44,596 bases of DNA, taken from the NCBI GenBank assembly GCA_001818675.1, contig MHJF01000011.1, positions 1 through 44,596 of the forward strand, in the 5' to 3' direction. Below, piece after piece: positions 1 through 44,596 of this stretch. The translations under genes were made by a program, and so were the position numbers. This stretch comes from Candidatus Harrisonbacteria bacterium RIFCSPHIGHO2_02_FULL_40_20 (lineage in GTDB: Bacteria > Patescibacteriota > Minisyncoccia > UBA6257 > WO2-44-18). Numbering within the stretch: the first letter of the stretch is position 1; every line of letters begins with the position of its first letter. The notes under the pieces are model-generated. The model was not told where the DNA came from. It made no database searches and saw only the letters and a program-made list of their open reading frames with translations.

Positions 1-72
1 TCGGAGTTTTATTAGTTTTGTTGTCTTTATGGCAGCTTGTCGGCAAAGAAGATAATTTGTCATAATGAGATT

Positions 73-312
73 ATGAAAAGCGTTAAAATTTATTCTACCC
101 CCACTTGCGTTTATTGTAAGATGGCAAAAGATTTTTTTCAGACCCACAATATTACTTATCAAGAATTTAATGTGGCAGAAAACGATCAAGCGAGAGATGA
201 AATGGTAGAGAAATCTCATCAGTTGGGTGTGCCGGTGATTGACATTGATGGAGAAATTTTAGTGGGGTTTAACCGTTCAGAATTGGAGCGGGTTTTAGGT
301 TTAACTAAGTAA
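73..312 (+). CDS. Glutaredoxin-like protein (NrdH-redoxin/YruB family)
   Basis: YSTPTCVYC CxxC motif, then GVPVIDIDGEILVGF. Start moved to ATG 73, 6 nt after a CATAAT -10-like box. Confidence 0.9.
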   Translation: MKSVKIYSTPTCVYCKMAKDFFQTHNITYQEFNVAENDQARDEMVEKSHQLGVPVIDIDGEILVGFNRSELERVLGLTK

Positions 313-323
313 ATTTTAGATTT

Positions 324-392
324 ATGTACGATTTGATTATTATTGGCGGCCCGCCCAATTTTTGGGCGAGGCTCGCCCTACTTAATTTATGA
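324..392 (+). pseudogene. 22-codon remnant copy of the thioredoxin reductase N-terminus (MYDLIIIGGP...)
   Basis: ATG TAC GAT TTG ATT ATT ATT GGC GGC CCG mirrors the trxB start MIYDLIIVGGGP. Its TGA overlaps the trxB ATG. Confidence 0.6.
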
Positions 393-1315
393 TTTATGAT
401 TTAATTATCGTGGGTGGCGGTCCGGCTGCCGTGGCGGCGGGTGTTTATGCCGCAAGAAAAAAGTTAAAAATTTTAGTGATTGCTGGCAAAGATGGTTTTG
501 GCGGGCAATCTTTAGTTTCCGCGGATGTTCAGAATTGGATTGGCACTAAATCAGTTTCTGGCTTTGATTTGGGAAAAATGTTGGAGGAACATCTTCGATC
601 TCAAGATGAGGCGGAGGTTTTAGAAGATTTTGTAATGAAGGTTGAGAAAATGTCCGCGGGCTTTAGGGTACATACAGAGAATGCTAAAGCTTTGGAAACC
701 AAAACAGTTTTGGTGGCCAGTGGAAGCCGGAGGAAAAAATTGGGCGTTTCCGGGGAAAAAGAATTAGATGGCAGGGGAGTAGCCTATTGTTCTACTTGTG
801 ACGCGCCTTTGTTTAAAAATAAAATCGTTGCCGTTGTTGGCGGTGGCAATGCTGGCTTGGAGGCAGTTGTAGATCTTTTATCTTATGCCACTAAGATATA
901 TTTACTGGCGTCTGGAGATAAATTGAAGGGAGATCCTATCACGCAGGAGAAAATTGTTAAGTCTGGTAAAGTAGAAATCATTTTACAAGCAAAGACTTCG
1001 GAGATTTTAGGTGATAAATTTGTGTCCGGTCTTAAATATGATGATGGAATTTCAAAGATAGCAAAGGAATTGAAATTGGATGGAGTATTTGTAGAAATTG
1101 GTTCTGTTTCTAACACTGACTTTGTCAAAGATTTAGTACAAGTTAATAAATATGGCGAGATTATTGTTGATCATAAGACTCAGCGGACTTCTTTAGGGGG
1201 CATTTGGGCTGCCGGCGACGTCACCGATGTTGCCTATAAGCAAAACAATATTTCCGCTGGCGATGCTATAAAGGCGGTTCTGAATATTTACGATTATTTG
1301 AATAAGAATCTGTAA
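389..1315 (+). CDS. trxB: Thioredoxin-disulfide reductase (TrxB / AhpF C-terminal-like)
   Basis: GGGPAA FAD motif, CSTCD redox centre, VVGGGNAG NAD(P)H motif, AAGD motif. Confidence 0.9.
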   Translation: MIYDLIIVGGGPAAVAAGVYAARKKLKILVIAGKDGFGGQSLVSADVQNWIGTKSVSGFDLGKMLEEHLRSQDEAEVLEDFVMKVEKMSAGFRVHTENAKALETKTVLVASGSRRKKLGVSGEKELDGRGVAYCSTCDAPLFKNKIVAVVGGGNAGLEAVVDLLSYATKIYLLASGDKLKGDPITQEKIVKSGKVEIILQAKTSEILGDKFVSGLKYDDGISKIAKELKLDGVFVEIGSVSNTDFVKDLVQVNKYGEIIVDHKTQRTSLGGIWAAGDVTDVAYKQNNISAGDAIKAVLNIYDYLNKNL

Positions 1316-1390
1316 GATTTTAGGCGCGGAATTGGATAGGCGTAGTTTTGACGAATAGAATTAATTTTCTTAAAATTGAATACATCTTTT

Positions 1391-2854
1391 ATGTACGGCC
1401 TAAATAATTGGTTCATAGTTTTGATTGGTGTGGTTATCGCGGTTTTTGGGGCATATGTTGTTCCCACGGATTTTTTGGGTTTGTCTAATTTAGAAGGTGG
1501 CGTTTTGGGTGAAGGAGAATTAGCGGCAGTGATTGATATTGCGAATCCCGATATTTTAGAAGAAGAAGTCGATTTATCTTCTGTTATATCTGATGAAATT
1601 GTTAAAGAAGAAATTGAAAGCGTTGTAGAAATTAAAGAAGAGCTGGCAGAGTCACCAGTTTTACTGGAAACAATTTTAGGGCCGGTTAAGGTAGAAACAG
1701 TTGTTCCGTCTGTAACAGAACTAATTATATCTTTTTGTCTTTTTAATGTTGCTGGCACGCCCAGCCATAAAGATTTAATTATTAATGAGATTGCTTGGAT
1801 GGGCTCTGTAAATAGCGCGAATGACGAATGGATTGAGTTGAAAAATATTTCCGGTCAAGAATTGGATTTATCCGGCTGGCAATTGGTGGATTTGGGCGAG
1901 CAAATTAAAATTCAGCTGGATGGCAAACTTCCGGCTGGCGGATTGTATCTATTAGAGAGAACTGATGATAATTCTTTGCCTTTGGCAGTGGCGGATAAAA
2001 TTTATACTGGCGCTTTAGGTAATGTTGGTGAGGGTTTACGTTTATTTGCTCCGCAATGTGTTTTAGTTGATGAGGTGATGGCGGCGCCGGATTGGCCCGG
2101 AGGCGATTCTTTATACAAAAGAACAGCTGAGAGGACTGCCGCGTTATTATGGCAATTTTCTAGTGAGACTGGCGGGACTCCAAAATTAGAGAATAGCGCT
2201 GGGTTTGTTTTACCTGTTGTAGAAGAGAATAACAGCTCATATCCAACCCCCCCAGATAATCAGGAGCAACCGTTACCTGAGAATAATCAAAATAATCCCG
2301 CGCCCGCAACTAGCAATGTTACCCATATTTTAATCAGCGAAGTTTTATTTGATGTCGAGGGTTCAGATACCGGGAAAGAATTTATTGAGATTTATAATCC
2401 TACGAATCAGGCCGCGGATATTTCTAGCTGGTCTATCCAACATCTTTCCGGCAGCGGCAGTTTAACTAAGAAAAATTTTGAAGCTGGTGATAATATCGCG
2501 CCTAAAAGTTTCTTTTTGATTTGGCTGGGCAGTAATTCGCAAGCAGATATGACGTGGTCTAGCGGCAGTTTAAATAACACCAGCGCCACCATTTATTTGG
2601 TTGATAATCAGGATTTAGTTTCAACCACTACTACGCTAGTTGTGGTTGATACGGTGAATTATGATATTGCCGCTCTTTCCGGGTTTGTTGCCGGTCAGAG
2701 CTTAGAGCGAGAAACTTATTCGGGCAGCTGTGTTTCCGCGCAAGGCAGCAGTGAATATCTTGGTAATGGCTGTGATACCGATAGCGCGTCGGATTTTGAA
2801 TTGCGGGCTATTCCTAATCCACAGAACGCACAAAGTTTGCCAGAGCCGCGTTAA
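1391..2854 (+). CDS. Membrane-anchored protein with two lamin-tail (LTD) domains
   Basis: N-terminal hydrophobic helix. Two 'IINEIAW...EWIELKN' / 'LISEVLF...EFIEIYN' LTD motifs separated by a Pro/Asn/Gln linker. Start uncertain (1376 or 1391). Confidence 0.75.
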   Translation: MYGLNNWFIVLIGVVIAVFGAYVVPTDFLGLSNLEGGVLGEGELAAVIDIANPDILEEEVDLSSVISDEIVKEEIESVVEIKEELAESPVLLETILGPVKVETVVPSVTELIISFCLFNVAGTPSHKDLIINEIAWMGSVNSANDEWIELKNISGQELDLSGWQLVDLGEQIKIQLDGKLPAGGLYLLERTDDNSLPLAVADKIYTGALGNVGEGLRLFAPQCVLVDEVMAAPDWPGGDSLYKRTAERTAALLWQFSSETGGTPKLENSAGFVLPVVEENNSSYPTPPDNQEQPLPENNQNNPAPATSNVTHILISEVLFDVEGSDTGKEFIEIYNPTNQAADISSWSIQHLSGSGSLTKKNFEAGDNIAPKSFFLIWLGSNSQADMTWSSGSLNNTSATIYLVDNQDLVSTTTTLVVVDTVNYDIAALSGFVAGQSLERETYSGSCVSAQGSSEYLGNGCDTDSASDFELRAIPNPQNAQSLPEPR

Positions 2855-2895
2855 TCTTTGATTTGTGATTTGGTGGTATAATATAATTATAAAAA

Positions 2896-5800
2896 ATGCG
2901 TAATAAAGCGTTTCTGAAGATTGTTATTTTAACAGCTTTGTTAACAGCTCCATTTTTTGTTTTCATCCTAAGTCCGCTTGAGGGATTCGCTCAAACGGAA
3001 CAGCTGACCGTTGAAGCTCTGCAAAAACAAATTCAGCAGCTTTTAAACCAAATTCAGGATTTACAAAAACAAGTTGTTAATCTGGAGTTGGAATTGGGTG
3101 TTCAGGAAACCGCGCCCGCCGCTGATACGGCCGCACCCGCTGTTTCTCCATCTTCTTTGCCTATTTTTTTGCGTTCCCTATCTCTTGGTTCAAGGGGAGA
3201 TGACGTGAGAGAATTACAAAAATATTTGGCGCAGGATAAAGCAATTTATCCCGATGGTTTAATTACTGGCTATTTTGGCCCGTTAACCCAGCAAGCGATT
3301 CAAAAATTTCAAAAAAAATATGAAATTGTCAGCTCCGGAACTCCGGAAACTACCGGTTACGGTATTATTGGGCCAAAAACTATTGCTAAGTTTAAAGAAT
3401 TTGTCGAACAAGGATCAGCTGCCACTCCGGCAATACCAGCCACTCCCGCGGTGCCAGGAGTAATTCCGGCTATACCGGCTACTTCAGCAGTACCACCTAG
3501 TTTATCCACTACGACACTCCCAGTAACTATTGTTCCGCCGGTTACTCCGCCGGTTGCGATATCATCTACCACCACCCCTCCAACTGTTACGCCGCCCATA
3601 GTTGAATCTCCAATTTCGCCTACCACGGTTTCTAATCAAGCTGTTCCCGCCTGGGTTCGTTTATTCGGTTCATCTAACTCTTATGGCATAACGATTGATG
3701 GTTTAAATAATATTTATATTGTCGGGGACGCTTCTAGTATGTTGGATGGGCAGATTAATTCGGGTGGCGATGATGCTTTTATTGCTAAATATGACGGCGA
3801 TGGCAATAAGGCTTGGACTCGACTGGCGGGCAGCGTTTATGGCGATTACTTCAAGTCGGCGGCCGTGGATAATTCTAATAACATTTATGCTGTTGGTTTG
3901 ACTTATAAATCTGTTGATGGACAAACTCATTTTGGAAATACCGATGCCTTAATCATTAAATACGATGCCAGCGGCAGTAAACTTTGGACTCGGCAGTTTG
4001 GCGCTTCGCTTAATGACCAACTTTATGGCGCGTCCATTGATGGATCCGGCAATATTTACGCCGCTGGGCTTACGGACACCGCCCTTGATAATCAAACCAA
4101 TGCGGGATTAATGGATGCGTTGTTAGTTAAATATAACAACAGCGGCAGTAAGCTTTGGACCCGACTTTTAGGAGGCTACAGTTATGATAGAGCCGTTGGT
4201 AGTATTGGCGTTGATAGTTCCGGCAATGTTTATATAGCCGGCTGGACGCGTGAAGCTTTAAGCGGCCAAATTGCCAGCGGGTCGGATGATGCTTTTATCG
4301 CTAAATATGACAGTAGTGGTCAGCCGTTGTGGATTAAGCAATGGGGATCAAGTGGCAACGATAATGCGTTTGCTTTAGCTATCAAAGGAAGCAATATTTA
4401 TGTTGTTGGACAGACTAATGGTTCTATAGATTTTCAATCAAGACAAGGCGAGTATGACGCATTTATTTCTCAATATGATTTGAGTGGTAACAGGATTTGG
4501 AGTCGGCAGTTTGGTAGTTCTAATTTTGATAGCGCTAAAGCAGTGGCGATTGATAGTAATGGCAATGCTTATGTCGCGGGAGAAATTGGAGGGGTTTTAG
4601 ATGACCAAACCAATGCCGGAGGGACTGACGCATTTGTAGTTAAATATGACAGTGCTGGGAATAGGATTTGGACTAAATTATACGGTGTAGCCGGATCTGA
4701 CACAGCTAATGGAGTAGCGGTGGATGGCGCCAGCAATGTTTATATCACTGGGAAAACAGTTGGCGGGAATGTTTTTCTAGCAAAATATCCGCAGGTGGAA
4801 ACCGTTGCGGTTGCACCCACGACTACAGTTACGACTACTACAACTCAAACTGCGCCGACAACCACCACGACAACGACTGTCACTACCGGTACCGACACAA
4901 CTCCGCCAATTGTTTCTTTATCCGGATTAAGCGCCACGGTGTCTTATTCCGGCATTAACCCTTTTAATATTACTAGTTCAGACAATGTGGGAGTAATAGG
5001 GATTCAGGTGAAGAAGAACGGCAGTAATTTTGGATCGGAAATTGTAGCCACCAGCACGGCGTCTTTGCCGAGCATCTATGAAATTTCTTGGGATACCACC
5101 AACGAATCTAACGGCTCATATGTTTTTTCAGCAGTTGTGCGAGACGCAGCGGGTAATGTAACCACCGTTTATGCTAATACCGTGACTTTGAATAAAACCT
5201 CTAGCACAACCACATCTTCTACCGCTACCACTGCCACGGATATAATGCCGCCGGTAATTTCTTCAGTAAGTACAATGGATCCGGCCGCTAACAGCGCCAC
5301 CATTATTTGGTTGACTAATGAAGCGGCGGATTCGCAAGTGGAGTATGGTTTGACAACTTCTTATGGAAATTCAACAACAATAAATACTACTTTAAAAACC
5401 GGACAATCTATAGGTTTAACAGGTTTAACATCGGGTAGCACTTACCATTACCGTGTTAAATCTAAAGACGCGTTTGGAAATTTAGCGACGAGTGGCGATT
5501 ATACCTTTATTACTTTATCAGATAGTACTATTCCGTTGCCGCCATCTGGACTGACATTAACATTAGGAAGCAATAGGACAGTTAGTTTGAGCTGGACAAT
5601 ACGCACCTATACGACCTATCAAAAGATTTTGCGGCGCGTTGCCGGCACAACAGCGTATACTCAATTAGTCGAACTTAATGCTTATGAGTATACTTACAGC
5701 GATACTTCTTTACCCTTTTCATCAACAGAAACCACTTATGAATATGCGGTACAAGAATGTTCCTCTGCCGGTTGTTCGTCAAATGCCACCCAGACTATAG

Positions 5801-6537
5801 TTGTGCCAGCTAATACAGTTTCCACTACTGACATCACTCCTCCGGTAATTTCTAATATTCAGGTAACAAATATAACTGCATCAAGCGCAACTGTCACCTG
5901 GACTACTAATGAAGCTTCAAACAGTATCATCAAGTATGAAACAAACTACGCACTTTTATTTCCACAAAGAACAGACGTAGCGGATTTAGTTATTAATCAC
6001 AGTGTGAATCTTAGCGGTTTGACTGCTGGAACAGCTTATTATTACTATGTTCTTTCTATAGATGCTAGCAACAATCATGTCTATAGCGATAATAGAACAT
6101 TTACAACTCTTGCTGCCGCCAGCACTTCCACTGCTACATGCTCCAATTTAACATTTGGACTATCTTCAACATTTAGTGGACCAATAGATAATAAAACCAC
6201 CTACATACTTGGCGAGAACGGCTATGTGACCTATAGTTGCCCTTCAACGGTTTATGTGTGCATGAGAATAATCAATCCCTCTGGGGTAGTAACAAATATT
6301 GGCTGTCACACCGCAACATCCGGTATAGATGGTTTTGGCACTTATTCGGTAGGAAATCATACCGCTCGCGCATGTTATGGCGCTACGGGCACTACGGATT
6401 GCCCGACAATTGCCGCATCTCTACCGTTTACGGTCATTGCTGCATCTGCTAGTAGCGCTGAACAAAGTAGTTTAGCCTTACTGTTGAATATTTTATTTCA
6501 AAAATTGAAGGCGCTTCAGGAATTATTGGGACAATAA
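2896..6537 (+). CDS. Large secreted surface protein: coiled coil, peptidoglycan-binding domain, beta-propeller (SBBP-like) repeats, Ig-like and FN3 domains
   Basis: Signal peptide; 'LSLGSRGDDVRELQKYL...TGYFGPLTQQAIQKFQ' PG-binding motif; repeated 'D..GNIY..G...DAFIAKYD..G...W' blades; 'GSTYHYRVKSKDAFGN' FN3 motifs; Thr-rich linkers. Confidence 0.8.
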   Translation: MRNKAFLKIVILTALLTAPFFVFILSPLEGFAQTEQLTVEALQKQIQQLLNQIQDLQKQVVNLELELGVQETAPAADTAAPAVSPSSLPIFLRSLSLGSRGDDVRELQKYLAQDKAIYPDGLITGYFGPLTQQAIQKFQKKYEIVSSGTPETTGYGIIGPKTIAKFKEFVEQGSAATPAIPATPAVPGVIPAIPATSAVPPSLSTTTLPVTIVPPVTPPVAISSTTTPPTVTPPIVESPISPTTVSNQAVPAWVRLFGSSNSYGITIDGLNNIYIVGDASSMLDGQINSGGDDAFIAKYDGDGNKAWTRLAGSVYGDYFKSAAVDNSNNIYAVGLTYKSVDGQTHFGNTDALIIKYDASGSKLWTRQFGASLNDQLYGASIDGSGNIYAAGLTDTALDNQTNAGLMDALLVKYNNSGSKLWTRLLGGYSYDRAVGSIGVDSSGNVYIAGWTREALSGQIASGSDDAFIAKYDSSGQPLWIKQWGSSGNDNAFALAIKGSNIYVVGQTNGSIDFQSRQGEYDAFISQYDLSGNRIWSRQFGSSNFDSAKAVAIDSNGNAYVAGEIGGVLDDQTNAGGTDAFVVKYDSAGNRIWTKLYGVAGSDTANGVAVDGASNVYITGKTVGGNVFLAKYPQVETVAVAPTTTVTTTTTQTAPTTTTTTTVTTGTDTTPPIVSLSGLSATVSYSGINPFNITSSDNVGVIGIQVKKNGSNFGSEIVATSTASLPSIYEISWDTTNESNGSYVFSAVVRDAAGNVTTVYANTVTLNKTSSTTTSSTATTATDIMPPVISSVSTMDPAANSATIIWLTNEAADSQVEYGLTTSYGNSTTINTTLKTGQSIGLTGLTSGSTYHYRVKSKDAFGNLATSGDYTFITLSDSTIPLPPSGLTLTLGSNRTVSLSWTIRTYTTYQKILRRVAGTTAYTQLVELNAYEYTYSDTSLPFSSTETTYEYAVQECSSAGCSSNATQTIVVPANTVSTTDITPPVISNIQVTNITASSATVTWTTNEASNSIIKYETNYALLFPQRTDVADLVINHSVNLSGLTAGTAYYYYVLSIDASNNHVYSDNRTFTTLAAASTSTATCSNLTFGLSSTFSGPIDNKTTYILGENGYVTYSCPSTVYVCMRIINPSGVVTNIGCHTATSGIDGFGTYSVGNHTARACYGATGTTDCPTIAASLPFTVIAASASSAEQSSLALLLNILFQKLKALQELLGQ

Positions 6538-6558
6538 CTTTTAAGCCTCGTGTGGGAT

Positions 6559-7050
6559 TTACTGACACACCCATTTACAGCTTGTGGATGGCGGCGGAGT
6601 TTTTGACTCTTGAATAGAGTAGGGCGGTTCCTCCGGATTTTTTTCTTCCGGAGCCAGAATTTCCGCGGTTTTTTTGATTATTGCGGTGGTTACTTTATTG
6701 ATCGGGCTTTGTTCTTCATTGGCGTCTTTTATTTTTTCCACGATTTTTTCTATGTTTTCAATTTGTTGGATAATTTCTTTAGTTGAAGGAAGCTGATCAA
6801 GGTTTTTTTCGGAAACTGATTTTTTAAGCTCGGCAATATTGTTTTCTAGCTTAGAGATCAGCGTTTCTCTTCGTTCTGCGGGCGTGTGGATTATCGGGTC
6901 TATGGCTTTCTCAATTTTATTTTCAATCGTGTCCGGAACTATAAAAGATAAAAGCGCTAAAGCTTTTTCTTTGATTCCGACAGGCAGGAAATTAATAACA
7001 ATAATAACTCCGACAGCGACGACGAAGAGTTTAATAAGAATGCTCAACAT
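6559..7050 (-). CDS. Hypothetical membrane-anchored coiled-coil protein
   Basis: N-terminal TM helix ending FLPVG, heptad-rich body; paralogous to 7053..7331. Confidence 0.7.
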   Translation of the reverse strand: MLSILIKLFVVAVGVIIVINFLPVGIKEKALALLSFIVPDTIENKIEKAIDPIIHTPAERRETLISKLENNIAELKKSVSEKNLDQLPSTKEIIQQIENIEKIVEKIKDANEEQSPINKVTTAIIKKTAEILAPEEKNPEEPPYSIQESKTPPPSTSCKWVCQ

Positions 7051-7052
7051 TA

Positions 7053-7331
7053 CTATTTTTGAATTGAGGTTTTAAGTTCGGAAAGTATTCTTTGGGATTC
7101 CGAAATAATGTTTTTTACGGTTGGATCAGAGCTTACTTTATCTTGAAGGTTTTTGAGGTTAGACTCTAGTTGGTTAACTAATTCGGTTTTGGAATCCGAT
7201 GGTTTGGCTACGATGTTTTCTACGGTATCTAAAATTGTTCTGGTTAAGCCATTGGGCAGGAAGTATAAAATAACCAAGACAATGATGGCGAAAATCGCTA
7301 TATTAATAAGTAATCGAATGAGTTTGAACAT
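7053..7331 (-). CDS. Hypothetical membrane-anchored protein, paralog of the downstream ORF
   Basis: TM helix ending FLPNG, then KTELVNQLESNL; TATAAT 6 nt before the ATG on the minus strand. Confidence 0.7.
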   Translation of the reverse strand: MFKLIRLLINIAIFAIIVLVILYFLPNGLTRTILDTVENIVAKPSDSKTELVNQLESNLKNLQDKVSSDPTVKNIISESQRILSELKTSIQK

Positions 7332-7364
7332 GCTTTCATTATATCATATTCATTTTCTTGGAAT

Positions 7365-7395
7365 TAAAAACCCAGCTTCAAAGGCCGGGTTTTAT
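7365..7395. terminator. Intrinsic terminator hairpin downstream of the 7412..7627 orphan
   Basis: taaaaacccagc-ttcaaag-gccgggttttta inverted repeat with A/T tails. Confidence 0.65.
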
Positions 7396-7411
7396 AATTA
7401 ACTATTAGTTT

Positions 7412-7627
7412 CTATTGTTTTATTGGAGAAAGATTTAATTGGACAAGCAAAAATTCGATGTCTTCAATAGCGTGAAGGTATAGTGCGGAGACGGCTTCAT
7501 TTTCTTCGGGATGAAAATCGAAATAATTGTTTTCATGTTCGCGATAGTTCCGGATCCGTTTTTGGATCGCCGCGATTCTAGCGCGCGTTTTTTTCGGCGA
7601 CTTCTGAATAAAGTCGGCTCGCAACAT
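7412..7627 (-). CDS. Small orphan protein (71 aa) with its own promoter and SD
   Basis: AGGAGG (7633-7638, minus strand) 5 nt before ATG 7627; consensus promoter upstream; terminator downstream. Confidence 0.6.
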   Translation of the reverse strand: MLRADFIQKSPKKTRARIAAIQKRIRNYREHENNYFDFHPEENEAVSALYLHAIEDIEFLLVQLNLSPIKQ

Positions 7628-7662
7628 AAACACCTCCTGAATTTGTTTAAGTACCGGTATCT

Positions 7663-7691
7663 ATTGTATATTTTATCTTAAGCTTTGTCAA
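7663..7691 (-). promoter_or_regulatory. Sigma70-type promoter TTGACA-17 nt-TACAAT
   Basis: The minus strand reads TTGACA aagcttaagataaaata TACAAT. Confidence 0.7.
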
Positions 7692-7694
7692 ATT

Positions 7695-8255
7695 ATGATT
7701 ATTATTCTTCATAATATTAGGAGCTTATATAATGTGGGTTCAATTTTTCGGACTGCCGATGCGGCGGGCCCTGTTAGAAATAGCCCACTCCAAAGGCCCT
7801 CCTGGCGCGCTAGCGCGGGCGTAATTTCTAACGGGGCGGGCATAGAGAAATTATATTTATGCGGAATTACTCCAACTCCGATAGATAGGTTTGGGAAATT
7901 GCGACCGCAACTTGGAAAAGTTTCTTTAGGCGCGGAAAAAAGTGTTGCCTGGGAATATTGCAAGTCCATAGCGGCCTTAATTAAAAAATTAAAAAATCCG
8001 TCAGTAGGCGGAGGTTATAAAATTCTGGCAGTTGAGCAGTCTAAAAAATCTATTCCTTATTATAAAGTGGCCCTTCGACAAGTTCAGGGCAAAAATAAGC
8101 TGGCGCTTATTTTTGGCAATGAAGTTCGCGGTTTGCCGCCGTCAGTTTTGAAATTAGCAGACAAGATTTTGGAAATTCCAATGAGGGGCAAAAAGGAATC
8201 ATTGAATGTGGGTGTAGCATTTGGGATAGTGGCATTTCGTTTGCTTTATCCATAA
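7695..8255 (+). CDS. TrmH/SpoU family RNA methyltransferase carrying three in-frame palindromic insertions
   Basis: 'HNIRSLYNVGSIFRTADAAG' and 'FGNEVRGL...EIPMRGKKESLNVGVA' SPOUT motifs. Confidence 0.9.
   Translation: MIIILHNIRSLYNVGSIFRTADAAGPVRNSPLQRPSWRASAGVISNGAGIEKLYLCGITPTPIDRFGKLRPQLGKVSLGAEKSVAWEYCKSIAALIKKLKNPSVGGGYKILAVEQSKKSIPYYKVALRQVQGKNKLALIFGNEVRGLPPSVLKLADKILEIPMRGKKESLNVGVAFGIVAFRLLYP
7770..7835. mobile_element. 66-bp MITE-like element (CCTGTTAGAAAT...ATTTCTAACGGG) with a 6-bp target duplication GCGGGC, in frame in TrmH
   Basis: 12-bp terminal inverted repeat (1 mismatch); GCGGGC at 7764-7769 and 7836-7841; removal restores ADAAGIEK. Confidence 0.8.
7997..8012. repeat. Short palindrome TCCGTCAGTAGGCGGA in frame in TrmH (PSVGG)
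   Basis: Near-identical to TCCGTCAGCTGGCGGA in prfA (21700-21715, minus strand). Confidence 0.65.
8070..8090. repeat. 21-bp repeat GCCCTTCGACAAGTTCAGGGC in frame in TrmH (ALRQVQG)
   Basis: 19/21 identical to 10688-10708; GCCCT/AGGGC terminal stem. Confidence 0.75.
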
Positions 8256-8320
8256 ATTCTTTTCAGAAAACAATTTATTTTCCTCAATTTAAAAGTAAAG
8301 ATTTGGTGTATAATTAAATA

Positions 8321-8776
8321 ATGAAAAGATTTTTTGTTGTTGTTGGGCTTTTTGTCATATTTTTGATTGTTTCTGTTTTGTTTGTATCAGTAAGAGAAAC
8401 AAAAGAAGGGTTAACGGTTAGTAAGGTTAAGATTGGTTTAGCGGCTTTTGATGTGGAGGTGGCAGATACCGCTTTTTTGCAGACTAAGGGGCTTTCGGGC
8501 CGAGAATCATTGCCTAAAAATTACGGCATGCTTTTTATTTTTGATGACTTACAGAAACGCAGTTTTTGGATGAAAGATGTCCAATTTCCATTGGATTTTG
8601 TTTGGATAAGAGATAACAAGGTTGTTGGCATGGTTTATGGGGCAGAACCGGAAGTAGGCGATAATTTAACTATCTATGAATCTCCGGAGCTGGTGGATAT
8701 GGTTTTGGAAGTGAATGCCGGAGAGCTCACTAATTATGGGATTAAGATAGGAGACGCCGTTATTATAAATTTTTAA
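8321..8776 (+). CDS. DUF192 domain protein with an N-terminal membrane anchor
   Basis: 'VEVADT...GLSGRESL...GMLFIF...FWMKDV.FPLD...VLEVNAG' family signature. Confidence 0.85.
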   Translation: MKRFFVVVGLFVIFLIVSVLFVSVRETKEGLTVSKVKIGLAAFDVEVADTAFLQTKGLSGRESLPKNYGMLFIFDDLQKRSFWMKDVQFPLDFVWIRDNKVVGMVYGAEPEVGDNLTIYESPELVDMVLEVNAGELTNYGIKIGDAVIINF

Positions 8777-8798
8777 TTATTAGTATAATAAAGTTATT

Positions 8799-9839
8799 AT
8801 GGCAAAAATAGCAATCAATGGTTTTGGGAGGATCGGCCGATTATTTTTTCGGCAGGCTTTTGGTAAAAAAGGTTTAGAGATAGCGGCGATTAATGATTTG
8901 GGCGACATTGAAAATCTGGCGTATCTATTAAAATATGATTCGGTTTATCGGACTTATGATAAAGAAGTGAAATTTAAGCGCGATGCGGGTGGCGTTGGCG
9001 GAGAGCTGATAGTGGATGGAAAGAGCATTAAAGTTATTCAGGAGAAAGAGTTGGGGAAATTGCCGTGGAAGGAGATGAAAATTGATGTGGCAATAGAAGC
9101 AACGGGCGCTTTTGAATCTTTTGAAAAATCAGCGCCGCATGTAATTTCGGCAGGAGCCAAGAGGGTGGTGATTTCCGCTCCGGCGAAAGACGCAGAGGGC
9201 GTGGCTGGCGGACGGACTATTCTTTTGGGAGTGAACGAAGATCAATTTAAAACCTGTAAAGTTTCCTCTAATGGTTCTTGCACCACTAATGCTACTGCTC
9301 CGGTGGCGGCTATTATGCACGAAGCCCTTGGCATTCAAAAAGCTTTCTTAGCCTCTACCCATGGTTATACCGCCACTCAAAATTTAGTGGATGGGCCGAC
9401 CAGAGGAAAAGATTTTCGCCGCGGGCGCGCGGCGGCAGTGAATATCGCTCCGTCTTTTACCGGAGCGGCAATTTCTGTTACTCGGGGTATTCCGGAATTA
9501 GCAGGAAAGTTTGATGGTATTGCTTTGCGCGTTCCGATTGTTACGGGTTCTTTGGCGGATTTTACTTTTTTAACTAAGAAAAGAACTTCGGTTGAGGAAG
9601 TGAATGAAATTTTTAAGAAAGCGGCAAAATCCGCGCGTTGGAAAGGAATTTTGGGAGTAACGGAAGATCAATTGGTTTCTTCCGATATCATTGGCATGGA
9701 TTACGCCGCGATGGTGGATCTTCAATATACGAAAGTTGTTGATGGCGATTTAGTAAAAGTTCTGGCTTGGTATGACAATGAGTGGAGTTATGTTACTACG
9801 CTTGTTCAGCACGTAATGAAAGCGGCGGAAAATTTGTGA
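8799..9839 (+). CDS. gap: Glyceraldehyde-3-phosphate dehydrogenase, type I
   Basis: AINGFGRIGR, SNGSCTTN catalytic Cys, WYDNEW. Confidence 0.97.
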   Translation: MAKIAINGFGRIGRLFFRQAFGKKGLEIAAINDLGDIENLAYLLKYDSVYRTYDKEVKFKRDAGGVGGELIVDGKSIKVIQEKELGKLPWKEMKIDVAIEATGAFESFEKSAPHVISAGAKRVVISAPAKDAEGVAGGRTILLGVNEDQFKTCKVSSNGSCTTNATAPVAAIMHEALGIQKAFLASTHGYTATQNLVDGPTRGKDFRRGRAAAVNIAPSFTGAAISVTRGIPELAGKFDGIALRVPIVTGSLADFTFLTKKRTSVEEVNEIFKKAAKSARWKGILGVTEDQLVSSDIIGMDYAAMVDLQYTKVVDGDLVKVLAWYDNEWSYVTTLVQHVMKAAENL

Positions 9840-9985
9840 AGCCGCACATTATTATTTATTATCTTACTCTTTTTGGAGTTGCGGCGGTGGTTGCGGCGAG
9901 TTTTATAAATTTGGGCAAGGCGTTAGAGAACCAGTATTTAGCCGTAGAGCAGGCAAGGCGATTGGAAATTGAGTCCTCTAGGTAG
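9836..9985 (+). CDS. Possible small membrane protein (49 aa)
   Basis: GTG overlaps the gap stop (GTGA); one hydrophobic helix. Confidence 0.35.
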   Translation: MKPHIIIYYLTLFGVAAVVAASFINLGKALENQYLAVEQARRLEIESSR

Positions 9986-9992
9986 TGTAAAC

Positions 9993-10025
9993 TTGACTTA
10001 AAGATTATCTTAAGATAATCTTTAA
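9993..10025 (+). promoter_or_regulatory. TA promoter with a perfect 28-bp palindromic operator
   Basis: TTGACT -35 at 9993; TTAAAGATTATCTT|AAGATAATCTTTAA at 9998-10025 covers the spacer and -10 just upstream of the antitoxin ATG. Confidence 0.75.
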
Positions 10026-10027
10026 TT

Positions 10028-10282
10028 ATGACTAAAATAGCTGGACTAAAAGAGTTGCGGGAAAATACCGAATCTTATATCAAATCCATTCAAAAGGGAG
10101 ATTCTTTTGTGATCGTTAGGCGATCTAAGCCTGTATTTAAAATAACCCCGATTAGCGAAGAAGACGAAATCTGGGAAGATGTTGTGGATTTTACGAAAAT
10201 CAAGAAAGGCGGCCTTCCGTTGAAGGAGGCGCTTGTTAAGGTTCATTCATGGACAAGTTCGAAAAAGCATTCAAAAAGTTAA
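10028..10282 (+). CDS. Phd/YefM-type antitoxin
   Basis: 'GLKELRENTESYI..IQKGDSFVIVRRSKPVFKI' Phd-like N-terminus, upstream of a RelE-like gene. Confidence 0.8.
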   Translation: MTKIAGLKELRENTESYIKSIQKGDSFVIVRRSKPVFKITPISEEDEIWEDVVDFTKIKKGGLPLKEALVKVHSWTSSKKHSKS

Positions 10283-10491
10283 TTGTTCAAGAACAGCGTC
10301 AGTTAAAAGAAATCCTAGCCCAGTTAGAAGCTGGGTTTTTTAAAAATCTGGATATTAAGAAATTGAAGGGAACGGAGGATATTTTTCGAGTCCGTAAAGG
10401 TAATTTGAGGATTATTTATCAAAAAAGAGATGGCGAAGTATTTTTACTTAAGTTGAGCCGCCGTTCGGAGAAAACTTATCGGAACTTGTGA
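10249..10491 (+). CDS. RelE/ParE-family toxin
   Basis: 'DIKKLKG...FRVRKGNLRIIY...RR...Y' RelE signature. Confidence 0.85.
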   Translation: MDKFEKAFKKLIVQEQRQLKEILAQLEAGFFKNLDIKKLKGTEDIFRVRKGNLRIIYQKRDGEVFLLKLSRRSEKTYRNL

Positions 10492-10506
10492 TACAATAAG
10501 CCCATA

Positions 10507-10974
10507 ATGATTATATATTTAGCCACAGACCATGCGGGGTTTGAATTAAAAGAAAAAGTTAAGGATTGGCTTGTTAAAAATGGTTATGAAGTTAAAGACT
10601 TCGGTTCTTTTCAGTTAGATGAAAAAGATGATTATCCGGATTTTGTGAAAAAGGCGGCGGAAGCTGTGAGTGAATGCGAAAAAGGTAGCCCTTCGACAGG
10701 CTCAGGGCAAAAATGCCGTGCCGTCATTTTTGGCGGAAGCGGGCAGGGCGAGGCAATGGTGGCTAATAGATATAAAGGAGTGCGAGCCGCGGTTGTGTAT
10801 AAATATGACGAAGACATTATTAAGCTTTCGCGGGAACATAATGATGCGAATATTTTATCTTTAGGCGCGCGGTTTATCAAAGAAAAAGACGCGTTAAAAG
10901 CAGTAAAGTTATGGTTAGAAACGCCATTTTCCGGAGATGAGAGGCATATTCGAAGAATTTTGAAGATAGATTAG
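10507..10974 (+). CDS. rpiB: Ribose-5-phosphate isomerase B
   Basis: ATDHAGFELKE, DYPD, GSGQGEAMVANR, SREHNDAN, RHIRR. Confidence 0.95.
   Translation: MIIYLATDHAGFELKEKVKDWLVKNGYEVKDFGSFQLDEKDDYPDFVKKAAEAVSECEKGSPSTGSGQKCRAVIFGGSGQGEAMVANRYKGVRAAVVYKYDEDIIKLSREHNDANILSLGARFIKEKDALKAVKLWLETPFSGDERHIRRILKID
10688..10708. repeat. 21-bp repeat GCCCTTCGACAGGCTCAGGGC in frame in RpiB (SPSTGSG)
   Basis: Second copy of the 8070-8090 repeat, read in a different frame. Confidence 0.75.
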
Positions 10975-11164
10975 AGTTTGCGGCTAAAACATAAATTTTT
11001 TAAGAAATTTATGTTTGCCCGAACAATCGTTCCTGATTGTTTTAGGGAGAATTGACAAATTTTAGTTTTTTATATAATATATATTTAGTTTTTTAAATCT
11101 GGCGAGTCGAGCTTCAGCTAGTGGCTGAAGTTAGGCGAGCCGCAAAATAAAGGAGGTGACCCAA

Positions 11165-11773
11165 ATGGGGAACCTAATCAAGGAGACGCCGTACTCTGAA
11201 ATTACGGCAACGCTGGAGGCGCTTCAGGCTTTGGGTGTGGAGCGGCGGCATTTTGAGGCAGTCAGAAAAGATCCAACGTTAGCTTCATCAGTGGCACAGG
11301 CGATTATCGCCGGATATATTTTGGCAGACCCGATAAAAGCGATTTTCCCCACCTCCGTAGACTACTCCAAGTCTCTAGCCCAGATGATCAAATCTTGTAA
11401 TTTAAATTGGGTTAACCCCAACATCACCGAAGCTCACTTTCCCAAAGGGAAAGCTGGAGGTAAAGCAGAGTTCAACCTCGAATTCTTTCACCCCAACAAA
11501 GTGATGTCTTCCGATCAAATCTTGATCGAGATGAAGAATCGAAAACTCCGACCTGCCGAGCTTCCAATGGGTCTCGCTTTTGCAGAAAAATACCCCGAAG
11601 AACAGAGAAAGGGTCCCATAGTGATTTTTGGTTCTATGTGGCGGGGCTGGCGTGCCCATCGGCTCGTTCCGTATCTTTACAGTATTTCCGGCAGGCGTTA
11701 TCTGCGTCTGTATTGGTTTGAGGATGGCTGGGATGTGGGCTATTGGTTTCTTGCAGTGCGCGAGCCTGCCTGA
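11165..11773 (+). CDS. Hypothetical protein with a DGR-target-like (C-type-lectin-fold) C-terminus
   Basis: AGGAGG 8 nt before ATG 11165; C-terminal 'VPYL...RYLRLYWFEDGWDVGYWFLAVR' pattern; TTGACA at 11052 and terminator at 11815. Confidence 0.6.
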   Translation: MGNLIKETPYSEITATLEALQALGVERRHFEAVRKDPTLASSVAQAIIAGYILADPIKAIFPTSVDYSKSLAQMIKSCNLNWVNPNITEAHFPKGKAGGKAEFNLEFFHPNKVMSSDQILIEMKNRKLRPAELPMGLAFAEKYPEEQRKGPIVIFGSMWRGWRAHRLVPYLYSISGRRYLRLYWFEDGWDVGYWFLAVREPA

Positions 11774-11784
11774 CGGTAGGCAGG
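11765..11784. repeat. 20-bp palindrome CCTGCCTGACGGTAGGCAGG supplying the stop codon of the preceding gene
   Basis: Variant of CCTGCCTGCCGGCAGGCAGG at 17140 and 25899. Confidence 0.75.
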
Positions 11785-11814
11785 GTCTAGTCCAGTGGAC
11801 TGTTGGAAAAGTTA

Positions 11815-11849
11815 AGCCCGCAAGATGAAGATCTTGCGGGCTGTTTTTT
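11815..11849 (+). terminator. Intrinsic terminator
   Basis: 12-bp perfect stem agcccgcaagat-GAAG-atcttgcgggct followed by a T run. Confidence 0.8.
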
Positions 11850-11910
11850 AAATGATGAATTTCAAAAAGAACATTACTGTGTCGTTATGTTGGAGCGGAA
11901 GAATAGATAG

Positions 11911-11944
11911 ATCCAAGTGCTATCCTATAGGATAGCACTTGGAT
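11911..11944. repeat. Perfect 34-bp palindrome (REP-like)
   Basis: ATCCAAGTGCTATCCTA|TAGGATAGCACTTGGAT; the 18-bp core recurs at 21089-21106. Confidence 0.85.
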
Positions 11945-12021
11945 ATGCGAAGTTTTTATTATAAAGGAATTTTAGGTCTTAGTCCGGTAAGATGTCTCTC
12001 TAAGATGTTATACTTAATGAA

Positions 12022-12675
12022 ATGCAAATAATCCCAGCAATTAACACAAAAAATTTTAAAGAAGCGAAAAAACAGATAGAAATTGCGTCGCAAGTTGTGC
12101 CCGCTGGCGGAGTAATCCACATTGACGTCACGGATGGTAAATTTACTTCTAATATCACTTGGGGTGATCCACAAGAATTACAAGAACTGCTGACTAGTTA
12201 TAAATTATTGATTGCTAATTTTGAAATTCATTTAATGGTGAATAATCCTGAAGAGGTGATTGAAGATTGGGCAAAAACCAGATTATTCGGAAGAATTATT
12301 GTGCATTTAGAATCAATGAAAGATTCGGAGTATATTTTGAGTCGTTGCCGAAAATATGGGTCGGAACCGGTATTGGCGATTAATCCGACTACGGATGTGA
12401 AAAAATTAGAACCTTATTTAGATAAATTTCCGGCTTTTCAGATTTTGGCTGTTACGCCGGGTTTGGCAGGGCAAAAGTTTAATGTCGAAGTTATTCACAA
12501 AATCAAGTTTTTAAAGAAAGCGGCGCCGGGTGTTAAAATAGAAGTAGATGGCGGAATCAACTTAGAGACTGCTAAATTATGTAAGGAGGCAGGAGCGGAT
12601 ATAGTAGTGTCAGCGTCTTATATATTAAATAGCGATAATCCGAAGGAGGCATATGCTAAGTTAAGCGGGATTTAA
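12022..12675 (+). CDS. rpe: Ribulose-phosphate 3-epimerase
   Basis: IHIDVTDGKF, EIHLMV, VTPGLAGQKF, IEVDGGIN, AGAD. Confidence 0.93.
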   Translation: MQIIPAINTKNFKEAKKQIEIASQVVPAGGVIHIDVTDGKFTSNITWGDPQELQELLTSYKLLIANFEIHLMVNNPEEVIEDWAKTRLFGRIIVHLESMKDSEYILSRCRKYGSEPVLAINPTTDVKKLEPYLDKFPAFQILAVTPGLAGQKFNVEVIHKIKFLKKAAPGVKIEVDGGINLETAKLCKEAGADIVVSASYILNSDNPKEAYAKLSGI

Positions 12676-12790
12676 GTCAAAATTCAAAAGGTAAAATGCA
12701 AAAGTTCAATTCAAAATTCAAAAGCTTAATTGTGTTAATTTTTAATTTTAACTTGTAATTTTGACTTTTGATTTTTGAGTTTTGAATTTT
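12676..12790. repeat. Inverted pair of degenerate heptamer tracts (TCAAAAT-type / TTTTGAN-type)
   Basis: gtcaaaattcaaaaggtaaaatgcaaaa...ttttgacttttgatttttgagttttgaatttt forms a long imperfect hairpin between rpe and tkt. Confidence 0.7.
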
Positions 12791-13654
12791 ATGATTGATC
12801 CTATTCACGATAAAAAACTTAAGTATTTAGAAGAACTGGCGAATAAAGTTCGTCAGTCTATTATTGAGATGCTGGTAGAGGCGGGTTCGGGACACTCGGC
12901 TGGGCCGTTGGGAATGGCGGATATTTTTACGGCTTTATATTTTCATGTTTTAAAGCATAATCCGAAAAAACCAGATTGGCCGGATCGGGATCGTTTAGTT
13001 TTATCCAACGGCCATATTTGTCCGGTGCGATATGCAGCTATGGCTCACGCGGGATATTTTCCTTTGGCAGAACTAAAAACTTTGCGGAAAATCAATTCCC
13101 GTTTGCAGGGGCATCCCCATAGAACAGCTTTGCCCGGAGTGGAAACCACTTCTGGCCCTTTGGGTTCGGGGCTTTCACAAGCCGTGGGTATGGCGTTGGC
13201 GGCGAAGATGGATAAAAAGAAATATCAAACTTATTGTATTGTCTCGGATGGGGAGCATGATTCCGGCAATACTTGGGAGGCAGTAATGTTCGCCGCTAAA
13301 TACAGATTGAATAATCTGACCGCGATTATGGATCGGAACAATATCCAAATAGACGGGTATACGGAGGATATTATGCCCTTAGAATCTTTGCGCAAGAAAT
13401 ATGAATCTTTTAACTGGCATGTTTTAGAAATTGACGGACATAGCATTGAGCAGTTTGTGGACGCGGTGAATGAAGCGCATGCTATTTATGAAGCGCCGAC
13501 TATGATTATTGCCCATACGATTCCGGGCAAAGGCGTAAGTTTTATGGAGCGGGATTATTTGTGGCATGGCAAACCGCCGACTAAAGAACAGGCCGAGGCG
13601 GCTTTAAAAGAACTGCGGACATTGCAGGAAAAAATACAAAGTAAGCATAAATGA
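12791..13654 (+). CDS. Transketolase, N-terminal (TPP-binding) subunit
   Basis: SGH, RDRLVLSNGH, LQGHP, SGPLGSG, SDGEHDSG...N motif, TIPGKG, WHG. Confidence 0.95.
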   Translation: MIDPIHDKKLKYLEELANKVRQSIIEMLVEAGSGHSAGPLGMADIFTALYFHVLKHNPKKPDWPDRDRLVLSNGHICPVRYAAMAHAGYFPLAELKTLRKINSRLQGHPHRTALPGVETTSGPLGSGLSQAVGMALAAKMDKKKYQTYCIVSDGEHDSGNTWEAVMFAAKYRLNNLTAIMDRNNIQIDGYTEDIMPLESLRKKYESFNWHVLEIDGHSIEQFVDAVNEAHAIYEAPTMIIAHTIPGKGVSFMERDYLWHGKPPTKEQAEAALKELRTLQEKIQSKHK

Positions 13655-14649
13655 TTAATTCGGACGCAAAATTAAATTCTAAAATTTTTGATGCTGATGT
13701 TGAACAACGCGCCACTCGCGAGGGTTATGGAGAGGGTTTGCTTATTGCCGGCGCGGAAAATCCGAATGTGGTGGTGTTGAGCGCTGACCTTACCGAGTCC
13801 ACGCGAGCAGAAGCTTTTTCTAAAAAGTTTCCCGACCGATTTTTTGAAATGGGAGTAGCGGAACAAAATATGGCGGCGGTTGCGGCTGGCTTAGGCGTTT
13901 CCGGAAAAATCCCTTTTATTTCTTCTTATTCTACTTTTTCTCCGGGAAGAAATTGGGAGCAGATCAGAACTACCATTTGTTATAACGATTCTAATGTGAA
14001 AATTGCCGCGCATCATGCCGGATTAATGACTGGCCCGGATGGCGCCACTCATCAAAATAATGAAGATATTGCGATTATGCGGGTTTTGCCGAATATGCGG
14101 GTTTTTGTTCCCTGCGATGCGCTGGAAGCAAAAAAAGCGACGATTGCCGCAGCCAAAATTACCGGGCCGGTTTTCATCCGTTTTAGCCGTGAAAAAAGCC
14201 CTATTATAACAACTGAAGAAACGTCGTTTGTTCCCGGGAAATCAATTTTGGTTTGGAAGTCGGTTAAGCCGCAGGTTGCAATCATTGCTTGCGGATTTTT
14301 GCTTCATAATGCTTTAAAAGCGGCCGCCGAATTAGAAAAAGAAAAAATTTATTCTTTGGTTATCAATATGTCGACCATTAAGCCATTGGATGAAAAGGCG
14401 GTTGTGGATGCGGCGAAAAAATGCGGAGCAGTGGTGACAGTAGAAGAGCATCAGATTTATGGCGGGCTTGGCGGAGCAGTGGCGGAAGTTTTAGCAAGAA
14501 AATATCCTGCGCCTATGGAATTTATTGGCTTGCAGAATACTTTTGGCGAATCCGGCGCGCCAAAGGATTTGGTGGAAAAATATGGCATGGGAGTCAAGGA
14601 TATTAAAGAAGCGGTAGAAAAAGTTTTAAAGAGAAAGAGTACGGAATAA
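13651..14649 (+). CDS. Transketolase, C-terminal subunit
   Basis: SADL, GVAEQNM, GPDGATHQ, TIKPLD, VTVEEH; 4-nt overlap with the N subunit. Confidence 0.95.
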   Translation: MINSDAKLNSKIFDADVEQRATREGYGEGLLIAGAENPNVVVLSADLTESTRAEAFSKKFPDRFFEMGVAEQNMAAVAAGLGVSGKIPFISSYSTFSPGRNWEQIRTTICYNDSNVKIAAHHAGLMTGPDGATHQNNEDIAIMRVLPNMRVFVPCDALEAKKATIAAAKITGPVFIRFSREKSPIITTEETSFVPGKSILVWKSVKPQVAIIACGFLLHNALKAAAELEKEKIYSLVINMSTIKPLDEKAVVDAAKKCGAVVTVEEHQIYGGLGGAVAEVLARKYPAPMEFIGLQNTFGESGAPKDLVEKYGMGVKDIKEAVEKVLKRKSTE

Positions 14650-14724
14650 ATAAAACTATTTTTCGCTTTGTATTGCGGTGCGAGTTTTTTGTTAGTAAAA
14701 ACGGATGTGGTAAAATTGATAGTA

Positions 14725-15750
14725 ATGAAAGATATAATCGCTATTGGTTCAGCCACTAGAGATAATTTTTTGGAGTCGGATTATCAGATGATTGATTGGC
14801 CGGATACGCCTTCAAAAAAGGCCTTGGTTTTTCCCTTTGCGGAAAAGATTGGCGTTAAAAAGTTTTATTCTACTATTGGTGGAAATTCGGCTAATGCTAG
14901 CGTAACTTTTGCTAGGCAAGGTTTTAAAACTGCGTGTTTCGCGAAATTAGGCAAAGATCTAGCGGGGAAAGAATTGATTAGTTATCTTAAAAAAGAGGGC
15001 GTGGCTACTAAATTGGCGGTTTATTCCGACGAGAAGCCGACGGCTTACTCTGTTTTATTATTAAGCGGCGGCGAACGGACAATTTTGGGATACCATGGCG
15101 CCTCTGATACCGTAGTTTTAGAAGATTTTAATTTGAAAAAATTAAAAAGTCGTTGGTGGTATTTGTCTTTAGCCGGAGAATCTGACAAGGTTTATCCAGA
15201 TTTAATAAAATTTGCCCGCGAAAATAAAATTAAAGTCGCTTTTAATCCTAGCGGCCATCACATTAAGCATCGTCGCCAGGAGATTTTAGATTCTTTAAAG
15301 GATTTATCTTTTTTGGTTTTAAATGATGGCGAGGCTGCCGAGTTAGTCGGAATATCTTTTGAGAAAGAAAAAGAAGTTTTTAAAAAATTGGATAATTTGA
15401 TGCCGGGTATTGTGGCGGTTACTAAGGGTCCTGCCGGGGTGGCGGTTTCTGACGGAAAAAATATTTATCACGCCGGAGTTTTTAAGGAAAAAATTATCGC
15501 TGATAGAACAGGAGCTGGAGATTCCTTCGGTTCTGGTTTTGTGGCCGGATTAATGAATTTTGAACTAAGCACTAAGAACTTAGAACTTAGAACAGAAGCA
15601 ATTCAATACGCCATCCGTTTGGCAACTGCTAATGCTACTTCTGTTGTAGAGCATATCGGCGCCACCGAAGGAATTTTGACGAGAGAGCAGTTTGAGCAAG
15701 ATCCAAGATGGAAAGATTTAAATATACAGGTGGAAAGTTTATCCCGCTAG
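14725..15750 (+). CDS. PfkB-family carbohydrate kinase
   Basis: GGNSAN, GERTI, DRTGAGDSFGSGF PfkB signature. Confidence 0.9.
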   Translation: MKDIIAIGSATRDNFLESDYQMIDWPDTPSKKALVFPFAEKIGVKKFYSTIGGNSANASVTFARQGFKTACFAKLGKDLAGKELISYLKKEGVATKLAVYSDEKPTAYSVLLLSGGERTILGYHGASDTVVLEDFNLKKLKSRWWYLSLAGESDKVYPDLIKFARENKIKVAFNPSGHHIKHRRQEILDSLKDLSFLVLNDGEAAELVGISFEKEKEVFKKLDNLMPGIVAVTKGPAGVAVSDGKNIYHAGVFKEKIIADRTGAGDSFGSGFVAGLMNFELSTKNLELRTEAIQYAIRLATANATSVVEHIGATEGILTREQFEQDPRWKDLNIQVESLSR

Positions 15751-15860
15751 AGACAATTAAACTTTAATTATGTATTTAATGAATAAACAACTAGCGTTAG
15801 TCGACGTTAAGCAATCAAGATGCGGATGCGCTTTTTTAAGCGCATCCTGTCTCTAACGGG
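15743..15860. mobile_element. 118-bp MITE-like element (CCCGCTAGAGACA...TGTCTCTAACGGG) at the pfkB/next-gene junction
   Basis: 13-bp TIR with 1 mismatch; internal hairpin ggatgcgctt..aagcgcatcc; provides the pfkB TAG and abuts the next ATG. Confidence 0.75.
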
Positions 15861-17129
15861 ATGAATGGGTACGCAGAACATATCGCTAAAATTTTACGGA
15901 CTGATAAGCATGAGATAGAAAATTTAGAACGCGGATTAGAAAAAGCTACCGGTAAAGTCGGGCTTTTAAAAATGATTGTAGAAACTGATGAAGAATTGTT
16001 GAGCGATAGATTAAGCATTCTTGGTTTGTCGCGCTCATCCTCCGCGGTTGAGGTTTATGACGCTTTAATTAGTAAAATTGAGGCGGATGATTTGGCGCTT
16101 TTAAAATATATAGGATTAGAACGAAAAGATACTGCTGCCGCCGCTCAAAAAACCGTAGATTTTGTGAAGAGAATCCATCCGCCTTTTATGGGGTACTTTT
16201 TAAAAAAAGAAAAAGCGAAACAATTTTTGATTGCCGAACCGCCTAAGAGAGTTTTAGCGGCTTTGGGTTATAAGTATGTGGAGGAAATGCTGCAAAAAGA
16301 AGATTTATTGGAGGTTTACAGCGCTTTAAGATTTTTAGAGGGAGGCGAATGGCTGAATAATGTTTTTTTTAAACAGTATGAAACTTTGCACACGGATGAT
16401 TTTGAAGAACGGCAAATTGAAGTACGGGCCTTGCATCCCAAATGGGCGGCGGCAGCGGAAAAATTTGTCGCTAAAAAATATCATAACGTCAGTCATTTGA
16501 AAGAGCTGGGCGTGATTTTTGTCATTCCGGTTTTTTTGGGGATTTCGGGAGAGACTTTGCGGGTAGTCAGTTTGTTATTGCATTATCTCAACGAAGTTCA
16601 ATTTTATTCGGGGCTTTTTCAAGATTTTAGAAAAGACAATGTTTCTTTTTCGGACAAAGTGATTTCTTTATTAAGGGGCGACGTGATTGAGCATCGCCTT
16701 CCGGAACAGCTAATGGAGGCGGCGCGCCCCAGATTTTTAGTGATCCAGCGTTATCTGGCTAAGGATGATGAAAATGATTGGCGGCTGATTGAGCCACATA
16801 TAAATCCGGAAGCGATTCATTGGCAGAAAGCGGAAGATGAGATTGTTCGGGTTAATGAAAAAATTCTTGATTTTAAAAACGGATTGGAATTTTGGCGGGA
16901 CCTTGGTTCCGTTGGCGGATTTTTTAAGAGTGAAATTGGCAATGATATTCTAGTAAGCTTCAATCTGGTGGATACAGTAATGGCATTGGTAAAAAGAAAA
17001 GAATTAATCAAGTATCTTTATCATCATCAAGAGGCGATGTGGAATAAAATTTTTGCCTATTACTTTGGCATGGGAAAGCTAGAAGAGATGAGTCGGAAGC
17101 ATATTTTGAAGGGATGGTTTGAGGTATAA
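15861..17129 (+). CDS. Hypothetical protein (422 aa) inside the sugar-phosphate cluster
   Basis: Long ORF with host-like codon usage between pfkB and fba; His/Glu motifs (YHNVSHLKELG, LHYLNEV, EPHINPEAIHW); no family recognised. Confidence 0.85.
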   Translation: MNGYAEHIAKILRTDKHEIENLERGLEKATGKVGLLKMIVETDEELLSDRLSILGLSRSSSAVEVYDALISKIEADDLALLKYIGLERKDTAAAAQKTVDFVKRIHPPFMGYFLKKEKAKQFLIAEPPKRVLAALGYKYVEEMLQKEDLLEVYSALRFLEGGEWLNNVFFKQYETLHTDDFEERQIEVRALHPKWAAAAEKFVAKKYHNVSHLKELGVIFVIPVFLGISGETLRVVSLLLHYLNEVQFYSGLFQDFRKDNVSFSDKVISLLRGDVIEHRLPEQLMEAARPRFLVIQRYLAKDDENDWRLIEPHINPEAIHWQKAEDEIVRVNEKILDFKNGLEFWRDLGSVGGFFKSEIGNDILVSFNLVDTVMALVKRKELIKYLYHHQEAMWNKIFAYYFGMGKLEEMSRKHILKGWFEV

Positions 17130-17139
17130 TAATCGCAAA

Positions 17140-17159
17140 CCTGCCTGCCGGCAGGCAGG
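17140..17159. repeat. Perfect 20-bp palindrome CCTGCCTGCCGGCAGGCAGG inserted in a TAATCGC..AATAATGC repeat unit
   Basis: Same context as the 25899 copy; empty versions at 18052-18097 (minus strand) and 29995-30042. Confidence 0.8.
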
Positions 17160-17177
17160 AATAATGCAAATCTTATT

Positions 17178-18041
17178 ATGACTTTGAAACAAATAATTGA
17201 AGATGCGGAACAGCGCGGCATTGCGTTGGGGCATTTTAATATCTCGGAATTTGTTGCTTTAAAAGCTATTTTAGAGGGCGCTAGCCAATTAAATGTTCCT
17301 ATTATAATTGGGGTTTCCGAGGGCGAGCGAGAATTTATTGGCATTAAGGAGACAGTAGCCTTAGTGAGGGCTTTCCGTGAAGAGTATTCGGTGCCGATAT
17401 TTTTAAATGCTGATCACACTCATTCTTTAGAGGCGGTAGAGGAAGTTGCTAAAGCTGGCTTTGACGCAGTTCTTTTTGACGCGAGTAAAGAGCCATTAGA
17501 GAAAAACATTAAATTAACTAAAGAAGCGGTATTGCGGGCTAAGATTTTAAATCCGAATATTTTAGTGGAAGGAGAAATTGGATACATTGGCGCTTCTTCC
17601 AAGATTTTACAAGAATTACCCAAAGATATTTCTTTAGAGGAAAAAGATTTGCCGACGGCTGAAGAAGTGGCAGAGTTTGTTCAAAAAACCAAGGTAGATT
17701 TATTAGCGCCGGCAGTAGGTAATATTCATGGCATTTTGGCGAATATTCCCAATCCCCGTTTGAATATAAAAAAGGTTCGGGAAATGAAGCAGGCAGCCAA
17801 AATTCCCTTAGTTTTGCATGGCGGTTCGGGCATTGCTGATGACGATTTTAGAGTTGCTATTAAAGCGGGTATTTCCACTATTCATATTAATACTGAAATT
17901 AGAGTGGCATGGCGTAAGGGAGTAGAAATGGGATTAAAGCGGAATCGCGACGAGGTAGCGCCTTATAAGATTCTTTCGTCGGCCTTGGAGGGCATCAAAG
18001 AGATTGTTTTGAATAGATTAAGAATTTTTAATGGTTTGTAG
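17178..18041 (+). CDS. fba: Class II fructose/tagatose-bisphosphate aldolase
   Basis: LNADH, VEGEIG, AVGNIHG, PLVLHGGSG, IHINTE. Confidence 0.92.
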   Translation: MTLKQIIEDAEQRGIALGHFNISEFVALKAILEGASQLNVPIIIGVSEGEREFIGIKETVALVRAFREEYSVPIFLNADHTHSLEAVEEVAKAGFDAVLFDASKEPLEKNIKLTKEAVLRAKILNPNILVEGEIGYIGASSKILQELPKDISLEEKDLPTAEEVAEFVQKTKVDLLAPAVGNIHGILANIPNPRLNIKKVREMKQAAKIPLVLHGGSGIADDDFRVAIKAGISTIHINTEIRVAWRKGVEMGLKRNRDEVAPYKILSSALEGIKEIVLNRLRIFNGL

Positions 18042-18098
18042 ATTCTTTACTTAATTCGCATTATTTGCTAACATTCGCATTATTAGCGATTACTCTAT

Positions 18099-18806
18099 AT
18101 GGAATTAATTGCGCAAAAAAGAGAAATTTTTGGACGCGCCGTAAAGCCGTTACGCGCCAAGGGTTTTGTACCGGCAGAACTTTACGGCAGGGGGCTGGAG
18201 AATTTGCATTTAGCGGTGTCCAAGAAAGAATTGTCAAAAGTTTTTAAACAAGCCGGTGAAAACGGGATGGTTACTCTTTTGGTGGATCAAGAGAAGCGCC
18301 CGGTATTAATTCATGATTTGCAATTGGATCCCGTTACTGATGAGGCTTTAAGCGTAGATTTTTATCAGGTCCGTTTGGATGAAAAAATCAAAATTAAAGT
18401 TCCTGTGGAATTTATTGGCGTCGCTTCGGCGGTCAAGGACAAGAGCGGAATTTTAGTAAAAGCCGTTCAGGAAGTTGAAGTGGAAGCGTTGCCAGCCGAC
18501 ATTCCTCATTCCATTCCAGTAAATTTGGAATCTTTAATCGATATAGGAAAAAGCATTCGATTAAAAGATTTAGCTATTCAAGGAGATTTTAAGTTTTTAA
18601 TTGAACCAGAAACCGTTTTGGCCACTATTACCGCGCCGGTTACTGAAGAAAAAGAAGCCGAGTTGGCGCAAGCCGTGGATCTTTCTACTGTTAAGGTAGA
18701 AAGCGAAGAGAAGAAAGCGGACAGAGACGCTAAAAAAGCAGAGGAAGGCGTTGCAAAAACTCCAGCTGCCGAAACTCCTGCAAAACCCGCTAAGCCCGCA
18801 AAGTAG
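18099..18806 (+). CDS. rplY: 50S ribosomal protein L25 (Ctc form)
   Basis: LRAKGFVPAELYG, Q.DPV...VDF, VPVEFIG...VK..G, LPADIP. Confidence 0.93.
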   Translation: MELIAQKREIFGRAVKPLRAKGFVPAELYGRGLENLHLAVSKKELSKVFKQAGENGMVTLLVDQEKRPVLIHDLQLDPVTDEALSVDFYQVRLDEKIKIKVPVEFIGVASAVKDKSGILVKAVQEVEVEALPADIPHSIPVNLESLIDIGKSIRLKDLAIQGDFKFLIEPETVLATITAPVTEEKEAELAQAVDLSTVKVESEEKKADRDAKKAEEGVAKTPAAETPAKPAKPAK

Positions 18807-18819
18807 GTATAATATTATT

Positions 18820-20160
18820 ATGCGTCTTTTGGACGTAAGCAAAGTAAAAGGAGCCATCCTATTGGCGGTATTTTTATGTTATTTTATTTTTGGTTTAGCG
18901 CCAATCTTAGCTGTTCAAAATCAAGCAGAAAGAGTGGAATTAGAAAAACAGTTGGCTGATTTAGAAAAACAAATAGCCGATAACGAAACTCTCATTGATG
19001 CCTATAAAAAACAGGGAAAAAATCTTACCCAAGAGATTGGCGTTCTGAATGCCAAAGTTAGTAAGCTTAATTTGCAAATTAAATCTATTACTTTAACTCT
19101 ATCCCGTTTAGACGCGGAGATAACGGATAATAAAAAAGAAATAAAAACTACCGAAGAGAATATCGAACTTAATAGGCAAGCGCTAGCTTCTTCTTTAAGA
19201 AGCGTTTATGAAAATGACCACGTTACTTTAATAGCGGTATTACTGCAAAGCCGCCAAATTTCTGATTTTTTTGGAGGATTCAATAATTTAATGGCGGTGC
19301 AAGATAATTTGCTGGTCGCGGTTAATAAGATTACTAATTTACGCGATAAATTATTGGAAGAGACTGAAGCGTTAGCGCTTAAAAGAAAAGACCAGATAGC
19401 TTTGAAAGCATATCAGGATAGCCAGAAGACTACCCTTTTAAGCACTAAGGGCGAGAAGGATGCCTTGCTCAATATTACTAAGGGGCAAGAATCGCGTTAT
19501 CAAGAATTATTAAAATCTAATAAGAAAACTGCTTCGCAAATTCGTAGCCGGTTATTTGAATTATTGGGTGGCGGCAGCCTTTCGTTTGAACAAGCGTATG
19601 AATTTGCTAAATTCGCCGAGCAGGCTACTGGCGTGAGGGCGGCTTTGATCTTGTCAGTTTTGGAAAGAGAATCTTTATTGGGCCAAAATGTCGGGCGATG
19701 CAATTACAAGACTGCGATGTCGCCTGGAGTGCCGCCGAAACCGGGGAAGCGTGATGACATTTCTTTATTTTTGGCTTTAACCGCTCAACTGGGAATTAAT
19801 CCGGAAACGATCACGGTTTCTTGCGCAAATAGTGATGGCGCTTATGGTGGCGCTATGGGCCCGGCGCAATTTATTCCATCAACCTGGAATTTATATAAGA
19901 ATCGGGTTTCAGAAATTACCGGCAACAATCCGGCTTCGCCGTGGAATAACGGGGACGCTTTTATGGCAACGGGTTTGTATTTAAAGGACGCCTCTAAAGG
20001 ATGCGATGCTATTTATAGCCGGCAAACAGATATTGAGCGTTGCGCGGCGGCGAAATATTATGCGGGCGGCCGTTGGCGAAATCATCTTTGGGGATATGGA
20101 GACCGAGTGGCTACGAGAGCGAATCAGTTGCAGGCTGATATAGATATACTTAATAGCTAG
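18820..20160 (+). CDS. Secreted coiled-coil protein with a C-terminal lytic transglycosylase (MltB/SLT-like) domain
   Basis: Signal peptide, PcsB-like coiled coil, 'ERES..G' catalytic Glu, GAMGPAQFIPSTW. Confidence 0.85.
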   Translation: MRLLDVSKVKGAILLAVFLCYFIFGLAPILAVQNQAERVELEKQLADLEKQIADNETLIDAYKKQGKNLTQEIGVLNAKVSKLNLQIKSITLTLSRLDAEITDNKKEIKTTEENIELNRQALASSLRSVYENDHVTLIAVLLQSRQISDFFGGFNNLMAVQDNLLVAVNKITNLRDKLLEETEALALKRKDQIALKAYQDSQKTTLLSTKGEKDALLNITKGQESRYQELLKSNKKTASQIRSRLFELLGGGSLSFEQAYEFAKFAEQATGVRAALILSVLERESLLGQNVGRCNYKTAMSPGVPPKPGKRDDISLFLALTAQLGINPETITVSCANSDGAYGGAMGPAQFIPSTWNLYKNRVSEITGNNPASPWNNGDAFMATGLYLKDASKGCDAIYSRQTDIERCAAAKYYAGGRWRNHLWGYGDRVATRANQLQADIDILNS

Positions 20161-20226
20161 ATTTTTCTAGATAATTTTTGTATTATAATAAGCGGTTCAT
20201 TTATTTTTAAAAAAGGGAGGCGGAAG

Positions 20227-20475
20227 ATGGCAAAGATTATTGAAGAGGGTTATCACGGCAAAGAGCCGCTAGTTTATTGGTGGATTGGACGGCGCTGTTC
20301 TTGCGAATGTCGTTGTATTTTTGAACTAGAAAAAAAGGATGAATTGGTTAAAATTCCTAGAAATAATGTTAAGGTTGGCCTTTTTATTTTTGAAGCAAAA
20401 TGTCCTAAGTGTGGTCGGTCTGTTGAGGTTTGGTTTGATTTTGACGACTCGAAAAACTTGAAAGGAATGAGCTAA
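20227..20475 (+). CDS. Small Cys-rich (zinc-ribbon-like) orphan protein
   Basis: CSCECRC...CPKCG; GGGAGG 6 nt before the ATG. Confidence 0.65.
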   Translation: MAKIIEEGYHGKEPLVYWWIGRRCSCECRCIFELEKKDELVKIPRNNVKVGLFIFEAKCPKCGRSVEVWFDFDDSKNLKGMS

Positions 20476-20987
20476 TGATAATTCCCTGGAGCATTTTGGA
20501 GAAAGTTGAAAAGATTTTACAAAGAGATGCGGCAGAAGATGAAAGAGAGCGTAAAGCAAAATTGACGGAAAAGCGAAGATGGGAAGAGGTTGATCAATTG
20601 CGAAAGAGAAAGAATAAAGAACTATTAGTTTATGCGCAGAAAGCGGTTACTTGGCTGAAAGATTTTTACGATAGCAGGGAAGGAAAAAAAATTCTGAAAT
20701 TAAACTATGAGGTGAATTTTTTCAATGCTTCGTTTTGGGGCGGTTTTCCGGCTCCCGGTAGTGAAATGACGACGTTTGCAACTATTTATATGTCTGAAAG
20801 CGGCCGGGTTTATTATGGAGAGCGCTATAAAGGTTTTCCTAAGAAGTCGTTATTGTTGGGTTCTTTGAAAACGAAAATGAATCCGAATGCCTTGGTAAAG
20901 AGATTGCATCCTGAATACCTTAAGCTTTTTGTTCAATCGTTAGAGAATGGAAAGGTTTGGCAATATCTTGAATGGTCTTTGAGGTGA
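20475..20987 (+). CDS. Hypothetical protein (170 aa)
   Basis: TAATG stop/start overlap with the previous ORF; terminator follows. Confidence 0.7.
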   Translation: MIIPWSILEKVEKILQRDAAEDERERKAKLTEKRRWEEVDQLRKRKNKELLVYAQKAVTWLKDFYDSREGKKILKLNYEVNFFNASFWGGFPAPGSEMTTFATIYMSESGRVYYGERYKGFPKKSLLLGSLKTKMNPNALVKRLHPEYLKLFVQSLENGKVWQYLEWSLR

Positions 20988-21007
20988 TCGTGAATCTCCC
21001 CTCAATT

Positions 21008-21033
21008 AAAATTCCGACTAGTGTCGGAATTTT
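21008..21033. terminator. Intrinsic terminator hairpin
   Basis: aaaattccgac-tagt-gtcggaatttt; similar to 34531-34553. Confidence 0.7.
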
Positions 21034-21088
21034 TTAATATAAGCATAATATTATGGGCGTGAATCTATAGATATTGTTAAATTCTAGC

Positions 21089-21106
21089 GCTATCCTATAG
21101 GATAGC
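21089..21106. repeat. Second copy of the palindrome GCTATCCTATAGGATAGC
   Basis: Identical to the core of 11911-11944. Confidence 0.8.
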
Positions 21107-21159
21107 ACCGCATAAGTGAATCTTGAGATATAAAAATACCACGGGCACCCGTGATATTT

Positions 21160-21909
21160 TTACTTATTAATTTTCTTTAAAAGAATATCCAGATCGCCGT
21201 CTAAGATTTTTTCTATGCCGTGAACTTTAACGTTAAATCGGTGGTCGGTAATGCGGTCATCCGGAAAGTTATAGGTACGGATTTTTTCCGAGCGATCGCC
21301 GGAACCAATTTGCTGCCGGCGTTCGGCAGTAAGCTGTCCCAGCTGTTCAGCGCGCTGGAGCTCGTATATTTTGGCGCGGAGAATAGACATCGCCGCTTCT
21401 TTATTGGCGCTTTGTGAGCGTTCGGCTCGGGAAAATACCGAGATGCCAGTGGGTTTATGGACAATTCGTACCGCGGTTTCCACTTTGTTGACGTTTTGAC
21501 CGCCCGGGCCGCCGCCGCGTTGGAAAGTGATTTCTAAATCGCCTTGGTTGATTTGGAGTTCTTTATCTTCAACTTCTGGCAGTATTGCGACAGTGGCAGT
21601 GGAGGTGTGCACTCTGCCGGCTTTTTCGGTTTTTGGCACTCTTTGAATTCGGTGAACGCCAGATTCGTTTTTCAAGGCATCATAGACATTTTGTCCTGAT
21701 CCGCCAGCTGACGGAGAAGAATTACCCATAATTTTCCCAATAAAAGTTTTATATCCGCCGATAGTGCCTTGACTAGAATCAACAGTAGAAAAACCCCAGC
21801 CTTTATTGGCGGAATATCGTTGGTACATCCTTACTAGATCGCCGGCAAAAATAGCGGCTTCATCGCCACCAGTACCAGCGCGAATCTCAATAATAATTTT
21901 ATTAGTCAT
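21160..21909 (-). CDS. prfA: Peptide chain release factor 1, lacking N-terminal domain 1
   Basis: [25 protein letters not shown] (PxT RF1 motif), [19 protein letters not shown]; downstream of rpmE. Confidence 0.9.
21700..21715. repeat. Palindrome TCCGTCAGCTGGCGGA (minus strand) in frame in RF1 (SSPSAGGSG)
   Basis: Same family as 7997-8012. Confidence 0.7.
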
Positions 21910-21913
21910 AATA

Positions 21914-21995
21914 TTTAGCGACTAGTCATTAGCCATTAGTGATTAGTATAACTCTCTATGAAAATAAATAACTAGTGGCTAACCACTAGTTATTT
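21914..21995. repeat. TAGCGAC/TAGTGGC heptamer tract and hairpin between rpmE and prfA
   Basis: tagcgac tagtcat tagccat tagtgat tag ... taactagtgg ctaa ccactagtta. Confidence 0.7.
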
Positions 21996-21999
21996 ACGA

Positions 22000-22254
22000 T
22001 TACTTTTTATTTTTCTTCACTCGGACTTTGGCAGTTTTTTTTGGAACTTCCGAGGCTTTAGCGCGGCGGGCTTTGAAGCGCTCAACTTTTCCGGCCGTAT
22101 CAATCATCTTTTCTTTGCCAGTGTAAAAAGGATGGCAGTTATGGCAAATTTCCACCTGGATTTCCGGCTTAGTGGCGCCGACAACAAATTTATTGCCGCA
22201 AGCGCAGTGGGCTTCCGCTTTATCGTAGTATTTTGGATGGATATCTTTTTTCAT
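22000..22254 (-). CDS. rpmE: 50S ribosomal protein L31
   Basis: [32 protein letters not shown]. Confidence 0.95.
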
Positions 22255-22394
22255 AATTTTCAATCATAGCATTAAAAGTTTCTAAAAGGCAAATTTAAGA
22301 CTTGATATTGGCTCTTGACTTATTTTCAGCATTCTTTTTATAATATTATTTGGTAGATTAGTTTGAAAATTCTATAACCCCAAAGGAGGGCTAT

Positions 22395-22970
22395 ATGAAG
22401 AAGATGTCGATGGCTGCGGTTGGACTATTAGCTGGCGTGATGATGACGGGTTGTAGCGTGTTAGATACGAAGTCTGTTAAGCCGGGTCTTTTTGGTGATG
22501 ATGCGGTAAAGATGATGGCGGCATTTGACACCCTAGAGGCGGGCAAGACCACCAATGAGCAGTGGATGACCACTGGGTTTGATCTTTCTAAAGCGAAGAA
22601 TTTTACTGTTTCTCCGGGACCGATGGCGTTGAGGAAAATCCTTGGTGAAGAGGTTTTCCAGTCTACTTATGGATGGTATTCGGCTAAGGGTAAGGTTGAT
22701 GAGCTTTTGGCTGACCTTGCTCCCTATAGCATGGTTGAGATTCCCTTTAAGGTTACAACTAAAAAGGAGAGCCGTTTCTATATTTCTACCAAGTATGAGT
22801 TTACCGAGGGTGATGGAACTGTTTTAACTTTTGTGTTTAAAAATGGCGTTCTGGTTTATAAAGCTCCGTCTCCGCAGAAGTTTAGCGAAGATCATAGTAA
22901 TAGCGCGTTTGCGCAGGGACTTTTTCCTTGGTTGAAGATTGTCAAGGACGTTAAAGGCGTAGTTGAGTGA
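22395..22970 (+). CDS. Putative lipoprotein of unknown function
   Basis: Lipobox MTGC; AGGAGG SD; TTGACT-18-TATAAT promoter; paralog of 23117..23782. Confidence 0.75.
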   Translation: MKKMSMAAVGLLAGVMMTGCSVLDTKSVKPGLFGDDAVKMMAAFDTLEAGKTTNEQWMTTGFDLSKAKNFTVSPGPMALRKILGEEVFQSTYGWYSAKGKVDELLADLAPYSMVEIPFKVTTKKESRFYISTKYEFTEGDGTVLTFVFKNGVLVYKAPSPQKFSEDHSNSAFAQGLFPWLKIVKDVKGVVE

Positions 22971-22977
22971 AGTTTTT

Positions 22978-23018
22978 AACCCCCTTCTTTTCACACGAAA
23001 GTGTAAAAGAAGGGGGTT
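22978..23018 (+). terminator. 41-bp terminator-like hairpin, repeated at 33623-33663
   Basis: aacccccttcttttcacac-gaaa-gtgtaaaagaagggggtt. Confidence 0.8.
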
Positions 23019-23116
23019 TTATATTATTAATCGTGTTATTGACGCCTGAGATTTTTTCGCTTATTGTTATTTCTAGATAATTAGTTCTTTTATTTCTGTG
23101 AAAAAGGAGGTAGAGG

Positions 23117-23782
23117 ATGAAAGTTATAAGCAGATTGGTTGGGTTATCGCTGTTTTTATTGATACCGATTGGTTGCGTGTCTCGAGATTTTAAAAGCGTG
23201 AAAACGGGAATTTTAAATGACGACCCTAACGCATTATTGGCGGTTGGTTCCAAGATTGAATTAGGCGTGACAAGCAGGGCAGATTTGGAAGCGCAGGGTT
23301 TTAATTTTTCGGCGCCTAACGTTCAGTTTATCAAAGGCAAGGACGCGTTCCGATATTTATTGTCAAAGAAATTTTTTAAAACAGTTCGATTTTTAGGCGG
23401 AGTGTTAGTGGAAAAACCGATTGATGGCGTTTTGGAATCTTTGGAAAATTATCAGCTTTATTTGATTCTCAATAAAGAGGTTTTAAAAGTAAAAGATAAA
23501 ATTTATCTTTCTACCAAAAATGAATGGCTGGAAATGAATGAGCTCCTTTTTATTCTTATGTTTAAAGACGACAAGGTTGTTTATTATGGCTGGGGACAGA
23601 GCCGTGTGAATCGGTTGGCAACTCAGTATAGCTTTCTTGGTGGAATTTTGAGGTTCAGTTTGGCGGATCCCGATGAGACGTTTGATGAGTTAACGGACCC
23701 CAATCGTAAAGATGAGGATGGTCTGGGGCTAGGTTCGCTTTTCAAGAAGTCAGACGAAAAAGATGAAAAAGATAAGGATTAA
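23117..23782 (+). CDS. Putative lipoprotein, paralog of the upstream gene
   Basis: Lipobox-like PIGC; AGGAGGT SD; shared motifs KSVKxG, YxSTKxE, FKxxxxVY. Confidence 0.75.
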   Translation: MKVISRLVGLSLFLLIPIGCVSRDFKSVKTGILNDDPNALLAVGSKIELGVTSRADLEAQGFNFSAPNVQFIKGKDAFRYLLSKKFFKTVRFLGGVLVEKPIDGVLESLENYQLYLILNKEVLKVKDKIYLSTKNEWLEMNELLFILMFKDDKVVYYGWGQSRVNRLATQYSFLGGILRFSLADPDETFDELTDPNRKDEDGLGLGSLFKKSDEKDEKDKD

Positions 23783-23788
23783 AATTAC

Positions 23789-23822
23789 CCCCCTTGACCA
23801 ATCGGTCAAGGGGGCTTATAAT
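23789..23822 (+). promoter_or_regulatory. Likely 16S rRNA promoter (TTGACC-17-TATAAT) overlapping a hairpin
   Basis: -35 at 23794-23799 lies inside cccccttgacc-aatc-ggtcaaggggg; TATAAT at 23817-23822. Confidence 0.7.
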
Positions 23823-24052
23823 AAATTTCACAATGGAATAGAATCGGTAAGTTTAAAAATTTATTTCTGTAATTTATCCGGCCGGTTGTTTGTCGCTAGA
23901 AGCGATGAATAACGGGCCGGATATGTTATTGATAGGAATTAGTTGTATGGATTGCACGTTGATAATTAAATATAAAAACTTATTTTTGAAAATAAGTTTT
24001 ACGCAACAAGTAATAAGTAAGGTTCCCACACATAAATTATGTATGGGATAAA

Positions 24053-24077
24053 TTAGAAAATTTTGTAGTTGTCCCAA
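24053..24077 (+). other. 5' arm of the 16S precursor processing stem
   Basis: ttagaaaattttgtagttgtcccaa pairs with 25861-25885 (25 bp, two G-U pairs). Confidence 0.8.
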
Positions 24078-24094
24078 TTTATTTTTTAGTAATT

Positions 24095-24153
24095 GGCGAC
24101 TAGTGACTAGCGACTAGAATTTCTAGTGGCTAAACCCTAGTGGCTAGTGGCTA
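24095..24153. repeat. Heptamer tract hairpin immediately 5' of the 16S rRNA
   Basis: ggcgac tagtgac tagcgac tag...c tagtggc taaaccc tagtggc tagtggc. Confidence 0.75.
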
Positions 24154-24157
24154 AATT

Positions 24158-25763
<1,606 letters not shown>

Positions 25764-25860
25764 TTAATATCGATAATTTATAAATTTATTTTATGAATTT
25801 GGAAAAAGGTTTTGGCCGAGGAGCCTTAAGTCTCGGTTCGGTTGCCTAAAGCAACTGTAG

Positions 25861-25885
25861 TTGGGGCAACTACAAAGTTTTCTAA
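25861..25885 (+). other. 3' arm of the 16S precursor processing stem
   Basis: ttggggcaactacaaagttttctaa, complementary to 24053-24077. Confidence 0.8.
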
Positions 25886-25898
25886 GAGTAATCGCTAA

Positions 25899-25914
25899 CC
25901 TGCCGGCAGGCAGG
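25899..25914. repeat. CCTGCCGGCAGGCAGG palindrome inserted in a GAGTAATCGCT-AATAATGCGAAT unit
   Basis: Shorter copy of 17140-17159 in the same context. Confidence 0.75.
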
Positions 25915-25956
25915 AATAATGCGAATTGGTGTTTATTTTGTTACAATTTAATTGTA

Positions 25957-26343
25957 ATGGCTGGGCAAGCAAAAACCGTTTTAATTGTCGAAGACGATGT
26001 TTTTTTGATGGCGCTTTTAAAAAATCGCATGGAAAGCGAAGGCTTTTCGATTTTAGCGGCTAAAGATGGTGAAGAGGCTATTAAGGTCCTCAAGGACATC
26101 AAACCGGACATAATCCTTTTAGATATTATTTTGCCTGGTAAATCGGGATTTGAAGTTTTAGAAGAAATGCAATCTGATCCGCAAATTCAGAATTCACCCG
26201 TAATGATTATTTCTAATTTGGGCCAGGATATGGATATTGATCGTGGGAGAGATCTTGGAGCTTTAGAATATTTTGTGAAAGCTCGGAGTTCAATGGACGA
26301 TGTTATAGTGAAAGTTAGTAATTTCTTAAAAAATAAAAAATAG
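25957..26343 (+). CDS. Stand-alone response regulator receiver protein
   Basis: VLIVEDD, PDIILLDIILPGKSGFEVL, ISN, YFVK. Confidence 0.9.
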   Translation: MAGQAKTVLIVEDDVFLMALLKNRMESEGFSILAAKDGEEAIKVLKDIKPDIILLDIILPGKSGFEVLEEMQSDPQIQNSPVMIISNLGQDMDIDRGRDLGALEYFVKARSSMDDVIVKVSNFLKNKK

Positions 26344-26393
26344 TTATCCCCAGCCACCTTTTTATTTCTTATAAGGCTGTTATAATACTTTAT

Positions 26394-26975
26394 ATGAACA
26401 ATCAATATCAAAAAAAGGGATTTACCCTTGTTGAGTTATTAATAGTTATTGGCATTTTGGCTGTTTTAGCAACGGCAACAGTTTTGGTTTTAAATCCAGC
26501 CGAGCTTTTTCGCCAAGCACGCGATACTAAGAGAATTAACGATCTTGAAGCATTAAGGAGCGCAGTAAGTTTATATCTTTCCACTGTTTCTAGCCCGGAT
26601 ATGGATGCAGCCGGCAGCTGCGCCGCTAATTATTGGGGTAGCGTTGCCGGAGCCGCGGAAAACTTTACTGGCTCTCCTGCTCAACATGCTAATGTTGCTA
26701 CTGCGATTGATGGCACTGGCTGGTTACCTATTGATTTTACTCAAATTCCGGGCGGATCTCCGCTTAGTTCGTTGCCAACTGACCCATTAAATCCTGATAC
26801 TGCTACTCAAGCTTATACTTATCGTTGTGATAACACTGCTAAGACTTTTGAACTCAATGCGAATATGGAAAGCACCAGATATGCCCAAGGCGGCAGTGAT
26901 GATGTAGAATCAACAGACGGTGGAGATCAAGTTGGCATTTATGAAGGTGGCAATGATCCAGGACTGAATCTCTAA
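26394..26975 (+). CDS. Type IV pilin (probable major pilin)
   Basis: KKG|FTLVELLIVIGILAVL class III signal, QARDTKRINDL, LPTDP; followed by a terminator. Confidence 0.9.
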   Translation: MNNQYQKKGFTLVELLIVIGILAVLATATVLVLNPAELFRQARDTKRINDLEALRSAVSLYLSTVSSPDMDAAGSCAANYWGSVAGAAENFTGSPAQHANVATAIDGTGWLPIDFTQIPGGSPLSSLPTDPLNPDTATQAYTYRCDNTAKTFELNANMESTRYAQGGSDDVESTDGGDQVGIYEGGNDPGLNL

Positions 26976-27006
26976 GCCGTGAATTGAGAATAAAGAATTA
27001 TGAATT

Positions 27007-27031
27007 AAGGAGCGAGGAACGCTCCTTTTTT
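27007..27031 (+). terminator. Intrinsic terminator after the pilin gene
   Basis: aaggagcg-aggaa-cgctcctt followed by a T run. Confidence 0.75.
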
Positions 27032-27052
27032 CTTTCGTTGTATAATTAAGTT

Positions 27053-28771
27053 ATGCTTCAGATCCCTAATGAAAAATTAAAGGATTTTTTAGTGGGCCGG
27101 GGAACGGTTACCGCGGAGGATTTTGATTTAGCTATTCAAGAGGCGGAGAGGCAGGGGCAAGCGCTTTCTAATATATTAATTACTCGTAATTTAATAGCGC
27201 TGGATGATTTTAATAAATTATTGGCTGATTATTTTGGGGTGGAGTTAGCGGATTTAGCCAAACGAAAAATTGATGAAGAAATTTTGCGTTTATTGCCGGA
27301 AGAGTTGGCTAGGCAAAAGCGGGCTATTGTTTTTAGTCGAGAGGCTGACGGCAGTTTAAATGTGGCGATGGAAGATCCTAGTGATCTTCCGACGATTGAA
27401 TTTCTTTCGCGATACTTAAACGCCCAGCTGCGTTTATTTTTAGCCTCGAGCGAGGATCTAAATCGGGGCTTTGTTTATTACGGGCGGAAGTTGGCTTATG
27501 ATTTTAAGAAAATTATTGAAGAAAATATTCAGGCGACTTTAAAGAGTCGGGCTTACGGAAAAGAAGAAAAAGAAGCGGCTTTGGAGCTACCCATCGTTTC
27601 CATTGTTGATAATCTTTTATCTTATGCTATGGCTAGCCGGGCGTCGGATATTCATATTGAAATCTTGGATGAGGAAATTTTAGTGCGTTTTAGAATTGAT
27701 GGCGTACTCCATGAAATCGTCAGAATTCCTAAAGAAGTCCATGCTTCTATTACGGCGCGTCTGAAGCTTCTATCGGGCTTGAAGCTGGATGAACATGGCA
27801 AGCCGCAAGACGGCCGTTTTCGTTATAAAATGTCTGGCGATCTTATGGATGTTCGGGTAGCGGTGATGCCCACTTATTATGGAGAAAAAGTTGAAATGCG
27901 TTTATTGTCCGCGGCTCAGCGCGCCCCTTCTTTAGATGAATTAGGATTTTTGGCGGATCACAAAGAAATAATTTTAAGAAACATTAAAAAAACTTACGGG
28001 ATGGTTTTGGTATGCGGCCCTACTGGCGCTGGTAAAACCACCACCTTATACGCGCTGATTAATATTTTAAATAGGCCTGAGGTTAATATTGCTACCATTG
28101 AAGATCCAATTGAATACGATATTAAATATATCAATCAAACTCAGATTAATCCTCAAGCCGGAGTTACTTTTGCGGATGGATTAAGGGCGTTGCTCCGGCA
28201 AGACCCGAATATTATTTTGGTCGGAGAAATTAGAGATGGAGAAACTGCTGATGTTGCTGTGCAGGCCGCGTTGACCGGCCATTTAGTAATTTCCAGCTTG
28301 CACACCAATGACGCTCCTACGGCTGTGCCGCGGCTGGTAGATATGAAAATACCACCATTTTTAGTGGCGGCGGTGTTAAACGCGATTTCTTCGCAAAGAT
28401 TGGTAAGAAAGTTATGTCAGGATTGTAAGAAAGAATATAAACCGGACGCAGCATTAGTAGGAAATATTAGGGAAAAATTTAAAGAAATTGGGTTGGATGA
28501 AATAAAATTTAAAGCCCCCCGGATTTTATATGGGCCGCAGGGCTGTGATTCTTGCAATCATAGCGGTTATAAAGGAAGATTAGGTATTTTTGAAGTTATT
28601 GATGTTACCGATGATGTGAGGCGAGCCATCGTGAAGCCGGATTTTACTTTAGATTATTTAAAAGAAGTAATCCGCAAGCAGGGTGTTATGACTATGTTTG
28701 AAGATGGCCTAAGAAAGGTTGAGGGAGGGTTAACCAGCTTAGAAGAGGTGTTGAGAGTGCTTGGAGAATAA
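27053..28771 (+). CDS. pilB: Type IV pilus assembly ATPase PilB/GspE
   Basis: ASDIHIE, RFRIDG, GPTGAGKTTT, TIEDPIEY, LRQDPN, TGHLV, CxxC...CxxC. Confidence 0.95.
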   Translation: MLQIPNEKLKDFLVGRGTVTAEDFDLAIQEAERQGQALSNILITRNLIALDDFNKLLADYFGVELADLAKRKIDEEILRLLPEELARQKRAIVFSREADGSLNVAMEDPSDLPTIEFLSRYLNAQLRLFLASSEDLNRGFVYYGRKLAYDFKKIIEENIQATLKSRAYGKEEKEAALELPIVSIVDNLLSYAMASRASDIHIEILDEEILVRFRIDGVLHEIVRIPKEVHASITARLKLLSGLKLDEHGKPQDGRFRYKMSGDLMDVRVAVMPTYYGEKVEMRLLSAAQRAPSLDELGFLADHKEIILRNIKKTYGMVLVCGPTGAGKTTTLYALINILNRPEVNIATIEDPIEYDIKYINQTQINPQAGVTFADGLRALLRQDPNIILVGEIRDGETADVAVQAALTGHLVISSLHTNDAPTAVPRLVDMKIPPFLVAAVLNAISSQRLVRKLCQDCKKEYKPDAALVGNIREKFKEIGLDEIKFKAPRILYGPQGCDSCNHSGYKGRLGIFEVIDVTDDVRRAIVKPDFTLDYLKEVIRKQGVMTMFEDGLRKVEGGLTSLEEVLRVLGE

Positions 28772-28788
28772 ATTTTAAAAAAATTGGC

Positions 28789-29997
28789 ATGCGTTTTAAA
28801 TATACAGCTTCGCAATTAGATGGAAAATTAGTTGAAGGAGAAATAGAGTCTCAGTCTACTACGGAGATATTGGTTTTTTTAGGCAGAAAAGGATTAAGGC
28901 CGGTATCGATTACACCGCTGAAGGGCATTAAAACAGGCAAGAAGCTAGTATTTTTTGGACAAAGTGTTTCGGTTACTGATAAAGTTTTTTTAACTAAGTA
29001 TATTTCTTTAATGTTGAGCGTGGGAACAGATTTGTTGCGCGCGATTGATATTTTGGTGAAAGATTTTAATAAGCCGGTTTTGAGGGGCTTATTGCAGGAG
29101 ATTAAGAGTTCTTTAGAAAAAGGCCAGCCTTTTTACGCTACCTTTGAAAAATATCCTAAATATTTCTCTCCAGTTTTTGTTAATTTAGTGAAAGCTGGCG
29201 AGGCATCAGGCAATTTAGAAATAGTTTTTCAGGATTTGAGCATTTCTTTACAGAGAGATAAGGAATTGCAAACTAAAATCCGATCCGCTTTATTTTATCC
29301 CGCCTTGCTGTTTGCTTTGTCGATTGTAATTTTAGTTTTTTTGGTAACATTTGCCATACCAAAGATCGCTGAAGTTTTTGGTTCTTCTGGGGTGCAGCCG
29401 CCGTTATTTTCTAGAGTAGTTTTTGTGGTAGGCTTATTTTTAAACCAATATATTTGGTTCATTTTGGGAGGATTGGCGGTTTTAATAGTGGCGGCATTGC
29501 TTTTCTTTCGCAGCGTGTCTGGCTACCGAGTTTTAAACTATTTATTTAATATAGTTCCGGTGGTAGGAGCGGTTTCAAAAAAAATTGCTCTCCAGCGTTT
29601 TGCAGGCACTTTGAGCATTCTTATGCGTTCCGGTTTGCCCATCATTAAGGCTTTAGAGATTACTGCCGATACTTTAAACCATCATGATTTAAGCAAGGCG
29701 CTCAAACGAATTGCTAATGAAGGAATTTCTAAGGGTTTAACTTTGGGTGAGGCTTTTAGAAGAGAAGCAGCTTTTCCAGCCGTGGTTTCTAATTTAGTGG
29801 CTATTTCGGAAAAGGCAGGGCATTTAGATGGAATTCTCAAAACTCTTAGTGATTTTTATGATTCGGAGATAGATTCGTCTTTAAAGGTTTTAGTTTCGTT
29901 TTTAGAGCCCGCTCTGCTTTTGATGATTGGCGTAGTGGTTGGATTAATAGCGCTTTCTATTATTGTTCCAATTTATCAGTTGGTGGGACAGTTTTAA
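28789..29997 (+). CDS. pilC: Type IV pilus platform protein PilC/GspF
   Basis: AGEASGNL, ALFYP, SGLPIIKAL, EKAGHLD, LEPALL. Confidence 0.93.
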   Translation: MRFKYTASQLDGKLVEGEIESQSTTEILVFLGRKGLRPVSITPLKGIKTGKKLVFFGQSVSVTDKVFLTKYISLMLSVGTDLLRAIDILVKDFNKPVLRGLLQEIKSSLEKGQPFYATFEKYPKYFSPVFVNLVKAGEASGNLEIVFQDLSISLQRDKELQTKIRSALFYPALLFALSIVILVFLVTFAIPKIAEVFGSSGVQPPLFSRVVFVVGLFLNQYIWFILGGLAVLIVAALLFFRSVSGYRVLNYLFNIVPVVGAVSKKIALQRFAGTLSILMRSGLPIIKALEITADTLNHHDLSKALKRIANEGISKGLTLGEAFRREAAFPAVVSNLVAISEKAGHLDGILKTLSDFYDSEIDSSLKVLVSFLEPALLLMIGVVVGLIALSIIVPIYQLVGQF

Positions 29998-30012
29998 GAG
30001 TAATCGCGAATA

Positions 30013-30495
30013 ATGCTAATGACAGCAAATAATGCTAATAAATTTAATCGAGGGCTGACTTTAATTGAGATTTTGATTTCTATAGCGATTATTGCCCTTT
30101 TGGGCACCACGGTTTTATTGAGTTTTTCAGGATATCGGCAGCGCCAGGTTTTAGAATCATCGGCGCGGTCTTTGGCAGCTACCTTGCGAGATGCTAATAA
30201 GAAGGCTGTTAATCAGGATCAGGGCAAGGAGTGGGGCGTGCATTTTGAGCGGGCAATCAGCGGTCGCGATTTTTACGCTGTTTTTAATGGGCCGGTTTAT
30301 TTAACCCCGGTTCAACTTGTTTATTTGCCTCCCACTTTACGCTTTATTGATCCAGCTAGCGGATTCAAAGAAATAATTTTTGAAAAATTAACCGGATTGC
30401 CTTCTTTGGCCACCAATATTGTTGTTGCCTTAACTAGCAATGTTGCGATTTTCCAAACGATTATTGTTGATGGGGTGGGGAAAATACAATACTAA
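30013..30495 (+). CDS. Prepilin-type minor pilin
   Basis: NRG|LTLIEILISIAII motif. Confidence 0.85.
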   Translation: MLMTANNANKFNRGLTLIEILISIAIIALLGTTVLLSFSGYRQRQVLESSARSLAATLRDANKKAVNQDQGKEWGVHFERAISGRDFYAVFNGPVYLTPVQLVYLPPTLRFIDPASGFKEIIFEKLTGLPSLATNIVVALTSNVAIFQTIIVDGVGKIQY

Positions 30496-30502
30496 ATTTA
30501 AA

Positions 30503-31318
30503 ATGCAAAATTTTGGTGTTGCTGACGCGACAAATTTTAAAAATAAAAAGGGGCAGAGTTTAATAGAGCTTCTCTTAGCGATTGCTTTAGGATCAATGTT
30601 TATTAGTTCCGCTGTCGGGGTTTTAGTAGTGTCGTTGAGATCTGGTTCGCAGAATAAATCAATGCAAATCGCCTCTTTGTTGACGCAGGAGCTTTTAGAT
30701 AAGACAAAAGTTTTTGCTGAACAGAGATGGCTTAATGTTTATAATCTTACTAAGAGCCAACCTTATTATTTAAATTTTGTCGGAGGAACTTTTGTGGCTG
30801 TGGCTGGCATAGAGTTAATTGCGTTGGACGGCATTCAGTATAGCCGGAATTTTACAGTTGCTAACTATTTGCGAAGCGGGGCAGATGATTCTTCAACGCA
30901 AATAGTTAGGGTTACAGTTTCGTGGCAACAAGGAGCTGATGTGGCTAATATAACGCGATCCCAATATGTGGCAAGAATTCGAAATTTAGTCTGGCGTAGC
31001 AGTTCTCCGGGCAGCGGGAATGAATCTCCGGTTTTTGATACTGGCGTTAATGGGGGCGCGGCTTGGAATACCATAATGTGGCAGGGAAGTGGCGGCAGTG
31101 TTGGATTTAGAATTGCCACTTCTAATTCTTTGGCTGGGTCGTGGAATTATTTTGGGCCTGGCGGAAATCCTGCGACTTATTATCAGCCAGCTGGTTCGAA
31201 TATTCAGGCTTTAATAACGGCAGTGGATCATAATAATAAACGTTACGCGCGTTATCGCCCGTATTATCTTTCTGGCAGTCCCAGTGTCAACGAAGTGATT
31301 ATGAATTATAGCCCATGA
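30503..31318 (+). CDS. Prepilin-type minor pilin (PilV-like)
   Basis: KKG|QSLIELLLAIAL motif, VRVTVSW. Confidence 0.8.
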   Translation: MQNFGVADATNFKNKKGQSLIELLLAIALGSMFISSAVGVLVVSLRSGSQNKSMQIASLLTQELLDKTKVFAEQRWLNVYNLTKSQPYYLNFVGGTFVAVAGIELIALDGIQYSRNFTVANYLRSGADDSSTQIVRVTVSWQQGADVANITRSQYVARIRNLVWRSSSPGSGNESPVFDTGVNGGAAWNTIMWQGSGGSVGFRIATSNSLAGSWNYFGPGGNPATYYQPAGSNIQALITAVDHNNKRYARYRPYYLSGSPSVNEVIMNYSP

Positions 31319-31893
31319 GAAAAATAATTTTTGATCGATCTAAACTAACACCTTCGAAGAAACGCGGTTCTCCGACTCCAGCGGTCGGAGCCCGCTCAGT
31401 CCTCGGCGCAATTTTGCGACCAAGCAAATTGCGCCTCCGGATGCTCTTCTCAGGAATTAGTTTAGATCAAAAGATGGGTTGGAGAAGGGGTGTCTCTTCT
31501 TTGCCCCTAATTTTAATTTTGGGCGGCTTGATTACTACTATGGCCTTGGGTGCAACGCTTTTAGTCTTTCTAGTCAATAATGCTAATCTAGGAGAGAGGG
31601 CTTCGGCCGAAGCTTTGGCAATCGCCCGTTCTGGCATTGACGACGGTATTTTGCAGGTTTTACGCAATAAAAATTGTCCAGATGCTTCCTGCTTGGCTTC
31701 TTATGAAGTGAGTTTAGATAATCGAACAGCCGCAGTGACTATTTGTAAAGATTTTTGCGATGGCATAGGCAAGCACACCATCATTTCTATTGCCCAAGTT
31801 TTGACTAACCACAAAAAGATCAAAGCAATTTTAGAGACGGATCCGATAACGGGGGAAGTCTTAATTGAATCAATTGCCGATATGCCTCTTTAA
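31315..31893 (+). CDS. PilX-like minor pilin with a 44-aa repeat-derived insertion in its leader
   Basis: RRG|VSSLPLILIL; 'SAEALAIARSGIDDG' PilX-like helix. Confidence 0.7.
   Translation: MRKIIFDRSKLTPSKKRGSPTPAVGARSVLGAILRPSKLRLRMLFSGISLDQKMGWRRGVSSLPLILILGGLITTMALGATLLVFLVNNANLGERASAEALAIARSGIDDGILQVLRNKNCPDASCLASYEVSLDNRTAAVTICKDFCDGIGKHTIISIAQVLTNHKKIKAILETDPITGEVLIESIADMPL
31337..31468. mobile_element. 132-bp MITE-like element with GATCTAAACTAA/TTAGTTTAGATC ends, in frame
   Basis: 12-bp perfect TIR, extra GATC at 31333-31336, two internal hairpins; removal gives MRKIIFDQKMGWRRG. Confidence 0.75.
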
Positions 31894-31896
31894 GTT

Positions 31897-33390
31897 ATGA
31901 AAGGTAAGTCTATTTTTAAAAAAATTGTTAAATTTTTAAATCCTATTCCGGATATCGGCGGTCTTGAAATTAGCGATACTGCAATTCGGTTTATTGATTT
32001 GACTCATGGAAAGATTTTGCGGGCGGCGGTTAATTTATCTCCTGGAGTTATAACGGGGGGAGAAGTTAAAAATCGTTCGGCTTTGGTGGCGGCTTTAAAA
32101 AATTTACGGCGAGATTTAGGCATCCCGGAGAAAAGCATATTGAACGTAATTGTCACGGCGGCTTCCCCGCGAATTTATACGCAAATTTTTAGCGTGCCTC
32201 TTGGTATTCGGGATTCCAATTTAAATGAGGCTATTAAGTTGAATTTAGAAATGATCTCTCCTTTTGATATTCGGGAGGCTTATTATGACGCCCAGCCTTT
32301 GAAAGAAACGCCGTCGGGACAGGCCAGTTTTCTAGGAGCTTTTGCCAGCGCGCCCTTAGTGGATCAGTTTGTCGCCGCGCTGGAAGAAGCGGATTCTAAT
32401 GTTATTGCTTTCGAGTTTCCAGCTTTTTCTTTAGGCCGTTTGATTAAACAATTGAGCGAAGTAGATTTTTTTGGCTCCCATATTTTAACGGATGTTTCCG
32501 CGGAAGGTTTGCATTTTTTGATCTTAGTAAAAGGGGAACTCTATTTTAGTCATTTCTTGTCTTGGCGAGAAGTGCAATCTTCTCGGCCGAGCATTGCTTT
32601 AGAGGATATGATGGACGTAGTCATTAGAGAAATAAAACGGCTGGTGAGTTTTTATAATAATCGCATTAATAGGCCGTTAGACACCATTGTGTTGTCTTCT
32701 CCTAAGCCGATTCCAGAATTAGAATCTATGATTAGGAATAATTTTCCTTTGAAGTTGCAAATACCTTCTTTGGATGCTTTCCCTGAGCTTTCTTCTGCTT
32801 GGTTCCCCGCTTTGGGAGCGGCTTTGCGCGCTTTAGTTCCTAGATCAGAAGATACTTTCATTAGCTTAATGGCGGTAGGCACCGAGGAGCGATATTTTCA
32901 AAACCGGGCCGTGCATTTTATCAGTTCTTGGCGGAATATAGGTGTCGCGGTTTTTGGATTTTTGTTGGTAGTTTTTTGGGGAATGAATATGGTTTTGGCG
33001 CAGTCGGAAAAGTCGGCCGCTAAAGAGCTATCGAACAATTTATCCAAGCCGGATTTTCAGGAAGTTGATCAACTGCAGAAACAGGCGCAGGAATTTAATC
33101 GATTAGTTGCTTCGGCTTTATTTTTAAAGAGCGCGATTAGCCCACTTTCTCCATTAATGAATAGATTAAATATTTTAAGCGGTCAGAGCGTTTCTTTGGA
33201 AAGAGTCTATTTAGACCCCAATAAAAAAATTACCATTAATGGCAAGACAGCCAGCGAAGCGGAGGCAATTAATTTTAAAAATAGGCTTTTGAAAGATTCT
33301 AATTTAGATAAGGTTGTTCTGCCTCTTTCTTCTTTTCAGCCGGGCCCCAATAACACGGTATTATTTAGCGTTAATTTTGAATGGAAATAA
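31897..33390 (+). CDS. PilM-PilN-like fusion protein
   Basis: GLEISDTAIR PilM-like start, ...PALGAALR, then a TM helix, coiled coil and 'ITINGKTASEAEAINF...L' PilN-like C-terminus. Confidence 0.65.
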   Translation: MKGKSIFKKIVKFLNPIPDIGGLEISDTAIRFIDLTHGKILRAAVNLSPGVITGGEVKNRSALVAALKNLRRDLGIPEKSILNVIVTAASPRIYTQIFSVPLGIRDSNLNEAIKLNLEMISPFDIREAYYDAQPLKETPSGQASFLGAFASAPLVDQFVAALEEADSNVIAFEFPAFSLGRLIKQLSEVDFFGSHILTDVSAEGLHFLILVKGELYFSHFLSWREVQSSRPSIALEDMMDVVIREIKRLVSFYNNRINRPLDTIVLSSPKPIPELESMIRNNFPLKLQIPSLDAFPELSSAWFPALGAALRALVPRSEDTFISLMAVGTEERYFQNRAVHFISSWRNIGVAVFGFLLVVFWGMNMVLAQSEKSAAKELSNNLSKPDFQEVDQLQKQAQEFNRLVASALFLKSAISPLSPLMNRLNILSGQSVSLERVYLDPNKKITINGKTASEAEAINFKNRLLKDSNLDKVVLPLSSFQPGPNNTVLFSVNFEWK

Positions 33391-33617
33391 TTATTCAAAC
33401 ATTAGGCTGGATTGGCGCGGCGCTTATCGTTGTCGCTTATTTTTTAGTATCTCGCCAGTATTTATCCAGCCAGAGCAGGATTTATCAATTTTTTAATTTA
33501 TTGGGCGCTATGGGTGTGGGCGTCAATGTTTTTTATCAAGAGGCTTGGCCCGCGGTAGCTTTACAGATTGTTTGGGGCGTTATAGCGATTGTTTCTCTTA
33601 TACGGCCAAAGAATTAA
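33381..33617 (+). CDS. Small three-helix membrane protein (CBU_0592-like)
   Basis: LGWIGAALIVVAYFL...YQFFNLLGA...WP...QIVW pattern. Confidence 0.7.
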   Translation: MEIIIQTLGWIGAALIVVAYFLVSRQYLSSQSRIYQFFNLLGAMGVGVNVFYQEAWPAVALQIVWGVIAIVSLIRPKN

Positions 33618-33622
33618 AAGTA

Positions 33623-33663
33623 AAACCCCTCCTTTTACACTTTCGTGTGAAAAGGAGGGGTTT
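33623..33663 (-). terminator. Inverted copy of the 22978-23018 hairpin
   Basis: 37/41 identical on the minus strand; the four differences are compensatory. Confidence 0.8.
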
Positions 33664-33668
33664 ATTGA

Positions 33669-33920
33669 TTATTTAAAGGGCGGTTTCTTTTTAAGGAGGG
33701 TTTCTTGCAGAATTTTATAAATATGAGGATGTTGGTTGCGCAAATGATCTACGGCTACAAGAGTGATTCTTTCCGCGGTTTTGAAATCACCATTATCTAG
33801 AAAAAGGATGATGTTTTGGATGATTGGACTCTCATCGTCACTGCTTCCTTTTAATAGGTCTTCTAGTTTATTAGCTAATTCAATCATTTGACCGCGGGCA
33901 GTGCGGGTGTGGAAATTCAT
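33669..33920 (-). CDS. Small orphan protein (83 aa)
   Basis: AAGGAG 6 nt before the ATG; terminator downstream. Confidence 0.6.
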   Translation of the reverse strand: MNFHTRTARGQMIELANKLEDLLKGSSDDESPIIQNIILFLDNGDFKTAERITLVAVDHLRNQHPHIYKILQETLLKKKPPFK

Positions 33921-34077
33921 TTACCACTCCTTTTCATATAAAATGAGCAGATTGAATCTTATAATAACAAAGAATATTTAATTTTGCCAGGTAGTAGAAA
34001 CTTGACAAACTATCAATAATAATATATTTTATTGATTGGTACTTTCAGAACGTAGTTTTAGTTCAAGGAGGTGGCTA

Positions 34078-34356
34078 ATGCCCGAGTGTTTGAATGCTTA
34101 TATCTTTACTCGCCGTCTTGGGCTAATGGATGGCCATGGGCCGGTAATTGTTGCGGCTAGAGATTTAGCTGATGCGGAACAATATTATCGTGATGCTGTT
34201 CGCGAAAAACATAAGGCTTTGTTAAAGGAATGCGGCCAGGAACAAAATTTTTCTCGTCAGGGCGCAGATTCCCTGGCGGAAGAAGATTTGCGTCTTATGG
34301 AAGTCAAAGAAGTTCCGATTGTTTCAGGAGCCTTCCTTCTTAATGAAGGAATGTAA
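34078..34356 (+). CDS. Small orphan protein (92 aa)
   Basis: AGGAGGT before ATG 34078; TTGACA at 34002. Confidence 0.6.
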   Translation: MPECLNAYIFTRRLGLMDGHGPVIVAARDLADAEQYYRDAVREKHKALLKECGQEQNFSRQGADSLAEEDLRLMEVKEVPIVSGAFLLNEGM

Positions 34357-34370
34357 GAAAGGAGAATAGA

Positions 34371-34520
34371 ATGTTAACCTTCGTTGTTTTTTCCGGTTTT
34401 CTCTTTTTGGTCTTTGCATTATGTGACATACACACCGAACTTAAAAAAATCGTCGCTATTTTAAGTATTTTTGATTTACGGACAGAAAAAATAGAGAAGG
34501 ATAAACAAAAAGAGGATTAA
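34371..34520 (+). CDS. Unannotated 49-aa membrane peptide (MLTFVVFSGFLFLVFALCDIHTELKKI...)
   Basis: AAAGGAG at 34358-34364, open frame to TAA 34520, hairpin at 34531-34553. Confidence 0.5.
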   Translation: MLTFVVFSGFLFLVFALCDIHTELKKIVAILSIFDLRTEKIEKDKQKED

Positions 34521-34553
34521 GAGTAAATTGAAATCCGGCACTAAGCCGGATTT

Positions 34554-35069
34554 TTAATTTGGTTGTTTTAGTTTTTCAATAATCTCTAAAAGGTTTTTTT
34601 TTAATATTTTTTTATTCTCGGCAGTGATTTTTTTTAAAACAAACTCCTCGGCTTTTTGGCGCACTGTTTTTGTAGTTGGCCGGATGCCGATGCGCAATCT
34701 CCAAAAATTATTGGTCTTTAAGGCGGCTTGGATGCTTTCTATGCCGTGGTGGCCGGCAGCGCTATGGCCCGGTTCAGTAAATTTATATTTTCCAATTTCA
34801 AGGTCGCTATCGTCTTGGACAATTAGTAATGCTTCTGGCTTGATATTGTATTTATTTAACGCTTGAGCAACAAAGCGGCCGGATTCGTTCATGTATGTAT
34901 TGCTAGCCAATAGGGTATAGGGTAGAGAGTATAGGTTTTGATCTTTAAGATATTTTATAAAAATTAGGCCAACATTATGGTAAGTGTTCCTATATTTTTT
35001 TTCTGGATTGCCGAGGCCGATGATGAGTTTCGGGTTAAGGGTTAAGGGTTTAGGATGAAGGGTTGCCAT
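34554..35069 (-). CDS. pth: Peptidyl-tRNA hydrolase
   Basis: LIIGLGNP, TYHNVG, YMNESG, QDDSD, SAAGHHG, RLRIGI. Confidence 0.92.
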   Translation of the reverse strand: MATLHPKPLTLNPKLIIGLGNPEKKYRNTYHNVGLIFIKYLKDQNLYSLPYTLLASNTYMNESGRFVAQALNKYNIKPEALLIVQDDSDLEIGKYKFTEPGHSAAGHHGIESIQAALKTNNFWRLRIGIRPTTKTVRQKAEEFVLKKITAENKKILKKNLLEIIEKLKQPN

Positions 35070-35151
35070 TGATTGTATTTTAATATAATTTCACAATATT
35101 TTCTATTTTACTTGAACATATTTTATTCACGTTTTATACTAGACTACATAT

Positions 35152-35676
35152 ATGAAAAATTTTTGGCTTGCTGCTAGAGAAATTATTGAAGTAGTGGTCA
35201 TTGCTCTAGTAACGGTTTTTATTATTCGCAGTTTTTTAGTCCAGCCATTTTTAGTCAATGGAGCGAGCATGGAGCCTAATTTTGAGGATGGCAATTATCT
35301 TTTAGTAGATGAAATTTCTTATCGTTTTGCCGCGCCGCGGAGGGGAGAGGTGGTGGTATTTCGTTATCCTAATGATCGATCCGTTTTTTTTATCAAAAGG
35401 CTCGTTGGTTTGCCCGGAGAAAGATTAGTGATTAGAGACGGAAAGATTTATATTGAAGGGAAAGAATTAAGCGAAGAGTACTTGGGCCCAACGCCCCATA
35501 CAGAGGGTAAGATTTCGGTCAATTTGGGGAAAGACGAATATTTTGTTTTAGGCGATAACCGTTCTTATAGCTTTGATTCTCGTAATTGGGGGCCGATTCA
35601 AAGGGAGGATATTATTGGAGTAGCCAGAATTCGAGTATTCCCGTTTAACGCTATGAATGTTTTTAGCTACGAATAG
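35152..35676 (+). CDS. lepB: Signal peptidase I
   Basis: GASMEPNF, FIKRLVGLPGE, GDNRSYSFDSR. Confidence 0.95.
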   Translation: MKNFWLAAREIIEVVVIALVTVFIIRSFLVQPFLVNGASMEPNFEDGNYLLVDEISYRFAAPRRGEVVVFRYPNDRSVFFIKRLVGLPGERLVIRDGKIYIEGKELSEEYLGPTPHTEGKISVNLGKDEYFVLGDNRSYSFDSRNWGPIQREDIIGVARIRVFPFNAMNVFSYE

Positions 35677-35684
35677 AGTTTATG

Positions 35685-35821
35685 CCCGGTGCTACAACTT
35701 TGATGGTGTTTTCAGCAGAAAACACAAAAGTATCTGTCCCGGACAAAGACTTATAAATAATCTATATTTATTAAAACAATCAAGGTTGAATCTAAATTTA
35801 TGTCAAAGTTGTAGCACCGGG
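35685..35821. mobile_element. 137-bp MITE-like element with 19-bp perfect TIR and a TATG target duplication at the hisS start codon
   Basis: CCCGGTGCTACAACTTTGA ... TCAAAGTTGTAGCACCGGG; TATG at 35681-35684 and 35822-35825. Confidence 0.85.
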
Positions 35822-35822
35822 T

Positions 35823-37103
35823 ATGAAAAAATCTAAAAATAAAAATCTTATTAATAGTCCAAAAGGAATGCATGATATTCTTCCGCAGGATCAGCCGATT
35901 TGGGAAAAAATGCGCAAAGTGGCTAAGGACATTTCCGATTCTTATAATTTTTCACGAATCGATACTCCCATCGTTGAGTATGCGTCTCTTTATGAGAGGC
36001 CGTTGGGGGCGGGCAGCGATGTAGTGGAAAAACAAATGTTTATTTTAAATACTAAAGGAGGGGATGGGCTGGCGTTGCGTCCGGAGGGCACCGCGGGAGT
36101 GTCTCGGGCTTATCTTCAGCATGGCTTAAGCCATTTGGCCCAGCCGTTGAAGCTATATTATGAAGGCCCGATGTTCCGTTATGAGCATCCGCAAGCTGGG
36201 CGTTTTCGCCAATTTTATCAATCCGGGTTTGAAATTATTGGATCGGAAGGCGATGCGGTTTATGATGTTCAGGTTATTTTAGCTTGCGTTCGTCTATTAG
36301 AAACTTTGAAAATTAAAAATTTGTCTATTGAGGTCAATACTATTGGGTGTAGAACTTGCCGGCCAAATTATCGGAGAAAACTTTTGGAATATTATAAGGG
36401 CAAAGAAAAGAAAATTTGCGCTGATTGCCAGAGGAGATTAAAAAATAATCCTTTGCGGGTTTTGGATTGTAAGGAAGATATATGTCAGCCTTTTATTAAA
36501 GAGGCGCCGATTATGTTGGAGAATTTATGCGTTTTTTGCAACAAGCATTTTAAAGCGGTTTTAGACCATTTGGAGGAGTTGGCGCTGCCTTATAGGTTAA
36601 ATAATCATTTGGTTCGGGGTTTTGATTATTATAATCGGACCGTTTTTGAAATTTTTACCGAAGGCTTTGCTCCAGCTTTAGCGGCGGGCGGCCGGTATGA
36701 TTATTTAATGGAAATGATTGGCGGTCGGGCAACGCCGGCGGTAGGCGGCGCTATTGGCCTAGACAGGTTAGTGGAGATTATTAAGTCTCACGAAATTAAT
36801 CTTATTGCTAAGAAAAAACCAAAAATATTTTTAGTTCATATTGGCGATGAGGCGAGAAAAAAGGCCTTAACTATCGTAGAGTCTTTATTATTGGCGGGCA
36901 TTGATGTTTATGAGTCTTTAGGTAAAGATTCTTTAAGGGCGCAATTGAAAATTGCCGATAAAATAGCATCGCCGTTGGCGTTAATTTTTGGGCAGCAGGA
37001 AGTTTTTGAGCAAACGATTATTATTCGGGACATGAAGACTGGCGCTCAGGAAACTGTTCCGTTGGTCAAGATCGCTAATGTTCTTAAGAAAAGATTGAAG
37101 TAG
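35823..37103 (+). CDS. hisS: Histidine--tRNA ligase
   Basis: PKGMHD, LRPEGTA, FRYEHPQAGRFRQF, LVRGFDYY, AGGRYD. Confidence 0.97.
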   Translation: MKKSKNKNLINSPKGMHDILPQDQPIWEKMRKVAKDISDSYNFSRIDTPIVEYASLYERPLGAGSDVVEKQMFILNTKGGDGLALRPEGTAGVSRAYLQHGLSHLAQPLKLYYEGPMFRYEHPQAGRFRQFYQSGFEIIGSEGDAVYDVQVILACVRLLETLKIKNLSIEVNTIGCRTCRPNYRRKLLEYYKGKEKKICADCQRRLKNNPLRVLDCKEDICQPFIKEAPIMLENLCVFCNKHFKAVLDHLEELALPYRLNNHLVRGFDYYNRTVFEIFTEGFAPALAAGGRYDYLMEMIGGRATPAVGGAIGLDRLVEIIKSHEINLIAKKKPKIFLVHIGDEARKKALTIVESLLLAGIDVYESLGKDSLRAQLKIADKIASPLALIFGQQEVFEQTIIIRDMKTGAQETVPLVKIANVLKKRLK

Positions 37104-37107
37104 CGCA

Positions 37108-37440
37108 ATGTATTCTTGTTTATTTTGTAAAATAGCCAATAAGCAAATTTCATCGGAAATTGTTTTTGAAAATGACAGCCTTCTGGCTTTTAAAGACATA
37201 CGGCCTTCGGCTCCGGTGCATTATTTGATAGTGCCTAAAGAGCATATTCAATCCATTGCTCATTTAAAAGATAATCACCGCGGCGTACTTTCTGATTTGG
37301 TTTTTTCTGCTAAAGCTCTAGCTTTGAAATTAGGATTGGGGGGTTATAAATTAGTTTTTAATGTCGGGCGTGAAGGCGGCCAAATCATTGACCATTTGCA
37401 TCTTCATTTGCTGGGCGGTTGGACAAATAATGAGAAATGA
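37108..37440 (+). CDS. HIT-family nucleotide-binding protein
   Basis: CLFCKI, HYLIVPKEH, GQIIDHLHLHLLGG. Confidence 0.93.
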   Translation: MYSCLFCKIANKQISSEIVFENDSLLAFKDIRPSAPVHYLIVPKEHIQSIAHLKDNHRGVLSDLVFSAKALALKLGLGGYKLVFNVGREGGQIIDHLHLHLLGGWTNNEK

Positions 37441-37457
37441 GATAATATATTTTAAAT

Positions 37458-37679
37458 ATGCCTATCGAAGTTCGTAAAAAGGAAAATGAAAGTCCAAGTT
37501 ATCTTATTAATCGCTTTACCAAAAAGATGCAGCAAAGCGGTGTTTTGCGTGAAGTAAAAAATAGGCGTTTTTATAAACGCACTGTTAATAAAAGCCGCAG
37601 AAGGGTGAAGGCTTTGCATCGCGAAGAAAAAAAGAAAGAATTTTTGAAAGCCAAGAAATTAGGAATCACTTTAAGTTAA
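37458..37679 (+). CDS. rpsU: 30S ribosomal protein S21
   Basis: EVRKKENES...RFTKKMQQSGVLREVKNRRFY; hit-rpsU-yqeY synteny. Confidence 0.85.
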   Translation: MPIEVRKKENESPSYLINRFTKKMQQSGVLREVKNRRFYKRTVNKSRRRVKALHREEKKKEFLKAKKLGITLS

Positions 37680-37768
37680 TATTTAATCTCTGACATTTAA
37701 CATTGTGACCGACTAGCAGACATATTATAGTTAGGTGTCAATTGTTAGGTGTTCATTGTTAAAAAACT

Positions 37769-38233
37769 ATGTTGAAGCAACGAGTTCTCAGCGACATTAA
37801 AGATGCTATGAAGTCAGGCGACCAAAATAAGGTCGGGGTTTTGCGTTTAGTAAGTTCGGCTATTAAAAATAAAGAGATTGAAATGAAACCTAAACTTGGA
37901 GATTCAGAAATGCCAGAAGATATGGTTTTAGCGGTTATAATGATGGAAGCAAAAAAACGAAAAGAAGCAATAGAAATCTTTAAACAAGGCGGGCGTAATG
38001 ATTTGGCAGAAAAAGAGCAGATGGAATTGGCAATTATTCAAGGTTATTTGCCCCAGCAATTGAGCAAGGAAGAAGTAGAAAAGGAAATTGAAAAGATTTT
38101 AGGAGACAATCTTTTAGCTGGTAATTTTGGATTAGCGATGAAAGAGGTAATGAAATCTTTGAAGGGGAAGGCCGACGGATCTTTGGTCGGGGAGATTTTA
38201 AAGAAAAAATTTAGCAGCAACGAATCCCGTTAG
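37769..38233 (+). CDS. GatB/YqeY domain protein
   Basis: IKDAMKSGD...LR...AIKN.EI, KKRKEAIEIF...GRNDLAEKE..E, YLPQQLS, GKADG. Confidence 0.93.
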   Translation: MLKQRVLSDIKDAMKSGDQNKVGVLRLVSSAIKNKEIEMKPKLGDSEMPEDMVLAVIMMEAKKRKEAIEIFKQGGRNDLAEKEQMELAIIQGYLPQQLSKEEVEKEIEKILGDNLLAGNFGLAMKEVMKSLKGKADGSLVGEILKKKFSSNESR

Positions 38234-38340
38234 AGGCAACTCAAATATATTATTTTTTTTGGATATACTTTTATTAAAAAATATTTTTATTAAAAAAACG
38301 GTCATATTACGGTCGCCTCTGGCGACCTGCCTCTAACGGG
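38226..38340. mobile_element. 115-bp MITE-like element (CCCGTTAGAGGCA...TGCCTCTAACGGG) at the yqeY/ybeY junction
   Basis: 13-bp perfect TIR; flanks ACGAAT/ATGAAT (6-bp duplication, 1 mismatch); internal hairpin ggtcgcc-tct-ggcgacc. Confidence 0.85.
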
Positions 38341-38754
38341 ATGAATAGAGTTGTCGTCTTATCATTAAAGAAAAAATTTAAAAAGCTGGAATTTAAAATT
38401 CAGACCCTAGGTAGAGAATTATTGAAAGCGGAAAAGAAAGACGGATTTTATTTTGAAGTTTATTTGGTAGATAGGGCTTTTATGAATAAAAATGTATTGG
38501 CTTTTCCTGCCCCGCGTTTTTTTAACAGACCGGATATTAAACAAAAAAATCTCGGAGAAATTTATCTAAACCCGGACTATATAAGAAATGAGAAATTAGA
38601 AATTAGAAATAAAGAATTGAATTTTGATAAAAAGTTGCGATACTTGCTTATTCACGGATTTTTGCACCTTTTGGGCTATGGCCACAAGAAGAAGGGTGAT
38701 ACAATTATTATGCAAAGAAAGGAAGCTAAGCTTCTTTCTAAATTCAGGAATTAA
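38341..38754 (+). CDS. ybeY: rRNA maturation endoribonuclease YbeY (shortened)
   Basis: NVLAFP, LGEIYL, IHGFLHLLGYGH, MQRKE. Confidence 0.85.
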   Translation: MNRVVVLSLKKKFKKLEFKIQTLGRELLKAEKKDGFYFEVYLVDRAFMNKNVLAFPAPRFFNRPDIKQKNLGEIYLNPDYIRNEKLEIRNKELNFDKKLRYLLIHGFLHLLGYGHKKKGDTIIMQRKEAKLLSKFRN

Positions 38755-38755
38755 T

Positions 38756-39982
38756 ATGAGCAATTACATTGTTGGTCTAGATATAGGTTCACAAAATATT
38801 AAAGCGGCAGTAGCGGAATTAAGAAAGGACGGCAAGCCTTATTTGATTAGGGTTTTTAAATCTCCTTCCGAAGGAATAAGAAAAGGAACAATAGCGGAGG
38901 TGGGAGAAGCCACGCGTTCTATTTCCCATGTTCTTTCCGAGGTAAAAAAGATTTCTAAGAGCGCTATTAAAAATATTTATCTTGGCGTAGGCAGCCATGA
39001 TTCCAAGGTTTTGTTTTCTAAGGGGGTGGCAGCAGTTTCGCGGGCTAATTCAGAAATCTATAAAGACGATATAGATCGAGTTATTGAAGCATCGCGCGCC
39101 ATCAAAGATATTAATAATCGGATGATGCTTCATCTTATTACCCAAGAATTTATAGTAGATGGAGTTGGCGATATTAGAGATCCTATTGGTATGATTGGCA
39201 ACAGGCTGGAGGTTAATAGTTTAATTATTGATGCTTTTGAGCCTGCTATTAAAAATATAACTCGTTGTGTGGAAATTGCCGGAGGCGATGTTGCAGGATT
39301 GATTTTTAGCCCTTTGGCTTCAAGCCGGTCTGTACTGACCAAGAATCAAAAAGAATTAGGGGTTGTCTTGATTGACATTGGTTTCGGTAAAACTTCTATA
39401 TCGGTTTATGAAGAAAATAAGCTTTTGCATACCGCTATTTTTCCTGTAGGCTCTGGCAATGTTACTAATGATTTAGCTATTGGAGTGAAAAGTTCTATTG
39501 TGGCGGCGGAAATGATTAAATTTTCTTTTGGTTCAGCTTTAGCTAAGGATGTGCCGAGCAGGGAAATGATTGATTTTAAAAAAATAGATCCCGCGGCTCG
39601 AGGCACTGTTTCTCGAAGATTTATAGCAGAGATTATAGAAATGCGACTTGCTGAAATATTTGAATTTGTTAATAATGAATTGAAAAGAATAGGAAGGAGC
39701 GGGCAATTGCCCGCAGGAGCCGTCTTGGTAGGGGCTGGCGCGAAGATACCCGCGATTGTAGATTTAGCCAAGCAGGAGTTGGGTTTATCAGTCCAGGTTG
39801 GCGTTCCAGATGTTAGCGGTTTTAATCTTGGAGCGGAGCTAAGCGTCCAAATCGAAGATCCAGAATTTGCTTGTGTTGTTGGTTTGGTGGGGATGGGATT
39901 AGATAAAACCGAGGTGCCAGCTGGCCAATCTTTTCTGCCAAGAAATTTTTTCAGGAATTTATTAAAATATTTTATGCCTTAG
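38756..39982 (+). CDS. ftsA: Cell division protein FtsA
   Basis: VGLDIGS, GIRKG, DPIGM.G.RLE, LIDIG.GKT, VLVGAGA. Confidence 0.95.
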   Translation: MSNYIVGLDIGSQNIKAAVAELRKDGKPYLIRVFKSPSEGIRKGTIAEVGEATRSISHVLSEVKKISKSAIKNIYLGVGSHDSKVLFSKGVAAVSRANSEIYKDDIDRVIEASRAIKDINNRMMLHLITQEFIVDGVGDIRDPIGMIGNRLEVNSLIIDAFEPAIKNITRCVEIAGGDVAGLIFSPLASSRSVLTKNQKELGVVLIDIGFGKTSISVYEENKLLHTAIFPVGSGNVTNDLAIGVKSSIVAAEMIKFSFGSALAKDVPSREMIDFKKIDPAARGTVSRRFIAEIIEMRLAEIFEFVNNELKRIGRSGQLPAGAVLVGAGAKIPAIVDLAKQELGLSVQVGVPDVSGFNLGAELSVQIEDPEFACVVGLVGMGLDKTEVPAGQSFLPRNFFRNLLKYFMP

Positions 39983-39994
39983 GGCTGAACTATC

Positions 39995-41194
39995 ATGAGT
40001 TCTAAAAAAGAAAATATTATTAAGTCTGTAAAACCGAATCTTGATTATTCCGCCAAAATTAAAGTAGTTGGCGTTGGAGGCGGAGGCGGTAATGCCGTTT
40101 CCCGAATGAGCGACGAATTTAATTTGCGGAATGTTGATTTTATTGCCATTAATACTGATAGTCAGGATTTAGATGAGTGCGGAGTGAAACAGAAAATTTA
40201 TGTTGGGAAAAACCTTACTCGGGGTTTGGGCACTGGGATGAATCCAGAGTTAGGCCGGCAAGCAGTTGAAGAAAGCCGGTCGGAAATTACCGAAGCCTTA
40301 AAAGGCGCGGATTTGGTTTTTATTACTGCTGGCCTTGGCGGCGGCAGTGGTTCGGGCGGATCGCCGGGAGTTGCAGAGGTTGCCAGAGAGGTCGGCGCCT
40401 TGACCGTTGGTGTAGTTACTAAGCCCTTTGCTTTTGAGGGGGCGCAACGAGCTAGGATTGCTAATGAAGCTTTAGCGAAATTAAAAGAGAAAGTAGACGC
40501 GTTAATTGTTATACCGAACGATCGGATTTTTAGCGTTATTCAAAAAGACACCCCGATTATAAAGGCTTTTGAATATATAGATGATATTTTAAAAAATGCG
40601 GTTCAGGGAGTAGCGGAAATGATTGCTGAACCAGGCATTATTAATGTAGATTTTGCTGATGTGAAGGCGATTATGCAGAACGCGGGATCCGCTTTGGTGG
40701 GTATCGGAGTGGCGACTGGCCAAGATCGGGCTATGGCGGCAGTGGCGCAAGCTATTAATTCCCCGCTTTTAGAAACTTCTATCGAAGGGGCGAAAGGAGT
40801 ATTGTTTGCCGTTACCGGAACTAAGAACTTAAAAATGTCGGAAATTAATGACGTGGCTAAGATTATTAGCGAGTCGGTTGATCCAGCCGCCAAAATTATT
40901 TTCGGAGCTTATTATGACCGTAATCTTGCCAAAGAACAGATCAAGGTTACTTTAGTTGCTACTGGTTTTAACGGTACTTCTTTGAAGGGCGATGTTAGCT
41001 CTTCTTTTTCTGATTTATTTTCGTCTCCGCCTGCTATGTCTACGATTTCTGTTCCTATGCCATCGGTAAGAGAGTCCCAAAATGAAGAAAAAGATAGTAA
41101 ATCATCGGATAAAATTAATGGCGATAAGCATAATAAGAAAAGCAGTTCCGAAGTTTGGGATATACCGGCGTTTTTAAGGAAAAAGAGAAAGTAG
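39995..41194 (+). CDS. ftsZ: Cell division protein FtsZ
   Basis: VGVGGGGGNAV, INTD, PFAFEG, INVDFADV, C-terminal DIPAFLR. Confidence 0.98.
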   Translation: MSSKKENIIKSVKPNLDYSAKIKVVGVGGGGGNAVSRMSDEFNLRNVDFIAINTDSQDLDECGVKQKIYVGKNLTRGLGTGMNPELGRQAVEESRSEITEALKGADLVFITAGLGGGSGSGGSPGVAEVAREVGALTVGVVTKPFAFEGAQRARIANEALAKLKEKVDALIVIPNDRIFSVIQKDTPIIKAFEYIDDILKNAVQGVAEMIAEPGIINVDFADVKAIMQNAGSALVGIGVATGQDRAMAAVAQAINSPLLETSIEGAKGVLFAVTGTKNLKMSEINDVAKIISESVDPAAKIIFGAYYDRNLAKEQIKVTLVATGFNGTSLKGDVSSSFSDLFSSPPAMSTISVPMPSVRESQNEEKDSKSSDKINGDKHNKKSSSEVWDIPAFLRKKRK

Positions 41195-41196
41195 TT

Positions 41197-41263
41197 AGAA
41201 AACAAAAACCCCCGCCCTCTAAGCACGTATTCTATGCACAGAGGGCGGGGGTTTTTGTTTTCT
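41197..41263. terminator. Bidirectional terminator between convergent genes
   Basis: 24-bp perfect inverted repeat agaaaacaaaaacccccgccctct with a 19-nt loop. Confidence 0.85.
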
Positions 41264-41270
41264 CAGGCGT

Positions 41271-41957
41271 TTATCCTTGATGTCCAGTTTCTTCTCTCAA
41301 GCGATTCACCAAATAGGAAGCATATTCTTTGCCGCCAAGGCCGAAAGCTAATCCTCCGGCAATGGCAAGCATAGCAATTAATCCGGTAATCAAAGTATTG
41401 ATTACGCTAACTGCGATTCCAAGCTGGAGAAGAGAGGTGAGCAAACCGAATACGAATACTGACCACCAGGTCAGAGCGCCCAAAGCCTTAGCTGCATGCA
41501 ACCTAGCGCTTAATACTGAAGCTATAACCAAACCCTTTAAGAATTTGGCCGCAACTAAACTTACTAGCATTATCAAGATTGCCACAAACACGTTGGGAAT
41601 ATAATTTAAGACATCTTGAATGAATAAAGATAGGGCAGAGAATTTCAGGATATCGGAAGCTGCCAGTAAAAATACCAATACTACGAACCAATAAACAATC
41701 CGACCGACAAAATGGCCGAAATTTAAAGTAATATTGGCCCTATGAAGATAGGCATCAACACCGAGGTTTTTTAAAAGATTATCTAATTTTAAGTAGAACA
41801 AGACTCTTTCTACAATTCTTTCTAAAACCGCGGCAACGATTAAGCCTATGATTAAAGTGGCTAAAGCACCCAGTAGGCGTGGTAAAAGACCGACAAATCT
41901 GGACCATAGATCTTGTAAGGATACTGCGACTACATCAACCCAATTTTGAATAACCAT
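41271..41957 (-). CDS. TM-helix-repeat membrane protein (CmpX / MscS-associated TM helix family)
   Basis: 'LLPRLLGAL..LIIG' and 'YIPNVFVAILI' repeats, 'AGGLAFGLGGKE.A' C-terminus. Confidence 0.8.
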   Translation of the reverse strand: MVIQNWVDVVAVSLQDLWSRFVGLLPRLLGALATLIIGLIVAAVLERIVERVLFYLKLDNLLKNLGVDAYLHRANITLNFGHFVGRIVYWFVVLVFLLAASDILKFSALSLFIQDVLNYIPNVFVAILIMLVSLVAAKFLKGLVIASVLSARLHAAKALGALTWWSVFVFGLLTSLLQLGIAVSVINTLITGLIAMLAIAGGLAFGLGGKEYASYLVNRLREETGHQG

Positions 41958-42108
41958 ATATTTTCTTTATTTTTCGACCTTTTCCAAGCACATAACATTT
42001 ACGTGCTCTAAACTCTCTATAAGTTATTATAACAGTTTGTGTTATTTGGCCTGTGGATAAAATACAGGCAGAATGGCGTTTTTTGAATTTTTATGCTAGA
42101 ATAAAATT

Positions 42109-43251
42109 ATGAAAAAACTCTTGATTTTGCCGGTTTTTGGTTTAGTTTTTTTGTTTTTTAGCCCAGTTGTAGCTGAAGAAAATTCTCAATTGAATAAATC
42201 CACGCCTGTTATTGAAAATCCCGGAGTTTTGCCAACTAACCCATTTTATTTTTTAAAAGAGTGGCGTCGAGGGATCACAAGGTTTTTTACTACTAATCCT
42301 GTTGCTAGGGTGGAATTAGAGTTAAAAATCGTTAACGAAAAAGCCGCAGAAGTTGTGAAGGTCCAGGAAGCATTGCCGGAAAATACGGAAGCAATTTCCG
42401 AGGCGCTGGAAAATTATCGTTTATCTCAAGAAAGGCTGCAATCGCGCTTAGAAGCGCTCAAAGAAACTTCTAAGAATCCGAATTTGGCTAAATTATTGGG
42501 CAAATTGGCGGAGAGGGTGGTGCGCCACGAAAAACTTTTTAGCGATCTAGCCGAGAAGTTTTCCGAAAACACCGAACTTTCAACTTTAGTTAACGAAGTA
42601 AGAGGAAAGATTTCCGAATTAGTTGGCGTGGCCGCCCAGAAAGATGAGTCGGATAACTTTAATATTCGGATGAAGGAAGTTTCGTCTCAAATCGTTTTGG
42701 AAGAAACCCTAGAAAGGGCTTTGGCATCTTTGCGGGCGCAGATTGATGGCTATGAACAATTGGTTCCAGAAAAAAATTGGACTAAAGAAAATAATCCGAA
42801 AATTTACGAACTTTTAGAAAATGCCAGATATCATTTGCGTTTAGCCAACAGCGCCCTTTCTAAAAAAGATTTCGTGGAAACTAAAACGCATATTGGGCAT
42901 ATTCAAGGTTTTTTAGAAAAATTATCCAGGTTGATTAATCAGGATCCTTTATGCGGTCAAATTCAGTGTTTGCGTTATGATCCGGTTTGCGGTAAAGATG
43001 GCAAAACTTATTCTTGCGGCGAAGCGGATGCGCAATCCTGCGGCGTTTCGATTGCTTATGAGGGAGAATGCGCCAAAGAAGAGCCTGTTGCTTGCATAAC
43101 TCTTTACGCGCCGGTTTGTGGCATAAACGGCAAGACTTATTCTAATGATTGCGTGGCTGGGTCGGCCGGCATTGAAATTAAATATCAAGGGGAATGCGGT
43201 GCGGTTAAGACGGGTGGGGAGGCCCCTATTCTATTAACTCCTATTTATTAA
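42109..43251 (+). CDS. Secreted DUF5667-like protein with two C-terminal Kazal-type domains
   Basis: PGVLPTNPFYFLKEW; CLRYDPVCGKDGKTYSC...C...YEGEC and CITLYAPVCGINGKTYSNDC.A...YQGEC. Confidence 0.8.
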   Translation: MKKLLILPVFGLVFLFFSPVVAEENSQLNKSTPVIENPGVLPTNPFYFLKEWRRGITRFFTTNPVARVELELKIVNEKAAEVVKVQEALPENTEAISEALENYRLSQERLQSRLEALKETSKNPNLAKLLGKLAERVVRHEKLFSDLAEKFSENTELSTLVNEVRGKISELVGVAAQKDESDNFNIRMKEVSSQIVLEETLERALASLRAQIDGYEQLVPEKNWTKENNPKIYELLENARYHLRLANSALSKKDFVETKTHIGHIQGFLEKLSRLINQDPLCGQIQCLRYDPVCGKDGKTYSCGEADAQSCGVSIAYEGECAKEEPVACITLYAPVCGINGKTYSNDCVAGSAGIEIKYQGECGAVKTGGEAPILLTPIY

Positions 43252-43254
43252 AAT

Positions 43255-43977
43255 ATGCCTTCAAAAATAGTAGAAGTGAAAAATTTAAATGTTATTTTTG
43301 GCCAACATCAAGTTTTGGATGATTTGAGTTTCGATGTAAATAAGGGTGAAGTTTTGGCGATTATTGGCCCTAACGGAGCGGGTAAGACAGTTTTGTTTCA
43401 TGCGTTGATTGGTTTATCGCGCCCAACTTCCGGTGTTATTAATTGGAAGTCCAATGTGAAAATTGGTTATGTGCCGCAAAGATTCGACATTGAAGTTGAT
43501 TTACCATTGACCACCCGAGAGTTTTTTTATTTAAAAGGCGGCGATGTAACCGATAAAAAAATTAAGGAATTTTTGGATTTAGTTGGCATAGACCACGAGG
43601 CGCTTAATAAGGGCATTAGTCAGCTTTCAGTTGGCCAACGGCAAAGAGTTTTAGTGGCTTGGGCAGTAATGAACGAACCGGAGATTTTGCTTTTTGATGA
43701 GCCAACCGCGGATATTGATATTCGCGGCCAGCAGTCTATTTATCATTTGTTGCATAAAATTCAAGACCAAATTGGTTTTGCCGTTATTTTAATTTCTCAC
43801 GATTTAAGCGTGGTTTATAAATATGCGGACCAGGTTTTATGCTTAAATAGCAAAAGAGTCTGTATGGGTCCGCCTCGGGAGGTTTTAAGCGCCGAACAAT
43901 TATTGGAGCTTTATGGAGGTGAACAGACTTTTTATAAGCATTTGGAAAAGAGTTTTCACGAAGATCACCATGCCTGA
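43255..43977 (+). CDS. Zn/Mn-type metal ABC transporter ATP-binding protein (ZnuC-like)
   Basis: GPNGAGKT, IGYVPQ, LSVGQRQR, DEPT, SHDL, His-rich tail. Confidence 0.92.
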   Translation: MPSKIVEVKNLNVIFGQHQVLDDLSFDVNKGEVLAIIGPNGAGKTVLFHALIGLSRPTSGVINWKSNVKIGYVPQRFDIEVDLPLTTREFFYLKGGDVTDKKIKEFLDLVGIDHEALNKGISQLSVGQRQRVLVAWAVMNEPEILLFDEPTADIDIRGQQSIYHLLHKIQDQIGFAVILISHDLSVVYKYADQVLCLNSKRVCMGPPREVLSAEQLLELYGGEQTFYKHLEKSFHEDHHA

Positions 43978-44596
43978 TATTTATCCGCCTTTATTAGTTG
44001 CGATTTTTGTTTCGGCAAGCGCTGGTTTGTTGGGGGCTTTTGCAATCTTGAAAAAAATGGCTTTAGTGGGAGATGCCCTTACTCATGTGGCTTTGCCGGG
44101 CATGGCCTTGGGTTTGTTGTTTAATTTCAGCCCATTTTTAGGAGCGTTGGCATTTTTAGTTTTTGCGATTTTTGGGATTTGGCTTATGGAACGTTACAGC
44201 AAGCTTTCTACGGAAACTTTAGTGGGAATTTTTTTCTCCGCTAGTTTAGCGTTGGGCGTATTGATTACTCCCGACCATGAATTAGTAGAAGCATTGTTCG
44301 GTAATATTATTTCATTGACTTGGGCGGAAGCCATAATTTCCGCTGTAATGGCTTTGATTTTGATATTGATTATTTTAATTTTGCGAAGACAATTAGCTCT
44401 TAATATGGTTTCTTCGGAATTAGCGCAGTCTGCCGGCATTAATAATTCTCGGTTAAATTTAATTTATCTTTTGATTTTTGCGTTAGCAGTGGCTTTGGGA
44501 ATTAGATTTGTTGGGGCAGTATTAATGGGTTCATTGGTAATAATTCCAGCGGCGGCAGCGAGAAATATTGCTAGCAGTTTTAATATGTTTTTAGGA
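43970..44596 (+). CDS. Metal ABC transporter permease (ZnuB-like), truncated by the window end
   Basis: ATG 43970: MPDIYPPLLVAIF...MALVGDALTHVALPG...LFGNI...VGAVLMGSLVIIPAAAAR. Confidence 0.9.
   Translation, partial: MPDIYPPLLVAIFVSASAGLLGAFAILKKMALVGDALTHVALPGMALGLLFNFSPFLGALAFLVFAIFGIWLMERYSKLSTETLVGIFFSASLALGVLITPDHELVEALFGNIISLTWAEAIISAVMALILILIILILRRQLALNMVSSELAQSAGINNSRLNLIYLLIFALAVALGIRFVGAVLMGSLVIIPAAAARNIASSFNMFLG

Follow-up and report, generated by a model that had tools for sequence, protein, structure and literature searches.

The SD-led genes and their neighborhood

The window, i.e. the entire 44,596-nucleotide stretch analysed here, is one whole contig of a 667 kb genome of the CPR/Parcubacteria type, whose assembly (35 contigs) is 96% complete. 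In the window are eight genes led by an SD motif, two of which code for putative lipoproteins, along with a 16S rRNA gene, a copy of a two-hairpin leader RNA and an extended -10 box before pilB (Table 1). A preliminary description of this DNA had claimed eight SD sites and five TTGAC-type promoters: all eight of the former are present, and all five of the latter were found, with scores of 9-11 out of 12. The same description had called these genes orphans, and none of the seven SD-led proteins searched against the Pfam families, a set that left out the 49-aa ORF, gave a match. For the 202-aa protein (ATG 11165) there are 30 metagenome homologues; all of them lack a precomputed Pfam domain, and just one has a name, which is 'hypothetical protein'. 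The housekeeping genes named in that description are, as it had claimed, devoid of an SD, their binding energies to the canonical anti-SD being -0.4 for gap (8799), -0.2 for pilB (27053), -1.1 for hisS (35823) and -3.4 for ftsZ (39995).

Table 1. Coordinates of the features discussed (window positions; promoter scores out of 12; dG against the canonical anti-SD)
Feature	Positions	Strand	Details
SD-led orphan unit	7412-7691	-	promoter 7691-7663, TTGACA-17-TACAAT (11/12); SD AGGAGGTG at 7631-7638; ATG 7627; 71-aa ORF ending at 7412; site caGGAGGtgtttATG
Two-hairpin leader RNA copy	10976-11063	+	model R1, 58.6 bits, E 2e-15
SD-led orphan unit	11052-11773	+	promoter 11052-11080, TTGACA-17-TAATAT (10/12); GGAGG 11152-11156; ATG 11165; 202 aa; site aaaGGAGGtgacccaaATG
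SD-led orphan	20215-20475	+	GGGAGG 20215-20220; ATG 20227; 82 aa; dG -11.9; site aaGGGAGGcggaagATG
SD-led putative lipoprotein unit	22315-22970	+	promoter 22315-22344, TTGACT-18-TATAAT (11/12); GGAGG 22385-22389; ATG 22395; 191 aa; site aaaGGAGGgctatATG
SD-led putative lipoprotein unit	23039-23814	+	promoter 23039-23067 (9/12); SD AAGGAGGT at 23104-23111; ATG 23117; 221 aa; hairpin 23789-23814; site aaaGGAGGtagaggATG
16S rRNA gene	24158-25764	+	Rfam RF00177 (SSU_rRNA_bacteria), 1408 bits, full model, positions 1-1533
16S 3' tail	25751-25764	+	GGAUUAUUUACAUU; consensus GGAUCACCUCCUUU (alignment to Rfam consensus)
Extended -10 box before pilB	27039-27055	+	TGTATAAT, 6 nt before ATG 27053; context cgttgtataattaagttATG
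SD-led orphan	33669-33932	-	AAGGAG 33927-33932; ATG 33920; 83 aa; site aaaGGAGtggtaaATG
SD-led orphan unit	34002-34356	+	promoter 34002-34030 (10/12); SD AGGAGGTG at 34066-34073; ATG 34078; 92 aa; dG -15.9; site caaGGAGGtggctaATG
SD-led small ORF	34360-34554	+	AGGAG 34360-34364; ATG 34371; 49 aa, hydrophobic; terminator-like hairpin 34530-34554; site aaaGGAGaatagaATG

Absence of the anti-SD from the 16S rRNA

The 16S gene is the only match to the Rfam model in the 35 contigs of the source genome (G000 hereafter; G003 and similar labels denote relatives), and it is not linked to the 23S gene, which lies on contig C31. When its 3' end is aligned to the Rfam consensus, helix 45 is intact and UUUAC (25757-25761) stands at the position of CCUCC; the anti-SD is hence absent. 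Nor does CCTCC occur anywhere in the 16S gene or in the 1.5 kb downstream of it. The preliminary description was right about the missing CCUCC, with coordinates one base off, while the two escape routes that it had listed find no support. A second 16S copy is improbable given the single copy in G000 and the single matches in each of the near-complete relatives G003 (4 contigs), G005 (6) and G022 (3). An assembly error at the 3' end is not supported either, as CCUCC is lacking in all 19 relatives from the order, themselves non-independent, for which this end was recovered (8 of the same family); AUUAA or UUUAA is seen at the core position in relatives, which can pair with an SD no more than the UUUAC of G000. 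At the level of the class, CACCTCC is present in 11 of 25 16S tails. All assemblies are of the metagenome type, and the genomes besides G000 and G003 are partial samples of 37-213 kb.

A genome-wide SD signal

The SD signal exceeds chance. In G000, a strong SD (dG <= -8 against the canonical anti-SD) precedes 72 of 597 first starts, as against 14 of 597 at control positions -58 to -42 and 26 of 597 inside genes, and in three members of the family its frequency is 12.1%, 15.1% and 12.5% of genes, with 2-5% at control positions. SD-type 4-mers peak at -12 to -9 (32, 47, 50 and 32 of the 597 genes), whereas other positions have about 5 each. In a count made upstream of every gene's first in-frame start, and thus free of start-choice bias and of circularity, the 6-mers with the strongest enrichment are AGGAGG (33 vs 1.7 expected), AAGGAG (33 vs 1.7) and TATAAT (67 vs 11.9) in G000, and AGGAGG (46 vs 2.2), GGAGGT (45 vs 2.2) and GAGGTG (34 vs 2.2) in G003. 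At a distance of 4-7 nt ahead of the start, exact GGAGG is found 49 times in G000 and 74 times in G003, while further upstream it is seen about 0.5 times per position; genes and starts throughout come from a simple, non-validated custom caller. This tiny-genome bacterium, whose only 16S has no anti-SD, keeps a textbook SD at around one in eight genes, and so do its relatives.

The consensus, AAGGAGGUG, is complementary to 9 nt of the canonical tail and has canonical spacing; it is partly circular in that binding energy to the canonical anti-SD had itself decided which genes form the SD class. In its core, G is found at 96-100% at four positions and A at 86-92% at the middle one, the spacing is 4-7 nt in 91 of 105 and 168 of 180 cases, and the enrichment of GAGGTG lengthens the match to the canonical CACCUCC. 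Canonical pairing would be the simplest explanation for such a match and spacing, and as rRNA operons often assemble poorly, a CCUCC-bearing RNA might have been missed, be it from a second rRNA operon, a 3' piece with a gene of its own or a trans-acting small RNA. We consider this improbable. To the single 16S matches given above can be added that of G115, a class member without the anti-SD assembled as a single contig. Further, CCTCC is missing from the 1.5 kb downstream of the 16S gene in 14 of 20 loci and, at the remaining 6, does not stand in a 16S-like context; the string GGAT[CT]ACCTCC has just three occurrences, one apiece in G003, G005 and G115, and none is beside a 16S gene; and those intergenic blocks that are conserved consist of leaders, tRNA-sized pieces and stretches resembling missed genes.

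Character and conservation of the SD-led genes

The preliminary description of the SD-led genes as stand-alone cassettes with promoters and leaders extends, by sequence, to the genome-wide counts, the promoters being sigma-70-like. The upstream gap exceeds 60 nt in 81% (G000) and 70% (G003) of SD-led genes, and of those with such a gap 34% and 30%, respectively, have a promoter scoring at least 10/12, compared to 11% and 19% in the comparison class (no SD, no -10 box, gap >60 nt). The median distance from the end of the -10 box to the start is 57 nt in G000 and 38 nt in G003. Genome-wide, the SD-led genes are enriched among the poorly conserved ones: 50 of 111 have a reciprocal best hit in G003, as opposed to 363 of the 511 remaining genes (OR 0.33, p 4e-7). 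They are slightly GC-richer (0.410 vs 0.396 in G000; 0.494 vs 0.470 in G003) and more often shorter than 100 aa; in codon-usage fit they do not differ (p 0.06 and 0.5).

SD status is concordant between reciprocal best hits of G000 and G003 (336, 27; 29, 21; OR 9, p 2e-9), and in syntenic, well-aligned pairs a strong SD is kept in 7 of 16 against a baseline of 10 of 223, or 44% against 4.5% (213, 10; 9, 7; OR 16.6, p 2e-5), in a comparison where core proteins are about 57% identical and the bases flanking the SD are not conserved. Of the 14 orthologues of a 349-aa gene specific to the family (14 of 20 family genomes, 0 of 40 others), 11 have a strong SD, across 8 genera without the anti-SD, and the remaining 3 have weaker SD-like cores; for an EamA-like gene, 3 of 7 orthologues have a strong SD and 4 of 7 weaker cores. 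Given this conservation across orthologues, the SD looks selected. Turnover is nonetheless high, as 9 of the 16 syntenic G003 orthologues lack a strong SD, and the syntenic G003 orthologue of the 191-aa putative lipoprotein (ATG 22395) has only a weak AGGAG.

These observations bear on the possibility that the SD-led genes were imported from SD-using donors, bacteria or phages, with the motif a decaying and functionless passenger. Their lower conservation, higher GC and short length, the orphan status of those in the window, and the patchiness of one leader-driven gene, which just 2 of the 81 genomes from the order have, are what such an origin would leave behind. Against it speak the retention of the motif in syntenic pairs and in the 349-aa gene, where the flanks have diverged, the unremarkable codon usage, and the presence of GGGAGG at fixed spacing in a native repeated leader. 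Moreover, in five class members that do have the anti-SD, a strong SD is found at only 0-9% of genes; SD use is therefore lower there, not higher, and the motif is not something left over from general SD use. We regard import relics as unlikely, if the least unlikely of the alternatives. The preliminary view that the cassettes are written for a different ribosome, as recent imports, had come with a proposal to look for AGGAGG in anti-SD-less relatives; that test turned out positive, contrary to the view itself.

It had also been suggested that a host or partner cell with SD-reading ribosomes is where the cassettes are to be expressed. All that speaks for this is that the SD sites do not fit the organism's 16S, and we found nothing further in its favour: among the SD-led and leader-driven genes are some for ordinary enzymes of the cytoplasm, which from their N-terminal sequences we take to be glutamate dehydrogenase, thiolase, deoxyribose-phosphate aldolase and fructose-bisphosphate aldolase/phosphatase, and the SD-led genes have native promoters and are not linked to any transfer machinery. 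We see next to no chance of its being correct.

Leaderless starts and structured leaders

A second class of starts is marked by TATAAT-like hexamers that begin at -15 to -12 with a sharp edge at -12 (116 of 597 genes in G000, 164 of 793 in G003). The -10 box of this class occupies -12 to -7, i.e. 6-7 nt before the ATG, in about 20% of genes. Such a box abutting the ATG is a leaderless signature, and these genes should give leaderless mRNAs; our search returned no published report of leaderless initiation in this lineage. The SD and the leaderless -10 box are mutually exclusive, with 0 and 2 overlaps in G000 and G003. As GGAGG (-11 to -6) falls roughly at the place of this box, it might be a DNA-level signal, such as a -10-like element for an alternative sigma factor producing leaderless mRNAs, or a regulator site. 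Good, full sigma-70 promoters are however found 30-80 nt further upstream of SD-led genes, and, as detailed below, a covarying RNA structure runs straight into GGGAGG, so the motif is transcribed. A DNA-level role thus appears very improbable.

The two-hairpin leader has the layout GGCUAAA-hairpin-UCGCCCGA-hairpin-UUUAGGGAG, ends in GGGAGG, matches no Rfam family and is present in about 26 copies in G000 and in 16 of 61 sampled genomes of the order (G000 included). In most copies the ATG follows 4-9 nt past GGGAGG, and the downstream genes are unrelated; in the window copy a promoter comes next, instead of the ATG directly. Across 32 copies, 98.6% of the cells are paired, 12 of 21 pairs change on both sides, and 0 of 500 shuffles reach the observed covariation. 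The notion of 'two grammars' of translation in the preliminary description accordingly holds insofar as distinct start signals coexist in the absence of an anti-SD, but two is too few, considering the leaderless class and the repeated structured leaders, of which there are at least two.

Other bacteria are known to initiate translation without SD pairing, and a purine-rich tract might aid initiation here with no specific reader, by open structure or as a generic landing pad. In the predicted fold of the leader, the first two G of GGGAGG pair with the junction CC, so accessibility could indeed matter. On the other hand, the core is near-invariant, the spacing is confined to 4-7 nt and the GUG extension is enriched; a generic purine or open-structure effect is not expected to demand the exact GGAGG word. 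This explanation strikes us as quite unlikely, in a class with the import relics and ranked after them.

A proposed reader of the SD and known systems

We rather favour, with somewhat better than even confidence, functional and selected SD start signals on leadered mRNAs, read by a partner other than the 16S tail, over leftovers of import. In this proposal, the Parcubacteria-type (CPR) ribosomes of the family, lacking the anti-SD, would have more than one mode of translation start. A -10 box 6-7 nt before the ATG marks about a fifth of genes, which would yield leaderless mRNAs; many genes are packed inside operons and have no start signal of any kind, and some lie behind the repeated structured leaders. 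Around 12-18% of genes, mostly stand-alone, lineage-specific units with a leader of 30-80 nt behind a sigma-70-type promoter, would use the SD element 4-7 nt before the start codon as a start signal at the RNA level. That the motif acts in translation initiation is what we infer from these sequence patterns, and something besides the 16S tail probably reads it. The reader would be a sequence-specific partner at the spot of the 16S tail on the small subunit, our leading guess being a platform protein or initiation factor and our second a separate RNA. Searches for a reader via CCUCC in or downstream of the 16S, conserved non-coding blocks, adaptor-like sequence and CsrA were all negative.

Parallels to parts of this picture exist elsewhere. 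In Bacteroidetes-type initiation most genes have no SD and other mRNA features are used, with the anti-SD present but masked; here, too, most genes lack an SD, whereas the anti-SD is absent and yet the SD is commoner. Leaderless initiation with a -10 box directly before the ATG is known in Actinobacteria, Deinococcus and archaea, and the pile-up of TATAAT before the ATG is alike here, as a sequence signature. In organisms with single-base variants of the 16S core, SD-type sites likewise coexist with a non-canonical core, but those variants still pair, while here all five core positions are of the A/U type (UUUAC) and no pairing is possible.

Loss of the anti-SD in such lineages is already published: a study of Parcubacteria reports lineages without the anti-SD after helix 45, overlapping the group that lacks uL1, and SD helices are thought not to form in them (Tsurumaki et al. 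2022, RNA 28:1041; PMC9297842). The genome studied here resembles these in the missing anti-SD after helix 45, in its small CPR-type genome and in that no uL1 was detected in it, and the class-level incidence of CACCTCC given above is near the 48% of that study. It differs in that the canonical SD is enriched and conserved; mRNA leaders are not analysed in the available part of that work. We found no publication that describes SD sites kept by an organism lacking the anti-SD. The survey of Amin et al. 2018 (PMC6107228), covering organisms with and without the anti-SD and their upstream motifs, gives as a general rule that where no perfect anti-SD exists no recognisable SD does either, to which the present family is an exception. 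Finally, PMC10783764 regards loss of CCUCC as lineage-typical and places CPR members (Campbellbacteria, Wolfebacteria, SR1 and Peribacter), with 2-7% SD, in its category iv of 'SD-scarce organisms lacking CCUCC'. That percentage measures pairing with an organism's own tail, and a retained canonical motif would therefore not register in it, whereas here the canonical motif stands before 12-15% of genes.

The 16S rRNA tail and the Shine-Dalgarno motif

The window corresponds to contig C11 in its entirety. The source genome, G000 (667,488 bases in 35 contigs, 40% G+C, an estimated 96% complete with 0.5% contamination), carries a single 16S rRNA gene, and its 23S rRNA gene lies apart from it on contig C31 with ~1.1 kb of extra sequence within. 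Helix 45 of the 16S aligns cleanly, after which the tail reads GGAUUAUUUACAUU where the consensus has GGAUCACCUCCUUU; CCTCC was not found anywhere in this 16S gene, and its tail cannot pair with GGAGG. Among 41 genomes of the family and order searched, the 16S 3' end was recovered in 19 relatives (8 of the same family). CCUCC is present in none of the 19, every family member with a recovered end included, the usual tails being GGAUCAAUUAAACU, GGAUCAUUUAAACU and GGAACAAUUAAACU. The hallmark of canonical initiation, a CCUCC in the single-stranded 16S 3' tail, is thus missing from the source genome and all 19 relatives alike, which argues against an assembly error at this end. At the level of the class, 25 tails were recovered, 11 with the canonical sequence (CACCUCCUUUC) and 14 without it. 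The loss itself is already published: in their available text, Tsurumaki et al. 2022 (PMC9297842) give the anti-SD motif as present in 48% of Parcubacteria, find that the lineages without it overlap the uL1-lacking group, and describe SD helices as presumably not forming there. The absence of CCUCCU after helix 45, by which the available text of PMC9297842 marks the uL1-less, anti-SD-less group, is found here too, and uL1 (PF00687) was not found in the 96%-complete source genome, with 14 of 14 control genomes giving a match. The small genome, single unlinked 16S, rRNA insertions, lack of uL1 and class-level anti-SD rate (11/25) would together fit an organism of the CPR/Parcubacteria type. In the class relatives L151 (genome G139), L170 (G128) and L166 (G135) the tails are degenerate, for example CACUUCUUAUC, UAUCUCUUUUC and CAUUUCUUUUU. 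The CUUCU in such tails could still wobble-pair with GGAGG, and going by their sequence they look like intermediate stages of anti-SD decay.

The anti-SD has been lost across the order, yet the family keeps the canonical SD word, at its canonical distance, at 12-15% of genes, orthologues among them. Gene calls and starts come from a home-made caller (dicodon scores, greedy choice), which gave 623 genes and 84% coding sequence in G000. SD 4-mers form a sharp peak at -12 to -9 before the starts of this genome. In a count of 6-mers at -22 to -3 before the first in-frame start, made without SD-guided start choice, the most enriched were AGGAGG (33 observed versus 1.7 expected), AAGGAG (33 versus 1.7) and TATAAT (67 versus 11.9) in G000, and AGGAGG (46 versus 2.2), GGAGGT (45 versus 2.2) and GAGGTG (34 versus 2.2) in G003, a relative of the same family. 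In G000 49 starts, and in G003 74, have an exact GGAGG 4-7 nt before them, against ~0.5 per position farther upstream. A strong SD (dG <= -8 kcal/mol against the canonical anti-SD) precedes 72/597 first starts in G000, 120/793 in G003 and 25/200 in a further family member, G005, as against 2-5% at control positions. These genomes accordingly have what canonical SD initiation is recognized by, namely a GGAGG-type motif ~4-9 nt before the start and enriched over background. The consensus, AAGGAGGUG, is the full complement of the canonical 16S tail, a match that is partly circular because the SD class was chosen by its energy against that very tail. That the motif acts as a signal at the level of DNA is most improbable.

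The class relatives that have an anti-SD but use SD less provide a natural contrast. In samples that are small (37-200 kb each, most comparison genomes being partial), strong SDs occur at 0-9% of starts in members with an anti-SD (G107, 10/172; G162, 14/152; G140, 1/47; G099, 4/58; G129, 0/21) and, among class members that lack it and do not belong to the family, at 12/150 in one and 8/204 in another. The motif is not a leftover of SD use throughout the class.

Transcription units and start types

The preliminary description had placed eight SD sites and five promoters on stand-alone orphan cassettes in the window. All eight sites and all five promoters are present, and the orphan status also stands: none of the seven SD-led window proteins searched belongs to a Pfam family, the eighth being a 49-aa ORF. 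The protein starting at 11165 has 30 metagenome homologues, none with a precomputed Pfam domain and only one of them named (hypothetical protein). Genome-wide, 81% (G000) and 70% (G003) of SD-led genes have an upstream gap of more than 60 nt. Of the SD-led genes with such a gap, 34% and 30%, respectively, show a sigma-70-type promoter match of at least 10/12, compared with 11% and 19% at the same threshold for equally spaced genes with neither SD nor -10 box. The end of the -10 box lies a median 57 nt (G000) or 38 nt (G003) before the start. The SD-led genes thus head their own units, with promoters and a real leader, and the description as stand-alone cassettes was therefore right; promoters, leaderless status and RNA structure are here all read from sequence.

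The accompanying idea of two translation grammars captured the coexistence of differing start signals and undercounted them, there being more than two types: SD sites, leaderless-type -10 boxes and structured leaders. The first base of TATAAT-like hexamers piles up at -15 to -12 with a sharp edge at -12 (116/597 genes in G000, 164/793 in G003), such that the box ends 6-7 nt before the A of the ATG, as in the leaderless class. By this signature, the genes concerned probably give rise to leaderless mRNAs. The box coincides with an SD in no gene of G000 and in two of G003. Of the remaining genes, 43% lie no more than 20 nt from the preceding gene on the same strand.

Imports or selection

The SD-led genes might be passive imports from elsewhere, their motif a relic, as the preliminary description had proposed in speaking of recent imports. 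Consistent with this, only 50/111 SD-led genes have a reciprocal best hit in G003, against 363/511 of the rest (OR 0.33, p 4e-7). They are also slightly GC-richer and more often small; small size and, in G000, a few lipoboxes are what stands out in them, signal peptides and membrane proteins showing no enrichment. Likewise, a leader-driven amino-acid-kinase-like ('pyrH-like') gene is patchy, being found in 2/81 genomes of the order, and was unsuitable as a core-gene test. However, where orthologues exist in anti-SD-less relatives, the SD is kept. SD status is concordant between G000 and G003 over the reciprocal pairs (336 without and 21 with SD in both, 27 and 29 discordant; OR 9, p 2e-9) and over the syntenic, well-aligned ones (213 and 7, with 10 and 9 discordant; OR 16.6, p 2e-5), where 7/16 SD-led genes retain it over a baseline of 10/223. 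The two genomes share just ~57% identity in their core proteins, and the bases flanking the motif differ; at such divergence a neutral word of 5-9 nt should not survive. Over a wider range, a gene for a 349-aa protein was found in 14/20 family genomes and in none of 40 others; 11 of its 14 orthologues, from 8 genera, carry a strong SD and the remaining 3 weaker SD-like cores, a structured leader replacing the SD arrangement in one orthologue. For an EamA-like gene, seen in 6/20 family genomes and in none of 40 others, the SD is strong in 3/7 orthologues and the core weaker in 4/7. The relatives in these comparisons are not independent samples, and the anti-SD is absent from all family members with a recovered 16S end. 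On balance, we consider passive import rather improbable. That the cassettes are instead expressed in a partner cell, also raised before, is barely credible.

We lean, with some reserve, towards the SD of these genes being a start signal that is under selection and acts at the RNA level, on mRNAs with leaders; some partner, not the 16S tail, would read it.

Candidate readers of the motif

A second 16S, once thought able to serve these genes, did not materialize, no other rrs being found in G000 or in the near-complete relatives G003, G005 and G022, which have one match each. A relocated anti-SD was rejected: the 16S has no CCTCC, and within 1.5 kb downstream of it CCTCC is absent from 14/20 loci and without 16S-like context in the other 6. 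A stand-alone piece of 16S tail, GGAT[CT]ACCTCC, occurs in three places only, all in other genomes and none adjoining a 16S. Most CACCTCCT and ACCTCCTT sites across G000 are reverse complements of SD sites, and a listing of intergenic GGAGG/CCTCC has a very noisy background. Of the 155 intergenic blocks conserved between G000 and G003, few were inspected; their lengths suggest tRNAs and overlooked genes, together with rRNA and leaders. CCTCC is present in two longer blocks, which matched no Rfam family save for one sub-threshold chance match, and no block suited to the role of reader emerged. An adaptor RNA with both CCUCC and a complement of the tail gave nothing consistent among three genomes. 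An unseen RNA bearing the canonical anti-SD is, after these searches, distinctly improbable.

A new SD matching the organism's own tail was also rejected, with neither enriched pairing to the tail nor enriched 5-mers of its complement; duplexes of the leader motifs with the tail have weak energies. The effect of a purine tract that acts independently of pairing is improbable, and CsrA, as a reader of GGA, was not found in G000. The broader form of the favoured reading, that the whole family reads the canonical SD without a 16S anti-SD by way of a protein (ribosomal or of initiation) or a trans-acting RNA, is possible but tentative. Such a substitute reader would keep the mRNA positioned at an unchanged distance from the P site.

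A repeated structured leader RNA

Among the SD-led genes, the word GTTTTGATTTAGGGAGG recurs upstream of many unrelated ones. It belongs to a leader with the layout GGCUAAA, variable hairpin, UCGCCCGA, second hairpin and then UUUAGGGAGG, with an optional 30-nt insert of two extra small hairpins. A covariance model finds ~26 copies in G000, one of them in the window, and matches in 16/61 sampled genomes of the order, G000 counted. In 32 copies taken from eight related genomes and G000, pairing holds for 98.6% of cells and 12/21 pairs change on both sides, figures favoured by an alignment fitted to the model; none of 500 shuffles reaches the observed value and slid controls fall to 28-51%. Rfam gave no match at E <= 1 for 18 copies. 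As with cis-regulatory leaders, the element sits 5' of the ATG in gene orientation with a structure supported by covariation, and in most copies the ATG lies 4-9 nt 3' of GGGAGG. Under a strict pattern, it precedes 10/107 SD-led genes in G000 and 8/183 in G003. Judged from sequence, the products of genes downstream of its copies include glutamate dehydrogenase, a thiolase, deoxyribose-phosphate aldolase, fructose-bisphosphate aldolase/phosphatase, an acyl-CoA dehydrogenase-like protein, a NUDIX protein and phosphoribosyltransferases, a diverse set with no single pathway evident. In the predicted fold the first two G of GGGAGG pair with the CC of the junction, and this pairing may act as a gate; the multi-copy leader would then gate the SD signal in the family.

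The leader is pseudo-symmetric (CUAAA-hairpin-UCG CC CGA-hairpin-UUUAG), so that the model gives a score to its reverse strand as well; GGGAGG and the ATG are on the sense strand only. A reading of the leader as an integron attC was dropped, its copies being scattered on both strands without forming arrays; its core also differs from what we take to be the attC consensus.

Relation to known systems

In textbooks, bacteria select start sites through the SD:anti-SD duplex; in the SD-scarce system of the Bacteroidetes type an anti-SD is present and occluded by bS21/bS18/bS6. G000 differs from such masking in that the anti-SD is absent. It does have bS21, and an S1-domain protein is encoded as well. 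The available text of Amin et al. 2018 (PMC6107228) describes organisms without a perfect anti-SD as generally lacking a recognizable SD, and that of PMC10783764 counts CPR members among 'SD-scarce organisms lacking CCUCC'. As given there, the latter scores pairing to an organism's own tail, and a retained canonical motif would therefore escape notice. Its class 'SD-abundant without conserved CCUCC' comprises single-base variants in which pairing is still possible, unlike here. Full-text searches of the literature turned up no report of retained SD or leaderless signatures in anti-SD-less Parcubacteria, though supplementary tables may hold some. Either another partner reads the SD on these ribosomes, or SD function differs from rRNA pairing; both possibilities matter for understanding the purpose of the SD and are testable in a defined set of genomes. 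If true, the former would give the oldest known translation signal a second mode of being read, one that does not use the 16S. In such genomes, moreover, gene callers with one ribosome-binding-site model will mis-start genes.

Other repeats and rRNA insertions

Locations of features in the window, elsewhere in G000 and in G003
Feature	Location	Remarks
gap, leaderless-type start	window 8799	-10 box upstream
pilB, leaderless-type start	window 27053	-10 box upstream; tgtataat-6 nt-ATG
Structured leader copy	window 10976-11063	covariance model
Weak leader copy	G000 C31:12944-13014	antisense inside 23S fragment
Second leader	window 15791-15860	before 15861, 422 aa
Second leader	window about 38270-38340	before 38341, 137 aa
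16S rRNA	window 24158-25764	1408 bits (Rfam)
16S insertion	window about 24353-24464	111 nt relative to Rfam model, near model position 188
23S fragment	G000 C31:11581-13583	extra sequence between model positions 2048 and 2912
TAGTGGCTA repeats	window 24124-24146	just 5' of 16S
TAGTGGCTA repeats	window 24417-24439	16S insertion
TAGTGGCTA repeats	window 21973, 29795	
GGCTAA/CTAGT words	window, upstream of 21909(-)	prfA-like gene; words related to TAGTGGCTA
A different multi-copy repeat (…ggaacatcccGGAGGcacgccggctgg…)	G003 C2:180827, 209575, 269474, 296250; C3:53367, 96053, 122946	
Conserved 5' region (…AGAGCTTATATGAAAGGAGGTGGCAG-ATG)	G000 C6:85947-86205, C25:7590-7673, C13:about 3350	common to several genes
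Conserved 5' region (…AGAGCTTATATGAAAGGAGGTGGCAG-ATG)	G003 C2:293419-293690, C3:166775-167044	
Adjacent small ORFs	window 10028-10491	like Phd/YefM antitoxin (27.6 bits, cut-off 29.8) and ParE toxin (22, cut-off 23)

In a second repeated leader, CUGUCUCUAACGGG comes after a variable hairpin and runs straight into the ATG (CTCTAACGGGATG). Its core has 20 exact copies in G000, and 2 exact and 13 near-copies in G003; elsewhere in G000 it precedes a putative rplB (from the N-terminus only), and three copies gave no match in Rfam. The conserved AGAGCTTATATGAAAGGAGGTGGCAG-ATG region is either a third type of leader or part of a family of paralogous genes whose leader is conserved. Besides its main insertion, the 16S has a smaller one near model positions 76-84. 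Two copies of TAGTGGCTA lie within the 111-nt insertion itself, and tandem copies of the repeat precede the 16S 5' end and, elsewhere, lookalikes (by their N-termini) of an EF-G-like translation GTPase, MetRS and bS6.

Follow-up and report, generated by a model that had tools for sequence, protein, structure and literature searches.

Three short repeats interrupt or adjoin protein-coding genes in the window, which is the whole 44,596-nt stretch of DNA analysed here. They probably derive from a mobile cassette of ~275 bp whose only gene encodes a GIY-YIG nuclease; this nuclease would mobilise the cassette, and translation would be relayed through the inserted element. The GIY-YIG cassette is common in ultra-small groundwater bacteria. 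No published account of such a start-codon GIY-YIG cassette turned up in full-text literature searches.

The element family occurs in multiple copies, its distribution over genomes is patchy, and orthologous sites lack it. The first-pass annotation had proposed a non-autonomous, MITE-like element with three copies, and all three are present on the forward strand. Copy 1 (7768..7837) is a 70-bp derivative composed of a core (7770-7835) with an outer GC on each side. Copy 2 (15741..15862; core 15743-15860) and copy 3 (38224..38342; core 38226-38340) are MITEs with an outer AT on each side. The proposal holds, with multiple copies, inverted-repeat ends, and orthologous sites that are empty in relatives. 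The end motif CCYGYTAGA occurs seven times in the window, where 0.80 is expected and the highest count among 100 shuffles is 4; six of the seven matches are the ends of copies 1-3. The genome-wide search for paired ends that the annotation had suggested gave 28 left-type and 31 right-type motifs forming 32 end pairs. Removal of five composite or false pairs leaves 27 copies in the 667-kb CPR-type source genome. The family pattern is present in 15 of 41 related genomes, and a reversed control pattern has no matches. An allele without the element was also sought in contigs of four other DNA runs; none was seen there, and no movement event.

The annotation had further suggested looking for a longer copy with the same ends around an ORF. 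Such copies occur in many genomes, and in the source genome one lies at positions 17542-17814 of contig C19. There, the ends of the family enclose an 86-codon nuclease gene that matches Pfam GIY-YIG with E = 1.5e-16 and 60.9 bits (cut-off 22.6 bits). At its two ends the cassette has inverted repeats of 15 bp, made up of an outer AT followed by CCCGTTAGAGACA; throughout the family, the 15-bp repeat includes an outer AT, GT/AC or GC. The same inverted repeats surround nine of ten relatives' nuclease ORFs of at least 60% identity. Among 62 complete loci from other species, the closing inverted repeat is at least 10 bp long in 54 and of the CCGTTAG type in 42, and in 27 the nuclease TGA overlaps a downstream ATG or GTG that opens a long ORF. 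No enzyme other than the GIY-YIG nuclease was found enclosed by the family ends. The statement that the window holds no cognate transposase is to be supplemented: a cognate protein, the 86-aa GIY-YIG nuclease within the same ends, lies outside the window. The sole full-length copy of the source genome has no left ATG and no matching duplication (AATAGT vs ATGATT).

Copies 2 and 3, whose interiors had been called unrelated, are in fact collinear with each other and with the full-length cassette. The left ~100 nt and right ~26 nt are common to all, and ~152 nt of the cassette are missing between the hairpin arms in both copies. MITEs of ~116 bp retain the repeats, the first ~25 nuclease codons, and a hairpin assembled from two distant complementary arms. 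As judged by alignment, they are internal-deletion derivatives of the GIY-YIG cassette, and copy 1 is shorter still. Sequence and folding place the subterminal hairpin of copy 2 at 15824..15847 (+; GGATGCGC / GCGCATCC), where it matches two distant complementary arms in the full-length cassette, and that of copy 3 at 38311..38327 (+; GGTCGCC / GGCGACC). Copy 2 also contains a 28-codon mini-ORF (15770..15856, +; MYLMNK...SASCL), an open frame collinear with the cassette and left over from the nuclease N-terminus. The stop codon, TAA at 15854-15856, falls within the right repeat, 4 nt upstream of the orf422 ATG. The corresponding frame of copy 3 is also open, although it lacks an ATG.

Insertion duplicates 2 bp, not 6. 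The flanking 2 bp are identical in 75 of 106 distinct copies, compared with 38.1 +/- 3.3 for re-paired flanks (maximum 51 in 5,000), and the remaining 31 lack an identical duplication. The duplicated pair is mostly GA or GG, and identity holds also for TG, AA, AT, TC, and GT. Outer dinucleotides are complementary in 74/106 copies. The preferred target is RT|GR|A (R = A or G), which corresponds to the five bases that open an ORF. At the right junction stands ATG in 72 copies and GTG in 15 (87/106 together), and copies ending in AC...GT convert ATG to GTG there. Together, the terminal AT or GT of the element and the duplicated G rebuild a start codon immediately at the right end. Of the 24 copies that are 100 bp or longer, 18 adjoin an ATG opening at least 100 codons, against a background of 20.6% of 3,225 ATGRA sites (P = 1.7e-8). 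The annotation had placed copies 2 and 3 at gene junctions, which stands, with the correction that the element lands on start codons and rebuilds them, sparing the host gene. This concentration on start codons would reflect a sequence preference together with selection against insertions elsewhere. An upstream gene that overlaps the old start is stopped by the left-repeat TAG at most three codons in. As had been claimed, the ends carry a stop in one frame and are open in another: the frame from the duplicated ATG reads CCC GTT AGA and is open, whereas xCC CGT TAG stops, which accounts for the present termination of pfkB and yqeY.

At both gene junctions in the window, the upstream gene does end at the left-repeat TAG and the ATGAAT directly after the right repeat does start the next gene. 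The pfkB-family kinase gene (14668..15750, +) ends at the TAG of copy 2 (15748-15750), and orf422 (15861..17129, +), which has no Pfam family, begins with the ATG immediately 3' of the copy 2 core, so that the right outer AT of the element is the AT of its start codon. On the left side the duplicate is no longer present (GTTTAT). In all 11 relatives fetched, the orf422 orthologue follows pfkB; the junction is empty in ten and carries an in-frame scar in one (L156). At copy 3, yqeY (37769..38233, +) ends at the left-repeat TAG at 38231-38233, and the start codon of ybeY (38341..38754, +) is the terminal AT of the element plus the duplicated G. The left duplicate reads ACGA-AT, a change from ATG to ACG that is synonymous in yqeY. 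Alignments of ybeY orthologues begin at residues 1-4, and the yqeY-ybeY junction is empty in 13/13 relatives. The empty alleles that the annotation had proposed to look for thus exist at both sites.

Copy 1 lies in frame in a SpoU/TrmH-family methyltransferase gene (7695..8255, +; Pfam PF00588, E = 3.9e-28), as had been claimed. The insertion adds 72 bp, or 24 codons, and the host frame remains open without stops. The insert falls between RTADAAG and (V/I)EKxYLCG, and the PF00588 match begins downstream of it, at profile position 38. The 24 codons are missing from 12/12 aligned TrmH orthologues, the TrmH matches of relatives split around the insert, and in genome L015 the target is uninterrupted. 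GCGGGC is present on both sides and had been called a 6-bp duplication. It is better read as a 2-bp duplication, GG at 7766-7767 and 7838-7839, plus an outer dinucleotide borne by the element. It is very improbable that ribosomes skip copy 1 by hopping between duplicated codons. Such programmed translational bypassing occurs in phage T4 gene 60 and the yeast mitochondrial 'byps'. Copy 1 does sit between identical GCG GGC codons with a stable stem-loop, and its 24 extra residues fall in the first conserved motif of TrmH, where they might do harm. The copy is nevertheless in frame and stop-free, neither of which bypassing needs; no stop follows the would-be take-off codon, and nothing similar is seen at other copies.

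The window copies fold into a closing stem stacked on the subterminal GC hairpin, with z = -2.7, -8.3, and -8.3 for copies 1, 2, and 3. Within each copy, the inner closing stem and the hairpin remain complementary, while their sequences vary from copy to copy. The nuclease ORF of full copies extends across the right repeat, its TGA overlapping the host ATG; the remnant mini-ORF of MITEs terminates at the right-repeat TAA, with 4 nt separating it from the host ATG. An open sense frame of at least 25 codons is present in 29/35 copies (median 36; shuffle mean 13.6), and an antisense frame of that length in 10/35 (median 13). The mini-ORF begins with ATG in 26/35 copies and is missing in six. Its openness is not significant for single copies, as 7-33% of shuffles equal the copies with an open frame, and is partly inherited from the parent nuclease gene. 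Beginning at the left ATG with the retained host initiation region, ribosomes would read on into the element, open its stem, and then re-initiate at the rebuilt ATG. Such a relay would explain why these insertions are tolerated. Most copies are co-oriented with the downstream gene; three or four in the source genome are inverted relative to the adjoining gene, so the relay cannot be needed in every case.

The very stable fold (z = -8.3), the complementarity kept despite variable sequence, and the predominant co-orientation could also mean that copies are kept as structured RNA, whether as dsRNase processing sites, 5' translational regulators, or removed segments, mobility being secondary or ancient. 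Removal from transcripts has been reported for insertions in CPR rRNA genes (PMC11270868). This explanation is improbable. No Rfam family is found at the gathering threshold, the host genes are unrelated and share no regulon, and three or four copies have an inverted orientation. Close relatives lack the element at these sites, which argues against a conserved function tied to a locus, and RNA removal would not need the 72 bp of copy 1 to keep the host frame open.

Movement by the nuclease would fit what is seen of the protein. It belongs to the SLX1/UPF0213 structure-selective lineage and is a stand-alone domain of 86 residues, in which Y5, Y16, G18, R24, H30, and E50 are invariant across 35 homologues. 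Seven of the 35 are annotated as starting at the left duplicated ATG (MNPVRD...), and the nuclease family comprises more than 1,100 protein clusters. The predicted fold is nearest to UPF0213, At-HIGLE, and Slx1. A predicted homodimer scores 0.65 (best control 0.00), a mark reached by 20 of 30 solved pairs and one of 23 single chains; its runs agree 100%, the partner pLDDT is at least 84, and the interface includes E50. At-HIGLE is active as a homodimer and cleaves cruciforms (PMC9071465). Homodimeric SLX1 structures have been solved, the fungal one being inhibitory, so the score may come from memorised structures of this kind or depict an inactive form. As a dimer, the nuclease would mobilise the cassette and, in trans, the MITEs by making cuts at the base of the repeat-formed hairpin or cruciform and in the target that are staggered by 2 nt, as is typical of GIY-YIG enzymes. 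Because a hydrolytic 86-aa nuclease cannot join DNA, a separate host activity is needed, and host ligation or repair would complete the insertion.

GIY-YIG enzymes are hydrolases for which we know of no strand-transfer activity, and the source genome has an rve-type ORF, a Y1/HUH ORF, and a tyrosine recombinase. A conventional transposase acting in trans, or host recombination or replication slippage at the hairpin, might move cassette and MITEs, the nuclease being cargo or a homing-type, break-making helper. MITE-length copies are present in eight of the ten genomes whose nuclease ORF reaches at least 60% identity, compared with 7/31 of the others, which lack a close nuclease copy; these genomes are related and not independent. 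Such a mover is nonetheless unlikely. The rve ORF lacks the family ends, the Y1 ORF lies between 34-bp REP-like palindromes of its own, and a search of this genome, which is 96% complete, for DDE_Tnp_1, TnpB-type, and resolvase families found none. The end motif accompanies the nuclease across phyla, down to ~50% protein identity, and more distant nuclease lineages have closing repeats of their own, the pattern expected if ends and protein co-evolve. GIY-YIG enzymes leave 2-nt 3' extensions (PMC2988022), a stagger equal to the 2-bp duplication.

Several known systems resemble the family in part. Correia elements (CREE/NEMIS) of Neisseria are likewise short, multi-copy units with terminal inverted repeats, a 2-bp duplication, and long hairpins, found at gene boundaries and co-transcribed with neighbours. 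They target TA, and we know of no cognate protein for them. The present family differs in its full-length form with a GIY-YIG nuclease, its start-codon target rebuilt by the element, and a remnant ORF in a position suited to translational coupling. Rickettsia palindromic elements, to which the annotation had compared the family, are palindromic and tolerated in frame within genes of a reduced genome. The likeness is apt for copy 1, the only in-frame copy in the window, but not for the bulk of the family on start codons, and no associated nuclease gene is known to us. IS200/IS605 with PATEs and REP/REPIN-RAYT systems are also very small mobile units with a sequence-specific target, apparently central hairpins, and short non-autonomous copies outnumbering the coding copy. 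They work through a Y1 HUH enzyme and covalent intermediates and lack both terminal inverted repeats and a duplication, whereas the ends of this family surround a GIY-YIG hydrolase and its insertion duplicates 2 bp; the Y1 gene of the source genome is separate from the family.

T4 Seg proteins and I-TevI, free-standing or intron-encoded, are selfish GIY-YIG nuclease genes like the cassette, and the 2-nt stagger fits its 2-bp duplication (PMC2988022). Homing enzymes have DNA-binding domains and copy themselves by recombination into a single cognate allele; inverted repeats and duplications play no part there. The cassette has both, occupies many unrelated sites, and encodes a bare 86-aa domain with a fold nearer to SLX1 than to I-TevI. 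By sequence and by fold, the encoded protein is best matched by SLX1, At-HIGLE, and UPF0213 (YhbQ-type) proteins. Like prokaryotic Slx1-family members, it consists of a minimal stand-alone domain (PMC1564403), and its predicted homodimer resembles that of the cruciform cutter At-HIGLE (PMC9071465). These relatives are regarded as enzymes of repair or recombination that are encoded by fixed chromosomal genes, and in the literature searched no mobile, repeat-bounded cassette is described for them.

The seventh CCYGYTAGA match in the window, detected by motif search of window and genome, lies inside pfkB at 14958..14966 on the reverse strand. It has no partner and is probably a chance match or a relic.

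The three repeat copies in the window lie at 7770-7835 (copy 1, in the TrmH gene), 15743-15860 (copy 2, between pfkB and orf422) and 38226-38340 (copy 3, between yqeY and ybeY), where the first-pass annotation had placed them. They are MITEs, the gene-less short copies of a ~275-bp cassette that encodes an 86-aa GIY-YIG nuclease, lands on start codons, duplicates 2 bp and rebuilds the codon. Pfam assigns the host genes to the SpoU/TrmH, PfkB, YqeY and YbeY families; orf422 has no family. The TAG of the left repeat terminates pfkB (copy 2) and yqeY (copy 3), and ATGAAT begins directly after the right repeat of both copies. In the predicted folds, with z-scores of -2.7, -8.3 and -8.3 for copies 1, 2 and 3, a closing stem of 14-15 bp stacks directly on the subterminal hairpin described earlier. 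At the gathering threshold, 16S rRNA is the sole Rfam match in the window.

The end motif CCYGYTAGA occurs seven times in the window against 0.80 expected and a maximum of four in 100 shuffles. Six of these are the ends of copies 1-3, and the seventh (14958-14966, minus strand) is an unpaired match inside pfkB. The source genome (G000), whose contig C11 is the window, comprises 667,488 bp in 35 contigs, with 40% G+C and 96% completeness. Two end motifs have 28 and 31 matches in it, and the family is multi-copy. Allowing one mismatch per end gave 32 end pairs, from which five were left out as composite or false (contig and position C6:1421, C19:9335-9560, C23:6579-6908, C30:11802-12179 and C28:1190). 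The remaining 27 copies, with terminal inverted repeats of 13-15 bp, include 23 of 104-121 bp, single copies of 60, 66 and 99 bp, and one of 273 bp. The family shows the features of a MITE: it is short and multi-copy, carries inverted repeats, duplicates its target, has a coding form with identical ends and is missing from orthologous sites. The original idea of a non-autonomous inverted-repeat element is therefore supported by the copy number, the closing repeats and the empty sites in relatives, with refinements.

The longer copy with the shared ends lies at C19:17542-17814 and encloses an 86-codon ORF. This ORF matches the Pfam GIY-YIG family (PF01541) with E = 1.5e-16 and 60.9 bits, the cut-off being 22.6 bits. 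The right repeat lies within the nuclease ORF and codes for its conserved C-terminus (...RFLSLTG), and the TGA of the nuclease overlaps the ATG of a 451-codon ORF downstream. The first-pass annotation had called the interiors of the copies unrelated, which fails for copies 2 and 3, as both are collinear with the full-length cassette. The alignment takes in the left repeat with the first ~100 nt, up to ...ACGGCCGA..TACGG and the first hairpin arm, and resumes for the last ~26 nt. The ~152 nt absent from the MITEs, corresponding to the C-terminal two-thirds of the gene, lie between two 13-nt complementary arms, and these arms are the subterminal hairpin of the MITE. Because of this collinearity and the position of the gap between the arms, copies 2 and 3 are deletion derivatives of a single cassette type, each from a sublineage of its own. 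A shorter derivative is copy 1, whose repeat resembles ...GTTAGAAAT lineages of other genomes.

Alignment of relatives revealed empty alleles at all three window sites. The 24 codons in TrmH are absent from 12 of 12 aligned orthologues, an alignment that omits a 13th fetched locus (L025) whose match started at residue 3. One relative (L015) has the unbroken target GATGCGGCGGGC|GTGGAG. In a wider TrmH search, the matches in relatives fell into two parts, residues 1-25 and ~48-185, which adjoin in the DNA. The insert lies between RTADAAG and (V/I)EKxYLCG, the first conserved SpoU motif, and the Pfam match of the G000 protein begins only downstream of it. Copy 1 was correctly described as an in-frame insertion that leaves TrmH open and adds 24 codons; its supposed perfect 6-bp duplication is in fact 2 bp (GG), and the 70-bp element plus GG gives 72 bp. 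A structure model of TrmH with the insert, built from an alignment of 13 sequences, has a pLDDT of 34.5, too low to interpret. The yqeY-ybeY junction is element-free, and short or overlapping, in 13 of 13 relatives' loci. For pfkB-orf422, synteny is kept in all 11 loci, and ten of the 11 junctions are element-free (-1 to 55 nt). The remaining locus, from another genus (L156, on G004:C8), carries an element scar at the copy-2 site before the orf422 orthologue: the ATGAAT duplicate and 12 nt from the left repeat are still present, and the right end is degenerate, its ATG having become AAG. The scar seems to be read in frame, so that the gene starts at the left ATG with six extra residues. The same relative has a MITE of the family directly 3' of the stop codon of its TrmH orthologue (L024, G004:C8:9859-9975), and the TrmH neighbourhood has been struck at different positions in G004 and G000. 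In assemblies of four DNA runs (X8, X9, X6 and X10), most contigs covering window positions 7000-17500 end at elements. One X6 contig spans copy 1 unaltered, and no contig joint omits an element, in data where contigs mostly break at these sites.

The apparent direct repeat at the flanks is ATGRAT. The final two bases of the left flank are near-invariant, and base six of the right flank varies freely (A 19, T 19, C 8, G 3; n=49). The outer dinucleotides vary jointly on both sides (AC...GT, GC...GC), and copies with AC...GT ends keep ATGR at the left junction and have GTGR at the right. Joint variation and invariance mark the outer dinucleotide as element-borne; the repeats are therefore 15 bp and the duplication 2 bp. 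A duplication of 6 bp or 5 bp is ruled out by the free sixth base on the right and by the change of ATG to GTG in the AC...GT copies. Junction statistics were drawn from 106 distinct copies (26 in G000 and 80 elsewhere). The 2 bp are identical in 75 of 106, compared with 38.1 +/- 3.3 for randomly re-paired flanks (maximum 51 in 5,000 trials), and this identity extends to TG, AA, AT, TC and GT dinucleotides. The host bases 5' of the duplication are AT in 63/106 and GT in 11/106, and the base 3' of it is A in 84/106, giving RT|GR|A as the preferred target. The right junction reads ATG in 72 copies and GTG in 15. GIY-YIG endonucleases are described in one report as leaving a 2-nt 3' stagger (PMC2988022), and the 2-bp duplication can be likened to it.

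Three loci from other genomes with AC/GC...GT ends (L081, L082 and L133) abut TAA with AA duplicated, for example GATAA|AC...GT|AAATAAG. For some AC/GC...GT lineages, the favoured sites may be AT|AA|A at stop codons or between genes, not start codons. Tandem or nested copies occur at G000:C23:6579-6908, G000:C19:9335-9560, L024:1940-2142, L046 and L047. They include two MITEs 94 bp apart, both with ATGGAT flanks, one copy inside or beside another, and full cassettes abutting the right end of an earlier copy. The rebuilt start codon can apparently serve as a new target. An attC-like or dif-like recombination site was also considered and was dropped on visual inspection, as the order of core motifs is the reverse of that in attC and the targets are without binding arms.

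Among the 24 G000 copies of at least 100 bp, the right-flank ATG opens at least 100 codons in 15, and three more abut such an ATG in inverted orientation. The genome has 3,225 ATGRA sites; 20.6% of them lead into 100 or more open codons, and 5.5% are the earliest start in their ORF. Against the lenient 20.6% background, 18 of 24 has a binomial P of 1.7e-8. The starts of ybeY and orf422 are true N-termini, since their orthologues align from residues 1-4. The left ATG is less conserved, at 33-36 of 49 per position versus 44-47 of 49 at the right; in copy 3 it has become ACG, a synonymous change in yqeY. Hits at non-ATG sites, ATTGA for example, show that the preference for a target sequence is real. 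The concentration at start codons may reflect active targeting, selection or both. In so compact a genome, most insertions elsewhere would be lethal.

As proposed at first pass, the ends stop one frame and leave another open: CCC GTT AGA is open from the left ATG, and the frame of an overlapping upstream gene runs into TAG no more than three codons on. At four places in G000, both window junction sites included, the left repeat in this way ends an upstream ORF longer than 150 codons. The start codon is rebuilt at the right junction. MITEs also retain a mini-ORF, the remnant of the nuclease gene. In MITE-sized copies, the sense frame that ends at the right-repeat TAA has 25 or more open codons in 29 of 35 (median 36), compared with 10 of 35 (median 13) for the antisense frame to the same TAA and a mean of 13.6 for shuffled interiors; this openness is partly inherited from the parent gene, its significance per copy is weak, and six of the 35 have no open frame. 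The mini-ORF ATG falls at element position 20-27 in 26 of 35, and the peptides diverge among about ten sublineages. Three or four copies are inverted relative to the abutting gene. At G000:C1:10457-10573, the host ATG after the MITE is lost (ATAAAAAG), and one open frame runs from the mini-ORF ATG across the entire element into the host ORF. The protein would carry an N-terminal extension of ~34 residues of element sequence.

These arrangements suggest a route for translation. The element would take over the initiation region of the host gene for its own ORF. Seven of 35 database homologues of the nuclease are annotated from the left ATG via the repeat (MNPVRD...), and in those copies the host initiation region is therefore in frame with the nuclease. 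Ribosomes starting at the retained host leader would translate into the element and open its closing stem. They could then re-initiate at the rebuilt ATG, through the TGA/ATG overlap in full copies or, in MITEs, through TAA followed by ATG 4 nt on. A Shine-Dalgarno sequence supplied by the element is rejected, as such motifs precede 92 of 468 long G000 ORFs versus 13% of random 18-mers and occur before the left ATG in only two of 15 element-bearing genes. The 16S rRNA gene lies at 24158-25764, and its 3' end (25740-25764, Rfam limits) reads ...GGATTATTTACATT and lacks the anti-Shine-Dalgarno motif CCTCC. The organism seems, from these sequences, to initiate translation without Shine-Dalgarno pairing, and for that reason ribosomes would otherwise have difficulty reaching a start codon buried beside a 15-bp stem.

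The nuclease conserves Y5, Y16, G18, R24, H30 and E50 in all 35 homologues, presumably the canonical catalytic positions of the GIY-YIG superfamily, and their invariance indicates purifying selection on the family. Among solved structures, UPF0213 BH0048 (1zg2) is its best relative by sequence (E = 2e-7), and an SLX1 homologue matches weakly (E = 0.12). The predicted model has a pLDDT of 91.4. Foldseek places 1zg2, At-HIGLE 7wme (TM 0.66, rmsd 2.1 A) and Slx1 entries at the top, and below them I-TevI 1ln0 (TM 0.51) and UvrC 1yd6. By sequence and predicted fold, the enzyme is of the SLX1/UPF0213 lineage, not that of UvrC or I-TevI. A homodimer is predicted with a score of 0.65 versus 0.00 for the best control, with 100% agreement between runs and a partner pLDDT of at least 84; the 0.65 mark is reached by 20 of 30 solved pairs and one of 23 single chains. 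This result may reflect likeness to solved SLX1-lineage homodimers, of which the fungal one is inhibitory. At-HIGLE is reported to be active as a homodimer and to linearise a cruciform plasmid (PMC9071465). The predicted dimer, its likeness to At-HIGLE and the Y-shaped fold of the ends suggest that structure may be what the enzyme recognises in the element.

Of 41 related genomes, 15 contain the MITE-length pattern, and a reversed control pattern has no matches. Small nuclease-related ORFs are found in 38 of the 41, with a maximum of nine in one genome, and the same repeats surround nine of ten relatives' ORFs with at least 60% identity to the nuclease. MITE-length copies are present in 8 of 10 genomes with a close nuclease ORF versus 7 of 31 others, a comparison among related and thus non-independent genomes. 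More distant nuclease lineages have other closing repeats, up to 21-24 bp. These lineages include G000:C29:374-619 and G000:C33:2209-2382, each with its own inverted repeat; a third extra small GIY-YIG ORF lies at G000:C6:123-344. Two of these three are closed by inverted repeats (24 bp, containing the ORF's ATG, and 16 bp), and one lies between direct repeats. A nuclease gene within a closing stem is a recurrent design, with unrelated repeat sequences. A scan of species-representative genomes found 80 loci in many Patescibacteria groups and also on contigs labelled Planctomycetota, Omnitrophota (one complete genome), Verrucomicrobia, Proteobacteria and Bacteroidota. After 18 truncated loci were left out, 54 of 62 are closed by an inverted repeat of 10 bp or more, and the repeat is of the CCGTTAG type in 42. 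The TGA overlaps the ATG or GTG of a long downstream ORF in 27 of 62, and a start codon lies at -4 to +15 of the stop in 40. More than 1,100 protein-database clusters match at E <= 1e-10, named merely 'GIY-YIG nuclease family protein' or 'putative endonuclease'.

Several known systems resemble the cassette in part. I-TevI/Seg homing genes share the GIY-YIG catalytic domain with its conserved residues, but the 86-aa cassette protein is this domain only and lacks a separate DNA-binding domain. Its score with the group I intron endonuclease model, 22.1 bits, is below the 56-bit cut-off. Homing genes occupy one cognate site without repeats or duplication, whereas the cassette is found at many host genes unrelated to one another, carries repeats and duplicates 2 bp. 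IS200/IS605-PATE and REP-RAYT systems use a Y1 HUH enzyme and have neither inverted repeats nor duplication, whereas this element has both and a GIY-YIG ORF. The earlier comparison with Rickettsia palindromic elements applies to copy 1 only, the 72-bp palindromic insert in frame in TrmH; the likeness is in the in-frame insertion, and the host here is a CPR bacterium, not Rickettsia. The window was said to hold no cognate transposase, and a candidate cognate protein, the 86-aa GIY-YIG nuclease, is encoded elsewhere in the genome, at C19. DDE_Tnp_1, TnpB-type and resolvase families have no match in G000. The genome has one rve ORF without such ends, one Y1/HUH ORF and one tyrosine recombinase, none of them inside the element's ends.

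In the full-text literature, exclusive of subscription journals and supplements, no repeat-bounded GIY-YIG cassette or start-codon-targeting bacterial MITE was found, and a prior description is possible. Prokaryotic Slx1-family members are described as minimal stand-alone domains, with a lone fusion to a SPOUT methyltransferase, in a report that asks whether other GIY-YIG members are molecular parasites (PMC1564403). Another lists a GIY-YIG protein among genes transferred from Patescibacteria (PMC12455944). A tentative reading, which we hold somewhat short of probable, is that prokaryotes have, in this cassette, a DNA transposon of a new class. The one protein it encodes would be a minimal SLX1/UPF0213-type GIY-YIG nuclease, acting as a dimer that cuts the hairpin or cruciform of its own repeats and RT|GR|A with a 2-nt stagger, and the element would parasitise start sites and hand ribosomes on by stop/start overlap. 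Were the 86-residue SLX1-type nuclease the mobilising enzyme, this transposon class would be new, GIY-YIG would join the DDE, HUH, serine, tyrosine and Cas1 transposase types, and at ~275 bp the cassette would rank among the smallest autonomous mobile elements. Many of the stand-alone GIY-YIG proteins of bacteria, a large orphan family, would then have selfish mobility as their role, a testable function for more than 1,100 clusters known by their label only. The family also illustrates how dozens of insertions can be accommodated in a streamlined 0.67-Mb genome with almost no intergenic space: the element restores the start codon, gives an overlapping gene upstream its stop and seems to hand ribosomes on. 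In CPR annotation, it accounts for false N-termini and split Pfam matches, because gene callers start at the duplicated ATG. The defined target sequence and tiny size could also interest tool builders.

The sole Y1 ORF of G000 (C6:3871-4101; IS200/RAYT-like, 240 aa) has a 34-bp REP-like palindrome (...TCTATGGACATCCGATGTCCATAGA...) on both sides and is a second, unrelated hairpin-repeat system. The window contains no tRNA genes. At 12680-12790, between two ORFs, lies an A/T-rich palindromic intergenic stretch (TCAAAATTCAAAAG... / ...CTTTTGATTTTTGAGTTTTGA), where metagenome contigs pile up to ~10x the depth of the neighbouring sequence with many loose ends. It may be a further dispersed repeat or simply low-complexity sequence.
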